47,318 nucleotides of DNA from Vulcanimicrobiales bacterium. Lineage in GTDB: Bacteria > Vulcanimicrobiota > Vulcanimicrobiia > Vulcanimicrobiales > Vulcanimicrobiaceae. Shown one piece after another: positions 1 through 47,318 of the stretch. Made by a program: the position numbers and the translations under genes. The stretch spans positions 1 through 47,318 of the forward strand of contig JBBRLI010000022.1 of the NCBI GenBank assembly GCA_038231455.1. Direction: 5' to 3'. Within the stretch, counting starts at the first letter, position 1. Each line of letters starts with the position of its first letter. The notes beneath the pieces were generated by a model. That model saw only the letters and a list, made by a program, of their open reading frames with translations, searched no databases and had not been told where the DNA came from.

Positions 1-119
1 GCGGCCTGCGTCACCGTCGCGGCCTGCCCGTGCGCGGTCAGCGTACGAAGACCAACGCGCGCACGCGCAAGGGTCCCAAGCGCACCGTCGCCGCCAAGAA
101 GAAGATCACCAAGAAGTAA
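1..119 (+). CDS. rpsM: 30S ribosomal protein S13, 3' end (partial)
   Basis: Frame from nt 3 reads [38 protein letters not shown], the conserved S13 C-terminus; TAA at 117-119. Not in the ORF track. Confidence 0.97.
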
Positions 120-174
120 TCTCTCCCGGACGGACGAGTTTCTTTGCCCCTGGCGCTTGCGCCGGGGGCTTTTT
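86..174 (+). repeat. rpsM 3'-end direct repeat, copy 1 (intact gene; attL-like)
   Basis: Core CGCCGC(C/G)AAGAAGAAGA is shared with 2447-2463 and 16772-16788; the downstream spacer and terminator are shared with 16791-16847. Confidence 0.85.
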
Positions 175-176
175 TT
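146..176 (+). terminator. Intrinsic terminator after rpsM
   Basis: GCCCCTGGCG-CTTG-CGCCGGGGGC stem-loop followed by a 7-T run. Confidence 0.9.
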
Positions 177-306
177 ATTCTCAGATCTGGAATCGGGTTG
201 ATGGGTTCAATCCAGCGCGACGCCGACGTAGAAAGCCCTCCAAAACTACCTCGCCGAATCCCCGCGCGTAAGCAAAATTCAACAGCAAGTCCGAAGATAA
301 CGCAGA

Positions 307-341
307 AAGTCATTGACTTGCTTGTAAATTGAGCACACTGT
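307..341 (+). promoter_or_regulatory. Palindrome overlapping a possible -35 upstream of the Mrp gene
   Basis: AAGTCA-T-TGACTT at 307-319 contains TTGACT (313-318); only a weak -10 (CACTGT) lies 17 nt downstream. Confidence 0.35.
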
Positions 342-472
342 TTGAGTTGAACCGCCTCGATCAATAGCAAGATCTGGAAGCGCTGTCGGCTGCGTTGAGC
401 CCGCGCAAACGCAGTGCAACCGCCGCGCCCCTGGTCGATGCCACTTCGCGTAGAAGGTAAAAGGGCTCAAGT

Positions 473-1732
473 ATGCAGATCGGTAGTCCCGCACACGACC
501 AGGAACGCGACGACGCGCGTGGCTCAGCGTCCACGCGTTCTCCCGGCGAAAAGCTGTCGGGGATCAGACACGTTATTGCCGTGGGCAGCGGCAAAGGCGG
601 CGTTGGTAAGTCCACCGTGAGCGTGAATCTCGCGTTCGCGCTACAGGCGATCGGGGGGAGGATCGGGTTAATCGACGCTGACGTCCTCGGGCCGAGCATT
701 CCGGTGATGCTGGGACTTCCCACCGGTCAGCCGCCGGTAAAGTCCCCGAACGGCAAGATCGTTCCGGCGGAGCGCCTAGGCCTGAAGGTGATGTCCATGG
801 GCATGCTCACCGGAGACGACAAACCGGCCATCTTGCGCGGCCCGATGGTGGGCAAGTACTTAAAAATGTTCATTGACGCCGTCGAGTGGGGAGAGCTGGA
901 CTATTTACTCCTCGACCTCCCGCCGGGGACGGGCGATACCCAGTTGACGGTCGCACAAAGCATTCAGTTGTCAGGCGCGATTATCGTAACAACGCCGCAG
1001 GAAGTCAGTCTCAAGATTGCCCGTCGCGGCTTGCGAATGTTCGAAACGGTGCACGTCCCCATCCTCGGCATTATTGAAAACATGAGTACTTTTACATGTA
1101 CGCACTGTGGGCAGGGGACGGACATCTTCGGTCATGGCGGCGGCGAGCGCATGAGCCGCGAGCTCGGCGTCCCGTTCCTGGGTGCGATTCCTCTCGACGC
1201 GGGCATCGTCATTTCAGGAGATCGAGGGCGTCCGATCGTGCTCGATCGAGCGCCCTCGCCTGCAGCGCTGGTGTACCGCGCAATCGCCGCTGAGTTAGCC
1301 GACCGACTTCAGGGACGTCCGGCAGGTGAGTTAAAGCCGTTCACGTGGACTTGGGAAACCGGCGCCGGCGAACCGGCGTGGGGGGAAAACGACGTCCGAG
1401 CGGAGGGCTCTCGCACCACCGCAATCGGCTACCGGCAACGCGATGCTCGGACGCTCTCGATTCTGTGGCAGGACGGGCAGCGGAGCGACTTTGACGTCAG
1501 GGACCTGCGGTTAGCGTGCCAATGCGCGCTGTGTGTGTCGGAGATGAGCGGGGAACGCCTTTTAGATCCAAAGAGCATCCGACCGGACGTGGCTCCGCGA
1601 ACGATTTCGAGTGTGGGTAATTACGCCTTAACGATCGGTTGGAACGATGGCCACACGACCGGAATTTACACCTTCGAGCTTTTGCGCAAGCTTGGAGAAC
1701 GCGCTGCGGCGGCGGTCGTCGAGGATGTCTAA
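473..1732 (+). CDS. apbC: Mrp/NBP35 (ApbC) Fe-S carrier ATPase fused to a C-terminal DUF971 (GBBH-like N) domain
   Basis: SGKGGVGKST deviant Walker A, DADVLGPS, LDLPPGTGD, IIENMS..CTHC; C-terminal LRLACQCALC...VGNYAL.I.W.DGH.TGIY is typical of DUF971. Confidence 0.9.
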   Translation: MQIGSPAHDQERDDARGSASTRSPGEKLSGIRHVIAVGSGKGGVGKSTVSVNLAFALQAIGGRIGLIDADVLGPSIPVMLGLPTGQPPVKSPNGKIVPAERLGLKVMSMGMLTGDDKPAILRGPMVGKYLKMFIDAVEWGELDYLLLDLPPGTGDTQLTVAQSIQLSGAIIVTTPQEVSLKIARRGLRMFETVHVPILGIIENMSTFTCTHCGQGTDIFGHGGGERMSRELGVPFLGAIPLDAGIVISGDRGRPIVLDRAPSPAALVYRAIAAELADRLQGRPAGELKPFTWTWETGAGEPAWGENDVRAEGSRTTAIGYRQRDARTLSILWQDGQRSDFDVRDLRLACQCALCVSEMSGERLLDPKSIRPDVAPRTISSVGNYALTIGWNDGHTTGIYTFELLRKLGERAAAAVVEDV

Positions 1733-2360
1733 GAGCCCCGCTGACCCGGCGATTACGATCCGCGCTGAGATTTCCGCGGCGGACCCGGACACGTGTAAGT
1801 TCACCGTCAGCCGTAGCGTGTACCCGGGCGGACCGTTCTTTTTTGACAGCAAGGAACGAGCCAATGGTTCGCCTCTCATCGAGCACTTGTTCGCGCTGCC
1901 TGGCGTTGTGCACGCGCTCGTAAACGAGCATGTGGTGAACGTCGGCAAGGCATCGAGCGCGTCGTGGTCAGAACTGAAATTGGGCATCGGAACAGCTATT
2001 CGGAAGCAGTTGCTTACGGGCGTACCGGCAATCCTCAGCACACCGCGCAACGAAAACGCGCGAGTGCGAAGCGACAGCGAGCTTCGCGTGGTAATTCAAG
2101 AATTGCTCGACAAGGAAGTAAATCGTTCCATCGCAGCTCACGGCGGCAAGATTTCGGTCACCGATGTTCGCGATGCTCGCCTCTTCATTGCGATGAGCGG
2201 CGGATGTCAGGGATGCGCGGCGTCTCAATTGACTCTGCGACAAGGCTTCGAGGTCATGGTGCGCAAGGTTGCGCCGGAGATCGTGGAGATCGTTGACATG
2301 ACCGACCACGCGCTGGGAACAAAACCGTATTACGAGCGCACCTCATCAATCGAACGTTGA
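1725..2360 (+). CDS. NifU/NfuA-family Fe-S carrier (Nfu_N + NifU_C domains)
   Basis: ATG 1725 after GAGG, overlapping the Mrp stop; N-terminal scaffold-like domain (SPLIEHLFALPGV) and C-terminal HGG...MSGGCQGC motif. Confidence 0.88.
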   Translation: MSKSPADPAITIRAEISAADPDTCKFTVSRSVYPGGPFFFDSKERANGSPLIEHLFALPGVVHALVNEHVVNVGKASSASWSELKLGIGTAIRKQLLTGVPAILSTPRNENARVRSDSELRVVIQELLDKEVNRSIAAHGGKISVTDVRDARLFIAMSGGCQGCAASQLTLRQGFEVMVRKVAPEIVEIVDMTDHALGTKPYYERTSSIER

Positions 2361-2446
2361 GTCAACACGAAGAGGCTCCGGGCTTCGGGCCAACCGAACG
2401 CCGACTGCTGATGATGAATCGTGTAGAGCCGCAGCGACGGCAATGC

Positions 2447-2472
2447 CGCCGCCAAGAAGAAGATCGCCAAGA
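2447..2472 (+). repeat. rpsM 3'-end direct repeat, copy 2
   Basis: CGCCGCCAAGAAGAAGATCGCCAAGA matches rpsM nt 89-114 at 25/26 positions; lies in the gap between convergent nifU and gntR. Confidence 0.85.
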
Positions 2473-2492
2473 TCTGGTTCGGACGGGACGAT

Positions 2493-3239
2493 TTATTCGA
2501 TTGGAGGTTCGTCCAGTCTCGTCGAATTTTCTCGGGTGAGGACGTTGGTCACAGCGACACGGGCCGCATCGAGTTGTTCTCGCATCTCATGTCCGGCCGC
2601 TTCTTCGTTGCCCGTCGCGATGGCGGCGACGATGGCGCGGGCGTGCTCGAGCGACGCTGCCATGCGGCCCTCATAGCGCATTGCGATGCGTCGCAGGCGC
2701 CGCACCGGGCCCGAGAGCGCTTCATACGAGCGGCGCAGCGTCGCATTGGCCGTGAGTTCCATGATCACGTCGTAGAAGCGGTCCAACTCGACGGTATAGC
2801 CGACGGTGTCGTTCGCAGCGACGTGCGGTTCGAGCGCGGTGAGGCGTTCTTCGAGCATCGCGCGGCCGACGCCGGTGAGGCGCCGCGCGACGATGCGGAC
2901 GGCCTGCACTTCGAGCGCTTCGCGCGTCTCGTAGATCTCGCCGACATCGTGCGCATCGATCGAACGAACGTAGACGCCGGCGCGCGCGACCGTCACGACC
3001 AGCCCCTCGCGTTCGAGTTGAGCGAAGGCCTCGCGGACCGGCGTGCGGCTCACGCCGAAGTGAGCGCCGATCTCGGCTTCCGCAAGCCGGCTGCCCGGTA
3101 GCAGGCGGCCCTCGACGATCGCTTCGCGCAGAGCCGGCACCACGCGGACATCGGAGAGCGACTCGTTCGAGGCGGGCGGCCGCGCGGACGACGGACGTAG
3201 GCGAGCGACCCCGCCCAGGCTGGAATTTTTCTTCGTCAT
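2493..3239 (-). CDS. GntR-family (FCD) transcriptional regulator
   Basis: wHTH motif LPGSRLAEAEIGAHFGVSRTPVREAF, C-terminal EH..I..AI FCD motif. The start could instead be 3269. Confidence 0.92.
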   Translation of the reverse strand: MTKKNSSLGGVARLRPSSARPPASNESLSDVRVVPALREAIVEGRLLPGSRLAEAEIGAHFGVSRTPVREAFAQLEREGLVVTVARAGVYVRSIDAHDVGEIYETREALEVQAVRIVARRLTGVGRAMLEERLTALEPHVAANDTVGYTVELDRFYDVIMELTANATLRRSYEALSGPVRRLRRIAMRYEGRMAASLEHARAIVAAIATGNEEAAGHEMREQLDAARVAVTNVLTRENSTRLDEPPIE

Positions 3240-3269
3240 GCTCCGCTTCGCGCAGGAATCCGCATCCAC

Positions 3270-3292
3270 ATACCCCGTATTTCGGGTATACT
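3270..3292. promoter_or_regulatory. Putative GntR operator / divergent promoter
   Basis: ATACCC-N8-GGGTAT inverted repeat (3270-3289) overlapping TATACT (3287-3292), between gntR and the crotonase gene. Confidence 0.45.
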
Positions 3293-4036
3293 GTGTCTAC
3301 AACCTCGCCGAACGGTTCCGCCCGCGTTCATGTCGATGGCGCCGCCGACGTCCTCACCGTCACGCTCGATTATCCCGAACGCGAGAACGAGATCTCCGTG
3401 GCAATGTTCGAGCGGCTGGTCGATTTGCTCGGGCGCGAAGCCGATAAGCCCAGCGCGAAAGTGCTCGTGCTGCGCGGCGCCGGCGCCGCCTTCTGCACCG
3501 GCCGGGAGCGCTCGGCGACCGATCTTGCTGGCATGCAGGCCGAAGCGAAGCGGATCATTGCGCTCAAGCGTGCCCTGCGCGCAACGCCGCTCATCACGGT
3601 TGCGCGCGTACACGGCGCGGCCGCAGGGTTTGGTATGGGCCTCGCGCTCCTGTGCGATTTCGCGATCGTCGCGGAGACGGCAACGCTGCAATTTCCGGAA
3701 ATGAAGATGGGCCTGCCGCCCGCCGCGATCATGGCATACCTCGGTGAGTTCGCCTTGCCGCGCCATGCGTTTCCGCTCGTGCTCTTCGGCGATCCGTTCA
3801 CGGCGCGACACGCCAAAGACATCGGCCTTATTTCCGATGTCGTGCCGATGGCCGAACTCGACGCGACGGTCGACGCGCTCGTCAAACGCATTTGCGCCAT
3901 CGGCGCCGCGAGCGCCCGCGCGTGCAAAGAACTCTTCCAAACGATGCAACAGCAATCGTTCGATGCCAACTGCCGGTTGGCCGCGGACGCGCTACCCTTG
4001 GCAAGCGCGACGCTCATTCGTCGCGCCGCACACTAG
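3293..4036 (+). CDS. Enoyl-CoA hydratase/isomerase (crotonase superfamily) protein
   Basis: VLVLRGAGAAFCTG, ARVHGAAAGFGMGLALLCDF, FPEMKMGL motifs. Confidence 0.88.
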   Translation: MSTTSPNGSARVHVDGAADVLTVTLDYPERENEISVAMFERLVDLLGREADKPSAKVLVLRGAGAAFCTGRERSATDLAGMQAEAKRIIALKRALRATPLITVARVHGAAAGFGMGLALLCDFAIVAETATLQFPEMKMGLPPAAIMAYLGEFALPRHAFPLVLFGDPFTARHAKDIGLISDVVPMAELDATVDALVKRICAIGAASARACKELFQTMQQQSFDANCRLAADALPLASATLIRRAAH

Positions 4037-4056
4037 ACCGCCCCGGAGGAACAGCC

Positions 4057-5445
4057 TTGGTTTCCGCACTTCGTACGACCGTCAACGCCGGCCCGCGGCT
4101 CGACCGTTTACCGACAACCGCCCTGCATCGCCGCGTGATGTGGCTGATCGGTATCGGGATGTTCTTCGACGGTTTCGACATCTACGTCGCGGCATCGGTT
4201 CTCGGCGCGCTGCTCAAGAGCGGCTTCTCGACCTTCCCGCTCAACAGCGTCTTCGTGCAGCTCACGTTCCTCGGAACGATGGTCGGCTCGATCGTCACCG
4301 GGTTCCTCGGCGATCGTTACGGCCGCCGCTTTACGTATCAAGCGAATCTCTTGATCTTCGGGCTCGCGGCAATCGCTTCGGCGTTCGTGCCTGATATGCT
4401 GTGGCTCATCGCGATGCGCTTCATCATGGGCATCGGACTCGGCGCCGAGAACGTCGTCGGCTACTCGACGATGACGGAATTCGCACCGGCGCGCGCGCGC
4501 GGCAAATGGCTCGCTACGGTCGCCGTGTTCGTGGTGAGCGGTCTGCCCGCTGCCGCACTGCTTGCGTCGTTCGTGATTCCGCACTACGGCTGGCGGCCGA
4601 TGTTCATCGTCGGCGGCGTCGGCGCACTCATCGTGTGGTATCTGCGCAAGCAGTTGCCGGAATCGCCGCGCTGGCTGGAATCCGTCGGCCGCTTCGATGA
4701 GGCCGACAAGATCGTCAAGACGTTCGAAGACTCCGCGCGCGAACTCGGTGCACTCCCGCCCGTTCCGGCCGCTGCTCCCGCACCGGCCAAAGTTGGCGTC
4801 GGCGCGCTCTTTCAAAAGCCGCTCTTGCCGCGTACCATCGTCGCGCTGGTTACGCTCTTCACGATCAATGCGTGGCTCTACGGTTTCATCACCTGGATTC
4901 CGCAGTTCTTCGTCAAAGAAGGCTTGAGTATCGCAACGTCGTTCTCGTTTGCGCTGACGATGGCTTTCGGTGCGCCGATCGGTGCCGCAATCGGCGCGTT
5001 CACCGCCGATGCGTGGGGCCGCAAGCCGACGATCGTCACGGCGTCGGTCGTGGCGATCGTCTTCGCGGCAATCTATCCGTTCGTTCACGATGCCGTCCTC
5101 TTACCGCTCGTTGGTTTCTGCCTGACCGTGCCGATCTACGTGCTGGTCGCCCTGCTGTTCGGCGTGTACATTCCGGAACTGTTCCCAACCGAAGTACGCT
5201 TGCGCGCATCCGGCATTACCAACATGTTCGGACGCGCTGCGGCCGTCGTCGTGCCACCGCTCGTCATCATCCTCTTCACGCGCAACGGTGTTGCCGGCGT
5301 GCTCGCCTTCATGATCGCGCTGACCGTCGTCCAAATCATCGTCGTTGCGACGCTCGGCATCGAGCCGAAGTCGCGTGGGCTCGAAGAGCTCGACGATGTC
5401 GCTCGCTCCGGTGCGGGCGTCAATGCGCAAACCGTAGGAGTCTAG
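4057..5445 (+). CDS. MFS transporter (aromatic acid/metabolite:H+ symporter-like)
   Basis: TTG 4057 after GGAGGA; FFDGFD, GDRYGRR motif A, PESPRW, ELFPTEVR; about 12 hydrophobic segments. Confidence 0.92.
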   Translation: MVSALRTTVNAGPRLDRLPTTALHRRVMWLIGIGMFFDGFDIYVAASVLGALLKSGFSTFPLNSVFVQLTFLGTMVGSIVTGFLGDRYGRRFTYQANLLIFGLAAIASAFVPDMLWLIAMRFIMGIGLGAENVVGYSTMTEFAPARARGKWLATVAVFVVSGLPAAALLASFVIPHYGWRPMFIVGGVGALIVWYLRKQLPESPRWLESVGRFDEADKIVKTFEDSARELGALPPVPAAAPAPAKVGVGALFQKPLLPRTIVALVTLFTINAWLYGFITWIPQFFVKEGLSIATSFSFALTMAFGAPIGAAIGAFTADAWGRKPTIVTASVVAIVFAAIYPFVHDAVLLPLVGFCLTVPIYVLVALLFGVYIPELFPTEVRLRASGITNMFGRAAAVVVPPLVIILFTRNGVAGVLAFMIALTVVQIIVVATLGIEPKSRGLEELDDVARSGAGVNAQTVGV

Positions 5446-5449
5446 CCGC

Positions 5450-6994
5450 ATGCTCGCCGCTCAACCCTTTCCTAAAACCAGTGTCTTGAACGGACCGAGC
5501 GGTCTGCTGCACGCACCGCTTTTCATCGACGGCGCGTGGTGCGAAGCCGCGGACGCTGCAACGCTTGAGACCGTCAATCCCGCCGACGGGACACGCCTCG
5601 GCACGCTCGCAGCCGCGAGCGCAGCCGATGTGGACCGCGCCGTGCGCGTCGCCGATGCCGCATTCGCGAGCGGCGTCTGGCGCGATGCCGGCAATCAGTA
5701 CCGTGCGCGCGTGCTCAATCGTTTCGCCGATCTCTTCGAGGCCGAACTCGAGACGTTTTACACGCTCGAAACGCGCAACAACGGGCGCCCGATCGTCGAA
5801 ACGCGCGCGCAGATCGGACGTCTTCCCTACTTCTATCGCTACTTCGCTTCGCTCGCACTGACGTACCGCGACTCCGTCATCCCGATCGAAGGCCCGTTCC
5901 TCCACTACACGCAGCGCGTGCCGCTCGGCGTTGCCGCGCTCATGCCGTCCTTCAACCATCCGCTGATGATTCTTTCGAAGAGTCTCGCGCCTGCGCTCGC
6001 GACAGGCAACAGCGTGGTCATCAAGCCCTCGGAACAGACGCCCTACACGACCGTCAGGCTGGTGGAATTGCTCACCGAAGCCGGCGTGCCCAAGGGCGTG
6101 CTCAATCTCGTCAACGGCACGGGTCCGGTCACGGGGGCGGCGCTTTCGCAACATCCCGATGTGCGCAAAATCGTGTTCACGGGCGGGACGGAAGTCGGCC
6201 GTCAAATCGGCATGGCCGCGGCCAAAAACTTCGCGATCTCAACCCTCGAACTTGGCGGCAAGGGCGCGGTCATCGTGTTCGATGATATGCCGCTCGAGCG
6301 TGCCGTAGCCGGTGCCACCTTCGCTGCATTTATCGGCGCGGGGCAAACCTGTGTGTGCGGCGCGCGCATTCTGGTGCAACGCACGATGTACGATAAATTC
6401 TGCGCTGCTTTCGCAGAAAAGGTGAAGCATATTCGCGTCGGCGATCCGAGCGACGAACGCACGCAACTCGGTCCCGTCATTTCGGAGCGTTCGCGTACGC
6501 GCATTCTCGGTATGCTCGATCGTGCCAAAGCCGCTGGCGCATCGCTGCTCGTCGGCGGTGGCATTCCCACCGGCGTCAACGCGAACGGCTTCTTTATCGA
6601 ACCGACGGCCGTATTCAACGTGACGCCGGAAATGGAGATCGCCCAAGACGAAGTCTTCGGCCCGGTCACCGTCGTCATGCCGTTCGAGGATGAAGCCGAC
6701 GCGCTGCGGATCGCGAACGGCACGAAGTTTGGTCTTGCCGCCTCACTTTGGACCAACGACGTCGCGCGCGCCCATCGTGTCGCCTCGAAGTTGATCTTCG
6801 GCATGGTCTGGATCAACGAGCATCACCGGCTCGACCCCGCATCGCCCTGGGGCGGCTTTAAAAACAGCGGTACCGGCCGCGAAACGGGGATCGAATCGTT
6901 TGATGCGTTCACCGAACCGCGCGCCGTCACGGTCAATACGACGGGCGTAACGCCGGACTGGTACGGAAGCGAAACGCCGAAACGCCTTAACTAG
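5450..6994 (+). CDS. NAD(P)-dependent aldehyde dehydrogenase
   Basis: KPSE, FTGGT, catalytic ELGGK and GQTC, EVFGP, PWGGFKNSG motifs. Confidence 0.95.
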   Translation: MLAAQPFPKTSVLNGPSGLLHAPLFIDGAWCEAADAATLETVNPADGTRLGTLAAASAADVDRAVRVADAAFASGVWRDAGNQYRARVLNRFADLFEAELETFYTLETRNNGRPIVETRAQIGRLPYFYRYFASLALTYRDSVIPIEGPFLHYTQRVPLGVAALMPSFNHPLMILSKSLAPALATGNSVVIKPSEQTPYTTVRLVELLTEAGVPKGVLNLVNGTGPVTGAALSQHPDVRKIVFTGGTEVGRQIGMAAAKNFAISTLELGGKGAVIVFDDMPLERAVAGATFAAFIGAGQTCVCGARILVQRTMYDKFCAAFAEKVKHIRVGDPSDERTQLGPVISERSRTRILGMLDRAKAAGASLLVGGGIPTGVNANGFFIEPTAVFNVTPEMEIAQDEVFGPVTVVMPFEDEADALRIANGTKFGLAASLWTNDVARAHRVASKLIFGMVWINEHHRLDPASPWGGFKNSGTGRETGIESFDAFTEPRAVTVNTTGVTPDWYGSETPKRLN

Positions 6995-7040
6995 GAGAGG
7001 TCGATCGCAGCGGGCTACTTGGTTTTGAATGTGCCTCCGG

Positions 7041-7054
7041 GTCGCTTCGGCGAC
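7041..7054. terminator. Small hairpin between convergent ALDH and cytochrome c genes
   Basis: GTCGC-TTCG-GCGAC (UUCG tetraloop); no clear U-tract. Confidence 0.35.
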
Positions 7055-7410
7055 TACATTTTTTGCACGAAGGCGGCGACGTCGTCGACGTCACGTTCGG
7101 AAAGCGGAACCGGGTAGAGTTTCGGCATCGGAGCCAGTGGGTGCTTGATCCACGCGATCGTCGCGTCGTAGTTCTTCCGGTTGTGCTCGCCGCGCAGCGA
7201 TGGCCCCACACCGCCTTCGAGGCCGTTGACGCCGTGGCAGACCGAACAATTGGCGGCAAAGACGACTTTTCCGCGATCCGCATTGCCGACCACCGCGACG
7301 CTCGAGTGGGGCGATGGCGACGCGTCGATCGTCGCCTTGCCGCTACCTCCGGCGCACGCCGCTAGCGCGGCAAGCGCCGCGAATGCAATGATGCCTCGCA
7401 CGCTACGCAT
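7054..7410 (-). CDS. Monoheme cytochrome c lipoprotein
   Basis: Signal peptide with lipobox LAAC, heme motif CSVCH, distal Met in APMP. Confidence 0.9.
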   Translation of the reverse strand: MRSVRGIIAFAALAALAACAGGSGKATIDASPSPHSSVAVVGNADRGKVVFAANCSVCHGVNGLEGGVGPSLRGEHNRKNYDATIAWIKHPLAPMPKLYPVPLSERDVDDVAAFVQKM

Positions 7411-8089
7411 GACCCGATCCTCGCGAAAAAGCAAACGCCGCAGCCGCCATCACACCGGCGGCGATCCATCCGAGGAAGCCCTCGGGGACGCTGCCGCTCG
7501 TGGGCATCGGCAGCACCGGCTGGGGTTCGGCGCGATGCGCCGCTACGTAGGCAACCAATGAATCGAGATCGCGCTCGCTGAGTTGAGCGGTTGAAAATTT
7601 TGGCATGTTGCCCGGACCGAGTCGCACGGCTTCGCCGACCTGCGTGACGCTGGCCCGGTTGAGCGACGGTGCCCAACTCTTGCCGCCGATCGATGCGCCC
7701 TCGGCATCGACCCCGTGACAATGCATGCAGTTCTCCCGAAAAAGTGTGCGGCCGCGCGCGGCGTCGCCGTTCGTGCCGACCGGAGGAATGGGCTCCCCGC
7801 CCGGCTGGACGGAGGTCACGTAGTCGACGATCGCGTCGATTTCGTTTTGCGGAAGTTGCGGCCCGCGATGGCCGACCTGCACCCACGGTACGGCAGCCGG
7901 CATGCGGCCGGTGCCGACCCAGAAGTCGACGTCTGCCGCGCCGACGCCGCGGATCGAGGGCGCGTTCGTCCCGCCACGCAAGTCGACGCCGTGGCACGAC
8001 GCGCACTCTGCTCGGTAGGCGGTCTGTCCGTCGCGGGGGGGCGGACTGCCCAGCGCGATTACCGTCGCGAGCATCAGCGCGGGCATCAT
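7403..8089 (-). CDS. qcrC: Diheme cytochrome c (cc) subunit of a bcc complex
   Basis: Two CXXCH motifs (CASCH, CMHCH), F.VGTGRMP and GP..MP.F motifs, C-terminal G.VPEG+TM helix as in actinobacterial QcrC. Confidence 0.85.
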   Translation of the reverse strand: MMPALMLATVIALGSPPPRDGQTAYRAECASCHGVDLRGGTNAPSIRGVGAADVDFWVGTGRMPAAVPWVQVGHRGPQLPQNEIDAIVDYVTSVQPGGEPIPPVGTNGDAARGRTLFRENCMHCHGVDAEGASIGGKSWAPSLNRASVTQVGEAVRLGPGNMPKFSTAQLSERDLDSLVAYVAAHRAEPQPVLPMPTSGSVPEGFLGWIAAGVMAAAAFAFSRGSGHA

Positions 8090-9837
8090 TATGCGAGTGG
8101 TCCTGGATTCTTGAACCAGCGGTTGATGAGCGCGTCGGCGGCGCGATACGCGAGCGCCCCCACGGTGCCGGTTGGATTGAAGCCCGCGTTCTGCGGAAAC
8201 GCCGACGCGCCGACGACGAACACGTTATCGAAATCCCACATCTGCAGCCATTTGTTCACGACCGAGGAGTGCGGGTCGCTGCCCATGATCGCGCCGCCGT
8301 TCACGTGCGTCGTCTGATATTTCGTCGTGTCGTAGTGCGGGTCGAGTTCGGTTGGCACGAGCATCTTGTTCGCGCCGCTCGCGCGCACGATCTCGTGCAC
8401 CTTTCCGCCGAGGTAACGCATCATCCGCCGGTCCTGTTCGGTAAAGTCGAACGTGAGACGCAGCAACGGCAGTCCGTAACTGTCGCGATAGGTAGGATCG
8501 AGCGTGAGGCAGTGATCCCAAGCGGCATTGCACTCACCCTGCATGACGATGTCGGCCTGTGCATCGTAGTAGCTCAGCAAGGCGTCCTTCCAAGCGGCCC
8601 CCCATTTCGGCGTCCCTTCGGGAACGCTGACCTGCTGGATCGGCCGCGCGCCGGTGTTCGCATAGATGATGGACGCGCCGCCCATAAAGCCGAGCCCGTG
8701 GTGATCGAAGTTGTCGGCGTTCAAGTCGTCGATCAGCGTGCCGTTTGCGCCCGAACCCATGAAGCGGCGCAAATGTTTTCCATCCCAGAACGAATGCGCC
8801 CCGAGAACGACTTGGTGGGTGAAGTTGCGTCCGACGACGCCCTCTCGCGTGCGCGGGTCGTATGGCCGCCCCATTTTCGAGAGCAGTAGCAACTTTGTGT
8901 TGTTGAAAGTGAACGCGTTGAGGAGAATCGCATGCGCGGGCTGTTCGTGCTGCTCGCCGCGGTCGTCGTAGTAGCGTACGGCGCGCGCACGTTTGCCGTC
9001 GTGCACGATTTCGTACACATTGGCACCATAGCGAATCTCGTAACGGCCGGTCGCCATCGCAACGGGAATGACGGTGACCGGTGCGGATGCTTTCGCGCCG
9101 ACCTCGCATCCGAAGCGTTCGCAGAACCCGCAATACGTGCACGCCGCGCGCGTGATGCCGTCCGGGTTCGTATACGCTGAGGGCAGATTTGCCGACGGCT
9201 GCGGGAATGGATGGTAGCCAACCTTCCGCGACGCCTCGGACATAATCGTCGCGCTCTCGGCTTCCTTCATCGGCGGCAACGGATACTCGCGTGAGCGTTC
9301 ACCCTCGAACGGATTCCCACCCGACTGCACGCCTTTACCTCTGAGGTTGCCGGCCTTGCCGGCGATGCCGCATAAGTATTCGAATTTGTCGTAGTACGGC
9401 TCCATCTCGTCGTACGTCACGCCCCAATCGGCGATCGAGAGATACTCCGGGATCGCATCCTTGCCGTAGCGCTGTTGCGTGTGCGAACGAATTTGAAAGT
9501 CGCGCGGATGGAAGCGGAACGTCTGTCCGTTCCAGTGGGTACCGGCGCCGCCGAGATTCGTACCGGGCAGGAACGAGCCGAGTTCGCGAAACGGTAGCGC
9601 GGTTTCGCGCAAATCGTGCCGCAACGTCCAGCTTTCGACCGCCGGATCTTGCATCAGGCTGTGGTCGACAGCGTATTCGAGTTCGTCGTGCGAATTCTGG
9701 AAGTTCTGCGTACCGCGCGCTTGCCCACGCTCGAGTCCGACGACGGTCTTACCCGCGCGCGTCAATTCGGCCGCCAGGATCCCGCCGGTCCAGCCGACGC
9801 CGACGGTGACCGCATCGACTTCCTTGTGAACGATCAT
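8089..9837 (-). CDS. GMC oxidoreductase, gluconate 2-dehydrogenase flavoprotein-like subunit
   Basis: VGVGWTGG FAD motif, GGAGTHW, CTYCGFCERFGC, YQTTHVNGGAIMG, QNAGFNPTGTVGALAY. Confidence 0.9.
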   Translation of the reverse strand: MIVHKEVDAVTVGVGWTGGILAAELTRAGKTVVGLERGQARGTQNFQNSHDELEYAVDHSLMQDPAVESWTLRHDLRETALPFRELGSFLPGTNLGGAGTHWNGQTFRFHPRDFQIRSHTQQRYGKDAIPEYLSIADWGVTYDEMEPYYDKFEYLCGIAGKAGNLRGKGVQSGGNPFEGERSREYPLPPMKEAESATIMSEASRKVGYHPFPQPSANLPSAYTNPDGITRAACTYCGFCERFGCEVGAKASAPVTVIPVAMATGRYEIRYGANVYEIVHDGKRARAVRYYDDRGEQHEQPAHAILLNAFTFNNTKLLLLSKMGRPYDPRTREGVVGRNFTHQVVLGAHSFWDGKHLRRFMGSGANGTLIDDLNADNFDHHGLGFMGGASIIYANTGARPIQQVSVPEGTPKWGAAWKDALLSYYDAQADIVMQGECNAAWDHCLTLDPTYRDSYGLPLLRLTFDFTEQDRRMMRYLGGKVHEIVRASGANKMLVPTELDPHYDTTKYQTTHVNGGAIMGSDPHSSVVNKWLQMWDFDNVFVVGASAFPQNAGFNPTGTVGALAYRAADALINRWFKNPGPLA

Positions 9838-10550
9838 TGGAGTCCTCGCGGTTTGACCGAGTAGGCGACATCGTAGCGATCGATCCACTTTTCGTACTGA
9901 TCGCCGTACGCCATCGGATCGCCGGGAAAGCCCAGTGCGACCCAGCCTTTCGCATCAGCGTTGCCGCCGTAACGCGGATCGGAAAACAGTCCCTGCTTCA
10001 CGTGTTCGAGAAAGATCGCGAAGAACGCCTTGCTCGTGAGAATCGTGAAGCCGTCGATCTTGCCGGCTTCGCAATCGCTCAAAACGCTGTCTTGCACGGT
10101 CGGGTCGAGTCCGGCAAACGTGGCGTGGTGGTTCGCTTGCGCGTACGCGTCGATCGCGGTGAGTGCGTCGCGGTACGCATCGCGCGGGGTGCGCGCGACC
10201 TGCCAACCGTGCCCGCTCGTCGATGCCTTTTGAAACGGCCCTTGCTTGTACATCCGCGCGCCCCAGCCGTAGGCGCCACCGAGGCGCCGATCGATGAACT
10301 CCGCGACGTGCAGATCGCGCGCGCCGGGCGCGCGCGCGTCGCTTGGGTAGATGCGCTCGGCCATCGCCTGCACCGCCGCGAATTCGCCGCGGGTGAGGAA
10401 CGAGAGCGCCGGCGGTTGCAGTTGCGCTTCGTTGCTTGGCTTGTCCGTGCCGTCGATCTGCTGCGCGCAACCGGCGATCGCTCCGGTCGCAGACACGCTC
10501 GCGGCCGTCGTCCAGCGCAGGAAAGAGAGACGTGATTTAGGATCCGGCAT
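9834..10550 (-). CDS. Gluconate 2-dehydrogenase subunit-3 family protein (putative Tat lipoprotein)
   Basis: RIYP.D..PGA.D..V..FID..L and GLFSDPRYGGN...GW..LGFPG motifs; N-terminus SRLSFL...IAGC; GGAG upstream of ATG 10550. Confidence 0.87.
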   Translation of the reverse strand: MPDPKSRLSFLRWTTAASVSATGAIAGCAQQIDGTDKPSNEAQLQPPALSFLTRGEFAAVQAMAERIYPSDARAPGARDLHVAEFIDRRLGGAYGWGARMYKQGPFQKASTSGHGWQVARTPRDAYRDALTAIDAYAQANHHATFAGLDPTVQDSVLSDCEAGKIDGFTILTSKAFFAIFLEHVKQGLFSDPRYGGNADAKGWVALGFPGDPMAYGDQYEKWIDRYDVAYSVKPRGLQ

Positions 10551-11304
10551 CGTAGATCGCTCCATATCGGCGTTCCCGTTCGGCCCAGTCGCCGACGAGC
10601 CACAGTAAGGCGACGAACAGCGGCGAACCACCGGCGAGCCACATGACGGCCCCGGCGTTGGCTTGATCGTGCAGTGCATTCGGATTACGGGCGTAGTGTG
10701 CGTAGAGTACGTACCCGCTCACGTACAAAACAAAGCCCAAGAACGCGCTCATCGGCAACGCGAGAAAGAGCGCGAGCAGGCGGACAGGATGCGATGGGGC
10801 GTGAGGCGCGGGTGCGACGCCGAGCAGCGGCATCCAAAAGAGCAGCGCAGACCCAAGATAGAGCAAATGCTCGAACGCGTGCACCGACTCGTTTTCGAGA
10901 GCGGCTTCGTAGAGCGGCGAGAAATGCGTGCCGTAAAGCACGAGCGCAAACTGCAGCCATGCGACCGCTGGGTGCGTCAAGAAGCGAAGGACGCCCGAGC
11001 CGAGCGCGCGCGCGACAGCGGTTGCCGCGCGCGGCGGCAGCGCGGCGAGCATGATGCGCGTCGGCGCACCGAGCAACATGAGCGGCGCGGAAACGCCGAC
11101 GAGGACGAGGTGCTGCAGCATGTGCCACGAGAGAGACGAGTCGGCGAATTCGTCGACGGGTCCGTAGAGGACCGCAGCGATCGAAACGAGGCCCGCAGCG
11201 AAGGCGATGGCCGCGCGCAACGGGGCGGCGCGGCCCGCGCGTAACGCGCGCGAACGGCCCCATACGTAGAGCGCGAGCGACCCGAGCAGCAGAACGGCAA
11301 TCAT
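10537..11304 (-). CDS. ctaG: Cytochrome c oxidase assembly factor, caa3-CtaG type
   Basis: HMLQHL...APLMLLG, HAFEH, DQANAG.VMW motifs; ATG 11304 overlaps the qcrB stop (ATGA). Confidence 0.9.
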   Translation of the reverse strand: MIAVLLLGSLALYVWGRSRALRAGRAAPLRAAIAFAAGLVSIAAVLYGPVDEFADSSLSWHMLQHLVLVGVSAPLMLLGAPTRIMLAALPPRAATAVARALGSGVLRFLTHPAVAWLQFALVLYGTHFSPLYEAALENESVHAFEHLLYLGSALLFWMPLLGVAPAPHAPSHPVRLLALFLALPMSAFLGFVLYVSGYVLYAHYARNPNALHDQANAGAVMWLAGGSPLFVALLWLVGDWAERERRYGAIYDAGS

Positions 11305-12623
11305 GAGGGCGTCACCGCCTCTTCGCGGTAGCCGCCCTCCGCGGTCCGTCGCAGTTGGACGACGCGTTCCGCCTCGATGCCGTGCCGTTCGCGCCGCAGA
11401 CGCAGTTCGCGGGCGATCTGCGCGGCGACGAAGCCGATCAGCACCGACCCGACCGGTACGGCGATTCGGTAGAACGTAACGAGTCCGGCGACCGAGACGT
11501 GCAGTGCAACAGCCTGTTGATCGTCGCTCGCCGCTAGCGTGAGAAAAAAGCCGGCGGCGATGAACGCGGTGCCGACGCCGACGCGCCATGGCGCGTGCGT
11601 TGCCGGAACCAGCACGTCGTGCAGGCGGTGGTCTCGGGTCAGCCAGGCGTCGATAAAGGGCCAACAATACAAGACGGCAAGAACGACGGTCGGCATAACG
11701 ATGCCGGGCCAAAAGACGGCCGGAATGGGATGCCCGGCGACCGTGATATGCCACGTCGGTCCAAGCCGCAGCGCGCCATCGAGAAAGGCCGCGTACCAGT
11801 CGGGAGTCGCCGGATTGGGCACCGTCCAATCGTGATACGGCCCGAAGCGCTCGATCGGGTTGATTTCGACCGTACCCGCAAGTGCGATGAGGACCCCAAC
11901 GCTGAACGCTAGCGCGGCGACGGTGCGTAGCGCATAGTCGGGCCAAAAGCGTCGACCGACGACATGCTCCGGATCGTCGACGAACTGCGTATGCTTTTGG
12001 AGCACGACCATGCCGAGATGAAGGGTCAGCAACACCGCGATCGTCACCGGCAAGAAATAGACATGGAACGTGTAGAGATGCGGCAGCAGATCGGGGCCCG
12101 GATAGCCTCCGCCGTTCAGCACGTCGGCGGCCCACCCGCCGATAAACGGAATGGAGCGTAGTACTGCATCGGTGATGCGTAAGCCCGTGCCGGCGAGCGC
12201 ATCGTCGGGCAGCGAGTAACCGGTGAAGCCGGTCAGCGAAGCGACGACGAGCATCGTCAAACCGACGATCCAATTGAGCTCGCGCGGCGCGCGGTACGCT
12301 GCGGTAAAGAAGATGCGCGCCATATGCAACAGGATCGCCGCGACGAACGTAACGGCGCTCCAGTGATGCACCTGACGCATCAGGTAGCCGACCGGATCGG
12401 CGCGCGAGAGCGACGCGACCGATGCGTACGCGCCCGCCGGCGTCGCGACGTATACGAACGTGAGCCAGATACCGGTCGCGACCAGCAGCAAAAACGCGTA
12501 GAGTGCGAACTCGCCTAAGTAGAACGACCAGTGGTCTGGAAAAACTTTTGTCATGACGAACCGTACGGCGGCGTTACTGCCGAAGCGCTCGTCGAAGAAG
12601 CGCGCGCCGCGCCGCGACATCAT
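11301..12623 (-). CDS. qcrB: Cytochrome b subunit of a bcc complex
   Basis: KVFPDHWSF.LGE, heme His pairs (RQVHHW...LHMAR; FHVY...LHL), PRELNW, Qo motif PDWY. Confidence 0.93.
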   Translation of the reverse strand: MMSRRGARFFDERFGSNAAVRFVMTKVFPDHWSFYLGEFALYAFLLLVATGIWLTFVYVATPAGAYASVASLSRADPVGYLMRQVHHWSAVTFVAAILLHMARIFFTAAYRAPRELNWIVGLTMLVVASLTGFTGYSLPDDALAGTGLRITDAVLRSIPFIGGWAADVLNGGGYPGPDLLPHLYTFHVYFLPVTIAVLLTLHLGMVVLQKHTQFVDDPEHVVGRRFWPDYALRTVAALAFSVGVLIALAGTVEINPIERFGPYHDWTVPNPATPDWYAAFLDGALRLGPTWHITVAGHPIPAVFWPGIVMPTVVLAVLYCWPFIDAWLTRDHRLHDVLVPATHAPWRVGVGTAFIAAGFFLTLAASDDQQAVALHVSVAGLVTFYRIAVPVGSVLIGFVAAQIARELRLRRERHGIEAERVVQLRRTAEGGYREEAVTPS

Positions 12624-13402
12624 ACGGTGCGCCGCCATTCATCCGGCCCGACGGGTGCGTCGAAATCCGAGCGAGCGATCAGGTAACCTTCACCGTCGAC
12701 GTCGAGCGCGAGTTGCGGAAGCGCGCGCGTCGCAGGCCCCGAGATCGGCCGCGCCGCGTCGAGTACGTCGAAGACCGATTGGTGGCACGGGCAATACAGC
12801 TGGTAATCTTGGTGCCGGTAGATCGCCACCGGACAGCCGGCGTGGGTGCAGATTTTCGAGTATGCGACGTTCCCGTGGGGCGTCCAGTCGGCGCGTTCCG
12901 GCGCCGCGCGAACCACGTCATCCTCAAGCCGCAGCAGCAAGGTTGCCGCTTCCGGCGCACCGACTCGCCCTTGCGGAAAGACCGTCTCGATCGCGCCCAC
13001 GCTGAGATCCGTCGGCCGCAGAGGTACGCCGTCGGCGGTGACCAGCCGAAGTCCGGCATTCCAAATGGGCCCGCGCCGGCCGCCGCGCCTGCCGAGCGCG
13101 ACAACCGGGACGATGCCCAGCACCGCCACCGCGCCGAGCGCGAACATCCACAACCGTCCGAAGACGGTGCGACGCGTCACGTCGCTTGGGAGTTCTGCGG
13201 GCGCCGTCGCCTGCGAGGTCTGGCGCGGCTCGCGCAGATCGCCCGGGGCCTTCAAACGACGAGCTTCGAGACCGGCCGCGACGGCGAATGCGAACGCCGT
13301 TGATGCGGCGAGCCACGCGACGAGCGCGGGCGACGCGTGCGACGAGGCGGCGACCGTAGCAGCAAGCGCGCCGACCAGCGCGAGCCAAAGCGCACGTCTC
13401 AT
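12620..13402 (-). CDS. qcrA: Rieske Fe-S subunit of a bcc complex
   Basis: CTHAGC and CPCHQS motifs, GPATRALPQL; internal TRRTVF Tat motif after N-terminal hydrophobic segments; ATG 13402 overlaps the ctaE stop. Confidence 0.92.
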   Translation of the reverse strand: MRRALWLALVGALAATVAASSHASPALVAWLAASTAFAFAVAAGLEARRLKAPGDLREPRQTSQATAPAELPSDVTRRTVFGRLWMFALGAVAVLGIVPVVALGRRGGRRGPIWNAGLRLVTADGVPLRPTDLSVGAIETVFPQGRVGAPEAATLLLRLEDDVVRAAPERADWTPHGNVAYSKICTHAGCPVAIYRHQDYQLYCPCHQSVFDVLDAARPISGPATRALPQLALDVDGEGYLIARSDFDAPVGPDEWRRTV

Positions 13403-13962
13403 CGAACGACGTAGACCGAGGCCCAAACCGCGAGCCAAACGACGAAGACGAAGTGCCAATAATACGCGATCGCCTCGACTCCGGCTTGACGCTCCGCGGT
13501 GAACGCCGGGCGACCGAGGAAGAGCGTCAGCGCCAGCAGCAGAACCGCGCCGACCAGCACGTGCGCCAGATGCGTGCCGGTGAGCACGTAAAAGAGCGTG
13601 CCGTAGGCATCGGTCGCGATTTGAAAGTTTACCTGGTGCCATTCGCGGAGCGCGATGTACGTGAAACCCAGCGCGCAGAATATGGTCAAGACGAGCATCG
13701 CGCGCGCCCGGCCGCGGTGCTTTTGAATCGCCGCGTTTTGGGCAAAGAGCATCATTATGCTTCCAAGCCCCAGCAGCGCGGTTCCGAAGGCTGCCCCGGC
13801 AGGATCCAATTGGGCTCCTAAGGGCGGCCAGTGCGCGCTTTGGCCGCGCAGGTCGTACCACGCCGCCAGCAGGCCGGCGAAGAGCATCGACTCTGAAGCC
13901 AGGAAGACCACAACGCCGAACACCAACGGGTGTGCTCGAACGGCCAGCGAGCGCATATGCAC
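13399..13962 (-). CDS. ctaE: Heme-copper oxidase subunit III
   Basis: FLASE.MLF, FYVLTGTH.AHV, YYWHFV..VW motifs. Start is 13962 (GTG) or 13956 (ATG). Confidence 0.92.
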   Translation of the reverse strand: MHMRSLAVRAHPLVFGVVVFLASESMLFAGLLAAWYDLRGQSAHWPPLGAQLDPAGAAFGTALLGLGSIMMLFAQNAAIQKHRGRARAMLVLTIFCALGFTYIALREWHQVNFQIATDAYGTLFYVLTGTHLAHVLVGAVLLLALTLFLGRPAFTAERQAGVEAIAYYWHFVFVVWLAVWASVYVVR

Positions 13963-14011
13963 AGCCGCGTACCCGCCGAACTCGGCGGCGAAACGGACGC
14001 GGCGCTAAACG

Positions 14012-14692
14012 ATGCGCGAGCAGACGTGGCCAGCTCTTGCGACCTCGCAATCGCATGCACTCGCCTCGAACTGGACGCTCTTCCTCATCGTCGGGTCGTG
14101 CGTAGCCGTGCTGGTATGGGGCTTGATCGTGTTCGCGCTCGTCCGCTACCGGCGCTCGGCGACGTCCGGCGCGCCGCCCCAATTCAGCAACAACTATCCG
14201 CTCGAAATCGCGTGGACCGCGATTCCGCTGGTCCTAGTCTGCGCGCTGTTCATCCACACCTATACGGTTGAATCGCGCGTCGACGCGGTCGTCGCCCGAC
14301 CCGACGTCATCGTTCACGTCAATGCGTATCGATGGGGCTGGCGGTTTGTGTACACCGGCGGGCCCACCGTCGGCGGTGCTGCGTCGAGTCCCATCGGCGG
14401 TAATCCGGTGAGCGCGAAACCCGAACTGGTGCTTCCGTTCGGCGAGACGACGCGAATCGAGCTTTCTTCCGACGATGTCACGCACTCGTTTTGGGTGCCG
14501 GACTTTCTTTTCAAGCGGGACGCGATTCCCGGCCAAACGAGTGGATTCGACCTTCAACCGACGCGCACGGGAACGTTCCTTGGCCGCTGCGCGCAGTTCT
14601 GCGGACTGAACCACGCGCTGATGCAGTTCACGGTTCGCGTCGTGCCGCCGGCGGAATTCCTGCGGTGGCGTAAGGAGATCGCTCTACGATGA
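14012..14692 (+). CDS. ctaC: Cytochrome c oxidase subunit II (CuA)
   Basis: Two TM helices (LEIAWTAIP), DVTHSFW, CuA motif CAQFCGLNHALM. Confidence 0.95.
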   Translation: MREQTWPALATSQSHALASNWTLFLIVGSCVAVLVWGLIVFALVRYRRSATSGAPPQFSNNYPLEIAWTAIPLVLVCALFIHTYTVESRVDAVVARPDVIVHVNAYRWGWRFVYTGGPTVGGAASSPIGGNPVSAKPELVLPFGETTRIELSSDDVTHSFWVPDFLFKRDAIPGQTSGFDLQPTRTGTFLGRCAQFCGLNHALMQFTVRVVPPAEFLRWRKEIALR

Positions 14693-16314
14693 CAGGCGAG
14701 ACCGCTCCAACGGGCACGACCACGGCGGCGCGCTCGGACTTGCTCAGCTGGATGACCACGACCGATCACAAGCGCATCGGCATTCTGTATCTGGTGACGA
14801 GCCTGGTGTATTTCGCGGTGGCCGGCGCGCTCTCGATCGTAATCCGTACGCAGCTCGCACGCCCCAACGCACACATCGTCGGTCCGCACGAGTACGCGCA
14901 GCTCTTCACCCTGCACGGTACCGCGATGATCTTTTTGTTCATCGCGCCGTTTGCGCTGGGGCTTGCAAATTTCTTGATCCCGCTGCAAATCGGGGCGCCC
15001 GATATGGCGTTCCCGCGTTTGAACGCAACCTCCTATTGGTTATTTTTCTTCGGCGGGCTGGTCGTTTTCGCGGGCGCCGGCACGAACGAAGGTGCCGCCG
15101 CTGCGGGCTGGACCAGCTACGCGCCACTTTCCGAGATCAAAGTCAGCACGGGCCTGGGACAGGACATGTGGATCGTCGGCGTCTTCCTCGTGTCGGTGGC
15201 GACGATTCTCACGGCGATCAATTTCATCACGACCGTCTTCATCTACCGTGCACCCGGCATGACGATGTGGCGCATCCCGATCTTCACCTGGGAGATGGTC
15301 GCGACGTCGCTGCTCGTGTTCCTGGCCTTTCCCTCGCTCGCCGCCGACCTGCTGCTGCTGTTCGTCGACCGGCATTTCGGCGGCCACGCCTTCGATCCGG
15401 CGCACGGCGGGAGCGCAGTGCTTTGGCAGCACCTCTTCTGGTTCTTCGGACACCCCGAAGTGTACGTCCTAATCTTGCCGTACTTCGGCGTTGTTAGCGA
15501 GATCTTGCCGGTGTTCTCGCGCAAGCCGATCTTCGGTTACACGGGTCTCGTGCTCTCTGCGTTTGCCATCGCCGGCCTCTCGATGGGTGTCTGGGCGCAC
15601 CACATGTTCACCACGGGATCCGTGAACAACCCGTTCTTCAGTTTCGTCTCGTTCCTGATCGCCGTGCCGACCGGCGTGAAGTTCTTCAACTGGATTGCAA
15701 CGATGTGGCGCGGTTCGATTTCGTTCGAAACGCCGATGCTCTTTACGATCGGCTTTCTGATGAACTTTCTCCTCGGCGGCGTTACCGGGGTGATGATCGC
15801 TTCGCCGCCGATCGACTATCAGGCGCACGACTCGTACTTCATCGTCGCGCACTTTCACTACGTTATTGGCGGCGGTAGCCTGTTTGCAATCTTCGCCGCG
15901 CTGTTTTTTTGGTGGCCAAAGTTTTTCGGGGTTAAACTCGATGAGGTGCTCGGGCGTTGGTGCTTTTGGCTGCTATTCATTGGCTTCAACGTGACGTTTT
16001 TGCCGATGCACTGGATGGGCATCGTCGGGATGCCGCGTCGCGTTTTCACCTACGCCGACGCAGGCGCGTTGCCAATTTTGAATCTCATCGCGACTGCGGG
16101 CTCGTACCTCATGGTGGTCGGTGTCGTCGCGTTCGTCGTTAACGTGATCGTCAGTGCGCGTCGGCACGAACCGGTGGGCGACGATCCATGGGGTGCGAAC
16201 TCGCTCGAGTGGGCGACTTCGTCGCCGCCGCCGGAGCATAACTTTACGCGACTGCCGCCGATCCGCAGCGAGCGGCCCGTGTACGACATGCGGCGCGCGA
16301 AGGGGGATGGATGA
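14689..16314 (+). CDS. ctaD: Cytochrome c oxidase subunit I, A1-type
   Basis: TTTDHKRIG, PDMAFPRLN (D-channel), FGHPEVY, WAHH, PTGVK (K-channel), VAHFHY. Confidence 0.98.
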   Translation: MTGETAPTGTTTAARSDLLSWMTTTDHKRIGILYLVTSLVYFAVAGALSIVIRTQLARPNAHIVGPHEYAQLFTLHGTAMIFLFIAPFALGLANFLIPLQIGAPDMAFPRLNATSYWLFFFGGLVVFAGAGTNEGAAAAGWTSYAPLSEIKVSTGLGQDMWIVGVFLVSVATILTAINFITTVFIYRAPGMTMWRIPIFTWEMVATSLLVFLAFPSLAADLLLLFVDRHFGGHAFDPAHGGSAVLWQHLFWFFGHPEVYVLILPYFGVVSEILPVFSRKPIFGYTGLVLSAFAIAGLSMGVWAHHMFTTGSVNNPFFSFVSFLIAVPTGVKFFNWIATMWRGSISFETPMLFTIGFLMNFLLGGVTGVMIASPPIDYQAHDSYFIVAHFHYVIGGGSLFAIFAALFFWWPKFFGVKLDEVLGRWCFWLLFIGFNVTFLPMHWMGIVGMPRRVFTYADAGALPILNLIATAGSYLMVVGVVAFVVNVIVSARRHEPVGDDPWGANSLEWATSSPPPEHNFTRLPPIRSERPVYDMRRAKGDG

Positions 16315-16688
16315 TCGTCGGTCGGCGGCTCTTCATCTCCTCGGCGACGTTCTCCGTCGCGATTGCCGCGGCATATTGGCTCACCTCGCGCGAGATCGCC
16401 GGGACGTTTCTGCTCGGCTTCATGGCGTTCGCGCTCTCGTTCGCAGCCGGCTATATGATCGTAGCCGAAAAGGACGCCGACCTCTGGGGCGACGATGGAA
16501 ACGCGACGATGGCCGATGCCGCCGACCAGGTCGTCGGTACGTACTCGATCCGCTCGCCACTGCCGTTCTGGTCGGCACTCTCGCTGACCGCCCTGGCACT
16601 TGGCCTCGTGATTTCGCCCGCGCTTGCGATCCTCGGCGGACTCGCCGCCCTCGTTCTTGGCGCTGCGTTCATCATGAACAGCCGCTAA
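16311..16688 (+). CDS. ctaF: Cytochrome c oxidase subunit IV (actinobacterial CtaF-like)
   Basis: Small hydrophobic protein with YW...E.AGT..L and an acidic loop followed by an S..PFW motif; directly follows subunit I. Confidence 0.75.
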   Translation: MIVGRRLFISSATFSVAIAAAYWLTSREIAGTFLLGFMAFALSFAAGYMIVAEKDADLWGDDGNATMADAADQVVGTYSIRSPLPFWSALSLTALALGLVISPALAILGGLAALVLGAAFIMNSR

Positions 16689-16768
16689 CAAGGGGGATGC
16701 CCGGCCGCGCGCAGTTGTGGATGTGCATCGCGACCACCAACGGTTGGCGCGCTTGGAATCCCGAGCTT

Positions 16769-16847
16769 CGTCGCCGCGAAGAAGAAGAGGTAATCTCTCC
16801 CAGACTGACGCGTTTCTTGCCCCTAGCGCCTTGCGCCGGGAGTTTTT
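16769..16847 (+). repeat. rpsM 3'-end direct repeat, copy 3, with decayed terminator (attR-like)
   Basis: Hand alignment to 86-174 gives about 70 of ~80 positions identical plus one 9-nt gap; reads VAAKKKR* then TAATCTCTCCC...GCCCCTAGCGCCTTGCGCCGGGAGTTTTT. Confidence 0.9.
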
Positions 16848-16860
16848 GTTGCCTTATGAT
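16831..16860 (+). promoter_or_regulatory. sigma70-type promoter for a leaderless transcript
   Basis: TTGCGC(16831-36)-N18-TATGAT(16855-60)-6 nt-ATG(16867); no Shine-Dalgarno. Confidence 0.5.
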
Positions 16861-16866
16861 GCGGGC

Positions 16867-17568
16867 ATGGGTGCTTTCTTCTTGGCCTTGTTTCTCGCCG
16901 GTGCGGACCCGACAGGCACGTGCGCGGATCCGAACGTTCCGACGCGCGCGATCAAGCTCGCGCCGCCGGACTCTCCCGGCGTCTACGGCACCGTCGACAT
17001 TCTTGTGAGACTCGACGCGGCATCGAACGTCACGAACGTCGAGGTTGAGAGGAGCGACGAGCCGCTGATGAACGCCTTCGTCGTTTCGGCCGCGAAGCGA
17101 AGCACGTTCGCGACGCAGATCGTAAACTGCGAGCCGGTGGCGTCCGTCTATCGACTGTCGTTGAGTATGGGCCGCGACCGACCGGCCGCCTCACCGCCCA
17201 AATCCGAGACCGATCCCTTCCAGTACCTTAGCGGATCCTGGACCTGCACCGACACTCACAACGGCAATGTGTCCGCCGAAGTTTTTACGCCCGATCCCGC
17301 ATCGTCAACGATCGCGCACGGAATCGGCAGCCGCACTGAGACGTTCGCAAACGTCTTGGGCGTGTGGCATCTTCGCAATGCAGACGGCACAATCGATGAG
17401 ACCGCGCGGTCGTGGGCTCGGCATTGGTTCTTCCAAGGAACGGTCGCCGGAAAACCAGCCGCAACGTCCTATAGCCGCATCAATCCGAATTCGTTCGTGC
17501 GAAGTACTGACGACCCGAGCACGGCCTACGGAACGTACAGACTAGAGACGTGCACACGGGCGAAATAG
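16867..17568 (+). CDS. Exported protein with TonB C-terminal-like domain plus an unknown C-terminal domain
   Basis: Short hydrophobic N-terminus, GTVDILVRLDAASNVTNVEVERS...LMNAFVVSAAKRSTF pattern; second domain begins FQYLSGSWTC. Confidence 0.6.
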   Translation: MGAFFLALFLAGADPTGTCADPNVPTRAIKLAPPDSPGVYGTVDILVRLDAASNVTNVEVERSDEPLMNAFVVSAAKRSTFATQIVNCEPVASVYRLSLSMGRDRPAASPPKSETDPFQYLSGSWTCTDTHNGNVSAEVFTPDPASSTIAHGIGSRTETFANVLGVWHLRNADGTIDETARSWARHWFFQGTVAGKPAATSYSRINPNSFVRSTDDPSTAYGTYRLETCTRAK

Positions 17569-17721
17569 CCGCCTGCACATCTCGCCTACCGTTTATTGTC
17601 TTTTCGTAAATCGGCTGCATTCGCGAAACCGCCGGCCATGTTGAAGCGCTTATCGCCAATCGCGGAATGTCGTCGTCATCGAAAACGTGGAGCGATTCGG
17701 GCGGACGGGGCCGAATGAGGA

Positions 17722-18165
17722 ATGATGAACGAACACGATTTTGCGGGCTTCGATCACATCGACTTGCGCGTGCACGATCTTGCGGCTGCCCGGCCGCTCT
17801 ACGACGCGCTGCTTCCGGCGCTGGGTCTTACGGACATCCACGAGACCGACGGCGCCATTGAATACTACGAGCCCCGGCGCATCGACGCGCCGACGCGCTT
17901 CTTTGGCTTGAATGCGTCTCCTGGTCACCGCGGCGACGCTTCCCGTCTTGCGCTTACGGCGCGGTCTGCTGCGGATGTCGATCGACTGGCTTCGATCGCC
18001 ACAGCGGCGGGTGCGAAGCAGCTCGAGGGTCCGGAGATACCGTATTCCTTGGAGCAATATTATGCAGCGTTCTTCGAGGATGCAAGCGGGAACAAGCTCG
18101 AAATTTGTTATCGCCGTCGCCACCAAGACGCAGTCGAGGACGACGTGGCAATGAACGGCGATTAG
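17722..18165 (+). CDS. VOC/glyoxalase family protein
   Basis: FDHIDLRVHDL...YYAAFFEDASGNKLEIC. Confidence 0.9.
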   Translation: MMNEHDFAGFDHIDLRVHDLAAARPLYDALLPALGLTDIHETDGAIEYYEPRRIDAPTRFFGLNASPGHRGDASRLALTARSAADVDRLASIATAAGAKQLEGPEIPYSLEQYYAAFFEDASGNKLEICYRRRHQDAVEDDVAMNGD

Positions 18166-18174
18166 CCGCGCGGG

Positions 18175-18215
18175 AAACGAAAAAGACGCTCCCGCGAGGA
18201 AGCGTCGTTTTCGGT
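18175..18215. terminator. Bidirectional terminator between VOC and fasciclin genes
   Basis: AAAAA-GACGCTCC-CGCGA-GGAAGCGTC-GTTTT imperfect stem flanked by A and T runs. Confidence 0.6.
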
Positions 18216-18241
18216 TCAACGTCGAAGAGCGACGCCGATGA

Positions 18242-18643
18242 CTACTTGGGAAGAATGACCGCGTCGATCACGTGAATCACGCCGTTGTCGGCATTGACAT
18301 CGGTTGCGATGACGTTGGCTTCGTTGATTTTCACGCCGCCGTTGACGTGAATGTGAACGTCGCTGCCTTCGACGGTTGTGGCCTTGGTGAGCTTGACGAC
18401 GTCAGCGGCCATGACTTTGCCCGCGACGACATGATACGTGAGGATCTTCGTGAGCTGCGGAATGTCCGCGAGCAGACCTTCGACCGTGCCGGCCGGAAGT
18501 TTTGCAAATGCTTCGTCGTTCGGCGCGAACACGGTGAACGGTCCCGGACCGCTGAGCGTGTCGGCAAGACCGGCAGCTTTGACTGCGGCAACGAGCGTGT
18601 TGAACGTGCCGGCGGAGACGGCTGTTTCTACGATATTTGACAT
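18242..18643 (-). CDS. Fasciclin (FAS1) domain protein
   Basis: [33 protein letters not shown]; no signal peptide. Confidence 0.95.
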
Positions 18644-18797
18644 GCGAGCCTCGTCTAGTTTCAAGTGTGAAATCGTAAACGTCGGCGCCGACGAATGACA
18701 ACCCGACCATAGGACCGAGTCAAAACAGCATTCGTTCCGCTAAATCGACTCATCGATCAAAAAATAAGGTAACGTTAATACACGACGCTTGCTTCGT

Positions 18798-20561
18798 TTA
18801 CGCCAGCGAGTTCCGGTGCCGATCGTAGAGTGCGGTGAAAGCCGGTTCGGTGAGCGGTTGCGTCGAAAAATAACCCTGCCAGTATCCGCAACCGATCGCA
18901 GCGAGCTTGTCGCGGTCGGACGCCGTCTCGACTCCTTCGGCGACGATCGTCATACCGACTTTGCTTCCCATCGTAACGACCGCTTCGACGATCGCGGCGT
19001 CATGCAGATTCGATGCGATATCGGTCACGAAGCTCCGATCGATTTTGATGATATCGATCGGCAGGCGCTTGAGATAGTGCAGCGAGGAGTATCCGGTGCC
19101 GAAGTCATCGACCGCTAAACGGACGCCGAACGTTCGCAAACGGTTCAGTCCGAGCGTCGTGCGAGGGCTCAGATCGACGAGAGCGTTTTCGGTGATTTCG
19201 AGGGTCAGAAATGTCGGGTCGAGTCCATTCATCCGACACGTCTTTTCGACCAATCCCACAAACCCGGGATCGTCAAATTGCAATGGTGAGACGTTGACGT
19301 TGACGCTAATGCGTCTGCCCGCTCGATGCCAGGCGCCGGCCGCGCGGATCGCGTCTTCGAGAATCCACGCCCCGAGCGGAACGATCAGCCGACTTTCTTC
19401 TGCGATCCTAATGTACTCTGCGGTCGTGCTTGTGAACTCCGCAGCCCGTGTCCAACGTAGGAGTGCCTCGGCAGCAATGATGTCGCCGCTCGAGACCTCA
19501 ATGACGGGCTGGTAATTTAGCGAAAAACCTCCTGAGGTAAGGGACTCGCGCAGTGCGAGTTCCACACGCATGCGACGCGTCGCTTCGCGCTGTAGCTGCG
19601 GGGCGAAGAGATGGATCCGATTGCCGCCCTCGCTTTTAGCCTGATATATCGCCATATCGGCATGTTGGATGAGGACCTGCGGGTCGCGATCGTCGTGATC
19701 GATCACACTCACGCCAACGCTTGCGGTGACATGATGCTCGAGCCCGTCGATTTCGAAGGGCTTTTCTAGTGCTATCAAGATTTGGTTCGCTCGTTCGATC
19801 AATTCTGATTGATTGGCGAACTGCTCGATGACGACGATGAATTCGTCTCCGCCCGGGCGCGCGAGCATGTCGCCCGATCGCACGATCTTTCCAAGCCGTG
19901 TGGCGACCGCAATGAGAATGTCATCACCAACGCGATGACCGTAGGTGTCGTTGATGCGTTTAAAGCGGTCGATGTCGATAAAGGCAACCGCGGACTGCAT
20001 CCCATCGCTAGCCGGTCGCTCGCAGGTGTGCGCCAACCGTTCTTCAAGCGCGGCCCGATTGGGAAGATTCGTTAGCGCGTCGTGCCTTGCCATATGCGCG
20101 ACCAGGCGCTCCGATCGGCGTCGGTCGGAGACGTCGGTTGCGAGGACGAGTCGACATAAGCGATCCCCGAACTCAAGCGAATGCGAGGTGATCGAAACGT
20201 CGATAATGGATCCGTCGCGTTTGCGATGTTGCCATCCCTCGCTGTGCGAGATCGCGGCGGGTAAGCTGCGTAGATCGGCCTTCAGGCGCTCGCGATCGCC
20301 TTCGGGACGAATCGCCATGATGGTCATTGCCAAAAATTCTTCGCGGGTGTAGCCATAGTGCTCGCAAGCGAACTCGTTGACTTCGACAAAGCGCAGCGTC
20401 TTCAAGTCGTACACCCACATGGGTGCCGGATTTCGAAAAAAGAACAACGGGTCGGCGGCGAGCTGCGTCGTCGGTTTGGCAGCCGCACGGCGCGACCAAA
20501 ATGTCGGCATGAAAAGCCGGGTAGCAAAGGTTGTGGCACGCGACGCAAATGCGGCTATCAC
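18798..20561 (-). CDS. PAS-GGDEF-EAL c-di-GMP enzyme
   Basis: PAS (NPAPMWVYD...VN..AC), GGDEF, EALLRW, DDFGTGYSSL, AEGVE. Start uncertain (20588 TTG, 20561 GTG or 20510 ATG). Confidence 0.95.
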   Translation of the reverse strand: MIAAFASRATTFATRLFMPTFWSRRAAAKPTTQLAADPLFFFRNPAPMWVYDLKTLRFVEVNEFACEHYGYTREEFLAMTIMAIRPEGDRERLKADLRSLPAAISHSEGWQHRKRDGSIIDVSITSHSLEFGDRLCRLVLATDVSDRRRSERLVAHMARHDALTNLPNRAALEERLAHTCERPASDGMQSAVAFIDIDRFKRINDTYGHRVGDDILIAVATRLGKIVRSGDMLARPGGDEFIVVIEQFANQSELIERANQILIALEKPFEIDGLEHHVTASVGVSVIDHDDRDPQVLIQHADMAIYQAKSEGGNRIHLFAPQLQREATRRMRVELALRESLTSGGFSLNYQPVIEVSSGDIIAAEALLRWTRAAEFTSTTAEYIRIAEESRLIVPLGAWILEDAIRAAGAWHRAGRRISVNVNVSPLQFDDPGFVGLVEKTCRMNGLDPTFLTLEITENALVDLSPRTTLGLNRLRTFGVRLAVDDFGTGYSSLHYLKRLPIDIIKIDRSFVTDIASNLHDAAIVEAVVTMGSKVGMTIVAEGVETASDRDKLAAIGCGYWQGYFSTQPLTEPAFTALYDRHRNSLA

Positions 20562-20568
20562 ACTCTGT

Positions 20569-20596
20569 CTATCGGCACGTACGTCCAAAACATCTA
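20569..20596 (-). promoter_or_regulatory. sigma28/FliA-like promoter
   Basis: Minus strand TAGA-N16-GCCGATAG. Confidence 0.5.
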
Positions 20597-20618
20597 CGGG
20601 GACGCCCCGCCGCTTACC

Positions 20619-21575
20619 TTACCCCTCGAGCGATAACTCGCTGCCGATCGCGCGCGCGACACAGCGGTCGTAGATGATATTCGCAAGCGCGATGTCCCAG
20701 AGTCCGATCCCAAGCGATTCGAAAAGCGTGACCTGATCGTCGCTCGTGCGGGCCGGCGATGTCCCGGCTACGACCTCCGCGAGTCGTCGCGCACGTTCCC
20801 AAGTGAATACCCCGTCCTTAACGGCCTCGGTAAGGTCGCCCGACTCGATGCGGATTTGCGCGAGATCTTCGGCGACGACGATGTCCGCTCGACGCACCGT
20901 CTCCGCATCGATCTCACGCGCCCACAGACGATTCGAGCCAGCGGCGTTGACATGCGTTCCGGGCTGAAGCCAGCCGCCTTCGAACACGGGGTCGCTGGAG
21001 CCCGTCATCGTGACCACGATATCGGCGGTTTCAATCGCTTCGCGTGCCGTCAAGGCGGCGACGACGTCGATGCCGAGTTCGTGCTGAATTTCAGATGCAA
21101 ACGTCTTGCGTCGGTCTTCGTTGCGGCCGAACACAACGACGCGATCGATCGGGCGAACGGCGCAGATCGCGGCGATTTGCGTGCGCGCTTGATAGCCGGT
21201 CCCAATGACGCCAAGCGTCGTTGAATTCTCCCGCGCAAGCACCCTTGAGGCAATTCCCGATGCGGCGCCGGTGCGCAATTGGCCAAGGCGATCCGCCTCG
21301 ATGATCGCAAGCCACTCGCCGGTCGCAGCGTACAAGTGCACCCAGAACTTTGCTCCGCGCTTCGCACTCGTATACGTTTTGTACCCGAGTCGGTGATCGA
21401 TCGTCGCGGGAAGCATGTGGAGAATCGTTCCCGCGTCACCATCGCGCACGCGGGCACGCGGTGAATTTTGCGCGCGGCCCGCAGCAAGTTCACGACACGC
21501 ATGATCCACGGCCGCGAGCGCGTCAGCCATGCTCGCCACGCTTGCGACCTGGGCTTCGGTAATGTAGCGGATCAC
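20619..21575 (-). CDS. Ornithine cyclodeaminase / mu-crystallin family protein
   Basis: RTGAAS, GTGYQA, GTHVNAAGS, TLFESLGIGLWD motifs. Confidence 0.92.
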   Translation of the reverse strand: MIRYITEAQVASVASMADALAAVDHACRELAAGRAQNSPRARVRDGDAGTILHMLPATIDHRLGYKTYTSAKRGAKFWVHLYAATGEWLAIIEADRLGQLRTGAASGIASRVLARENSTTLGVIGTGYQARTQIAAICAVRPIDRVVVFGRNEDRRKTFASEIQHELGIDVVAALTAREAIETADIVVTMTGSSDPVFEGGWLQPGTHVNAAGSNRLWAREIDAETVRRADIVVAEDLAQIRIESGDLTEAVKDGVFTWERARRLAEVVAGTSPARTSDDQVTLFESLGIGLWDIALANIIYDRCVARAIGSELSLEG

Positions 21576-22424
21576 TTACTTGACGTATTTGGCGGCGATC
21601 GCGCCCATGTCATCGCCGCCGCGTCCCGCTTCGATCGAGCGATCGAGGACGCCGGCAATCGTCGGCAGTGTGTCAAGGGTAACACCGTGCACGGCCGCCT
21701 CTTCGATCATCAGGCGAATGTCTTTGCGCGCCATCGTCATCTCAAATGCCGCGGCGAAATCACCGGCCGCCATTTTCTTGCCGCGACCCGCAATCATATT
21801 GCCGGGATTAAACGTCGAGAAGAGTTCCATCGCTTCGGGCGCTTTGATCCCAAGCGACTGCGCGAGCGCGAAGACATCCGAGAGTCCGCTTGCGATGAAA
21901 AAGAGCATCATGTTGCCGAAGAGTTTGTACGAAGCAGCCGCGTCCAAGCGATCGCCCAGATACAAGACGGTCGTTGTCATTTTCTGCAGTTGGGGTTCGA
22001 GCGAATCGAAGATCGACTTCGGACCCGATGCGAGCATGATCCCCGTGCCGTCGCGCGTATTCGCCGGACCCATGAACACCGGTGCGTGCTGGAACCTCAC
22101 TCCACGCGCAGCGAGACGCTCCGCCCGCGCTTTGGTCGGCGTCGGCGCCGTCGTCGTATGATCGATAACGATCGCACCCGATTCGAGCGATCCGAGAATT
22201 TTCTCGAGCACGCCATCCACCGAGGCATCGTCGGAGAGCGAGAGGTGGATGCGTTTTGCGCCTTTCGCGGCCTCCGCCGGATCCGCAAAAGCGTGCGCGC
22301 CGTCGGCTTCGAGGGCCTTCGCTTTCTCGACGCTCCGGTTCCACACGTTCACTTCCTCGCCGAATTCGCGCTGTTTGCGCACGAAGCCGGTGCCCATCAG
22401 ACCTGTTCCATACCATGCAATCAT
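21576..22424 (-). CDS. NAD(P)-dependent beta-hydroxyacid dehydrogenase family protein
   Basis: GTGLMG Rossmann motif, WNRS, HAPVFMG, catalytic YKLFGN, F...MARKD. Confidence 0.88.
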   Translation of the reverse strand: MIAWYGTGLMGTGFVRKQREFGEEVNVWNRSVEKAKALEADGAHAFADPAEAAKGAKRIHLSLSDDASVDGVLEKILGSLESGAIVIDHTTTAPTPTKARAERLAARGVRFQHAPVFMGPANTRDGTGIMLASGPKSIFDSLEPQLQKMTTTVLYLGDRLDAAASYKLFGNMMLFFIASGLSDVFALAQSLGIKAPEAMELFSTFNPGNMIAGRGKKMAAGDFAAAFEMTMARKDIRLMIEEAAVHGVTLDTLPTIAGVLDRSIEAGRGGDDMGAIAAKYVK

Positions 22425-22479
22425 CGAGCGCTAAGACCGGAAGTCTCGACACGGGGTTTCGCCCGCTACGCGCGTCGAT

Positions 22480-23136
22480 TTAGTTCGCTTCGTACCGCTC
22501 GTAGTCCACGACCTCGGCGAGGGGCACGCGGCTCTCCCAGCCCTCACGTTGAAGGTCCGGCTCGCGCGCGAACCCCGCCGTGTAGCCGACACACAGATAC
22601 CCCACGATCGCAATGTCGCTCGGAATTCCGAGTATCGTGCGCAAGTGGCCGGGATCGATGATGCTCACCCAGCCGACTCCGAGGCCCTCGACCCGTGCAG
22701 CAAGCCAGAGATTCGCGATCGCGCAAACGGCGGAATACCGCAGCGTCTCGGGCATCGTTGCTCTGCCGAGTCCCGTGCCGCGTTCGGCATCGTCATCGCA
22801 CGTCACGCAGATCCCGATCGGCGCAGAGCGGATGCCCTCAAGACGGAGCCTGCGATAAAGCTCCGCGCGATCGTCCGCATACGATGCAGCAGCATGCTCG
22901 TTTGCGGCGAGAAACGCATCGTAGATGGAGGCGCGCGTCGCCGCGTCGCGCACGACGATGAAACGCCAGGGCTGCGAGAGTCCGACCGACGGGGCGAGAT
23001 GCGCCGCACCGAGGACACGAAGTAAAACCTCGGCGGCGACCGGCTCGTCGAGAAATTCCGCGCGCACGTCACGTCGTTCGCGAATCGCTCGATACACGGC
23101 AGCCCGTTCGTCCTCGGAGAAAGTATTGGTTTCCAC
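22480..23136 (-). CDS. bluB: 5,6-dimethylbenzimidazole synthase
   Basis: ERAAVYRAIRERRDVR, APSVGLSQPWRF, LRLEGI, GLGRATMPE, NLWLAARVEGLGVGWVS. Start GTG 23136 (ORF is open to 23181). Confidence 0.92.
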   Translation of the reverse strand: METNTFSEDERAAVYRAIRERRDVRAEFLDEPVAAEVLLRVLGAAHLAPSVGLSQPWRFIVVRDAATRASIYDAFLAANEHAAASYADDRAELYRRLRLEGIRSAPIGICVTCDDDAERGTGLGRATMPETLRYSAVCAIANLWLAARVEGLGVGWVSIIDPGHLRTILGIPSDIAIVGYLCVGYTAGFAREPDLQREGWESRVPLAEVVDYERYEAN

Positions 23137-23199
23137 GGTTAGAAGAATCGCTTCTGCGATGAGTGAAAACGACCCGCGCATCAGGCGCGGGTCTCCGTG

Positions 23200-24057
23200 C
23201 TACGCCGGTTGTTTCAGACGAAAGAGCGCGGCATTTGTTTGCGCCCACTGCGCGAACGTACGTGGAGCACGGCCCGTCAACCGCTCGACGTCGGGAGAAA
23301 CTCCAGCATGGTGACCGGCGCGTACAGAACGGTAGAGTTCGACGAGGCCCCCGGCGTACCACGGTGGCACGCCCGCTTCGAGAAGCGATGCGCGGAACGC
23401 GTCTTCGGGCACATCGATAAACCGAACGCTGTGCCCCGCAACGTCGCTCAGCGTAGCGGCAAAGTCCGCGCCTGAGAGCGCTGCGGGACCGGTGATCTCA
23501 TAGGTTTTCCCGGCATGGGCGGCCGGGTTTTCGGCGACTGCGAGCGCAGCCGCGGCGATGTCGGCGGTGTCGACTTGTCCCATGCTTGCGGTTCCCATTG
23601 CCTGCGGAAAGATGCCGGCGCGAATCGGATCGATAAGACCGAGGGCATTCTGCATGAAGAAGGTCGGCCGGAGGATCGTCGCTGGAATGCGCGCTGAGGC
23701 GAGATGCTGCTCGACGCGTTGGTGGAGATCGGATAAAGTCGTCCCGTCGAGTTGGGCTGCCTCCACGGAGAGTTTGATGACGTGTACGCCCGCCTTGTGG
23801 GCGGCATCGGCAATCGCGATCTCCTGATCCGCTTGCTCGGGGCTCCCGGGGGTGACCAAAAAAATGCTGGTCGTTCCCGCGAGGGCGGGGGCATACGTCG
23901 CTGGATCGCTCAGGTCGAAATCGACGCGCTCCGTCGGTGCGATCGCGAATGTCGAGCTTGCGCGGGCGAATGCCCGAACGGCGATACCCCGCTCGCGAGC
24001 GGCAGTGAGAAAGGCGGTGCCGACTTTTCCGGTCGGCGCGGTCAATGCGATGCTCAT
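23200..24057 (-). CDS. NmrA-like / atypical SDR NAD(P)H-binding oxidoreductase
   Basis: TAPTGKVG, ATILRPTFFMQN, VDTADIA, YEITGP, LTGRAPRTF. Confidence 0.9.
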   Translation of the reverse strand: MSIALTAPTGKVGTAFLTAARERGIAVRAFARASSTFAIAPTERVDFDLSDPATYAPALAGTTSIFLVTPGSPEQADQEIAIADAAHKAGVHVIKLSVEAAQLDGTTLSDLHQRVEQHLASARIPATILRPTFFMQNALGLIDPIRAGIFPQAMGTASMGQVDTADIAAAALAVAENPAAHAGKTYEITGPAALSGADFAATLSDVAGHSVRFIDVPEDAFRASLLEAGVPPWYAGGLVELYRSVRAGHHAGVSPDVERLTGRAPRTFAQWAQTNAALFRLKQPA

Positions 24058-24058
24058 G

Positions 24059-24109
24059 TACTTACCCTAGGAAAGTATATGCCAAAGTGCAAGTACTTAC
24101 TTGTGAGTA
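24059..24109. promoter_or_regulatory. Leaderless promoter of the NmrA gene with HxlR-type inverted repeats
   Basis: Minus strand TTGCAC(24092-87)-N17-TAGGGT(24069-64)-6 nt-ATG; inverted repeats TACTTAC-N5-GAAAGTA (24059-77) and TACTTAC-N2-GTGAGTA (24094-109). Confidence 0.6.
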
Positions 24110-24492
24110 CGCTCCTAACCACACCGGATCGCAGCATCCCCGATTTGCTCGATCCGTTATGCCCGACGCGCCAAGTGGTCGATGCAATCGGCGATAAATG
24201 GACATCGATCTTGATCATCTTTCTCGATCTGCTCGGCCCCACGCGATTCAACGAACTCGCTCGTCACGCGCAGATTTCGTTCAAGGTGCTCACGGCGGTG
24301 CTGCGCCGGCTCGAACGCGACGGATTCGTCACGCGAACCGTCGTGCCGACGCGGCCGCCCGCGGTAACGTATGCGCTCACGCCGCTCGGAATCTCGTTGC
24401 TCCCGGTGCTTGCAACCGTTCGCGTTTGGGCGGAGGCCAACGTTCCAAAGATCGCCGAGGCGCGTGTGAAGCACGACCGCAGCGCTCTGTAA
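24079..24492 (+). CDS. HxlR/DUF24 winged-helix regulator
   Basis: CPTRQVVDAIGDKW, RFNEL, L..LERDG.V.R, PPAVTYALT.LG. Start is 24079 ATG or 24103 GTG. Confidence 0.92.
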   Translation: MPKCKYLLVSTLLTTPDRSIPDLLDPLCPTRQVVDAIGDKWTSILIIFLDLLGPTRFNELARHAQISFKVLTAVLRRLERDGFVTRTVVPTRPPAVTYALTPLGISLLPVLATVRVWAEANVPKIAEARVKHDRSAL

Positions 24493-24522
24493 AAAAGCCC
24501 GCGAGCACAGCGTGCTCGCGAG
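24491..24522. terminator. Terminator hairpin between convergent hxlR and ice-binding gene
   Basis: CGCGAGCAC-AGC-GTGCTCGCG stem with an A6 run a few nt to its left (U-tract on the minus strand). Confidence 0.6.
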
Positions 24523-24548
24523 CCGGGGATGTTCGCTCTTGCTAGAGG

Positions 24549-25514
24549 TTAGGGGCCAGGTCGAACGACCGTATCGCTGATCAGGGTGACCGCTCCATTG
24601 ACGGCGAGGAGTCGGCCGGTGATGTTTGCGGTGCTGCCGACACTGATGGACGTGAACGCGATCACGTTGCCCTGGAACGTCGAGCCGTTGAGTGTCGCAG
24701 ACGAGCCCACTTCCCAGAAGATATTGCACGGGTTCACACCGCCGACGAGCGTAACCGAGCTGCCGACGTTGGCCGTAAGTGTCGACGAGGGAATCTGGAA
24801 GATGAACACGGCGTTCGGATTGCCTTGGCCGTCGAGTGTTACGTTGCCAGTGATGCTGATGGAGACGGCAGCTGCCTTGTACACGCCGGGCGTGATGACG
24901 AGGCCGCCAATGTCGCCGGGAACGGTACCCGTATTCGCGCGCCCTGCGGCGGTGTTGAATGCGGTATTTGCATCGAAATGCGCGGTCGTTGCGGGAGGCA
25001 CGTTGTTATAGGTGTTCCCGCTAACATTACCCGGCGGAAAGCCTGTAATCGAAGTTCCCGGTGAGATACCGATATCACCGGTAATATTCGTCGGCGCCGG
25101 GATGCTGCTGGTATTTGTGAGGGCACTCGCAGCGAGCACGGCAAACGACGTAGCGGCACCGAGAGAGACTGCCTGATTCGGCGGCGATGCATTGGCCGCA
25201 CACGATAGTGCGATCGGCGCCGGTGTCGGTGCTACCGGCGTCGGTGTCGGTGTAGGTGTAGGTGTCGGCGTCACGACGGGCGGAACCGGTGTGGGCGTCG
25301 GTGTCGGTGTAACGCCGGGGGGCAACGGTGTCGGTGTGACGCCGGGCGGGGCGGGAGTCGGTGTCCCGGTCGGGACGGCTGTCGGCACGGCGGCGTTGTA
25401 CGCCGGAACCGTGCAGTTACCGCAACCGCCGCCGCCGCTGCACGATGCAAGCGATGTGAGTACGACGAGCGCGAAGAATGCCGAAATGTACGGCGATGAT
25501 TTGAATATCTTCAT
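24549..25514 (-). CDS. Ice-binding-like (DUF3494) lipoprotein with Pro/Thr linker
   Basis: Lipobox LASC; PT repeats; LGAATSFAVLA, ITGDIGISPG, TPGVY, TLDGQGNPNAVFIFQI, NIFWEVGSSATL, GRLLA..GAVTL. Start 25514 ATG or 25523 GTG. Confidence 0.92.
   Translation of the reverse strand: MKIFKSSPYISAFFALVVLTSLASCSGGGGCGNCTVPAYNAAVPTAVPTGTPTPAPPGVTPTPLPPGVTPTPTPTPVPPVVTPTPTPTPTPTPVAPTPAPIALSCAANASPPNQAVSLGAATSFAVLAASALTNTSSIPAPTNITGDIGISPGTSITGFPPGNVSGNTYNNVPPATTAHFDANTAFNTAAGRANTGTVPGDIGGLVITPGVYKAAAVSISITGNVTLDGQGNPNAVFIFQIPSSTLTANVGSSVTLVGGVNPCNIFWEVGSSATLNGSTFQGNVIAFTSISVGSTANITGRLLAVNGAVTLISDTVVRPGP
25219..25388 (-). repeat. Pro-Thr coding low-complexity repeat
   Basis: Encodes VPTAVPTGTPTPAPPGVTPTPLPPGVTPTPTPTPVPPVVTPTPTPTPTPTPVAPTPAP. 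Confidence 0.85.
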
Positions 25515-25523
25515 GATCCTCAC

Positions 25524-26855
25524 CTAGAACTTCACGCCGAGGCCGAGATACGGACCATCGTGCGTTTGACCGATCGGCGCGTTCGTCTTTGCTTGATAAT
25601 GTTCTGCGCTCAAGCCGCCGTAAACGTAAACCGGTGAGTGTTTTGCTGCCAGGGTCAAGCCGATATCGTACTTCGTGATTTGATACTTCTGCTGGTACGA
25701 TTTCGAATTGTTCGGGCTGGCCGCAATGTTGAGGGTGTAGGTGCCGCTCGCGTTTGGATAGTAGAACGCCGAGCCGTAGAATCCGATGCCGGGTTTGAGG
25801 TCTTGAAGCTTTTCAAGCCCAACGCCTAAGCTCGTCAGATGCGGATAGCCGTAGTTGGTCGACGTGTAGAGATAACCGACTCCGACGTAGATTTTGGGAT
25901 CGGCGATGCGATACAGCAGGCGACCGTCGAGCGAACTCTGTCGCGCGAGGAAGACCGGCGTGAGCGCCGCGCCGCCGTCGATTGTCGAGAAACTCGTGTA
26001 GTGGTTGTTGATGGAATCGGTGAGGTTGTCGCTTGTGACGTACGCATTTTGGCGGTAGTCGAATTTCACGGCGAACGGTGAGTTCGCCAGAAGATATGCG
26101 CCGCTAATGATGTACGAACGACGGCACCACTCGCCGGCGGAGAACTCGTTGTAGTTCTTCGCGGCCGAGAATGCCGCTTCGATGTAGCCGTTGTACGGCG
26201 CCAGCGTCGGGATCGGCGTCGGCGATGCGGTCACGACCGGGGCCGGTGTCGGCACGGGCGTGGGGATCGCGGTCGGTACCGGCGATGGTGAGGGAGTGGG
26301 CGGAGCGATCGGCGGGTTATAGCGCACGACAACGAGGCGTCGGTCGGCGACCCACAGGACGTAAGCGCCCATCGCCTCGGAAATGACACGAACGGGAGCC
26401 AGAATAATGCCGTGATAGAGAATCGGTGGCACGTCGAGCGGACGCGGCTCGCCATTGATGATCACCTCGGCTTTGCCTAAGGTGACGGTGGCACTCGAGC
26501 CGGGCTTGGATGCCGTCATCGTTTTGCCGCCATTGGCAATCGAGACCGTGGCACCCATCTGCTCGAACATCGAGCGAAGGGGGATATAGATCTGGCCGTC
26601 CTTCACGAGGGCAGCAAGAACCCGGCCTTCTTTTAAAACATCGGGGGTCGCGTAAACGGTGTGGTCGTTATAAAGGATCGGAAATTCGCCCGAAGGAGGA
26701 TTCCCGAAGTCCGCAGCTCGTGCGGCGAGCGGAGAGGCGATGGTCAGGCCGGCGACGATCGCCAGTGCCCCCACGCGTGGTGCAATAGCCAGAAATGCCG
26801 AACGAAGCCTTACTCGTAGTAAGGATTTGGATTTTAACGTAAATGTTCTTGACAT
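25524..26855 (-). CDS. Copper-amine-oxidase N-terminal (stalk) domain protein with PT linker and C-terminal beta-barrel-like domain
   Basis: Signal peptide (ARA), YIPLRSMFEQMGATV and APVRVISEAMGA.V.W repeats, alternating aromatic strands, terminal YLGLGVKF. Confidence 0.8.
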   Translation of the reverse strand: MSRTFTLKSKSLLRVRLRSAFLAIAPRVGALAIVAGLTIASPLAARAADFGNPPSGEFPILYNDHTVYATPDVLKEGRVLAALVKDGQIYIPLRSMFEQMGATVSIANGGKTMTASKPGSSATVTLGKAEVIINGEPRPLDVPPILYHGIILAPVRVISEAMGAYVLWVADRRLVVVRYNPPIAPPTPSPSPVPTAIPTPVPTPAPVVTASPTPIPTLAPYNGYIEAAFSAAKNYNEFSAGEWCRRSYIISGAYLLANSPFAVKFDYRQNAYVTSDNLTDSINNHYTSFSTIDGGAALTPVFLARQSSLDGRLLYRIADPKIYVGVGYLYTSTNYGYPHLTSLGVGLEKLQDLKPGIGFYGSAFYYPNASGTYTLNIAASPNNSKSYQQKYQITKYDIGLTLAAKHSPVYVYGGLSAEHYQAKTNAPIGQTHDGPYLGLGVKF

Positions 26856-26958
26856 TTTTCCCCACCAATTAAGGAGAAGAAGGCCTCCCCTTGCCTGGCC
26901 TCTACCCTAATTGGCTACCGTACAAACCCAATTGTCCCTCCACGTACCCTGTTTGGAC

Positions 26959-26988
26959 TTGACCGGACTCGCCCTCGTCTAGTAAGAT
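26959..26988 (+). promoter_or_regulatory. sigma70-type promoter of rpsK-rpsD-rpoA-rplQ
   Basis: TTGACC(26959-64)-N18-TAAGAT(26983-88). Confidence 0.65.
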
Positions 26989-27140
26989 AGGGCGTTGGCT
27001 TCCGTCAGGAAGTCGAGCCGTTGCGTTCGCCGCGCAGTAGGCAAGAAGATCGGCGCACCCCCGCTGGGGCGCGGCTGGTCGAGGCGACGACACCCTGGGC
27101 TCGTATTTGCCCGGGCAAGATAAACCGTAGAGAGATTCTT

Positions 27141-27536
27141 TTGGCTGCCAAAAAGCAAACCAAGACCCGCAAGAAGCGCGAGTTTAAGAACGTCGGTTCG
27201 GGCGTCGCGCACATCCATTCGTCGTTCAACAACACGATCGTCACGATCTCCGATAACCAGGGATCCGTGATCGCGTGGGCGTCGGCCGGAAACCTTGGAT
27301 TCAAGGGTTCGAAGAAGTCGACGCCGTTCGCCGCTCAGATGGCTGCTGAAGCCGTCGCGCGCAAAGCGATGGACCACGGCATGAAGTCCGCCGAAGTCTA
27401 CGTCAAAGGCCCGGGCGCCGGTCGCGAAGCCGCGATCCGCTCGCTCCAAGCGACCGGACTTGAAATTACGCTCATTAAAGACGTCACGCCGATCCCCCAT
27501 AACGGCTGCCGCCCGCCGAAGCGCCGCCGCGTTTAA
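27141..27536 (+). CDS. rpsK: 30S ribosomal protein S11
   Basis: [49 protein letters not shown] start at 27141. Confidence 0.98.
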
Positions 27537-27554
27537 GGGACTGAAGAGAACACT

Positions 27555-28214
27555 ATGTCACGTTATACCGATGCCGTTTGCCGCCTGTGCCGTCGCGAAA
27601 CCGCGTCCAGCAAAACCGGCGAAAAGATCAAGCTCTTTCTCAAGGGCGACCGCTGCCTGTCCAAAAAGTGTGCCGTCGAGCGCCGTGGTACGGCTCCGGG
27701 CCAGAAGACGCAAAACACCAAGGGCCGTCAGAAGATCTCCGAGTATGGCCGCCAGCTGCGTGAAAAGCAGAAGATGCGCCGTTACTATGGCGTCATCGAA
27801 GGCCAGTTCGAGAACTACTTCCGCGAAGCGCAGCGCGTGCCCGGACAGACCGGTAAGGTCTTCCTCCAACTGCTCGAACGCCGCCTCGACAACGTTGTCT
27901 ATCGTCTCAATCTAGCCTCAAGCCGCGCGCAAGCGCGTCAACTCGTGACGCACCGCCACTTCCGCGTGAACGGCCGCCTTACGAACATCCCGTCGTATAT
28001 TGTCAAAGCGGGCGATGTCATCACGATCGGCGAGCGCAGCCTCAAGTCGGTGATCTTCGAAGCGAACATCGAGATGGCGAAGAGCCGTCGCGCTCCGGAA
28101 TGGCTCGAGTACAGCGAAACCGAGGTTTCGGGTAAAGTCGTCGCACTTCCGAGCCGCGAGCAGATCGACACCCCCGTTGACGAACAACTCATCGTCGAGT
28201 ATTACAGCCGCTAA
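27555..28214 (+). CDS. rpsD: 30S ribosomal protein S4 (Cys-containing, Zn/Fe-S-binding type)
   Basis: CRLCRRE...LFLKGDRC...[29 protein letters not shown]. Confidence 0.98.
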
Positions 28215-28335
28215 TTAGCACTCGTGTTCGCTCGGCGCAGGCCGGGCGAACTCATCGCCGCTAGGCGTACGATCGTGGTTCGCGGGGCGAACGGCGGATA
28301 ACGTAAGCGGCTACAAAGGATAACCAACAGCAACC

Positions 28336-29259
28336 ATGACCGTTCTCGAAACGCCGCAGGGCGCCCAAATCGAAGTCCGCGAACGCCGCGACAACTATGC
28401 CAAGTTCGTGATCGAGCCGCTCGAACGCGGCTTCGGTATCACCCTTGGCAATGCGCTTCGCCGCATTCTGCTGAGCACGATTCCCGGCGCTGCCGTCACG
28501 TATGTCAAAATCGACGGCGTGTTGCACGAGTTCTCAACGATCCCCGGGATCGTCGAAGACACGACCGACCTGTTGCTCAACCTCAAAGGCTTGCCGATTA
28601 AGCTGAACTCGGATGAACCTAAGGTTCTGACGCTTTCGGTCAACGGTGCTCGCGAAGTCGTCGCGGGCGACATCTCGCCCGATGGCGATGTCGAGATTCT
28701 CCAGCCGAATTACCACATCGCGACGATGACGACGAAGTCGGCCAAACTTTCGATGGAAATCGGCGTTGAGAAGTACCGCGGTTACGTCACTGCCGATAAG
28801 CAGCGCAATATCGAGCACATGATCGGTCTCATCCCGATGGACTCGATCTTCTCGCCGATCCGCAAAGTGAATTTCACCGTCGACGACACGCGCGTCGGCC
28901 AGGTTGTCGACTTCGATCGTCTTACGATCGAAATCGAGACCAACGGTTCGATTACGCCGGATGAAGCGCTTTCGACGGCCGCCGAAATCATTTCGGATCA
29001 GCTCTCGCTCTTCGTCGGTTTCTCGACCGAAGAGAAGCCCGTTGCGGCGGCCCCCACAAGCGAGTGGGACGTTCCGGTCGAAACCCTCAACCTGTCGGTG
29101 CGCTCGTTCAACTGCCTCAAGCGCGCCGGTATCTCGAAGGTCTCAGAACTGCTCGACATGAGCGAAGATGAGATCATCAAGATGCGCAACTTCGGCAAGA
29201 AGTCGCTCGATGAAATCAAGCAAGTCCTCGAAGAAAGGGGTCTGTCGCTCCGCCTGTAG
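28336..29259 (+). CDS. rpoA: RNA polymerase subunit alpha
   Basis: EPLERGFGITLGNALRRILLS, LSVRSFNCLKRAGI, RNFGKKSL. Confidence 0.99.
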   Translation: MTVLETPQGAQIEVRERRDNYAKFVIEPLERGFGITLGNALRRILLSTIPGAAVTYVKIDGVLHEFSTIPGIVEDTTDLLLNLKGLPIKLNSDEPKVLTLSVNGAREVVAGDISPDGDVEILQPNYHIATMTTKSAKLSMEIGVEKYRGYVTADKQRNIEHMIGLIPMDSIFSPIRKVNFTVDDTRVGQVVDFDRLTIEIETNGSITPDEALSTAAEIISDQLSLFVGFSTEEKPVAAAPTSEWDVPVETLNLSVRSFNCLKRAGISKVSELLDMSEDEIIKMRNFGKKSLDEIKQVLEERGLSLRL

Positions 29260-29278
29260 GTAGCGCGACAACTAAGCC

Positions 29279-29632
29279 ATGCCGCACCAAATCGGTAATA
29301 AGCGCCTCTCCCGTACCGACGGGCACCGCAAAGCGCTGCTCCGCAACTTGGCGACCTCGTTCTTCTTGCACGAGAAGATCGAAACGACGTCGACCAAAGC
29401 AAAAGAAATCAGCAAGATCGCTGAACGCCTCATCACGCAGGCCCGCCGCGGCGACTTGCATTCACGCCGCCTCGTTGCACAGTACCTGCTCGACCCGCGC
29501 GTGGTGAAGAAGCTCGTCGAGCAGATCGCACCGGCGTATAAAGAACGCACGGGCGGCTATACGCGCATCACCAAGACGCGCGTGCGTCCGGGCGATGCCG
29601 CGGAACTCTCGATCATCGAGCTCATCAAGTAA
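29279..29632 (+). CDS. rplQ: 50S ribosomal protein L17
   Basis: HRKALLRNLATS, IETTSTKAKE, RTGGYTRI, RPGDAA. Confidence 0.98.
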   Translation: MPHQIGNKRLSRTDGHRKALLRNLATSFFLHEKIETTSTKAKEISKIAERLITQARRGDLHSRRLVAQYLLDPRVVKKLVEQIAPAYKERTGGYTRITKTRVRPGDAAELSIIELIK

Positions 29633-29650
29633 CTCGTGTCGACAATCGAA

Positions 29651-29677
29651 ATGGGTAGCGCGCTCTGGCTTTGGTGA
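29651..29677 (+). CDS. trpL: Putative trp leader peptide MGSALWLW
   Basis: ATG GGT AGC GCG CTC TGG CTT TGG TGA, ending 61 nt before trpE; the Trp codons overlap the 5' arm of a strong hairpin. Confidence 0.7.
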   Translation: MGSALWLW

Positions 29678-29710
29678 GTCTAACTCACCAGAGCCGCGGC
29701 TGTTCCGCGC
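29662..29710 (+). promoter_or_regulatory. trp attenuator-like RNA structure
   Basis: GGCTTTGGTGAG(29667-78)-TCTAA-CTCACCAGAGCC(29684-95); alternative pairing GCTCTGG/CCAGAGC; small GCGG/CCGC hairpin downstream; no U-tract. Confidence 0.6.
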
Positions 29711-29738
29711 CCCGTTTCGACCCAACACGAGTGCACCA

Positions 29739-31109
29739 ATGATTTCAGCCCCGGAAAATTCGCGCAAACTCACGCCGATCATGCGCGAATTTATCGCCGA
29801 CTCGCTAACGCCCATCGCGGCGTACCTCGCCCTGGCTACGCCGGGGCGTTCGCTTTTGCTCGAGAGCGTCGAGGGCACCGACCGTATCTCGCGCTACTCG
29901 TTCATCGGTCTTGACTATCTCGAATCGCTGACGTTGAGCGACGATCCCGATATGCTCGCAAAGATTCGTGCGTTCATCGGTGGCCACGTGCTCGACCGGA
30001 GCGACTTGCCGTTCCCCGGCGGTGCCGTGTGCATGTTCACCTACGATGCGGCTCGCGTCCTTGAGGCGATCGGGCAGAAGCCGCCGGCGGATGTGTCGTT
30101 CGCCGATGCGTTGTGCGTGATCCCCGGAACGTGGGTCGTGTTCGATCACTTTACCCATCGCACGACGCTCATCGGATTTGCTCGCGATGCCGGTGAGTTA
30201 GATGAAGTCGGTGCGCGCTTGGATCGCTACATCGAACGCTTACTGGATTCGCGCCCGACGATACCAACGTCGATCCGCGCGCTCGGCCCGGTCACGATGT
30301 CGCTGACCAAAGAGCAGTTCTTCGCGGGCGTGAAGCGCGCGAAACGAGCGATCACCGATGGCGACGTCTATCAATTGCAACTCGGCATCCGGTTCTCCGC
30401 GCCCGTCGACGGCACGCCGTTTGATTTCTATCGCCAGATTCGCGCCCGCAATCCCTCACCGTATATGTTCTTCATCGAGACTGATGGGCGCGCGATCTTT
30501 GGGGCATCGCCAGAATTCTTGGTGCGGCTCGACGGTCGGTCGGCGCGGATCCGTCCGCTCGCCGGCACACGTTCGCGCAACAGCGATCCCGCGATCGATG
30601 CGTCCGTCGCGACCGAGCTGCTTGCCAACGAAAAAGAGCGCGCCGAGCATGTGATGCTCGTTGACCTCGGTCGCAACGACCTCGGCGCCGTCTCGACGAT
30701 CGGCACGGTGCGCGTCGATGAGTTGATGAAAATCGAGCGCTACAGCCACGTCATGCACATCGTCTCAAACGTCGTGAGCGAACTCCGCCCGGAGAGCGAT
30801 GCACTCGATCTCTTTGCCGCCGCGTTTCCCGCCGGCACGGTGACGGGCACGCCGAAGATTCGCGCGATGCAACTGATCGACGAACTCGAACCCGTCGCGC
30901 GCGGCTTCTACGCAGGTTCCGTTGCGCACATCGATTTCGACGGCGACATGGATTCGTGTATTATCTTGCGCAGTGTTGCGGTTGTCGACGGACGCGCGTA
31001 CTGGCAAGCCTCGGCCGGAATCGTCGCCGATTCCGAACCGCAAGCCGAATACGACGAGATTTTCCATAAGACCGGCATCGTGCGCGCGGTCTTAGGGTTG
31101 GACGCGTAA
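29739..31109 (+). CDS. trpE: Anthranilate synthase component I
   Basis: LLES, NPSPYM, GASPE, PLAGT, KERAEHVMLVDLGRND, FPAGTVTGTPKIRAM. Confidence 0.97.
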   Translation: MISAPENSRKLTPIMREFIADSLTPIAAYLALATPGRSLLLESVEGTDRISRYSFIGLDYLESLTLSDDPDMLAKIRAFIGGHVLDRSDLPFPGGAVCMFTYDAARVLEAIGQKPPADVSFADALCVIPGTWVVFDHFTHRTTLIGFARDAGELDEVGARLDRYIERLLDSRPTIPTSIRALGPVTMSLTKEQFFAGVKRAKRAITDGDVYQLQLGIRFSAPVDGTPFDFYRQIRARNPSPYMFFIETDGRAIFGASPEFLVRLDGRSARIRPLAGTRSRNSDPAIDASVATELLANEKERAEHVMLVDLGRNDLGAVSTIGTVRVDELMKIERYSHVMHIVSNVVSELRPESDALDLFAAAFPAGTVTGTPKIRAMQLIDELEPVARGFYAGSVAHIDFDGDMDSCIILRSVAVVDGRAYWQASAGIVADSEPQAEYDEIFHKTGIVRAVLGLDA

Positions 31110-31699
31110 TGCGTCTGTTGCTCGTCGATAACTACGACTCGTTTACGTACAACCTCGCACATCTTTTCGGCACGGTCGGTGCGGATGTCGACGTGATTCG
31201 GAACGACGATCCGTGTTTAGAATCCGGCGTCACCGCGCGTTACGAAGCAATCGCGATCGGCCCGGGTCCTGGTCGCCCAATCGATGCTGGGAGGACGATG
31301 GCAATCGTCCGTGAGGCAGCGGAGCGCGCGCGTCCGCTTCTCGGCGTGTGTCTCGGACATCAAGCGATCGGCGAGTCGTTCGGTGGTGAGGTCGTGCACG
31401 CACCGGCACTCATGCACGGGAAGACCTCACCGATCACGCACGACGGCAGCGGCATTTTCGCCGGTCTGCCATCGCCGTTCGATGCGACTCGGTACCACTC
31501 GCTTTGTGTCGCGCACCATCCGTTTCCGGCAGAGCTGCGCGCGACGGCCGCAAGCGACGACGGCGTGATCCAGGGACTCGCGCACCGCAAGCTTCCTATT
31601 TGGGGCGTGCAATTCCATCCGGAATCGATTCTGACGCCAGCGGGTGAGGCGATCTTTCGCAATTTTCTCGCACTCGCGCGTGAAACGGTCGACGTATGA
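31109..31699 (+). CDS. trpG: Anthranilate synthase component II
   Basis: DNYDSFTYN, GPGPG, GVCLGHQ, RYHSL, GVQFHPES. Confidence 0.97.
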   Translation: MRLLLVDNYDSFTYNLAHLFGTVGADVDVIRNDDPCLESGVTARYEAIAIGPGPGRPIDAGRTMAIVREAAERARPLLGVCLGHQAIGESFGGEVVHAPALMHGKTSPITHDGSGIFAGLPSPFDATRYHSLCVAHHPFPAELRATAASDDGVIQGLAHRKLPIWGVQFHPESILTPAGEAIFRNFLALARETVDV

Positions 31700-32718
31700 C
31701 GGAGTATCCGGCACTCTTACGCTCGGTGATCGCGGGCGAGCATCTTACCTCGGAGATGGCTGCGCTCGCGATTGGCGCGATCATGGACGAGACGATCTCG
31801 CCGACGCGCGCTGCGGCCTTGCTTGCAGCGCTTGCAGCCAAAGGCGAGACCGTGGATGAAGTTGTCGGCGCCGCGCGCGCGATGCGCGATCGCAGCGTGC
31901 GCGTCGAACACGGTCTGCCATACGTGCTCGACGTCTGCGGAACCGGCGGCGACGGGGCCGGGACGATCAATATCTCGACCGCCGTGGCGTTCGTCGTCTC
32001 CGGTGCCGGTGTACCGGTTGCAAAACACGGCAACCGCGCCGCGTCGAGCCAATGCGGCAGCGCGGATGTGCTCGAACGTTTAGGGGTCACGCTGGATCGT
32101 CCGCCCGAAGAGAGCGCGCAGATGCTGCGCGATCACAAGATCGCCTTTCTCTTCGCACAGCGCCACCATCCGGCGATGCGCGTCGTTGCGCCGATTCGCC
32201 GCGAACTTGGTGTGCGCACGATTTTTAACATTCTCGGTCCGCTTACGAACCCGGCCGGTGCGAAACGCCAGGTTGTCGGGGTCGCACACGAACGGTTCGT
32301 GCCGCTCGTCGCTGAAGCGCTGCGCGGTCTTGGCGGTGAAGCGGGAGCCGTCGTGCACGGGACGAGTGGACTCGATGAGATTGCCGGCGACTCGCCAACG
32401 AAGATCTACCAGTTCGATCGCTTGGGGACCAGGCAGTGGATGCTCGATCCGGCGCACTACGGCGTGCACGCATCGATGGAAGTTGTTCGCGGCGGTGACG
32501 TCGACTTCAATGCAAGTGCCCTTACGGCGATTTTGCGCGGTGAGCGCACGCCCCGTGCGGATCTTGTCGCGCTCAATGCGGCGTTTGCGCTCGTCATCGC
32601 CGGTGTGGCCGGCGATATCGAAGAAGGCATGGTACAGGCACGTAAGAGCATCGCGAGCGGCGCGGCAACCGCCGCACTCGATGCGCTACGCGGAAAGTTC
32701 GAGTTGCAGCCGGCATGA
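31696..32718 (+). CDS. trpD: Anthranilate phosphoribosyltransferase
   Basis: DVCGTGGDG, NISTA, KHGNRAASSQCGSAD, RTIFNILGPLTNPA. Confidence 0.98.
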   Translation: MTEYPALLRSVIAGEHLTSEMAALAIGAIMDETISPTRAAALLAALAAKGETVDEVVGAARAMRDRSVRVEHGLPYVLDVCGTGGDGAGTINISTAVAFVVSGAGVPVAKHGNRAASSQCGSADVLERLGVTLDRPPEESAQMLRDHKIAFLFAQRHHPAMRVVAPIRRELGVRTIFNILGPLTNPAGAKRQVVGVAHERFVPLVAEALRGLGGEAGAVVHGTSGLDEIAGDSPTKIYQFDRLGTRQWMLDPAHYGVHASMEVVRGGDVDFNASALTAILRGERTPRADLVALNAAFALVIAGVAGDIEEGMVQARKSIASGAATAALDALRGKFELQPA

Positions 32719-33506
32719 ACGATATCCTCAAAAAGATCTACGCTGCAAAAGCCGTCGTGCTCGCGCAAGACGAAGCGCGCGAACCGATCGGCTTGCTGCG
32801 CGAGCGCGCCGCGCAGTCTCGGAGCGCACGGCGTTCGTTTCGCGGTGCGCTCGAAGGAGCTCGCGGGCCAGCGCTGATTGCAGAAATCAAGCGCGCCTCG
32901 CCGTCGGCGGGAATGATCGCGGCCGACATGGACCCGGCGAGGGTCGCAGCGGAGTACGGAGCGGCCGGGGCCGACGCGATTAGTGTCTTGACCGAGGGCG
33001 AACATTTTTTGGGCGATCTTGCCTACCTCGAGATCGCACGCGGGCACGCAAACGTCCCAATCCTCCGCAAAGATTTTCTCACCTCGGCCTATCAGGTTGC
33101 ACAGGCAGCGGCATACGGAGCCGACGCCGTGCTCGCGATTGTCGCGGGACTCGATGACGCGCAACTGCATGCAATGTTGGCCGAAGCCGAGCGCCATGCG
33201 ATCGACGTGCTGGTCGAAGTGCACGACGAACCGGAATTAGATCGCGCTCTTGCGCTTGGAGCGGGGATACTCGGCATCAACAACCGCAACTTACGCACGT
33301 TCGTCACGGACCTCGCCGTGAGCGAACGACTTCTGGCGAATCTCGCACGGGGCACGCTCGTCATTTCGGAGAGCGGCATTCGCGATGTCGCGGATTGCGC
33401 GCGGCTTGCCGCGGCCGGCGCGCGTGGATTCCTCATTGGGGAGACGCTCATGCGCGGTGGACCCGCGCTCATCGGTCAGATCAAGGCCTTGCCGGTGCCC
33501 GTATGA
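32715..33506 (+). CDS. trpC: Indole-3-glycerol phosphate synthase
   Basis: IAEIKRASPSAG, ISVLTE, PILRKDF, GINNRNL, ISESGI. Confidence 0.98.
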   Translation: MNDILKKIYAAKAVVLAQDEAREPIGLLRERAAQSRSARRSFRGALEGARGPALIAEIKRASPSAGMIAADMDPARVAAEYGAAGADAISVLTEGEHFLGDLAYLEIARGHANVPILRKDFLTSAYQVAQAAAYGADAVLAIVAGLDDAQLHAMLAEAERHAIDVLVEVHDEPELDRALALGAGILGINNRNLRTFVTDLAVSERLLANLARGTLVISESGIRDVADCARLAAAGARGFLIGETLMRGGPALIGQIKALPVPV

Positions 33507-34141
33507 GTCGTACGCGCATCAAGATTTGCGGCATCGCGTCGGTCGAGGATGCAAAACTCGCTGTGGATGCGGGCGCGGATGCGGTGGGTATGATCTTCGC
33601 CGAGAGTCCGCGGCGCATCGATCTTGCGCAAGCGCAAGCGATCGCGGCGGCGGTTCCGGCCTGGGTGACGCCCGTTGGCGTGTTCGTCAATCCCGAACCG
33701 ACGGATGTGGCGCAAGCCTTTCTCTGCGGCATCATCCCGCAGTTTAGCGGCAGTGAGATGCCTGAATTCTGTGAAAAACTGATTTCGGGCAAGCGTTACC
33801 TCAAGGTCTTTCATATCAAGCCGGGCGAGGCATACGTCGCCGAAGATTTTGCCGAACTCGATGCCTACGCGCACGCAACGTTTCTCTTCGATACGAGTGT
33901 CGGCGGAAAATCCGGCGGCACCGGCGTTGCCTTCGACTGGAGCGTCGTCCAAGCGATCAGTGCGACGCGTCCGGTGATCGTGGCGGGCGGGCTGACACCG
34001 GAAAACGTTGGCGCGTGCGTGCGAGAGGTACGCCCCTTCGGCGTCGACGTTCGCTCGGGCGTCGAGACGGACGGAAAAAAAGATGAAGCCAAAGTTCGCG
34101 CGTTCGTGCGCGCGGTGAGGGAAGCGGATGCAGAAGCCTGA
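33503..34141 (+). CDS. trpF: Phosphoribosylanthranilate isomerase
   Basis: [41 protein letters not shown]. Confidence 0.97.
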
Positions 34142-35327
34142 TGAACGCGGATACTTCGGCCGTTTTGGCGGGAAGTTCGTACCGGAAGTCCTGATCGAGG
34201 CGATCGGTCAACTCGAAGTTGCAATGAATGCGGCGTTTGCCGATCCCGCGTTCTGGGCGGAGTACGACGAAATTCTGCGCGACTATGTCGGTCGTCCCTC
34301 GCCGATCTACGCTGCCGGACGTTTGGTCGATGCGACCGCCGCACCGCTCGTATTCAAGCGAGAAGATCTCAACCATACGGGCGCCCACAAAATCAATAAC
34401 ACGGTAGGCCAAGCCTTGCTCGCAAAGCGCATGGGTAAGAAGCGCATCATCGCAGAGACGGGCGCGGGCCAGCACGGCGTCGCGACCGCAACGATCGGCG
34501 CAAAGCTCGGCATTCCGGTCGACGTGTACATGGGCGCGATCGACGTCGAGCGTCAAGCGAGCAACGTTTATGTGATGAAACTCCTCGGCGCCACGGTGCA
34601 TGCCGTCGAGAGCGGGACGCGCACGCTCAAAGATGCCACCAACGAAGCATTTCGCGAATGGGCGGCCCGCGTCGAAGATACGTTCTATATCATCGGCAGT
34701 GTGGTCGGCGCGCATCCCTACCCGTACATGGTGCGCGAACTGCAGAAGGTCATCGGCGTCGAAGCACGCGCTCAGGTACTCGAACGCTATGGACGTTTGC
34801 CGACAGATGTCGTCGCTTGCGTCGGCGGTGGGAGCAACGCGATGGGCATCTTCGCGGGATTCGTCGACGATCCGGACGTGAAGCTGTGGGGAGTCGAAGC
34901 CGCAGGTCACGGCGTCGCATCGATCGATACCGCTGCCTCGCTGAGTGCCGGTACGGTTGGCATCTTGCACGGTTCGCGTTCGTACGTGCTGCAGACCAGC
35001 GAAGGTCAAGTTCGTGACACGCATTCGATCAGCGCCGGCCTCGATTATCCGGGAGTCGGCCCGGAGCACGCGTTTCTCAAGGACAGCGGCCGCGCGAGCT
35101 ACGTCGCAGTCGACGATGATGAGGCGCTCGCCATGTACCACCAAATGGCGCGCACTGAGGGCATCGTACCGGCGCTCGAAACCGCGCACGCGATCGCGTT
35201 CGCGCGTAAGCTCGCGCAGGAACGCGGCCCGAACGGTCTGGTTCTCGTCAACTTGAGCGGGCGTGGCGATAAGGATACGCGTACGGTCGCGGCACTCGAA
35301 GCCGAGCGCGTGCCGGCGCACGCATGA
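34128..35327 (+). CDS. trpB: Tryptophan synthase beta chain
   Basis: [14 protein letters not shown] (PLP Lys), [34 protein letters not shown]. Confidence 0.99.
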
Positions 35328-36139
35328 TCCCTGCGGACGACAAAATCGCCGCCGTGATCGATCGCTGCCGTGCGGAAAATCGCGCGGCACTGATCATGTA
35401 TTTGGTTGCTGGCGATCCCGATTTGCAGACGACGGCGCTGGTCATCGACGCGATTTCGCGCGCCGGTGCCGACATCATCGAACTCGGCATTCCCTACGGC
35501 GATCCGCTGGCCGACGGACCCACGATCGCCGCTGCTGCCCATCGCGCGCTCGAACACGGGACATCGATCGACGATGCGGTGACGCTTGCGCGCGATGCCC
35601 ACGCCCGCGGTTGCGCGCCGATTCTGTTTTTCACCTACGTCAATCCGATCTCGCAATACGGTCCGGAGAAATTTGCTCGGGTCGCCCGCGAAGCCGGAGC
35701 CCTGGGCGCGATCGTCCCCGACGTGCCGCTGGAAGAAATCGACGAATTCGCGCCGGCGTTGCGTGCTGAAGGCCTGGGACTTCCCCTATTGGTTGCGCCG
35801 ACGACTCCCAACGTCCGCGCCGAGCAGATCGCCAAGCGGAGCGACGGATTCGTCTACGTCGTCTCGCGTTTGGGCGTAACGGGCGCTCGGCGCGAACCGG
35901 ACGTCGCATGGATTTCGGCTGCAATCGAGCGCTTGCGGGACTGCGGCAAGCACCTCGCGGTCGGATTCGGTATCTCGACGCCCGAGCACGTTCGCGCGAT
36001 GGCCGCAATCGCCGACGGCGTCATCGTGGGAAGCGCCTTGATCGACGCAATCGCGGGCAAGAGCGGAACGGACGCAGCGAACGCTGCGTATAGTTACGTA
36101 GCCACACTTCGCCCGGCGCTTCAGCGAGGCGCCGCCTAA
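35324..36139 (+). CDS. trpA: Tryptophan synthase alpha chain
   Basis: [42 protein letters not shown]. Confidence 0.98.
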
Positions 36140-36215
36140 GGGACTGGATAAGGAAGGAAACGCACGTTTTCCATCGCATCCGGTGGACGATTTTTCTTTC
36201 CGGAGGTTCCTACCG

Positions 36216-37448
36216 ATGATCCATCGCCGTTTACCGGCTCTGGGTGCGCTCGCGCTGATCGGCGCGCTCGCACTCCCCGCTCTCCCGACCGCCGCACTTG
36301 CCGACGACAACACGATCGTTTTCGGCGCGGCACTCGCTGCTACCGGGCGCGATGCGCGCGAAGGCGTTCTTACCAAAGAAGGCTACGATTTCTGGAAAGA
36401 TTACATCAACGCGCACGGCGGCATCAAAGTCGGCGGCAAGACGTATAAAGTCGACATCAAGTACGCCGATGACGAAACGAACCCGCAAACCGCCGCGCGT
36501 CTGATCGAGAAATTTATCGCGCAAGATCATGTGAACTTCATCCTCGGGCCGTACGGCTCGGCGGCGTCGGCGTCGGCAGCTTCGGTTGTCGAACGTCTCA
36601 AAGTTCCGATGGTCGAAGGCAACGGCTCGGCCGAGAAGATCTTTAGTCAGGGTTTCAAATACACGTTTGCCGTGCTCTCGCCCGCACGCCGTTACCTCGA
36701 AGGCATCATCGAACTCGCGCTCCATGAAAAAGTGAAGCCGAAGACCGTTGCCGTCGTCTCGGCGAACGACGCGTTCTCGATCGAAGTCGCCCAAGGAGCC
36801 TCGGAATACGCCGCGGCCCACGGCCTCAAAGTGGTCTACGACAATAAGTATCCCGCGACGACGACCGACGTCTCGGGCGTCGTAAGTGCGATCAAGGCGG
36901 CGAACCCGGATCTGATTCTGAACGGCGGCCATCTGCAAGATGCGCTGCTGCTGCAAAAAGGCTTCAAAGAACAAAACGTCAACGCCAAAGCGTTTGGATA
37001 TTCGGTCGGTCCGGATACACCGGACTTCCGAAAGACGCTCGGCAAAGACGCCGACTACGTTTACGGCGGAACGCAGTGGTCGCCCACGGCAAAGTACAAG
37101 GGCGCAGCCGGTTTCATTACGGATTCCAAAGTCTATGCGGCGGAATTCGAGAAGAAGTACGGTCACGTTCCGGATTACCACAACGCCGAATCGTCGGCGA
37201 CGTGCATGGCGTTCCAGTATGCCATTCAAAAAGCCGGCTCGCTCGATCCGCAGAAAGTGCGCGATGCGCTCGCAAGCCTCGATGTGCTGACGTTCTACGG
37301 GATCCTGAAATTCGATTCGCGCGGCATCAACGTGTACAAGCCGATGGCCGTGAATCAAATCCAAAAAGGCGAACTCAAGACTGTTTGGCCCACCGGCGTT
37401 CAGAATGCGAAGCCGATGTATCCCACGCCCGACTGGTCGAAACGCTAA
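36216..37448 (+). CDS. Branched-chain amino acid (HAAT) ABC transporter substrate-binding protein
   Basis: Signal peptide ending ALA, GGAGG RBS, INAHGGI, FILGPYGS motifs; precedes livHMGF homologues. Confidence 0.92.
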   Translation: MIHRRLPALGALALIGALALPALPTAALADDNTIVFGAALAATGRDAREGVLTKEGYDFWKDYINAHGGIKVGGKTYKVDIKYADDETNPQTAARLIEKFIAQDHVNFILGPYGSAASASAASVVERLKVPMVEGNGSAEKIFSQGFKYTFAVLSPARRYLEGIIELALHEKVKPKTVAVVSANDAFSIEVAQGASEYAAAHGLKVVYDNKYPATTTDVSGVVSAIKAANPDLILNGGHLQDALLLQKGFKEQNVNAKAFGYSVGPDTPDFRKTLGKDADYVYGGTQWSPTAKYKGAAGFITDSKVYAAEFEKKYGHVPDYHNAESSATCMAFQYAIQKAGSLDPQKVRDALASLDVLTFYGILKFDSRGINVYKPMAVNQIQKGELKTVWPTGVQNAKPMYPTPDWSKR

Positions 37449-37458
37449 TATGAGTTTT

Positions 37459-37475
37459 CCCGGCCTTAGGCCGGG
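37459..37475 (+). promoter_or_regulatory. Intra-operon stem-loop after the binding-protein gene
   Basis: CCCGGCC-TTA-GGCCGGG without a U-tract. Confidence 0.5.
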
Positions 37476-37510
37476 TTAACACCCTTACTACCGGCAAGGA
37501 TTTCTTCTTC

Positions 37511-38377
37511 TTGGATCTTTTCTTTCAGATACTTGTGAACGGAATTCTTGCCGGCGGTATCTTTGCGGTCGTTGCCCTGGGATTTAGTTTGGTCTGGGGC
37601 ATCATGAACATCATCAATTTGGCGCACGGGTCATTCCTGATGCTGGGCGCCTATGTTGCCTACGCGCTTTTTGCAAACTATCACGTGGACCCGTTCTTGA
37701 GCATCCCCGTCGCCTTCATCGTCATGTTCGTCTTCGGGTATCTGGTTCAAAAGTACATCATCAATTTTGTCGTGCGCGCGCCGATCCTGACGACGTTTTT
37801 GTTGACCTTCGGCCTCTCGTTGCTCTTGATCAACGCGGCGCTCCTCGTCTTCCACGGGGATATCAAGGGGATCGCGACCTCGTACAGCGGCGCCAACTTC
37901 TCGCTCGGAGCCGTCGTCGTTCCGTGGGTGAAGCTCTGGACGCTCGTCGCCGCTCTCGTCATCACCGCGCTCATGCAGCTTTTTCTCACCGGGACGAAAA
38001 CCGGCCGAGCCATTCGCGCAACGTCGATGGATATCGGAGCCGCGCAGCTCTCGGGCGTCCGCGTCGCGCACCTGTATGCGATCGTTTTTGGACTCGGCAG
38101 CGGCCTTGCCGGTGCGGCCGGCGTGCTCGTCTCGCTGTCCTATAGCTTGCAGCCCTCGATGGGCGAGCCGTTCTTGATCAAAGCGTTCGTCGTGTGCGTG
38201 CTCGGAGGTCTCGGCAGCGTGCAAGGCGCGCTCGTCGGCGGAGTTCTCTACGGTATCCTCGAGGCGTTCGGTTCGCAGTACATCGGGACGGGCTTGCAAG
38301 ACGCCGTCGCACTCGTCGTGCTGCTCATCGTGCTGATCGTTCGCCCGACGGGCATCATGGGCAAGGCGACTGCCTGA
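37511..38377 (+). CDS. livH: HAAT ABC transporter permease
   Basis: ALGFSLVWGIMNIINLAHG, TKTGRAIRA, VLGGLGS. Confidence 0.9.
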   Translation: MDLFFQILVNGILAGGIFAVVALGFSLVWGIMNIINLAHGSFLMLGAYVAYALFANYHVDPFLSIPVAFIVMFVFGYLVQKYIINFVVRAPILTTFLLTFGLSLLLINAALLVFHGDIKGIATSYSGANFSLGAVVVPWVKLWTLVAALVITALMQLFLTGTKTGRAIRATSMDIGAAQLSGVRVAHLYAIVFGLGSGLAGAAGVLVSLSYSLQPSMGEPFLIKAFVVCVLGGLGSVQGALVGGVLYGILEAFGSQYIGTGLQDAVALVVLLIVLIVRPTGIMGKATA

Positions 38378-39378
38378 TGGCCTCGACATCGACGGTCAAG
38401 GTTCTTCAAAAAGTCGGCATGGGCGGCATCACCGGTAATCGCTATGCGATTTATGTTTCGTGCGCGGTGCTCGCCGTTCTGCTCGTCGTGCCCTCGCTGC
38501 ATAACGGATATATCGAAAATCTCATGCGCGGCGTTCTGATGTTCGCAACGCTGAGCCTCGGTTGGAACCTCATCGGCGGCTACACCGGTTACGTAAGTTT
38601 TGGTAACGTCGTCTTCTTCGGAGTCGGCGCGACGACGAGCGCCGTGCTGTGGCAACACTTCCAGCAACAAAATATTCTGCTCGCGATCGTCGTCGCGGCA
38701 TTCGTCGCGGCGCTCATGGCGCTGGTGCTTGGCTTTCCGATCTTGCGTCTGAAGGGCCACTACTTCGGGATCGCAACGCTCGGCATCGCGCTTGCCACGC
38801 AGGAGATTATCGCGAACATCGACTGGCTCGGCGGCGGCAGCGTCACCTCGATCCGTCAAGTCGATTTTTTCAGTTCGTATTACTACGCGATGTGGGCGAT
38901 TTGTGCGCTGAGCCTCGGTGCGACGTGGTTCATCGCTCGCTCGAAATTCGGGTACGCGCTCGTCGCCATTCGCGAGAACGAGGAAGCCGCGGCAATTCTC
39001 GGCGTCGATGCGACGAAGTACAAAGTGTTCGCCTGGATGATCAGCGCCATGATGGCGGCGGCCGCCGGCGCGGTCTTTGCCGGCGCCAACGGGTCGATCG
39101 ATTCGCCGACGGCGTTTGCGGTTGACAACAACGTCTTTCCGATCGTCATGGCGATCCTCGGCGGCGTCGGCACGGTCGCCGGTCCGCTGGTCGGTGCATT
39201 CGTTCTCACGGCGATCAACGAGACGCTCTGGAGCCGCTTTCCCGAGATTCACACGCTGTTCTTCGGCGCGGTCATCGTGATCGTCGTGTTGTTCCTACCG
39301 CGCGGAATTCTCTGGCTGTTCGCGGTGCGCGGCGGCTTTCGCGGTTTCGTGAATTCGCTTAAGGCCTATCGCGTATGA
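38377..39378 (+). CDS. livM: HAAT ABC transporter permease
   Basis: WNLIGGYTGYVSFG, LRLKGHYF.IAT, AIRENEEAA, LGGVGT..GP. Confidence 0.9.
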   Translation: MASTSTVKVLQKVGMGGITGNRYAIYVSCAVLAVLLVVPSLHNGYIENLMRGVLMFATLSLGWNLIGGYTGYVSFGNVVFFGVGATTSAVLWQHFQQQNILLAIVVAAFVAALMALVLGFPILRLKGHYFGIATLGIALATQEIIANIDWLGGGSVTSIRQVDFFSSYYYAMWAICALSLGATWFIARSKFGYALVAIRENEEAAAILGVDATKYKVFAWMISAMMAAAAGAVFAGANGSIDSPTAFAVDNNVFPIVMAILGGVGTVAGPLVGAFVLTAINETLWSRFPEIHTLFFGAVIVIVVLFLPRGILWLFAVRGGFRGFVNSLKAYRV

Positions 39379-40181
39379 GTTTCTTACAAGTCGAAGGCGT
39401 CGGGATGCGATTCGGCGGCCTCCAGGCCCTCGATAACGTCACGTTCGATGTTGAGAAAGGCGCCGTGCTCGGGCTCATCGGTCCCAATGGCAGCGGCAAG
39501 ACGACCATGATGAACGTCATCTCCGGCGTCTACAAACCGAGCGCCGGGCGCGTGCGCTTTGCCGATAAAACGATCGCCGATGTTCCGACGCATAACGTCT
39601 GCAAACTCGGCATCGCGCGAACGTTTCAAATCGTCAAGCCGTTCGCCAGTCTGACGGTCCGTGAGAATGTCGCCGTCGGCGCGATGTACGGGCGCGAGGG
39701 CGGCAAACGCTCGACGAAGGGCTCGTTCGAACGTTCGCAAGAGCTGCTCGAGATCGTAGGCCTTGCGCGTGTGGGCGATAAAGCCGCAAGCGATCTCACG
39801 ATTCCCGATCGCAAGCGGTTGGAAGTCGCAAAAGCCCTCGCGCTCGATCCGGACGTGTTACTGCTCGACGAAGTGATGGCCGGCCTTAACGCAACCGAAG
39901 TCGATGAGGCGATCGACTTGATCCGCACCGTCAACGGCCGCGGCGTTACGCTAATCATCGTCGAGCATTTGATGAAAGCGATCATGTCCGTCTGTACCTC
40001 CGTCGTCGTACTCGCCGAAGGGCGCAAGATTGCCGAAGGGCTGCCGCACGTGGTCGTTCAGTCACCGGAAGTGATCAAAGCGTACCTGGGGTCGCGCTTT
40101 GCCGAACGGCAGGCGCAACTCGAAGAGATCAAGCGCGAAGCCGATCTCGCACGTCAAGTCGAACCGGGAGCGCACGCGTGA
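39375..40181 (+). CDS. livG: HAAT ABC transporter ATP-binding protein
   Basis: FGGLQAL, GPNGSGKTT, GIARTFQ, LLLDE, VEH, AYLG. Confidence 0.92.
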   Translation: MSFLQVEGVGMRFGGLQALDNVTFDVEKGAVLGLIGPNGSGKTTMMNVISGVYKPSAGRVRFADKTIADVPTHNVCKLGIARTFQIVKPFASLTVRENVAVGAMYGREGGKRSTKGSFERSQELLEIVGLARVGDKAASDLTIPDRKRLEVAKALALDPDVLLLDEVMAGLNATEVDEAIDLIRTVNGRGVTLIIVEHLMKAIMSVCTSVVVLAEGRKIAEGLPHVVVQSPEVIKAYLGSRFAERQAQLEEIKREADLARQVEPGAHA

Positions 40182-40897
40182 TCGCGACGAGCCAAACCCT
40201 CGCAATCGAAAATCTCAGCGCCGGATACGGTGAGACGCAAGTCCTGTGGGACGTCTCGATGCGCATCGAACCGGGCGAGACCGTTGCGCTCATCGGTTCG
40301 AACGGCGCCGGAAAATCATCGCTCCTAGCGGCAATCAGCGGGTTGATCCGCGTCTCGAGCGGCCACGTTCGTTTTGGCGATGCAGACCTCACGAATCTCG
40401 CACCCGATCGCATCGTGAGCGCGGGCGTCGTCCAGGTGCCGCAAGGCCGTCGCCTCTTCAACTCGCTGAGCGTTGAGGAGAATCTCCTTATGGGCGCGTT
40501 CTTGCGCAAGGACAAAGAAGTCAAGAGCGACGTCGAGCGGATCCTCAACCTCTTGCCGCGCATTCGCGAACGGTACGATTTCCTCGCCGGTCGACTTTCG
40601 GGAGGCGAACAGCAGCAAGTCGCAATCGCCCGGGCGCTTATGGCGCGCCCGAAGATGCTGCTGATCGACGAGATGTCGCTCGGCCTTGCGCCAGTGCTCG
40701 TCGATCAGCTGCTCGAGATTCTCAAAGCCATCCACGATTCCGGTGTCGCGATCATGATGGTCGAACAAGACGTGCAGACGGCACTTGAATTCTCCACACG
40801 CGCCTACGTTCTGGAGACGGGCCGCGTGACGATCTCCGGTCCATCGGCCGAACTCCTTGACGATCCGGAAGTGAAAAAGGCCTACCTCGGCGTCTAA
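40178..40897 (+). CDS. livF: HAAT ABC transporter ATP-binding protein
   Basis: GSNGAGKSS, LSGGEQQ, DEMSLGLAP, VEQ, AYLG. Confidence 0.92.
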   Translation: MIATSQTLAIENLSAGYGETQVLWDVSMRIEPGETVALIGSNGAGKSSLLAAISGLIRVSSGHVRFGDADLTNLAPDRIVSAGVVQVPQGRRLFNSLSVEENLLMGAFLRKDKEVKSDVERILNLLPRIRERYDFLAGRLSGGEQQQVAIARALMARPKMLLIDEMSLGLAPVLVDQLLEILKAIHDSGVAIMMVEQDVQTALEFSTRAYVLETGRVTISGPSAELLDDPEVKKAYLGV

Positions 40898-40903
40898 GAG
40901 TTG

Positions 40904-41647
40904 ATGAGCAAAGTAATTTTAATCACCGGCGGATCCGGCGGCATCGGTTCCGAAGTTGCCCGCCGCGCGATCGCAAACGGGGACCGCGCGGTTATCGTCG
41001 CGCGCGATAAGGAACGCCTCGAAGGCGTCGCAGAAGCCATCGGAGCGGTGGCGTATCCGTGCGACGTTTTGGATCTTCCCGCCATGACGGAAACGGTGAA
41101 GAAGATCGAGGCGGAAGTCGGCGAGATCGACGGCGTCGTTCACGCGGTGGGCAGCATCGTTCTGCGTCCGCTGCATGCCCTCTCGATCGAGGACTGGCGT
41201 GCCACACTGGAGATTAACGCAACGAGCGCATTCGTCGTTTTGAAATCGACCGTTACGACGATGATGCGCCGCCGCCGCGGGAGCTTTGTCTTTTTCTCGA
41301 CCGTGGCAACGTCGATGGGCCTGACCAATCACGAAGCAATCTCGGCTGCGAAATCCGCTGTCGAAGGCTTGGTGAAGACCGCCGCAATTTCGTACGCACG
41401 TTACGGGCTTCGCTTCAACGCCGTGGCGCCCGCTCTAACGCGAACCGAGATGTCGAAGAATCTTTGGTCGAACGAGACGATGCTTAACGCATCGATTGCC
41501 ATGCACCCGCTCGGCCGTATCGGCGAGGTCGCCGATATCGGCGGTGCGGTGATGTATTTTCTCTCCGATGAATCCGGTTGGACGACGGGACAGATTCTCG
41601 GCGTCGACGGTGGTCTTGGGACAGGTATGCCGGCGCCGAAAATCTGA
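40904..41647 (+). CDS. Short-chain dehydrogenase/reductase
   Basis: TGGSGGIG, NAVAP, HPLGRIG, TGQILGVDGG; the YxxxK position reads ISAAK. Confidence 0.92.
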   Translation: MSKVILITGGSGGIGSEVARRAIANGDRAVIVARDKERLEGVAEAIGAVAYPCDVLDLPAMTETVKKIEAEVGEIDGVVHAVGSIVLRPLHALSIEDWRATLEINATSAFVVLKSTVTTMMRRRRGSFVFFSTVATSMGLTNHEAISAAKSAVEGLVKTAAISYARYGLRFNAVAPALTRTEMSKNLWSNETMLNASIAMHPLGRIGEVADIGGAVMYFLSDESGWTTGQILGVDGGLGTGMPAPKI

Positions 41648-41658
41648 ACGGCTAACGC

Positions 41659-42882
41659 TTAGATCGAGGCCGCTACGCGCCGCAGATCGAACCGATGTTC
41701 GGCATCATCGGCGATATATTTGCCGATGGCGAGCGACGATGTCGCCGCGGGTGATGGCGCGTTGCGAACGTGAACGATACCCTCGGATCCTTCGAAGACA
41801 AAGTCGTCGACTAAGTTGCCGTCGATCGACATGGCTTGCGCGCGAACGCCCGCCGGTCCCGGCAAACAATCTTCCGGTTGCAATTCCGGAATGTAGCGCT
41901 GCAAGGCGCGCACGTATGCGCTACGGACCAAGTCGCGATACATTTCGCCCGCTCCGATCTTCCAATACTTTGTGGCGAGTTTGATGAAACCGGGATAGGT
42001 GATCGCATCCCAGAGTTCGCTTGGGTTGATTGTGAAGAACGAGTAGCCTTCGCGCGCGAATGCCAGCACCGCGTTTGGGCCGAGCCAGATCGAACCGTCC
42101 ATACGCGGCGTAAAGTGAACGCCCAAAAACGGAAATTCCGGATCCGGAACGGGATAAATGTTCCCGCGAACGAGATGTGATTTTTCCGGTTTGAGAATCA
42201 AATAATCGCCGCGAAACGGAACGATCTTCGGGTCGGCCTGGCCGCCGGTCATCTTGCCGAGTTTATCGGAATACAATCCGCCGCACGTGATGACGGCGCG
42301 CGCTTCGACATCGCCGCTGGGCGAGCGAAGAACGGTCACACCGTTGCGGCGCTCGATGCTTGTGACCTCGCGGCCAAGAAACAGGTCGCCGTCCATCGCC
42401 TTCACGTCATCACCGTAGGTCTTCGAGACAAGACCCCAGTCGACGATTCCGGTGAGGGGTGAGACAATAGCTTTGATGCCGCGACACGACGGTTCGCGTT
42501 CTTGGATGCCGTTTGCATCGAGCATCTCGAGTCCGTCGATGCCGTTTTGGTGGCCGCGCGCCCACAGATCGTCCAGACGACCGAGTTCGCTTTCTTCGGT
42601 CGCGACAATGAGCTTCCCAACTTGTTTGTACGGGATGCCCTTCGCGCTACAGAAGTCCCACGCAAGCTTGCGGCCTTCGACGCACAACTGCGCCTTGAGC
42701 GATCCCGGCTTATAATAGATGCCGGAATGAATCACGCCCGAATTGCGGCCGGTCTGGTGTTTATTCCAGTCGGTCTCTTTTTCGACGTTCGCAAGCTTCA
42801 GATGCGGGAAGCGCTGCATGAGCTCGCGCGATGTCGCAAGGCCGACGATGCCTCCGCCGACGACGGCAATATCGTAGATCAT
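41659..42882 (-). CDS. lhgO: L-2-hydroxyglutarate oxidase
   Basis: VVGGGIVG, HQTGRNSGVIHSGIYYKPGSLKA, IYPVPDP.FPFLGVHFT, AGVRAQA, NAPSPAATSSL. Confidence 0.93.
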   Translation of the reverse strand: MIYDIAVVGGGIVGLATSRELMQRFPHLKLANVEKETDWNKHQTGRNSGVIHSGIYYKPGSLKAQLCVEGRKLAWDFCSAKGIPYKQVGKLIVATEESELGRLDDLWARGHQNGIDGLEMLDANGIQEREPSCRGIKAIVSPLTGIVDWGLVSKTYGDDVKAMDGDLFLGREVTSIERRNGVTVLRSPSGDVEARAVITCGGLYSDKLGKMTGGQADPKIVPFRGDYLILKPEKSHLVRGNIYPVPDPEFPFLGVHFTPRMDGSIWLGPNAVLAFAREGYSFFTINPSELWDAITYPGFIKLATKYWKIGAGEMYRDLVRSAYVRALQRYIPELQPEDCLPGPAGVRAQAMSIDGNLVDDFVFEGSEGIVHVRNAPSPAATSSLAIGKYIADDAEHRFDLRRVAASI

Positions 42883-42938
42883 AGCCAGAGCTCTTCTCGA
42901 CGAAATTGCCACCGTCCGCTCGGGACGTCGGGGTTGGC

Positions 42939-44396
42939 TTACGCGACGGCGCTAAACGCGCTCGCGGGAGTATCGAACACGACCGTACGGATCGTTTCGT
43001 GGAATCGGGCGACCGTGAATCGCTCATCGGTCGAAAACGACGAGACGTCATCGCGACTGGTCACGGAGACGCCGTTGGATGAGGTGCTATGACCGCGGTA
43101 GTCGGCTTCCGTTGCTTGGACGGATTCCGTGTGCGCGACCGACGCGCGGTCGATCGTCTGAACGACTCCGGCTGCGGTCTTTGCGGTGGAACTCGTGGTG
43201 AGAACGGCCGCGTCGGTCTGAGAGAAACGAACCGTTTCTCCGCTCACGCTGCGGCTACTGTTGGTATCGACGCCGTTTGCGCCGTCGGTGTGTGAGACCG
43301 TCTTGGACGTGAAGTCGGTGATGCTCCCCCGCGCCTCAGCGATCGTATCGAGCGTCGTACCCGGTGCGAGCTTCGATACGTTATCCGTCCGCACGCCGGC
43401 GGCGATCGTATCGCTTGCGCTATCGGTCGCGCTCGTCGTTACGGTCGTGTTGCCGTCGTGATCGGGTTTCTGCGCTTTTGCTTTGTCGATGTCGACTTGG
43501 CGGCTGAATCGATCGGTCGAAACCGTTTTACGATCGTCGACCGATGCGACATCCTCGGTGATATCGATGAAGCGAACGGTGGTTTTGCCGTTCGAGGTCG
43601 TCGATGAGAGGATGCCTTCGAACGTGCGCTCGGAATTGCTGACGCTTACGGCATCCGACACGGATGTCGTCGTACCGGTCACCGAATAGTCGCCGTTCTT
43701 TTTGCGATCGACATCGCTTGTCGTCACGCTCGCTGCCGTCGTCGATGAAGCGTAGTGCGTTTCATTCGATCCGACGCCGATTTCTTTGAACGTGACGGTT
43801 TTGCCGTTTTGCGTGACCGTGCCGTCTTTGGAGACTACGAAATCGTCGCTTGCGGCGCCGACGGTTTGCGAGGCCGACGCCGTAACCGTTGTTTTTTCAT
43901 CGCCGTTTCCGGTGGTTTTGCTCACGCTCTCACCGTCGCGCACGTACGCATTGGTCGTTGCATCCGTACGATCGGTGTTCACATCGATAACCGTCGGGCT
44001 TCCGCCGTTGACGCTCTTCGTGATCACCGCATGTTTGTCGGTATCCGAAACACCGACGCTCGAACCGACGGTTTGACTCGTCGCGATGACCGTGCCGTTC
44101 GGTCCGGCGACATGCGTGCCGGTGGTCCTGCTCGTCGCAAGCGACGCGCTGGTCTGGTGGATTTGAATTTTCGCATCGTACGCAACGTCGGTGACTTTGC
44201 CGTTGCCGTTTGCGTAGAGCGTATTTCCGTTTGCGTCCGTGTAGCTGTCGCGATCGGTTTTGGTCGCGGTGACGTCGCCGTTTTTGGTAGAGGTCGACGT
44301 CGAAATCGCCTTGCTCTCTTCGTGGGAGAAGCTCAGCGACGCAAATTCGCTGCCGTGCTTCCCAAACGCAAAGGCGCCGAGGTGATTGATTGCCAT
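42939..44396 (-). CDS. Thr/Ser/Asp-rich hypothetical protein (about 485 aa)
   Basis: Long ORF; ATG 44396 preceded by AAGG; no Cys or Trp; repeated NG/DG turns between Thr/Val-rich stretches. Confidence 0.75.
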   Translation of the reverse strand: MAINHLGAFAFGKHGSEFASLSFSHEESKAISTSTSTKNGDVTATKTDRDSYTDANGNTLYANGNGKVTDVAYDAKIQIHQTSASLATSRTTGTHVAGPNGTVIATSQTVGSSVGVSDTDKHAVITKSVNGGSPTVIDVNTDRTDATTNAYVRDGESVSKTTGNGDEKTTVTASASQTVGAASDDFVVSKDGTVTQNGKTVTFKEIGVGSNETHYASSTTAASVTTSDVDRKKNGDYSVTGTTTSVSDAVSVSNSERTFEGILSSTTSNGKTTVRFIDITEDVASVDDRKTVSTDRFSRQVDIDKAKAQKPDHDGNTTVTTSATDSASDTIAAGVRTDNVSKLAPGTTLDTIAEARGSITDFTSKTVSHTDGANGVDTNSSRSVSGETVRFSQTDAAVLTTSSTAKTAAGVVQTIDRASVAHTESVQATEADYRGHSTSSNGVSVTSRDDVSSFSTDERFTVARFHETIRTVVFDTPASAFSAVA

Positions 44397-44470
44397 CCTT
44401 GAGTCTATCCTAGCGGTCCTAACGCGGACCAGGGGCGTGGGCGACACGCCTGCTTCCTCGCCTAAGACAG

Positions 44471-44498
44471 CTATCGGCAGTTGTGGGATCAATCACTA
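44471..44498 (-). promoter_or_regulatory. sigma28/FliA-like promoter
   Basis: Minus strand TAGT-N16-GCCGATAG, about 75 nt upstream of ATG 44396. Confidence 0.5.
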
Positions 44499-44581
44499 GT
44501 GGATTGTTGCGCGTATCACGTGACTTTTTTCAAATTCTCAGGGAGCAGGTTTTTCATGCGGACATCCCTGAGTGAGGGTCT

Positions 44582-46144
44582 ATGCTGACCATGCCCAAGC
44601 CCTTCGTCAATGAAGTGATCCGGACGTTCGCCGACCCGGCTGACCGCGCGTCGATTGAGGCGGCGCTGATTCGTGCGCGCACGCGCTTGGGCGCGACCTA
44701 TCCGCTCGTGATCGGCGGCGAGAAGATCGCGACCAAAACGACGACCCCATCGCTGAACCCCTCCCATCCAAGCGAAGTCGTCGGGCACGTGGGCGAAGCA
44801 TCGCTCGAGCAGGCCGGCGAAGCGATTCGGGTCGCGACCGAACGCTTCGCGTCGTGGAAAAACGTCCCGTGGACCGAACGCGCCGAATTTCTCTTCCGCG
44901 CAGCGCAGGTCGTGCGCGAGCGCCGCGACGACTACAACGCGATCATGGTGCTGGAAGTCGGCAAGAGCTGGATCGAAGCCGACGCCGATACCGCCGAGGC
45001 AATGGACTTCCTCGAGTACTACGCGCGCGAGGCGCTGCGACTGGCAAGCCCAGCGCCGCTGATTCCCTCGCCGATGCCGGAAACAAACGAGCTCCGGTAC
45101 TTGCCGCTCGGCGTTGGTGCGGTGATCCCGCCCTGGAATTTCGCCTTCGCGATCATGGCCGGGATGACGGCGGCGGCGATCGTTACCGGGAACACCGTCG
45201 TACTCAAACCCTCACCCGACGCGGCGGTCGTTGCGGCGCAGTTCGTCGATCTGATGCACGAGCTTGGGTTACCAAATGGGGTGATCAACTATGTGCCGGG
45301 GGATGGCCCGACGGTCGGCGAGTTTATCGTCACCGACCCGCGGATACGGTTCATCTCGTTCACCGGGTCAAAAACCGTGGGTCTTCGGATTAACGAGCTT
45401 GCCGCAAAGACGCCCCCGGGCCAGAAGTGGATCAAGCGGGTCGTGGCCGAGCTCGGCGGCAAGGACGCAATCATCGTCGCGGATGATGCTGATATAGAAG
45501 AAGCATCGTCCGGCGTCGTGGCCTCGGCGTTTGGCTTTGCCGGCCAGAAGTGCTCGGCTTGCTCGCGAGCGATCGTGGACGCCAAGGTCTACGACCGCTT
45601 CCTTGAAGCGGTCGTGAAGAAGGCCGAGGCCCTTATCACCGGCGACCCGGTCGAGGCCAAGACCTACATGGGCCCGGTCATCAACCAGAAAGCCGTGGAC
45701 CGCATTGCTTCTTATATAGAGAGAGCGCGAAGCGAGAGCCGCCTCATCGCCGGTGGGAAGCGCCTGGAGCATGAAGGCTATTTCTTCGAGCCCACGATTT
45801 TCGCCGACGTCAATCCCAAGAGCCGGCTTGCCCAAGAGGAAGTTTTCGGCCCCGTTTTGGCCGTCATCAAGGCGGCGGACTTCGAGGATGCCTTGCGCAT
45901 CGCGAACGACACCGATTACGGCCTCACGGGGGCCGTCTATTCCAAGGATCCGACCCGCCTCGATCGCGCGGCGGACGAGTTCTTCGTCGGGAATCTCTAT
46001 CTGAACCGCAAGTGCACCGGGGCGCTCGTCGGAGTTCATCCATTCGGCGGGTTCAATCTCTCGGGCACCGACTCGAAGGCCGGCGGTTACGATTACCTCC
46101 TCTTTTTCGTCCAGGCAAAGGCGATCGCGCGCAAGACGGGCTAG
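44582..46144 (+). CDS. pruA: L-glutamate gamma-semialdehyde (P5C) dehydrogenase, monofunctional
   Basis: PFVNE, EADADTAEAMDFLEYY, IPPWNF, ELGGK, AFGFAGQKCSACSR, LYLNRKCTGALVGVHPFGGF..SGT.SKAGG. Confidence 0.93.
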   Translation: MLTMPKPFVNEVIRTFADPADRASIEAALIRARTRLGATYPLVIGGEKIATKTTTPSLNPSHPSEVVGHVGEASLEQAGEAIRVATERFASWKNVPWTERAEFLFRAAQVVRERRDDYNAIMVLEVGKSWIEADADTAEAMDFLEYYAREALRLASPAPLIPSPMPETNELRYLPLGVGAVIPPWNFAFAIMAGMTAAAIVTGNTVVLKPSPDAAVVAAQFVDLMHELGLPNGVINYVPGDGPTVGEFIVTDPRIRFISFTGSKTVGLRINELAAKTPPGQKWIKRVVAELGGKDAIIVADDADIEEASSGVVASAFGFAGQKCSACSRAIVDAKVYDRFLEAVVKKAEALITGDPVEAKTYMGPVINQKAVDRIASYIERARSESRLIAGGKRLEHEGYFFEPTIFADVNPKSRLAQEEVFGPVLAVIKAADFEDALRIANDTDYGLTGAVYSKDPTRLDRAADEFFVGNLYLNRKCTGALVGVHPFGGFNLSGTDSKAGGYDYLLFFVQAKAIARKTG

Positions 46145-46198
46145 CCTCGCAACGCCTCCGCCTCCAGCAGCGTTACATACTCGGGGAGAGTTACGAAT

Positions 46199-46426
46199 AT
46201 GAAACGCAAACGCAAGCGAATCGAACCGCCGGCAGTAGCGGTTGAGCTCGGGCGCCTGGGGCCCCCGACGAACCTGCGGCCGGCTGGCGCATTCCGGGAT
46301 CGCCGCCGTACCACACGTGCCGCCCATAAGGCCGCCTTAAACAAGGCGGCCTTTGACGTTCCCGCCCTCGCGGTGGAAGTTATCCCCACCCCCGTTGTGG
46401 ATAACATGCCCGCTTTGCCCCCGTAG
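46199..46426 (+). CDS. Small basic hypothetical protein
   Basis: 75-aa Arg/Lys-rich ORF with GGAG upstream; the 3' part overlaps DnaA boxes. Confidence 0.4.
   Translation: MKRKRKRIEPPAVAVELGRLGPPTNLRPAGAFRDRRRTTRAAHKAALNKAAFDVPALAVEVIPTPVVDNMPALPP
46380..46404. promoter_or_regulatory. Pair of DnaA boxes
   Basis: TTATCCCCA (46380-88, one mismatch) and TGTGGATAA (46396-404, perfect reverse complement of TTATCCACA). Confidence 0.65.
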
Positions 46427-46496
46427 CGGGCGTGTGGGGATGGGAAGTTCCAACCACCCACTTTTTGGGTATTTTCGAGAACCTAGGCCGAAACGC

Positions 46497-46525
46497 TTGA
46501 CTTCGCTTGTCGGGGGTGATAAATT
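46497..46525 (+). promoter_or_regulatory. rrn promoter
   Basis: TTGACT-N17-TAAATT with extended -10 TGn. Confidence 0.75.
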
Positions 46526-46603
46526 AGCTTCCGTTGGCTCTGACGTTTCGCTCCTACGGTGCGGTCAGTGATCCGGTCCGAAAAGGGCTTGGCGTTAGCG
46601 TCC

Positions 46604-46623
46604 GTTCCTTGAAAACTAAACAG
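46604..46623 (+). promoter_or_regulatory. rrn leader boxA / processing-stem motif
   Basis: GTTCCTTGAAAACTAAACAG resembles the conserved GTTCTTTGAAAACT leader motif. Confidence 0.75.
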
Positions 46624-46879
46624 TGCAGTAGCGCATAAGTCTGTGGGTCTCCGGCCCGTGTACAGATATGAAGCGCCGAAAGGCGTTTTTTACTTTGTCC
46701 ACTGGTTTGAGAAATCGTTCAGTGCGTCTCGTGATACCAGCTCCACTGGTCATCGAGAAACGGCTGGACAAACAAGTTTATGACGAGGTCGGATCCTGGG
46801 GATTCGGCTCGATTGGGTTCGCACCCGATCGTTAAATCGTCAGCGATGGTTGAGAGCTTATTAAAAGCTCCATAAGTTT

Positions 46880-47318
<439 letters not shown>

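Follow-up and report, generated by a model that had tools for sequence, protein, structure and literature searches.

Results

We analyzed a window of 47,318 nt from a Vulcanimicrobiales bacterium (contig C22 of its genome). The window begins inside rpsM, the body of which lies on contig C40 and overlaps exactly with window positions 1-92, and it continues in the order U, block A (Mrp, Nfu), t2, block B, block C, t3, ORF u, block D, and rpsK, where U is a unit running from the 3' end of rpsM through the stop, spacer, and terminator and t2 and t3 are its further copies (Table 1). The order rpsM-rpsK-rpsD-rpoA-rplQ is among the most conserved in bacteria. Since rpsK-rpsD-rpoA-rplQ begin at 27141, all 27 kb lie within a normally contiguous rpsM-rpsK operon, which makes the entire region an insertion zone; the initial annotation had overlooked rpsK.

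Table 1. Features of the rpsM-rplQ region (positions in the window)
Feature	Position	Strand	Description	Basis
rpsM (S13) 3' end	3-119	+	last 38 codons and stop	PF00416 at C22:3-65 and C40:15317-15637
t1 (unit U)	82-197	+	rpsM tail, stop, spacer, intrinsic terminator, about 20 nt more	
t1 terminator	stem 146-169		10-bp stem; T7 run up to 177	folding and terminator scan
Block A gene 1	473-1732	+	Mrp/NUBPL-type P-loop Fe-S ATPase with C-terminal GBBH-like_N (DUF971)	Pfam
Block A gene 2	1647-2360	+	Nfu/NifU-like Fe-S scaffold; true start probably later	Pfam
t2	2440-2505	+	decayed U; tail coding part (2440-2470) joined to spacer-/post-terminator-like letters	
Block B	2493-6994	mixed	four genes	Pfam
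GntR/FCD regulator	2493-3269	-	block B	Pfam
Enoyl-CoA hydratase	3293-4036	+	block B	Pfam
MFS transporter	3892-5445	+	block B	Pfam
Aldehyde dehydrogenase (ALDH)	5450-6994	+	block B	Pfam
Block C	7050-16688	mixed	dehydrogenase, bc-type complex, second cytochrome oxidase	Pfam and ORFs
Small cytochrome c ORF	7054-7434	-	block C	CxxCH, by eye
Dihaem cytochrome c	7403-8089	-	block C	
GMC oxidoreductase	8089-9888	-	block C	
Gluconate 2-dehydrogenase subunit 3	9834-10679	-	block C	
CtaG	~10537-11300	-	block C	
Cytochrome b	11301-12638	-	block C	
Rieske protein	12620-14182	-	block C	
COX2, COX1, CoxIV	14012-16688	+	block C	
t3	16768-16850	+	decayed U; VAAKKKR-stop, spacer, degenerate hairpin with T-run	
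ORF u	16867-17568	+	no assigned function	TonB_C match under the cut-off (E 0.0047)
Block D	17650-26855	-	unknown ORF, fasciclin, GGDEF-EAL (18798-20588), ornithine cyclodeaminase, 3-hydroxyisobutyrate-dehydrogenase-like, nitroreductase and NmrA (22480-24057), ice-binding-like, Cu_amine_oxidN1-domain protein (25524-26855)	
rpsK, rpsD, rpoA, rplQ	27141-29632	+	other half of the operon, 27 kb past rpsM	PF00411, Pfam

The Mrp protein of block A is 94% identical in a genome of the same genus (G001) and about 40% identical to the core copy on contig C8 and in relatives; it is an accessory, genus-specific second paralogue. COX1 of block C is likewise a second paralogue, sharing 49% identity with the core COX1. 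It was present, (nearly) full length and 62 to 71% identical, in 6 of 24 relatives and as fragments in G006 and G013, and it was not found in G001. The GC content of blocks B and C is 0.64, versus 0.613 for the genome. By COX1, Mrp, and GC content, the cargo shows the patchy distribution or foreign character of accessory DNA. ORF u gave no tblastn match in the loci of 20 relatives and is absent from the G001 spacer.

A 17-nt core occurs at 89-105, 2447-2463, and 16772-16788, as the initial annotation had it. In t1, the terminator folds at -27.2 kcal/mol (z -3.66 versus shuffles), and a terminator scan detected the hairpin as well. The stable GC-rich hairpin with a T-run that characterizes an intrinsic terminator is thus found in t1 and in neither t3 (z -0.19) nor t2, from which both the stop and the hairpin are deleted. 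The earlier count of 25/26 identities between t2 and the rpsM tail over 2447-2472 was reproduced by BLAST against the whole genome (E 3.3e-5); identities are 29/33 over 2440-2472, and a gapped alignment runs to about 2505 with a score of 33.2 (shuffles, 10.4 ± 2.0; 0/2,000 as good), the spacer part being marginal on its own (107/2,000 and 217/5,000 shuffles as good). The last copy does continue through stop, spacer, and decayed terminator: t3 aligns to 86-177 with 73 matches, 8 mismatches, and 12 gap columns (90% identity to t1 at aligned positions, spacer and terminator included), with a local score of 52.5 (shuffles, 10.0 ± 1.5; 0/2,000 as good) and an own-genome BLAST E value of 3.8e-14, and its hairpin (-13.2 kcal/mol) is no better than shuffles. 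Both extra copies are intergenic, as previously described, t2 lying between the Nfu stop (2360) and the GntR stop (2493) and t3 between the CoxIV stop (16688) and the start of ORF u (16867). The blocks that they border vary independently among close relatives.

The copies t2 and t3 are genuine paralogues of the rpsM tail. Their start points within rpsM (82-89 for t2, 85 for t3) are at most 4 nt apart, and this common start fits a defined crossover site. Other candidates were set aside: an extension of t3 into rpsM coding sequence upstream of 16768, which we do not claim (340/2,000 shuffles as good); a fourth copy of U upstream of rpsK at about 27025-27050, which we rejected (637/2,000); and a target-site duplication formed by the 8-bp AGATCTGG at 183 and 2470, an octamer that is present at 370 too and is better seen as part of the repeated unit.

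Elsewhere in the 3.7-Mb genome (106 contigs), BLAST matches to U neither exceeded 34 nt nor improved on E 0.06, apart from a 33-nt identity at the end of C40 that represents the overlap with the window start. U is not the genome-wide dispersed repeat that the initial annotation had considered, the three copies being the only ones in the 106 contigs. The overlap with C40 is 92 nt long, and the 35 other contig overlaps of the genome are 141 nt long. The copies are not a misassembly either: independent Logan contigs of the source run (X1) bridge t2 (800-5518, 0 differences) and t3 (15666-18292, 1 difference), and t3 is also present on contigs from other samples. One G001 contig bears rpsM, the terminator, Mrp, and Nfu, and a pattern scan of genome contigs for the stop-spacer motif returned the G001 contig only. 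Matches to this motif on three short metagenome contigs were rejected as unrelated chance matches. Rfam and tRNA scans over 1-27 kb returned nothing.

The window was said to lack an integrase, and Pfam indeed detected no integrase, excisionase, relaxase, or transposase among its 38 frames (at least 80 aa; 473-33506). The search for an integrase beside rpsM in relatives, which had been proposed, was negative: the 104 ORFs in the rpsM-rpsK spacers of 19 relatives include no recombinase, and the sole mobility gene in these spacers is one IS1595 transposase. The genome has six PF00589 matches (tyrosine recombinases), two of them at contig ends and none on the window contig, and among the best 150 of 406 PF00589 matches from 121 family genomes, none lies within 60 kb of rpsM. 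Block A (178-2440) has no terminal inverted repeats, and the fold at its right end is no better than shuffles (z -0.26), so that no attC-type hairpin was found there. Direct repeats with the target gene 3' end flank the blocks (t1, t2, t3), as in genomic islands and IMEs, and the scanned frames include no recombinase gene inside an element beside att. An integron (IntI, attI, and attC hairpins) is not indicated, given the missing integrase and the fold at the end of block A, and neither is a transposon or IS, there being no transposase, no inverted repeats, and a duplication of about 90 to 115 nt instead of 2 to 15 nt.

We compared rpsM-rpsK spacers across relatives, a first sample giving distances between Pfam matches in the own family and in an order-level and a class-level family. 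At the class level, rpsM and rpsK are adjacent, with a spacer of 129 to 203 bp in 11/11 genomes. The order-level spacer is about 700 bp in four of five genomes, the fifth having no match, and that of the own family is 0.8 to 17 kb, as measured in the 18 of 24 genomes in which a single contig holds both genes. In a second sample of 60 family genomes, the spacer measured 231 bp to 15.5 kb in 47, rpsK was not present within 19.5 kb in 2, and 11 were interrupted by a contig end. Overall, the spacer ranges from 0.2 kb to more than 19 kb in this Vulcanimicrobiota family, and spacers of other genera are unrelated in sequence. Though spacers vary there too, a comparable rpsM-tail duplication was found in 0/80 other family genomes: 20 loci gave only 12- to 16-nt matches, and 60 further loci gave 15- to 23-nt matches in 4 (E 0.001 to 0.005), compared with 2e-7 and 7e-7 for the control, the genome studied here. 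The pattern may therefore be a one-off.

G001 has rpsM-Mrp-Nfu and lacks 2392-17690, i.e., blocks B and C, t2, t3, and u. It is otherwise collinear with the window except for 18789-20622 and 22431-24490, and the GGDEF-EAL, nitroreductase, and NmrA genes of block D are absent from it. The left border of its large gap falls 48 nt short of t2 and the right border 840 nt beyond t3; being off the repeats, they give no clean empty site for B and C.

Sister strains, about 95% identical, were found in five other samples (runs X2, X3, X4, X5, and X19) and are known from assembled contigs only. One contig each in X2, X3, X4, and X5 joins 177 to 2501, and one in X19 joins 176 to 2479, so that the rpsM terminator runs straight into the GntR block. 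This amounts to an empty-site-like allele for block A, bounded by U. In X2, X4, and X5, 21/22 positions among the 30 letters past the terminator match window 2471-2492 (by eye), so that the t2-B junction descends from a U-B junction. In these strains, Mrp-Nfu is placed between ALDH and cytochrome c, i.e., between B and C: contigs span 2501-6087 and 6132-6994 and leave ALDH at 6994 into unlike sequence, at least 157 letters past the ALDH stop precede A, and 2346 is joined to 7050 in X2, X3, X4, and X5 (with 95 letters intervening in X2, X4, and X5) and 2352 to 7050 in X19. Each joint is a single contig at the strain's own depth, and none of them was found among the contigs listed for the source run. 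No U-like sequence is present in the window at the site that A occupies in the sister strains (6995-7049), and at least one step was thus not mediated by U. Contig depth in X19 is close to nil over 16676-17342, which from contigs alone is not readable as absence of t3 and u. The empty site that the initial annotation proposed to look for in relatives exists for block A, in five runs, and not for B and C, for which the G001 borders at 2392 and 17690 are off the repeats.

Block A is 92 to 95% identical between the studied genome and the sister strains and 91.8% identical to that of G001. For block C, identity to the sister strains is 95 to 97%, and for block D, identity to G001 is 82 to 90%. This pattern hints at exchange of A among lineages.

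Discussion

We tentatively favor, at somewhat less than even confidence, the view that accessory blocks were inserted in succession at the rpsM 3' end and terminator and left t2 and t3 as scars. Each insertion would have duplicated the ~90- to 115-nt U, and recombination at U, with no integrase encoded by the blocks themselves, would since have added, removed, and rearranged them. B and C would have been the first to arrive at the rpsM tail, moving the old tail, now t3, ahead of the old neighbor u; A would have entered later at the same spot, displacing the next old tail, now t2, ahead of B. Selection would keep the functional tail t1 and let t2 and t3 decay. The crossover would be homologous (Campbell-type, RecA-dependent) and would pair the resident U with a U carried by an incoming or looped-out fragment, and once two copies were present, loop-out and re-entry at U would regenerate identical borders. 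Because U holds a genus-specific noncoding spacer and terminator, the duplicated DNA should come from this genus's own locus, which favors a homologous crossover at U; recombination at U itself is likely. Against this proposal, the segment missing from G001 is not repeat-bounded and takes gene u too. Furthermore, the same left border used twice is what a site-specific recombinase predicts, and the homologous model must assume that later events reuse the first duplication.

The main rival is an integrase acting in trans or since lost. In this rather unlikely scenario, A and B+C would be tandem remnants of integrative elements, a tyrosine or serine integrase having targeted the rpsM 3' core (CGCCGCCAAGAAGAAGA). 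Direct repeats with the target gene 3' end flank each block, both extra copies start within 4 nt of one rpsM position, the sister strains have an apparently exact empty site for A, and the genome does carry tyrosine recombinases elsewhere. There are also precedents: in streptococci, ICEs use the 3' ends of rplL, rpsI, and rpmG as integration sites and are flanked by direct repeats of 12 to 54 bp (PMC4701971), and at the 3' end of trmE, SGI1 is reported to form tandem arrays (PMC2297512). The claim of at least two successive site-specific insertions at rpsM survives in part. Tail copies bordering independently variable blocks and the empty-site-like allele for A speak for insertions; site-specificity is opposed by the absence of mobility genes from the 38 window frames and of recombinases from the 104 ORFs of the 19 relatives' spacers, by the distance of at least the best-scoring PF00589 matches (150 of 406) from rpsM, by the G001 borders, and by the 0/80 family genomes with tail repeats. 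In addition, the repeat is about 90 to 115 nt of genus-specific noncoding DNA and not a short core, and the cargo consists of plain metabolic operons.

Set beside the ICEs and IMEs of ribosomal protein genes, the array is alike in that the 3' end is targeted, direct repeats with that end are formed, and the gene is left intact. It is unlike them in lacking an integrase and a conjugation or mobilization module, in its target, rpsM, where insertion splits an operon, and in its longer repeat, terminator included, compared with the streptococcal ICEs (PMC4701971). In the literature searched, including that on this phylum, we found no report of rpsM as an integration target. With the SGI1 arrays (PMC2297512), it shares serial blocks that each have a copy of the target gene end at their border. 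However, SGI1 has its own integrase and an 18-bp core, whereas the rpsM blocks are mutually different, without mobility genes, and with decayed borders.

A bolder version of the favored proposal, which we regard as improbable at present, is that U is an integrase-free cassette exchange site in a ribosomal operon, an integron-like array running on host recombination alone. Modules (the Fe-S assembly pair, the catabolic block, and the second respiratory chain) would each travel together with a U copy or beside one, loop out and re-enter at U, and be shuffled within and between Vulcanimicrobiota strains. Integron cassette arrays are alike in having promoter-less or self-contained cassettes in series behind a fixed site, in an order that varies between strains, a given cassette being first or further in. 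They differ in that here IntI is absent, block A does not end in an attC-type hairpin, and the repeats are direct gene-tail copies.

Tandem duplication, once or twice, of a segment starting in the rpsM tail, followed by complementary gene losses, seems more doubtful still. It would account, with no recombinase involved, for partial gene-tail copies through stop, spacer, and terminator and also for the opposite orders of A and B in closely related strains (the permuted blocks of the sister strains), and the indels 18789-20622 and 22431-24490 relative to G001 are ordinary illegitimate events in the same spacer. However, repeat searches found tails only, without paralogous remnants of A, B, or C across any tail copy, and two independent duplications are not expected to share one left breakpoint. 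This explanation also predicts 6995-7049 followed by 178 onward, whereas the sister contigs leave ALDH into unlike sequence.

An artifact or chance origin (low-complexity Lys/Ala-codon matches, or chimeric metagenome assembly at a conserved gene), suggested by a core rich in AAG repeats and a contig that begins inside rpsM with an atypical overlap with C40, is hardly credible and is already contradicted by shuffles (t3 matches across 60 nt of noncoding spacer and terminator), by the uniqueness of the copies, and by contigs, both those from the source run and other samples that bridge them and the G001 contig with rpsM-U-A.

A family of an almost uncultured phylum has opened the rpsM-rpsK order, and the gap serves for dumping and exchanging accessory metabolic genes, among them an additional Fe-S assembly pair and a second cytochrome oxidase together with a bc-type complex. 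In this lineage, the decaying copies of a gene tail and terminator are datable scars that the insertions probably left, and block order differs in close strains. If U-mediated exchange is true, no dedicated recombinase is needed to stack and shuffle gene cassettes at the terminator of a housekeeping gene, a point that matters for the origin of island hotspots, whether before or after integrases come into play. Should an integrase be discovered instead, rpsM would be added to rplL, rpsI, and rpmG among the ribosomal genes that serve as att sites, and this in a new phylum. The locus also resembles regions of genome plasticity, which are kept up by homologous recombination in their flanks, in its conserved flanks (rpsM, rpsK), family-wide variable content, mostly metabolic genes, and gene-scale indels. 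Unlike in the usual regions of this kind, the flanks are two halves of a ribosomal operon that are adjacent in the class-level relatives searched, and there are extra tail duplications, seen in this lineage only.

Three copies of the rpsM tail inside a ribosomal operon

The source genome (G000) is a metagenome-assembled genome of 3.7 Mb in 106 contigs, one of which, C22, is the complete window. Since rpsK starts at 27141 (TTG start codon) on the same strand as rpsM and is followed by rpsD, rpoA, and rplQ, the 27 kb behind rpsM represent the interior of the rpsM-rpsK operon, a context that the initial annotation had not noticed. The main part of rpsM, preceded by rpmJ, lies at the end of another contig, C40, which overlaps window positions 1 to 92 exactly. 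The interval is a series of gene blocks (A; B with C; the ORF u with D), each headed by a copy of the rpsM 3' end with its terminator (unit U), in the order U-A-t2-B-C-t3-u-D-rpsK. The newest copy, and the only intact one, is the one attached to rpsM (t1), which carries a strong intrinsic terminator (-27.2 kcal/mol, z -3.66).

Features of the window and segments missing from the same-genus genome G001
Feature	Position	Strand	Content or remark
rpsM 3' part	3-119	+	window starts within rpsM
U copy t1	~82-197		terminator stem 146-169, T-run to 177
Block A	between t1 and t2		Mrp/NUBPL-type ATPase with DUF971 domain; Nfu
U copy t2	2440-2505
Block B	between t2 and C		GntR regulator, enoyl-CoA hydratase, MFS transporter, aldehyde dehydrogenase
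Block C	7054-16688		cytochromes c, GMC oxidoreductase, gluconate-dehydrogenase subunit 3, CtaG, cytochrome b, Rieske protein, COX2, COX1, CoxIV
U copy t3	16768-16850
u	16867-17568		ORF, function unknown; between t3 and D
Block D	between u and rpsK		nine genes taken as real, on the minus strand; last, Cu_amine_oxidN1-domain protein
Window-only segment	2392-17690		t2, B, C, t3, u
Window-only segment	18789-20622		GGDEF-EAL
Window-only segment	22431-24490		nitroreductase, NmrA
Ice-binding-like gene	24549-25523	-
Cu_amine_oxidN1 gene	25524-26855	-
Non-coding stretch	26856-27140		285 nt, before rpsK
tRNA-Ser(CGA)	44028-44117
16S rRNA gene	from 46880		continues past contig end (47318)

The initial annotation had described three copies of the rpsM tail, the last one continuing through the stop codon, the spacer, and a decayed terminator, and these observations were confirmed as a whole. 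The core starts at 89 (rpsM), 2447, and 16772. Copy t2 is identical to rpsM at 25/26 positions over 2447-2472 and at 29/33 over 2440-2472, and a gapped alignment extends it to ~2505 with a score of 33.2 (shuffles, 10.4 ± 2.0; 0/2000 as good); it harbors neither a stop codon nor a terminator hairpin. Copy t3 aligned with 73 matches, 8 mismatches, and 12 gap columns, which none of 2000 shuffles equaled. It translates as VAAKKKR-stop and retains the spacer, while its hairpin is degenerate (z -0.19). Two circumstances that could have invalidated the observation were a repeat dispersed throughout the genome and a misassembly. Nothing comparable to U was found in the G000 genome outside t1, t2, and t3, and among assembled Logan contigs of public runs, aligned to the window, those of the source run X1 bridge both t2 (800-5518, 0 differences) and t3 (15666-18292, 1 difference).

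Thirty-five pairs of G000 contigs overlap by exactly 141 nt, versus 92 nt for C40 and C22 within rpsM, and this odd overlap stops right where the repeat core begins; it probably reflects co-occurring relatives with a common rpsM sequence. Upstream of the Mrp gene, AGATCTGGAA(T/G)CG occurs twice (183-195 and 370-382, 187 nt apart), and AGATCTGG is present again in t2 (2470-2477). The 8-mer, found 53 times in the whole genome on both strands and 4 times on one window strand (~12 times the expectation), may be an operator.

The rpsM-rpsK spacer in relatives

Computed in the first sample as the distance between the S13 and S11 Pfam matches, the spacer measures 129 to 203 bp in 11/11 class-level relatives (one of them, G036, flagged as unpublished) and ~700 bp in 4 of 5 order-level relatives, the fifth giving no match. 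The spacer varies throughout the family itself: where both genes share one contig (18 of 24 genomes), it spans 0.8 to 17 kb. In a second family sample (n = 60), 47 genomes had spacers between 231 bp and 15.5 kb long, another 2 lacked rpsK within 19.5 kb, and contig ends interrupted the remaining 11.

A Pfam scan of 104 ORFs from the spacers of 19 relatives revealed a recurrent core in the family, consisting of DUF72, a MobA-like nucleotidyltransferase, an MFS transporter, and a Cu_amine_oxidN1 protein, next to lineage-specific genes that include penicillin amidase, sulfatase, and MazF. Among these 104 ORFs the scan detected no integrase. No repeat of the genome's own rpsM tail was detected in 79 other genomes or in G001, the best matches being 12 to 23 nt long with E values of 0.001 or weaker, while G000, as the positive control, gave 2e-7 and 7e-7.

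The only mobility gene detected in the 19 spacers is an IS1595-family transposase in G014 (L023, G014:C1, 2365-3315). The rpsM-rpsK spacer of G003 (L014, G003:C3, 4888-9204) holds rpsL, rpsG, fusA, and tuf of the str operon; core translation genes have also been relocated there. The Cu_amine_oxidN1-domain protein (430 to 510 aa) is encoded directly before rpsK on the plus strand in the relatives' loci L013 to L029, and its gene is inverted in G000 and G001.

The blocks carry accessory genes

The cargo of the blocks is accessory. Indeed, the block A Mrp shares 94% identity with the G001 copy but only ~40% with the core Mrp that G000 and G001 have in common with 18 other relatives. Similarly, the window COX1 is a second paralogue with 49% identity to the core COX1 on contig C37. 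Its best relatives, with 62 to 71% identity over (nearly) the full length, were found in 6/24 genomes, and fragments of this type occur in two more (G006 and G013); it was not found in G001. Block C combines a GMC/gluconate-dehydrogenase-like enzyme of three subunits with two cytochromes c, cytochrome b, CtaG, and an aa3-type oxidase, and resembles an accessory respiratory chain complete in itself, linking the oxidation of sugars or alcohols to oxygen. Its Rieske protein is unusually long (520-aa ORF).

The blocks are separable in close strains

G001 is collinear with the window apart from the three window-only segments. It harbors rpsM-U-A with the same junction as the window and lacks t2 and t3; its borders lie off the U repeats. 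Runs X2, X3, X4, and X5, from four study codes, contain a ~95% identical strain (e.g., 190 differences in 3587 nt) and each yielded one contig joining 177 to 2501 via the same 30 letters, while in X19, a glacier sample, 176 is joined to 2479. In these sister strains the sequence passes from Nfu (2346; 2352 in X19) to 7050, with 95 letters in between in X2, X4, and X5, and contigs depart from the aldehyde dehydrogenase gene at 6994 into unlike sequence. These joints indicate the order rpsM-U-B-...-A-C. Contigs covering 15668-17858 show that t3 and u are retained. Compared by eye, the 30 letters that follow the sister-strain terminator match window 2471-2492 at 21/22 positions, so the window t2-B junction descends from a U-B junction like theirs. 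The sum 2346 + 95 = 2441 equals the t2 start, a numerical coincidence of positions only.

Proposed history and mechanism

The simplest history would start from an ancestral rpsM-U-u-D. Blocks B and C would have entered together at the tail, leaving the previous tail as t3 before u, and the subsequent entry of A at the tail would have turned the next old tail into t2, before B. Afterwards, 2392-17690 would have been lost in G001 (or was never present there), and A would have moved in the sister strains.

Both t2 and t3 begin at rpsM positions 82 to 89, which favors a defined place of crossover. Because the repeat consists of ~90 to 115 nt of genus-specific non-coding DNA, to which the spacers of other genera are unrelated, and because no recombinase lies nearby, we tentatively favor, from sequence comparison, a homologous crossover of the Campbell type at U. 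A lost integrase, or one that acts in trans, would be a less likely agent, and both the nature of the repeat and the lack of a nearby recombinase count against it: no recombinase, transposase, or transfer gene was detected among 38 window frames scanned. No tRNA or known RNA was detected within 1 to 27 kb. Duplication with differential loss appears improbable, as the common start at 82 to 89 counts against independent tandem duplications and likewise against random illegitimate joins. An artefact or chance is very unlikely, and part of the probability stays with none of these explanations. The tandem insertions at rpsM proposed in the initial annotation are partly supported: the separable blocks behind the rpsM tail stand, in G001 as in the sister strains, while the lack of a recombinase in the frames scanned and the G001 borders off the repeats speak against site-specific integration.

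Among known systems, streptococcal ICEs are described with att sites at the 3' ends of the ribosomal protein genes rplL, rpsI, and rpmG, with direct repeats of 12 to 54 bp (PMC4701971), and SGI1 with tandem arrays at the 3' end of a protein gene (PMC2297512). In the literature searched, including that on genomic islands in the phylum, rpsM was not found as an integration target; one paper that mentions it uses it as a phylogeny marker. The integrase that defines islands, IMEs, and integrons is absent from the window frames scanned. Functionally, the array resembles a tandem island array. It is an unusual, well-delimited insertion zone within a ribosomal operon, with cassette permutation at the strain level.

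In block D, the ice-binding-like gene contains an imperfect GGTGTCGGTGT repeat with 12/27-nt periodicity (25216-25364), which would code for a low-complexity linker. With the strong rpsM terminator 27 kb distant, transcription of rpsK-rpsD-rpoA-rplQ must start from a promoter of its own. The non-coding stretch before rpsK contains GC-rich, possibly structured sequence and a TTGACA-like box near 26850, and perhaps an S4-type leader of these four genes.

What the first reader, a model, noticed from the sequence alone, without database searches (positions are those of the whole stretch)
7054..16688. Self-contained respiratory module: GMC dehydrogenase genes inside an actinobacterial-type bcc-aa3 cluster
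Seen: ctaE-qcrA-qcrB-ctaG-[subunit 3]-[GMC flavoprotein]-qcrC-[cyt c lipoprotein] with overlapping or abutting start/stop codons, divergent from ctaC-ctaD-ctaF. No triheme cytochrome subunit is present. Known: gluconate-2-dehydrogenase-type enzymes normally have a dedicated triheme cytochrome c, and in actinobacteria ctaE-qcrCAB plus ctaCDF form an obligate III-IV supercomplex. Inference: the periplasmic dehydrogenase may feed electrons into QcrC or the monoheme lipoprotein and so to the oxidase, a possibly undescribed dehydrogenase-bcc-aa3 assembly carried between the rpsM repeats.
Basis: partly seen in the sequence, partly recalled or inferred. Interest (0 to 1): 0.75.

Follow-up and report, generated by a model that had tools for sequence, protein, structure and literature searches.

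The report
Sugar-acid dehydrogenase inside a respiratory operon
In a little-studied bacterial phylum, the genes for an extra oxygen-respiring enzyme chain carry a slot that holds the genes of an outward-facing dehydrogenase (a flavin enzyme here, a PQQ enzyme in many relatives), which suggests that these cells feed electrons from oxidation outside the cell membrane straight into that chain.

Summary
The gene order is real and intact: ctaE-qcrA-qcrB-ctaG-[subunit 3]-[GMC flavoprotein]-qcrC-[monoheme lipoprotein], divergent from ctaC-ctaD-ctaF. All Qcr/Cta subunits searched match actinobacterial bcc-aa3 best. The host belongs to Eremiobacterota, has a separate Rieske/cytochrome b-c complex and caa3 oxidase, and no triheme subunit was found. 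The bcc-aa3 core is common in the phylum (152 of 401 genomes); the GMC pair sits in the same ctaG|qcrC junction in only three clusters, which are not each other's closest kin. Of 133 clusters examined, 25 carry a PQQ dehydrogenase plus cytochrome c beside ctaG/qcrC instead, including the window's nearest relatives. Most likely mechanism (0.45): FAD to Fe-S to the lipoprotein cytochrome to QcrC/CuA to O2, by transient contact. A stable assembly is untested; co-regulation alone remains possible. Absence of the triheme is not unusual (Campylobacter, Thermus, Deinococcus). The rpsM repeats mark a local insertion hotspot, not a self-contained mobile element. New variant of known kinds.

The parts
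13399..13956 (-). ctaE, oxidase subunit III (actinobacterial type)
   Evidence: Pfam COX3; best NCBIfam aa3_CtaE_Actin, below cut-off
12620..13402 (-). qcrA, Rieske protein; CTHAGC and CPCHQSVF motifs intact; shorter than actinobacterial QcrA
11301..12623 (-). qcrB, cytochrome b; histidine motifs and PDWY quinol-site motif present
10537..11304 (-). ctaG, Caa3_CtaG assembly factor
   Evidence: Pfam PF09678 E 1.8e-62
9834..10550 (-). Gluconate 2-dehydrogenase subunit 3 family protein; Tat-like signal with a single Arg (KSRLSFL) and a lipobox (IAGC)
   Evidence: Pfam PF13618; alignment with orthologues that keep the Cys; signal reading is by motif
8089..9837 (-). GMC flavoprotein, 582 aa, no signal peptide or TM helix; invariant H101, C233/C236/C239/C244, H511, N554
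   Evidence: model pLDDT 90.6, nearest folds fructose and FAD-glucose dehydrogenase large subunits
7403..8089 (-). qcrC, diheme cytochrome c with C-terminal TM helix
   Evidence: best hits mycobacterial and corynebacterial QcrC, E about 1e-30
7054..7410 (-). Monoheme class I cytochrome c lipoprotein (LAAC, CSVCH, PMP); candidate electron acceptor
14012..14692 (+). ctaC, subunit II with CuA motif and no heme c domain
14689..16314 (+). ctaD, subunit I, A1-type GHPEVY, histidine ligands present
16311..16688 (+). ctaF, subunit IV
   Evidence: Pfam PF12270
1..176 (+). 3' end of rpsM and its terminator (gene continues on contig C40)
2440..2472 (+). Short degenerate copy of the rpsM 3' end, left edge of the gntR block
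16769..16850 (+). Degenerate copy of the rpsM 3' end plus terminator
2493..6994 (.). gntR, enoyl-CoA hydratase, MFS, aldehyde dehydrogenase block; a separate insert, not part of the module
   Evidence: contigs of three runs join 2346 to 7050 and 177 to 2501
2392..17690 (.). Stretch absent at this site in the congener G001 (92% complete)

Best explanation
An accessory bcc-aa3 gene cluster of Eremiobacterota that has captured a two-subunit periplasmic dehydrogenase in a slot that relatives fill with PQQ dehydrogenases. Shown: gene content, intact cofactor motifs, translational overlap, recurrence. Inferred: subunit 3 is Tat-exported and lipid-anchored and carries the signal-less flavoprotein with it; FAD oxidises gluconate or a related sugar acid; electrons pass FAD to the Cys-bound Fe-S cluster to the monoheme lipoprotein, which replaces the triheme subunit and hands them by transient contact to QcrC or the CuA site of CtaC and so to O2 at the co-encoded aa3 oxidase. 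This entry bypasses the quinol site, while QcrAB keeps feeding the same oxidase from quinol.
For: Same junction in three clusters: window, L031 (G032, another family), L262; GMC and qcrC overlap in all three. Their QcrB+CtaD are rejected as one clade (p-AU 7.5e-12, 41 rows; QcrC p-AU 0.0023) while their GMCs fall in one four-member clade (SH-aLRT 98), and four-fold sites are saturated (31-60%), so the link is old and was kept or remade. The lipoprotein is present in 4 of 4 loci of that clade; in L142 it lies 16 nt upstream of subunit 3 with no qcr genes, and in L148 it follows a more distant GMC. Of 133 clusters 25 have an in-operon PQQ dehydrogenase plus cytochrome c (6 in the very same junction), 2 the GMC pair, 86 neither, 20 too short to tell; 4 of 5 PQQ proteins tested pass TIGR03075, a family that reduces cytochrome c (recalled). 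The lipoprotein is in 18 of 27 dehydrogenase clusters against 18 of 86 others. Three Cys align with the Cys cluster of fructose dehydrogenase. C. jejuni two-component gluconate dehydrogenase is described as predicted to pass electrons to periplasmic cytochrome c (PMC4178425, passages).
Against: No interaction, expression or activity data. The phylogeny-aware test of the lipoprotein link is not significant (about 5 pairs with, 0 against, median p 0.06), and the genome has three more lipoprotein-like paralogues. Of 10 published genomes with both a close GMC and this qcrB, 8 show them apart or on separate contigs. The triheme's third domain resembles the heme c domain of the housekeeping cytochrome b-c fusion (E to 8e-12) more than QcrC (E 1e-4) or the lipoprotein (no hit). 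PqqC was found in only 2 of 5 PQQ-cluster genomes tested. Substrate rests on family names; no characterised gluconate dehydrogenase was compared.
Confidence: 0.45

Rival explanations
1. Co-regulation or hitch-hiking only: the pair shares a promoter with an accessory (possibly stress-induced) oxidase cluster, and its electrons go to any periplasmic cytochrome, including the housekeeping cytochrome b-c fusion and caa3.
For: Most genomes with both parts keep them apart (8 of 10). 32 of 133 clusters lie near a ThDP enzyme gene, often with enolase-family and FAD-oxidase genes, which suggests a shared regulon neighbourhood. In Proteobacteria the triheme-bearing trio also lies within 10 kb of alternative complex III or aa3 genes in 12 of 50 long loci, where no substitute acceptor is needed.
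Against: Same junction and GMC/qcrC overlap in three divergent clusters; lipoprotein follows the GMC clade even without qcr genes (L142); cargo in the junction was a periplasmic dehydrogenase in 8 of 8 insertions of 0.6-4 kb.
Confidence: 0.23
2. Stable assembly: the lipid-anchored dehydrogenase docks on the QcrC head as a subunit of a dehydrogenase-III2IV2 supercomplex and reduces QcrC heme directly.
For: GMC stop overlaps qcrC start in 3 of 3 clusters; lipid anchor on subunit 3; precedent of SodC bound near the QcrC head with proposed electron transfer (PMC8361435, passages) and of Mqo bound to the M. smegmatis supercomplex (PMC13456599, abstract and discussion).
Against: QcrC follows the QcrB tree, not the GMC tree, and I saw no shared feature of the three GMC-linked QcrC in the 10 aligned rows printed; unrelated folds (GMC, PQQ propeller) swap in the slot; L142 has the same GMC clade without qcrC.
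Confidence: 0.2
3. Quinone-level entry: the pair reduces the membrane quinone, and the co-encoded bcc-aa3 oxidises the quinol, so no cytochrome contact is needed.
For: Would explain why complex III genes, not only oxidase genes, surround the pair; proteobacterial homologues sit beside alternative complex III in 8 loci.
Against: The flavoprotein and mature subunit 3 have no TM helix and the membrane triheme is missing; PQQ enzymes in the slot each come with a cytochrome c (25 of 25).
Confidence: 0.12

Closest known systems
Actinobacterial cytochrome bcc-aa3 (III2IV2) supercomplex, QcrCAB + CtaCDEF (M. smegmatis, C. glutamicum)
   Same: QcrA, QcrB, QcrC and CtaD have these as best solved relatives; diheme QcrC, CtaC without heme c, split CtaE/CtaF.
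   Different: Other phylum; accessory to a separate complex III and caa3; qcrC lies after ctaG; shorter QcrA and QcrB; a free monoheme lipoprotein is encoded, whereas actinobacteria are described as lacking small c cytochromes (PMC8361435); dehydrogenase genes inside the operon.
Three-subunit FAD sugar and sugar-acid dehydrogenases (gluconate 2-dehydrogenase family; fructose dehydrogenase 7W2J/8JEJ; B. cepacia FAD-GDH 6A2U)
   Same: GMC fold (TM 0.72-0.77), Cys cluster, small Tat subunit; 48-54% identity to unnamed proteobacterial flavoproteins, 61 of 71 of which have a triheme gene beside them.
   Different: No triheme; subunit 3 has a lipobox; substrate not shown.
Campylobacter jejuni two-component gluconate dehydrogenase Cj0414/Cj0415
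   Same: Two subunits, periplasmic, predicted transfer to cytochrome c (review passage, PMC4178425).
   Different: No link to a III-IV operon is mentioned in the passages read; sequences were not compared; the primary paper was not held.
Alphaproteobacterial COX operon type a-II with PQQ dehydrogenase genes (PMC4013037, passages)
   Same: Periplasmic dehydrogenase genes inside an aa3 oxidase operon.
   Different: No bcc complex mentioned for that operon type, PQQ rather than GMC, proteobacterial oxidase.
Mqo/AscF and SodC on the M. smegmatis supercomplex
   Same: Extra redox enzymes feeding a bcc-aa3 supercomplex.
   Different: Mqo uses an adapter subunit and SodC is a dismutase; neither is a swappable operon-encoded periplasmic dehydrogenase.

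Membership tests
Actinobacterial-type bcc-aa3 | QcrA, QcrB, diheme QcrC, CtaC, CtaD, CtaE, CtaF all present with cofactor ligands | tested here: met
Actinobacterial-type bcc-aa3 | Scores over the curated NCBIfam actinobacterial models | tested here: not met
   Top hit for six subunits but all under cut-off (QcrB 401/500, QcrC 170/200, CtaD 766/880)
Actinobacterial-type bcc-aa3 | CtaC without heme c domain, so QcrC is the wire to CuA | tested here: met
   226 aa, no CxxCH
Actinobacterial-type bcc-aa3 | Host lacks small c-type cytochromes and another complex III/IV | tested here: not met
   Several monoheme cytochromes, Rieske/cytochrome b-c cluster on C4, caa3 on C37
Actinobacterial-type bcc-aa3 | Obligate III2IV2 supercomplex | not testable with these tools
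   needs purification
Actinobacterial-type bcc-aa3 | Accessory subunits (LpqE, SodC, AscF/G) | not tested
   none among the cluster's ORFs; genome not searched
Gluconate 2-dehydrogenase (three-subunit) | GMC flavoprotein plus PF13618 small subunit, adjacent | tested here: met
Gluconate 2-dehydrogenase (three-subunit) | Cys cluster for the Fe-S relay and His/Asn active-site pair | tested here: met
   C233, C236, C239, C244, H511, N554 invariant in 65 sequences; alignment to fructose dehydrogenase; roles of the residues recalled
Gluconate 2-dehydrogenase (three-subunit) | Dedicated triheme cytochrome c subunit | tested here: not met
   not found with five queries in G000, nor with one query in G032, G235, G001
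Gluconate 2-dehydrogenase (three-subunit) | Oxidises gluconate to 2-ketogluconate | not testable with these tools
   needs assay
Gluconate 2-dehydrogenase small subunit | Twin-arginine signal | tested here: inconclusive
   Window has one Arg (KSRLSFL); orthologues L031 and L142 have RR; many relatives RK or KR
Integrative element at rpsM | Flanking att-like repeats plus an integrase | tested here: inconclusive
   Degenerate repeats present, region absent in G001; no integrase among the ORFs scanned from 1-18664

The most novel reading that the evidence does not exclude
Eremiobacterota use an actinobacterial-type III-IV supercomplex as a modular socket: interchangeable periplasmic dehydrogenases (PQQ alcohol-type or FAD/Fe-S GMC-type), anchored in the membrane, plug into its QcrC head directly or through a dedicated lipoprotein cytochrome, giving substrate-to-oxygen assemblies with a second electron entry that bypasses the Q-cycle.
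Probability: 0.3. Interest if true: 0.8.

Novelty: new variant of a known kind. Interest (0 to 1): 0.6.

Why it matters
The actinobacterial supercomplex is viewed as a closed wire from quinol to oxygen, and whether outside donors can enter at QcrC has been proposed for SodC but left open (PMC8361435). Here natural gene clusters put a defined periplasmic donor and a candidate shuttle into the same operon, in two interchangeable enzyme classes, which makes that question testable with purified parts. It also places this complex in about 38% of sampled genomes of an abundant, mostly uncultured phylum; my ten literature searches found no description of that.

Tried and rejected
Complex prediction of GMC with the lipoprotein: tool not available, so binding stays untested. 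Expression: no RNA holder listed; not evidence either way. Promoter/terminator scan: 0 promoter-like sites, 9 terminator-like against 9.7 by chance; uninformative apart from a candidate after the lipoprotein gene at 7040-7055. Recent lateral transfer of the pair between the three clusters: rejected, silent sites saturated; single ancient gain with many losses versus repeated capture is unresolved. QcrC co-travelling with the GMC: rejected. gntR-hydratase-MFS-aldehyde dehydrogenase as substrate pathway of the module: rejected, separable in a related population. Tetraheme on C8 as missing subunit: rejected, it lies in a puf-like operon (read by eye). More members of the close GMC clade: none beyond G000, G235, G032 in 348 genomes of the own family and 32 of G032's family; one in 67 metagenome loci, most of them short. 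L042 gives the same hits as L031 and was counted once. Literature searches with no relevant hit; two searches gave background only; most subscription papers and all supplements were not seen. Earlier scan findings: nothing relevant.
Full report
Observation. The eleven genes are present, intact and in the stated order. The eight minus-strand genes overlap at every junction and ctaC-ctaD-ctaF likewise. Cofactor motifs are complete in QcrA, QcrB, QcrC, CtaC and CtaD. Contigs from three runs other than the possible source run bridge the junctions around the GMC pair in a related population, so the layout is not an assembly artefact.

Host and context. The closest named relatives of the flavoprotein are Candidatus Eremiobacteraeota genomes. 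The genome (93.7% complete) has a second complex III (two Rieske genes and a cytochrome b-c fusion on C4), a caa3 oxidase on C37 and a further divergent oxidase on C32, so this cluster is accessory. No triheme subunit and no homologue of the PQQ dehydrogenase used as query were found. The stretch 2392-17690 is missing at this site in the one congener. rpsM and rpsK are 27 kb apart. The rpsM end is copied at 2440-2472 and 16769-16850, but the interval is composite: related contigs join 2346 to 7050, skipping the gntR block, and among the 133 qcr loci and 67 metagenome loci only the window has the rpsM copy. This is an insertion hotspot; gain in this lineage or loss in the congener cannot be told apart.

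The core is common, the GMC insert rare. The QcrB type was found in 152 of 401 phylum genomes and a close flavoprotein in 22 of 401; these tallies include a few unpublished genomes (nine flagged, G243). I read 133 qcrB loci (the window and 132 others, of about 158 matches; unpublished genomes and some short contigs left out). In 73 ctaG abuts qcrC; 8 have a 2.5 kb insert in that junction: 2 with the GMC pair, 6 with cytochrome c + PQQ dehydrogenase + lipoprotein. In all, 25 carry an in-operon PQQ dehydrogenase with its own cytochrome c (12 after qcrC, 13 after ctaG; one, L140, matches only in part), 2 the GMC pair, 86 neither, 20 are too short. A metagenome scan added a third GMC cluster with the same order, L262.

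History. In a QcrB+CtaD tree the window nests among PQQ-carrying and empty clusters (nearest L141, L123, L122, L126); L262 is sister to that whole group and L031 lies elsewhere; monophyly of the three is rejected, as it is for QcrC. Their flavoproteins, with that of L142, form one clade. Flavoprotein identity tracks CtaD identity across the three pairs (79/78, 68/71, 70/72%) and silent sites are saturated. Either the pair is old in the slot and was often lost or replaced by a PQQ enzyme, or it was captured more than once long ago.

The dehydrogenase. The flavoprotein folds like the large subunits of fructose and FAD-glucose dehydrogenases, with an invariant four-Cys stretch, three of whose Cys align with those of fructose dehydrogenase. 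It has no signal or TM helix. Subunit 3 has a Tat-like leader and a lipoprotein Cys that L031, L142 and L143 share. Of 71 mostly proteobacterial homologous loci 61 have a triheme gene; none of the 8 loci L043-L050 does, nor do Thermus and Halorussus plasmid copies, while a Deinococcus copy is followed by tatA and a small cytochrome c. A review describes the C. jejuni two-component enzyme as predicted to pass electrons to periplasmic cytochrome c (PMC4178425, passages). The substrate is inferred from family only.

Acceptor. The monoheme lipoprotein accompanies all four members of the GMC clade, including L142 where no qcr genes are near, and follows a more distant GMC in L148. It is in 18 of 27 dehydrogenase-bearing clusters and 18 of 86 others; on independent pairs the trend is one-sided but not significant (median p 0.06). 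Against it: three paralogues elsewhere in the genome, and the triheme's last domain resembles the housekeeping cytochrome b-c heme domain more than either cluster cytochrome. Binding could not be modelled.

Wider pattern. In 12 of 50 proteobacterial loci of at least 15 kb the triheme-bearing trio lies within 10 kb of alternative complex III (8) or aa3 oxidase genes (4); no background rate was computed. This enzyme family thus recurs beside accessory III-IV clusters, which fits functional coupling but also plain co-regulation.

Mechanism. Shown: content, coupling, recurrence, exchange with PQQ modules. Inferred: export and lipid anchoring, FAD to Fe-S to lipoprotein heme to QcrC/CuA to O2 (0.45). 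Rivals: co-regulation only (0.23), stable docking on QcrC (0.2), quinone-level entry (0.12).

Comparison and novelty. Each part is a known kind. Extra enzymes on the actinobacterial supercomplex are known (SodC, PMC8361435, passages; Mqo via AscF, PMC13456599, abstract and discussion), and PQQ genes in aa3 operons are known (PMC4013037, passages). I found no paper on bcc-aa3 clusters in Eremiobacterota or on dehydrogenase genes inside a qcr-cta operon (open-licence library only, supplements not read). Verdict: real, a new variant of known kinds, interest 0.6.

Noticed in passing
G000 C1:35177-37726 (L039:2178-4727): ThDP-dependent enzyme with a twin-arginine-type leader (643 aa) followed by a diheme cytochrome c whose C-terminal domain is about 60% like the window's lipoprotein; looks like another exported enzyme-cytochrome pair.
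   Followed up: partly
L069, L070, L076, L088, L090, L092, L108, L116: Proteobacterial gluconate-dehydrogenase-like trio beside alternative complex III genes; in L069, L076 and L088 directly upstream on the same strand.
   Followed up: partly
window 13957-14011: Only about 50 nt separate the divergent ctaE and ctaC starts, and many relatives are similar, leaving little room for two promoters.
   Followed up: no
window 120-27140: 27 kb between rpsM and rpsK, with rpsM-end copies; an insertion hotspot inside the ribosomal operon, shared in part with G001.
   Followed up: partly
L175, L238, L239, L244, L248: Clusters with qcrA, qcrB and cta genes but no diheme qcrC within the stretch read; L175 and L239 have a monoheme cytochrome and PQQ dehydrogenase after ctaG instead.
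   Followed up: no
L167, L228, L231, L160: Called ORFs fuse ctaG with cytochrome c (L167, L228), with cytochrome c and PQQ dehydrogenase (L231) or with qcrC (L160); could be real fusions or sequence errors.
   Followed up: no
G000 C8:67609-70880: puf-like photosynthetic reaction centre genes with a tetraheme cytochrome, read by eye; the host is probably a phototroph.
   Followed up: no
G000 C47:4107-6610 (L040): A second, distant GMC + subunit 3 pair (29%) beside ThDP and enolase-family genes; an 80% identical pair lies about 2 kb from the qcr cluster in L160.
   Followed up: partly
window 24549-25139: Ice-binding-like protein (PF11999, E 3.5e-53).
   Followed up: no
window 16867-17568: ORF of no Pfam family after the rpsM copy, with two weak paralogues in the genome.
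   Followed up: no
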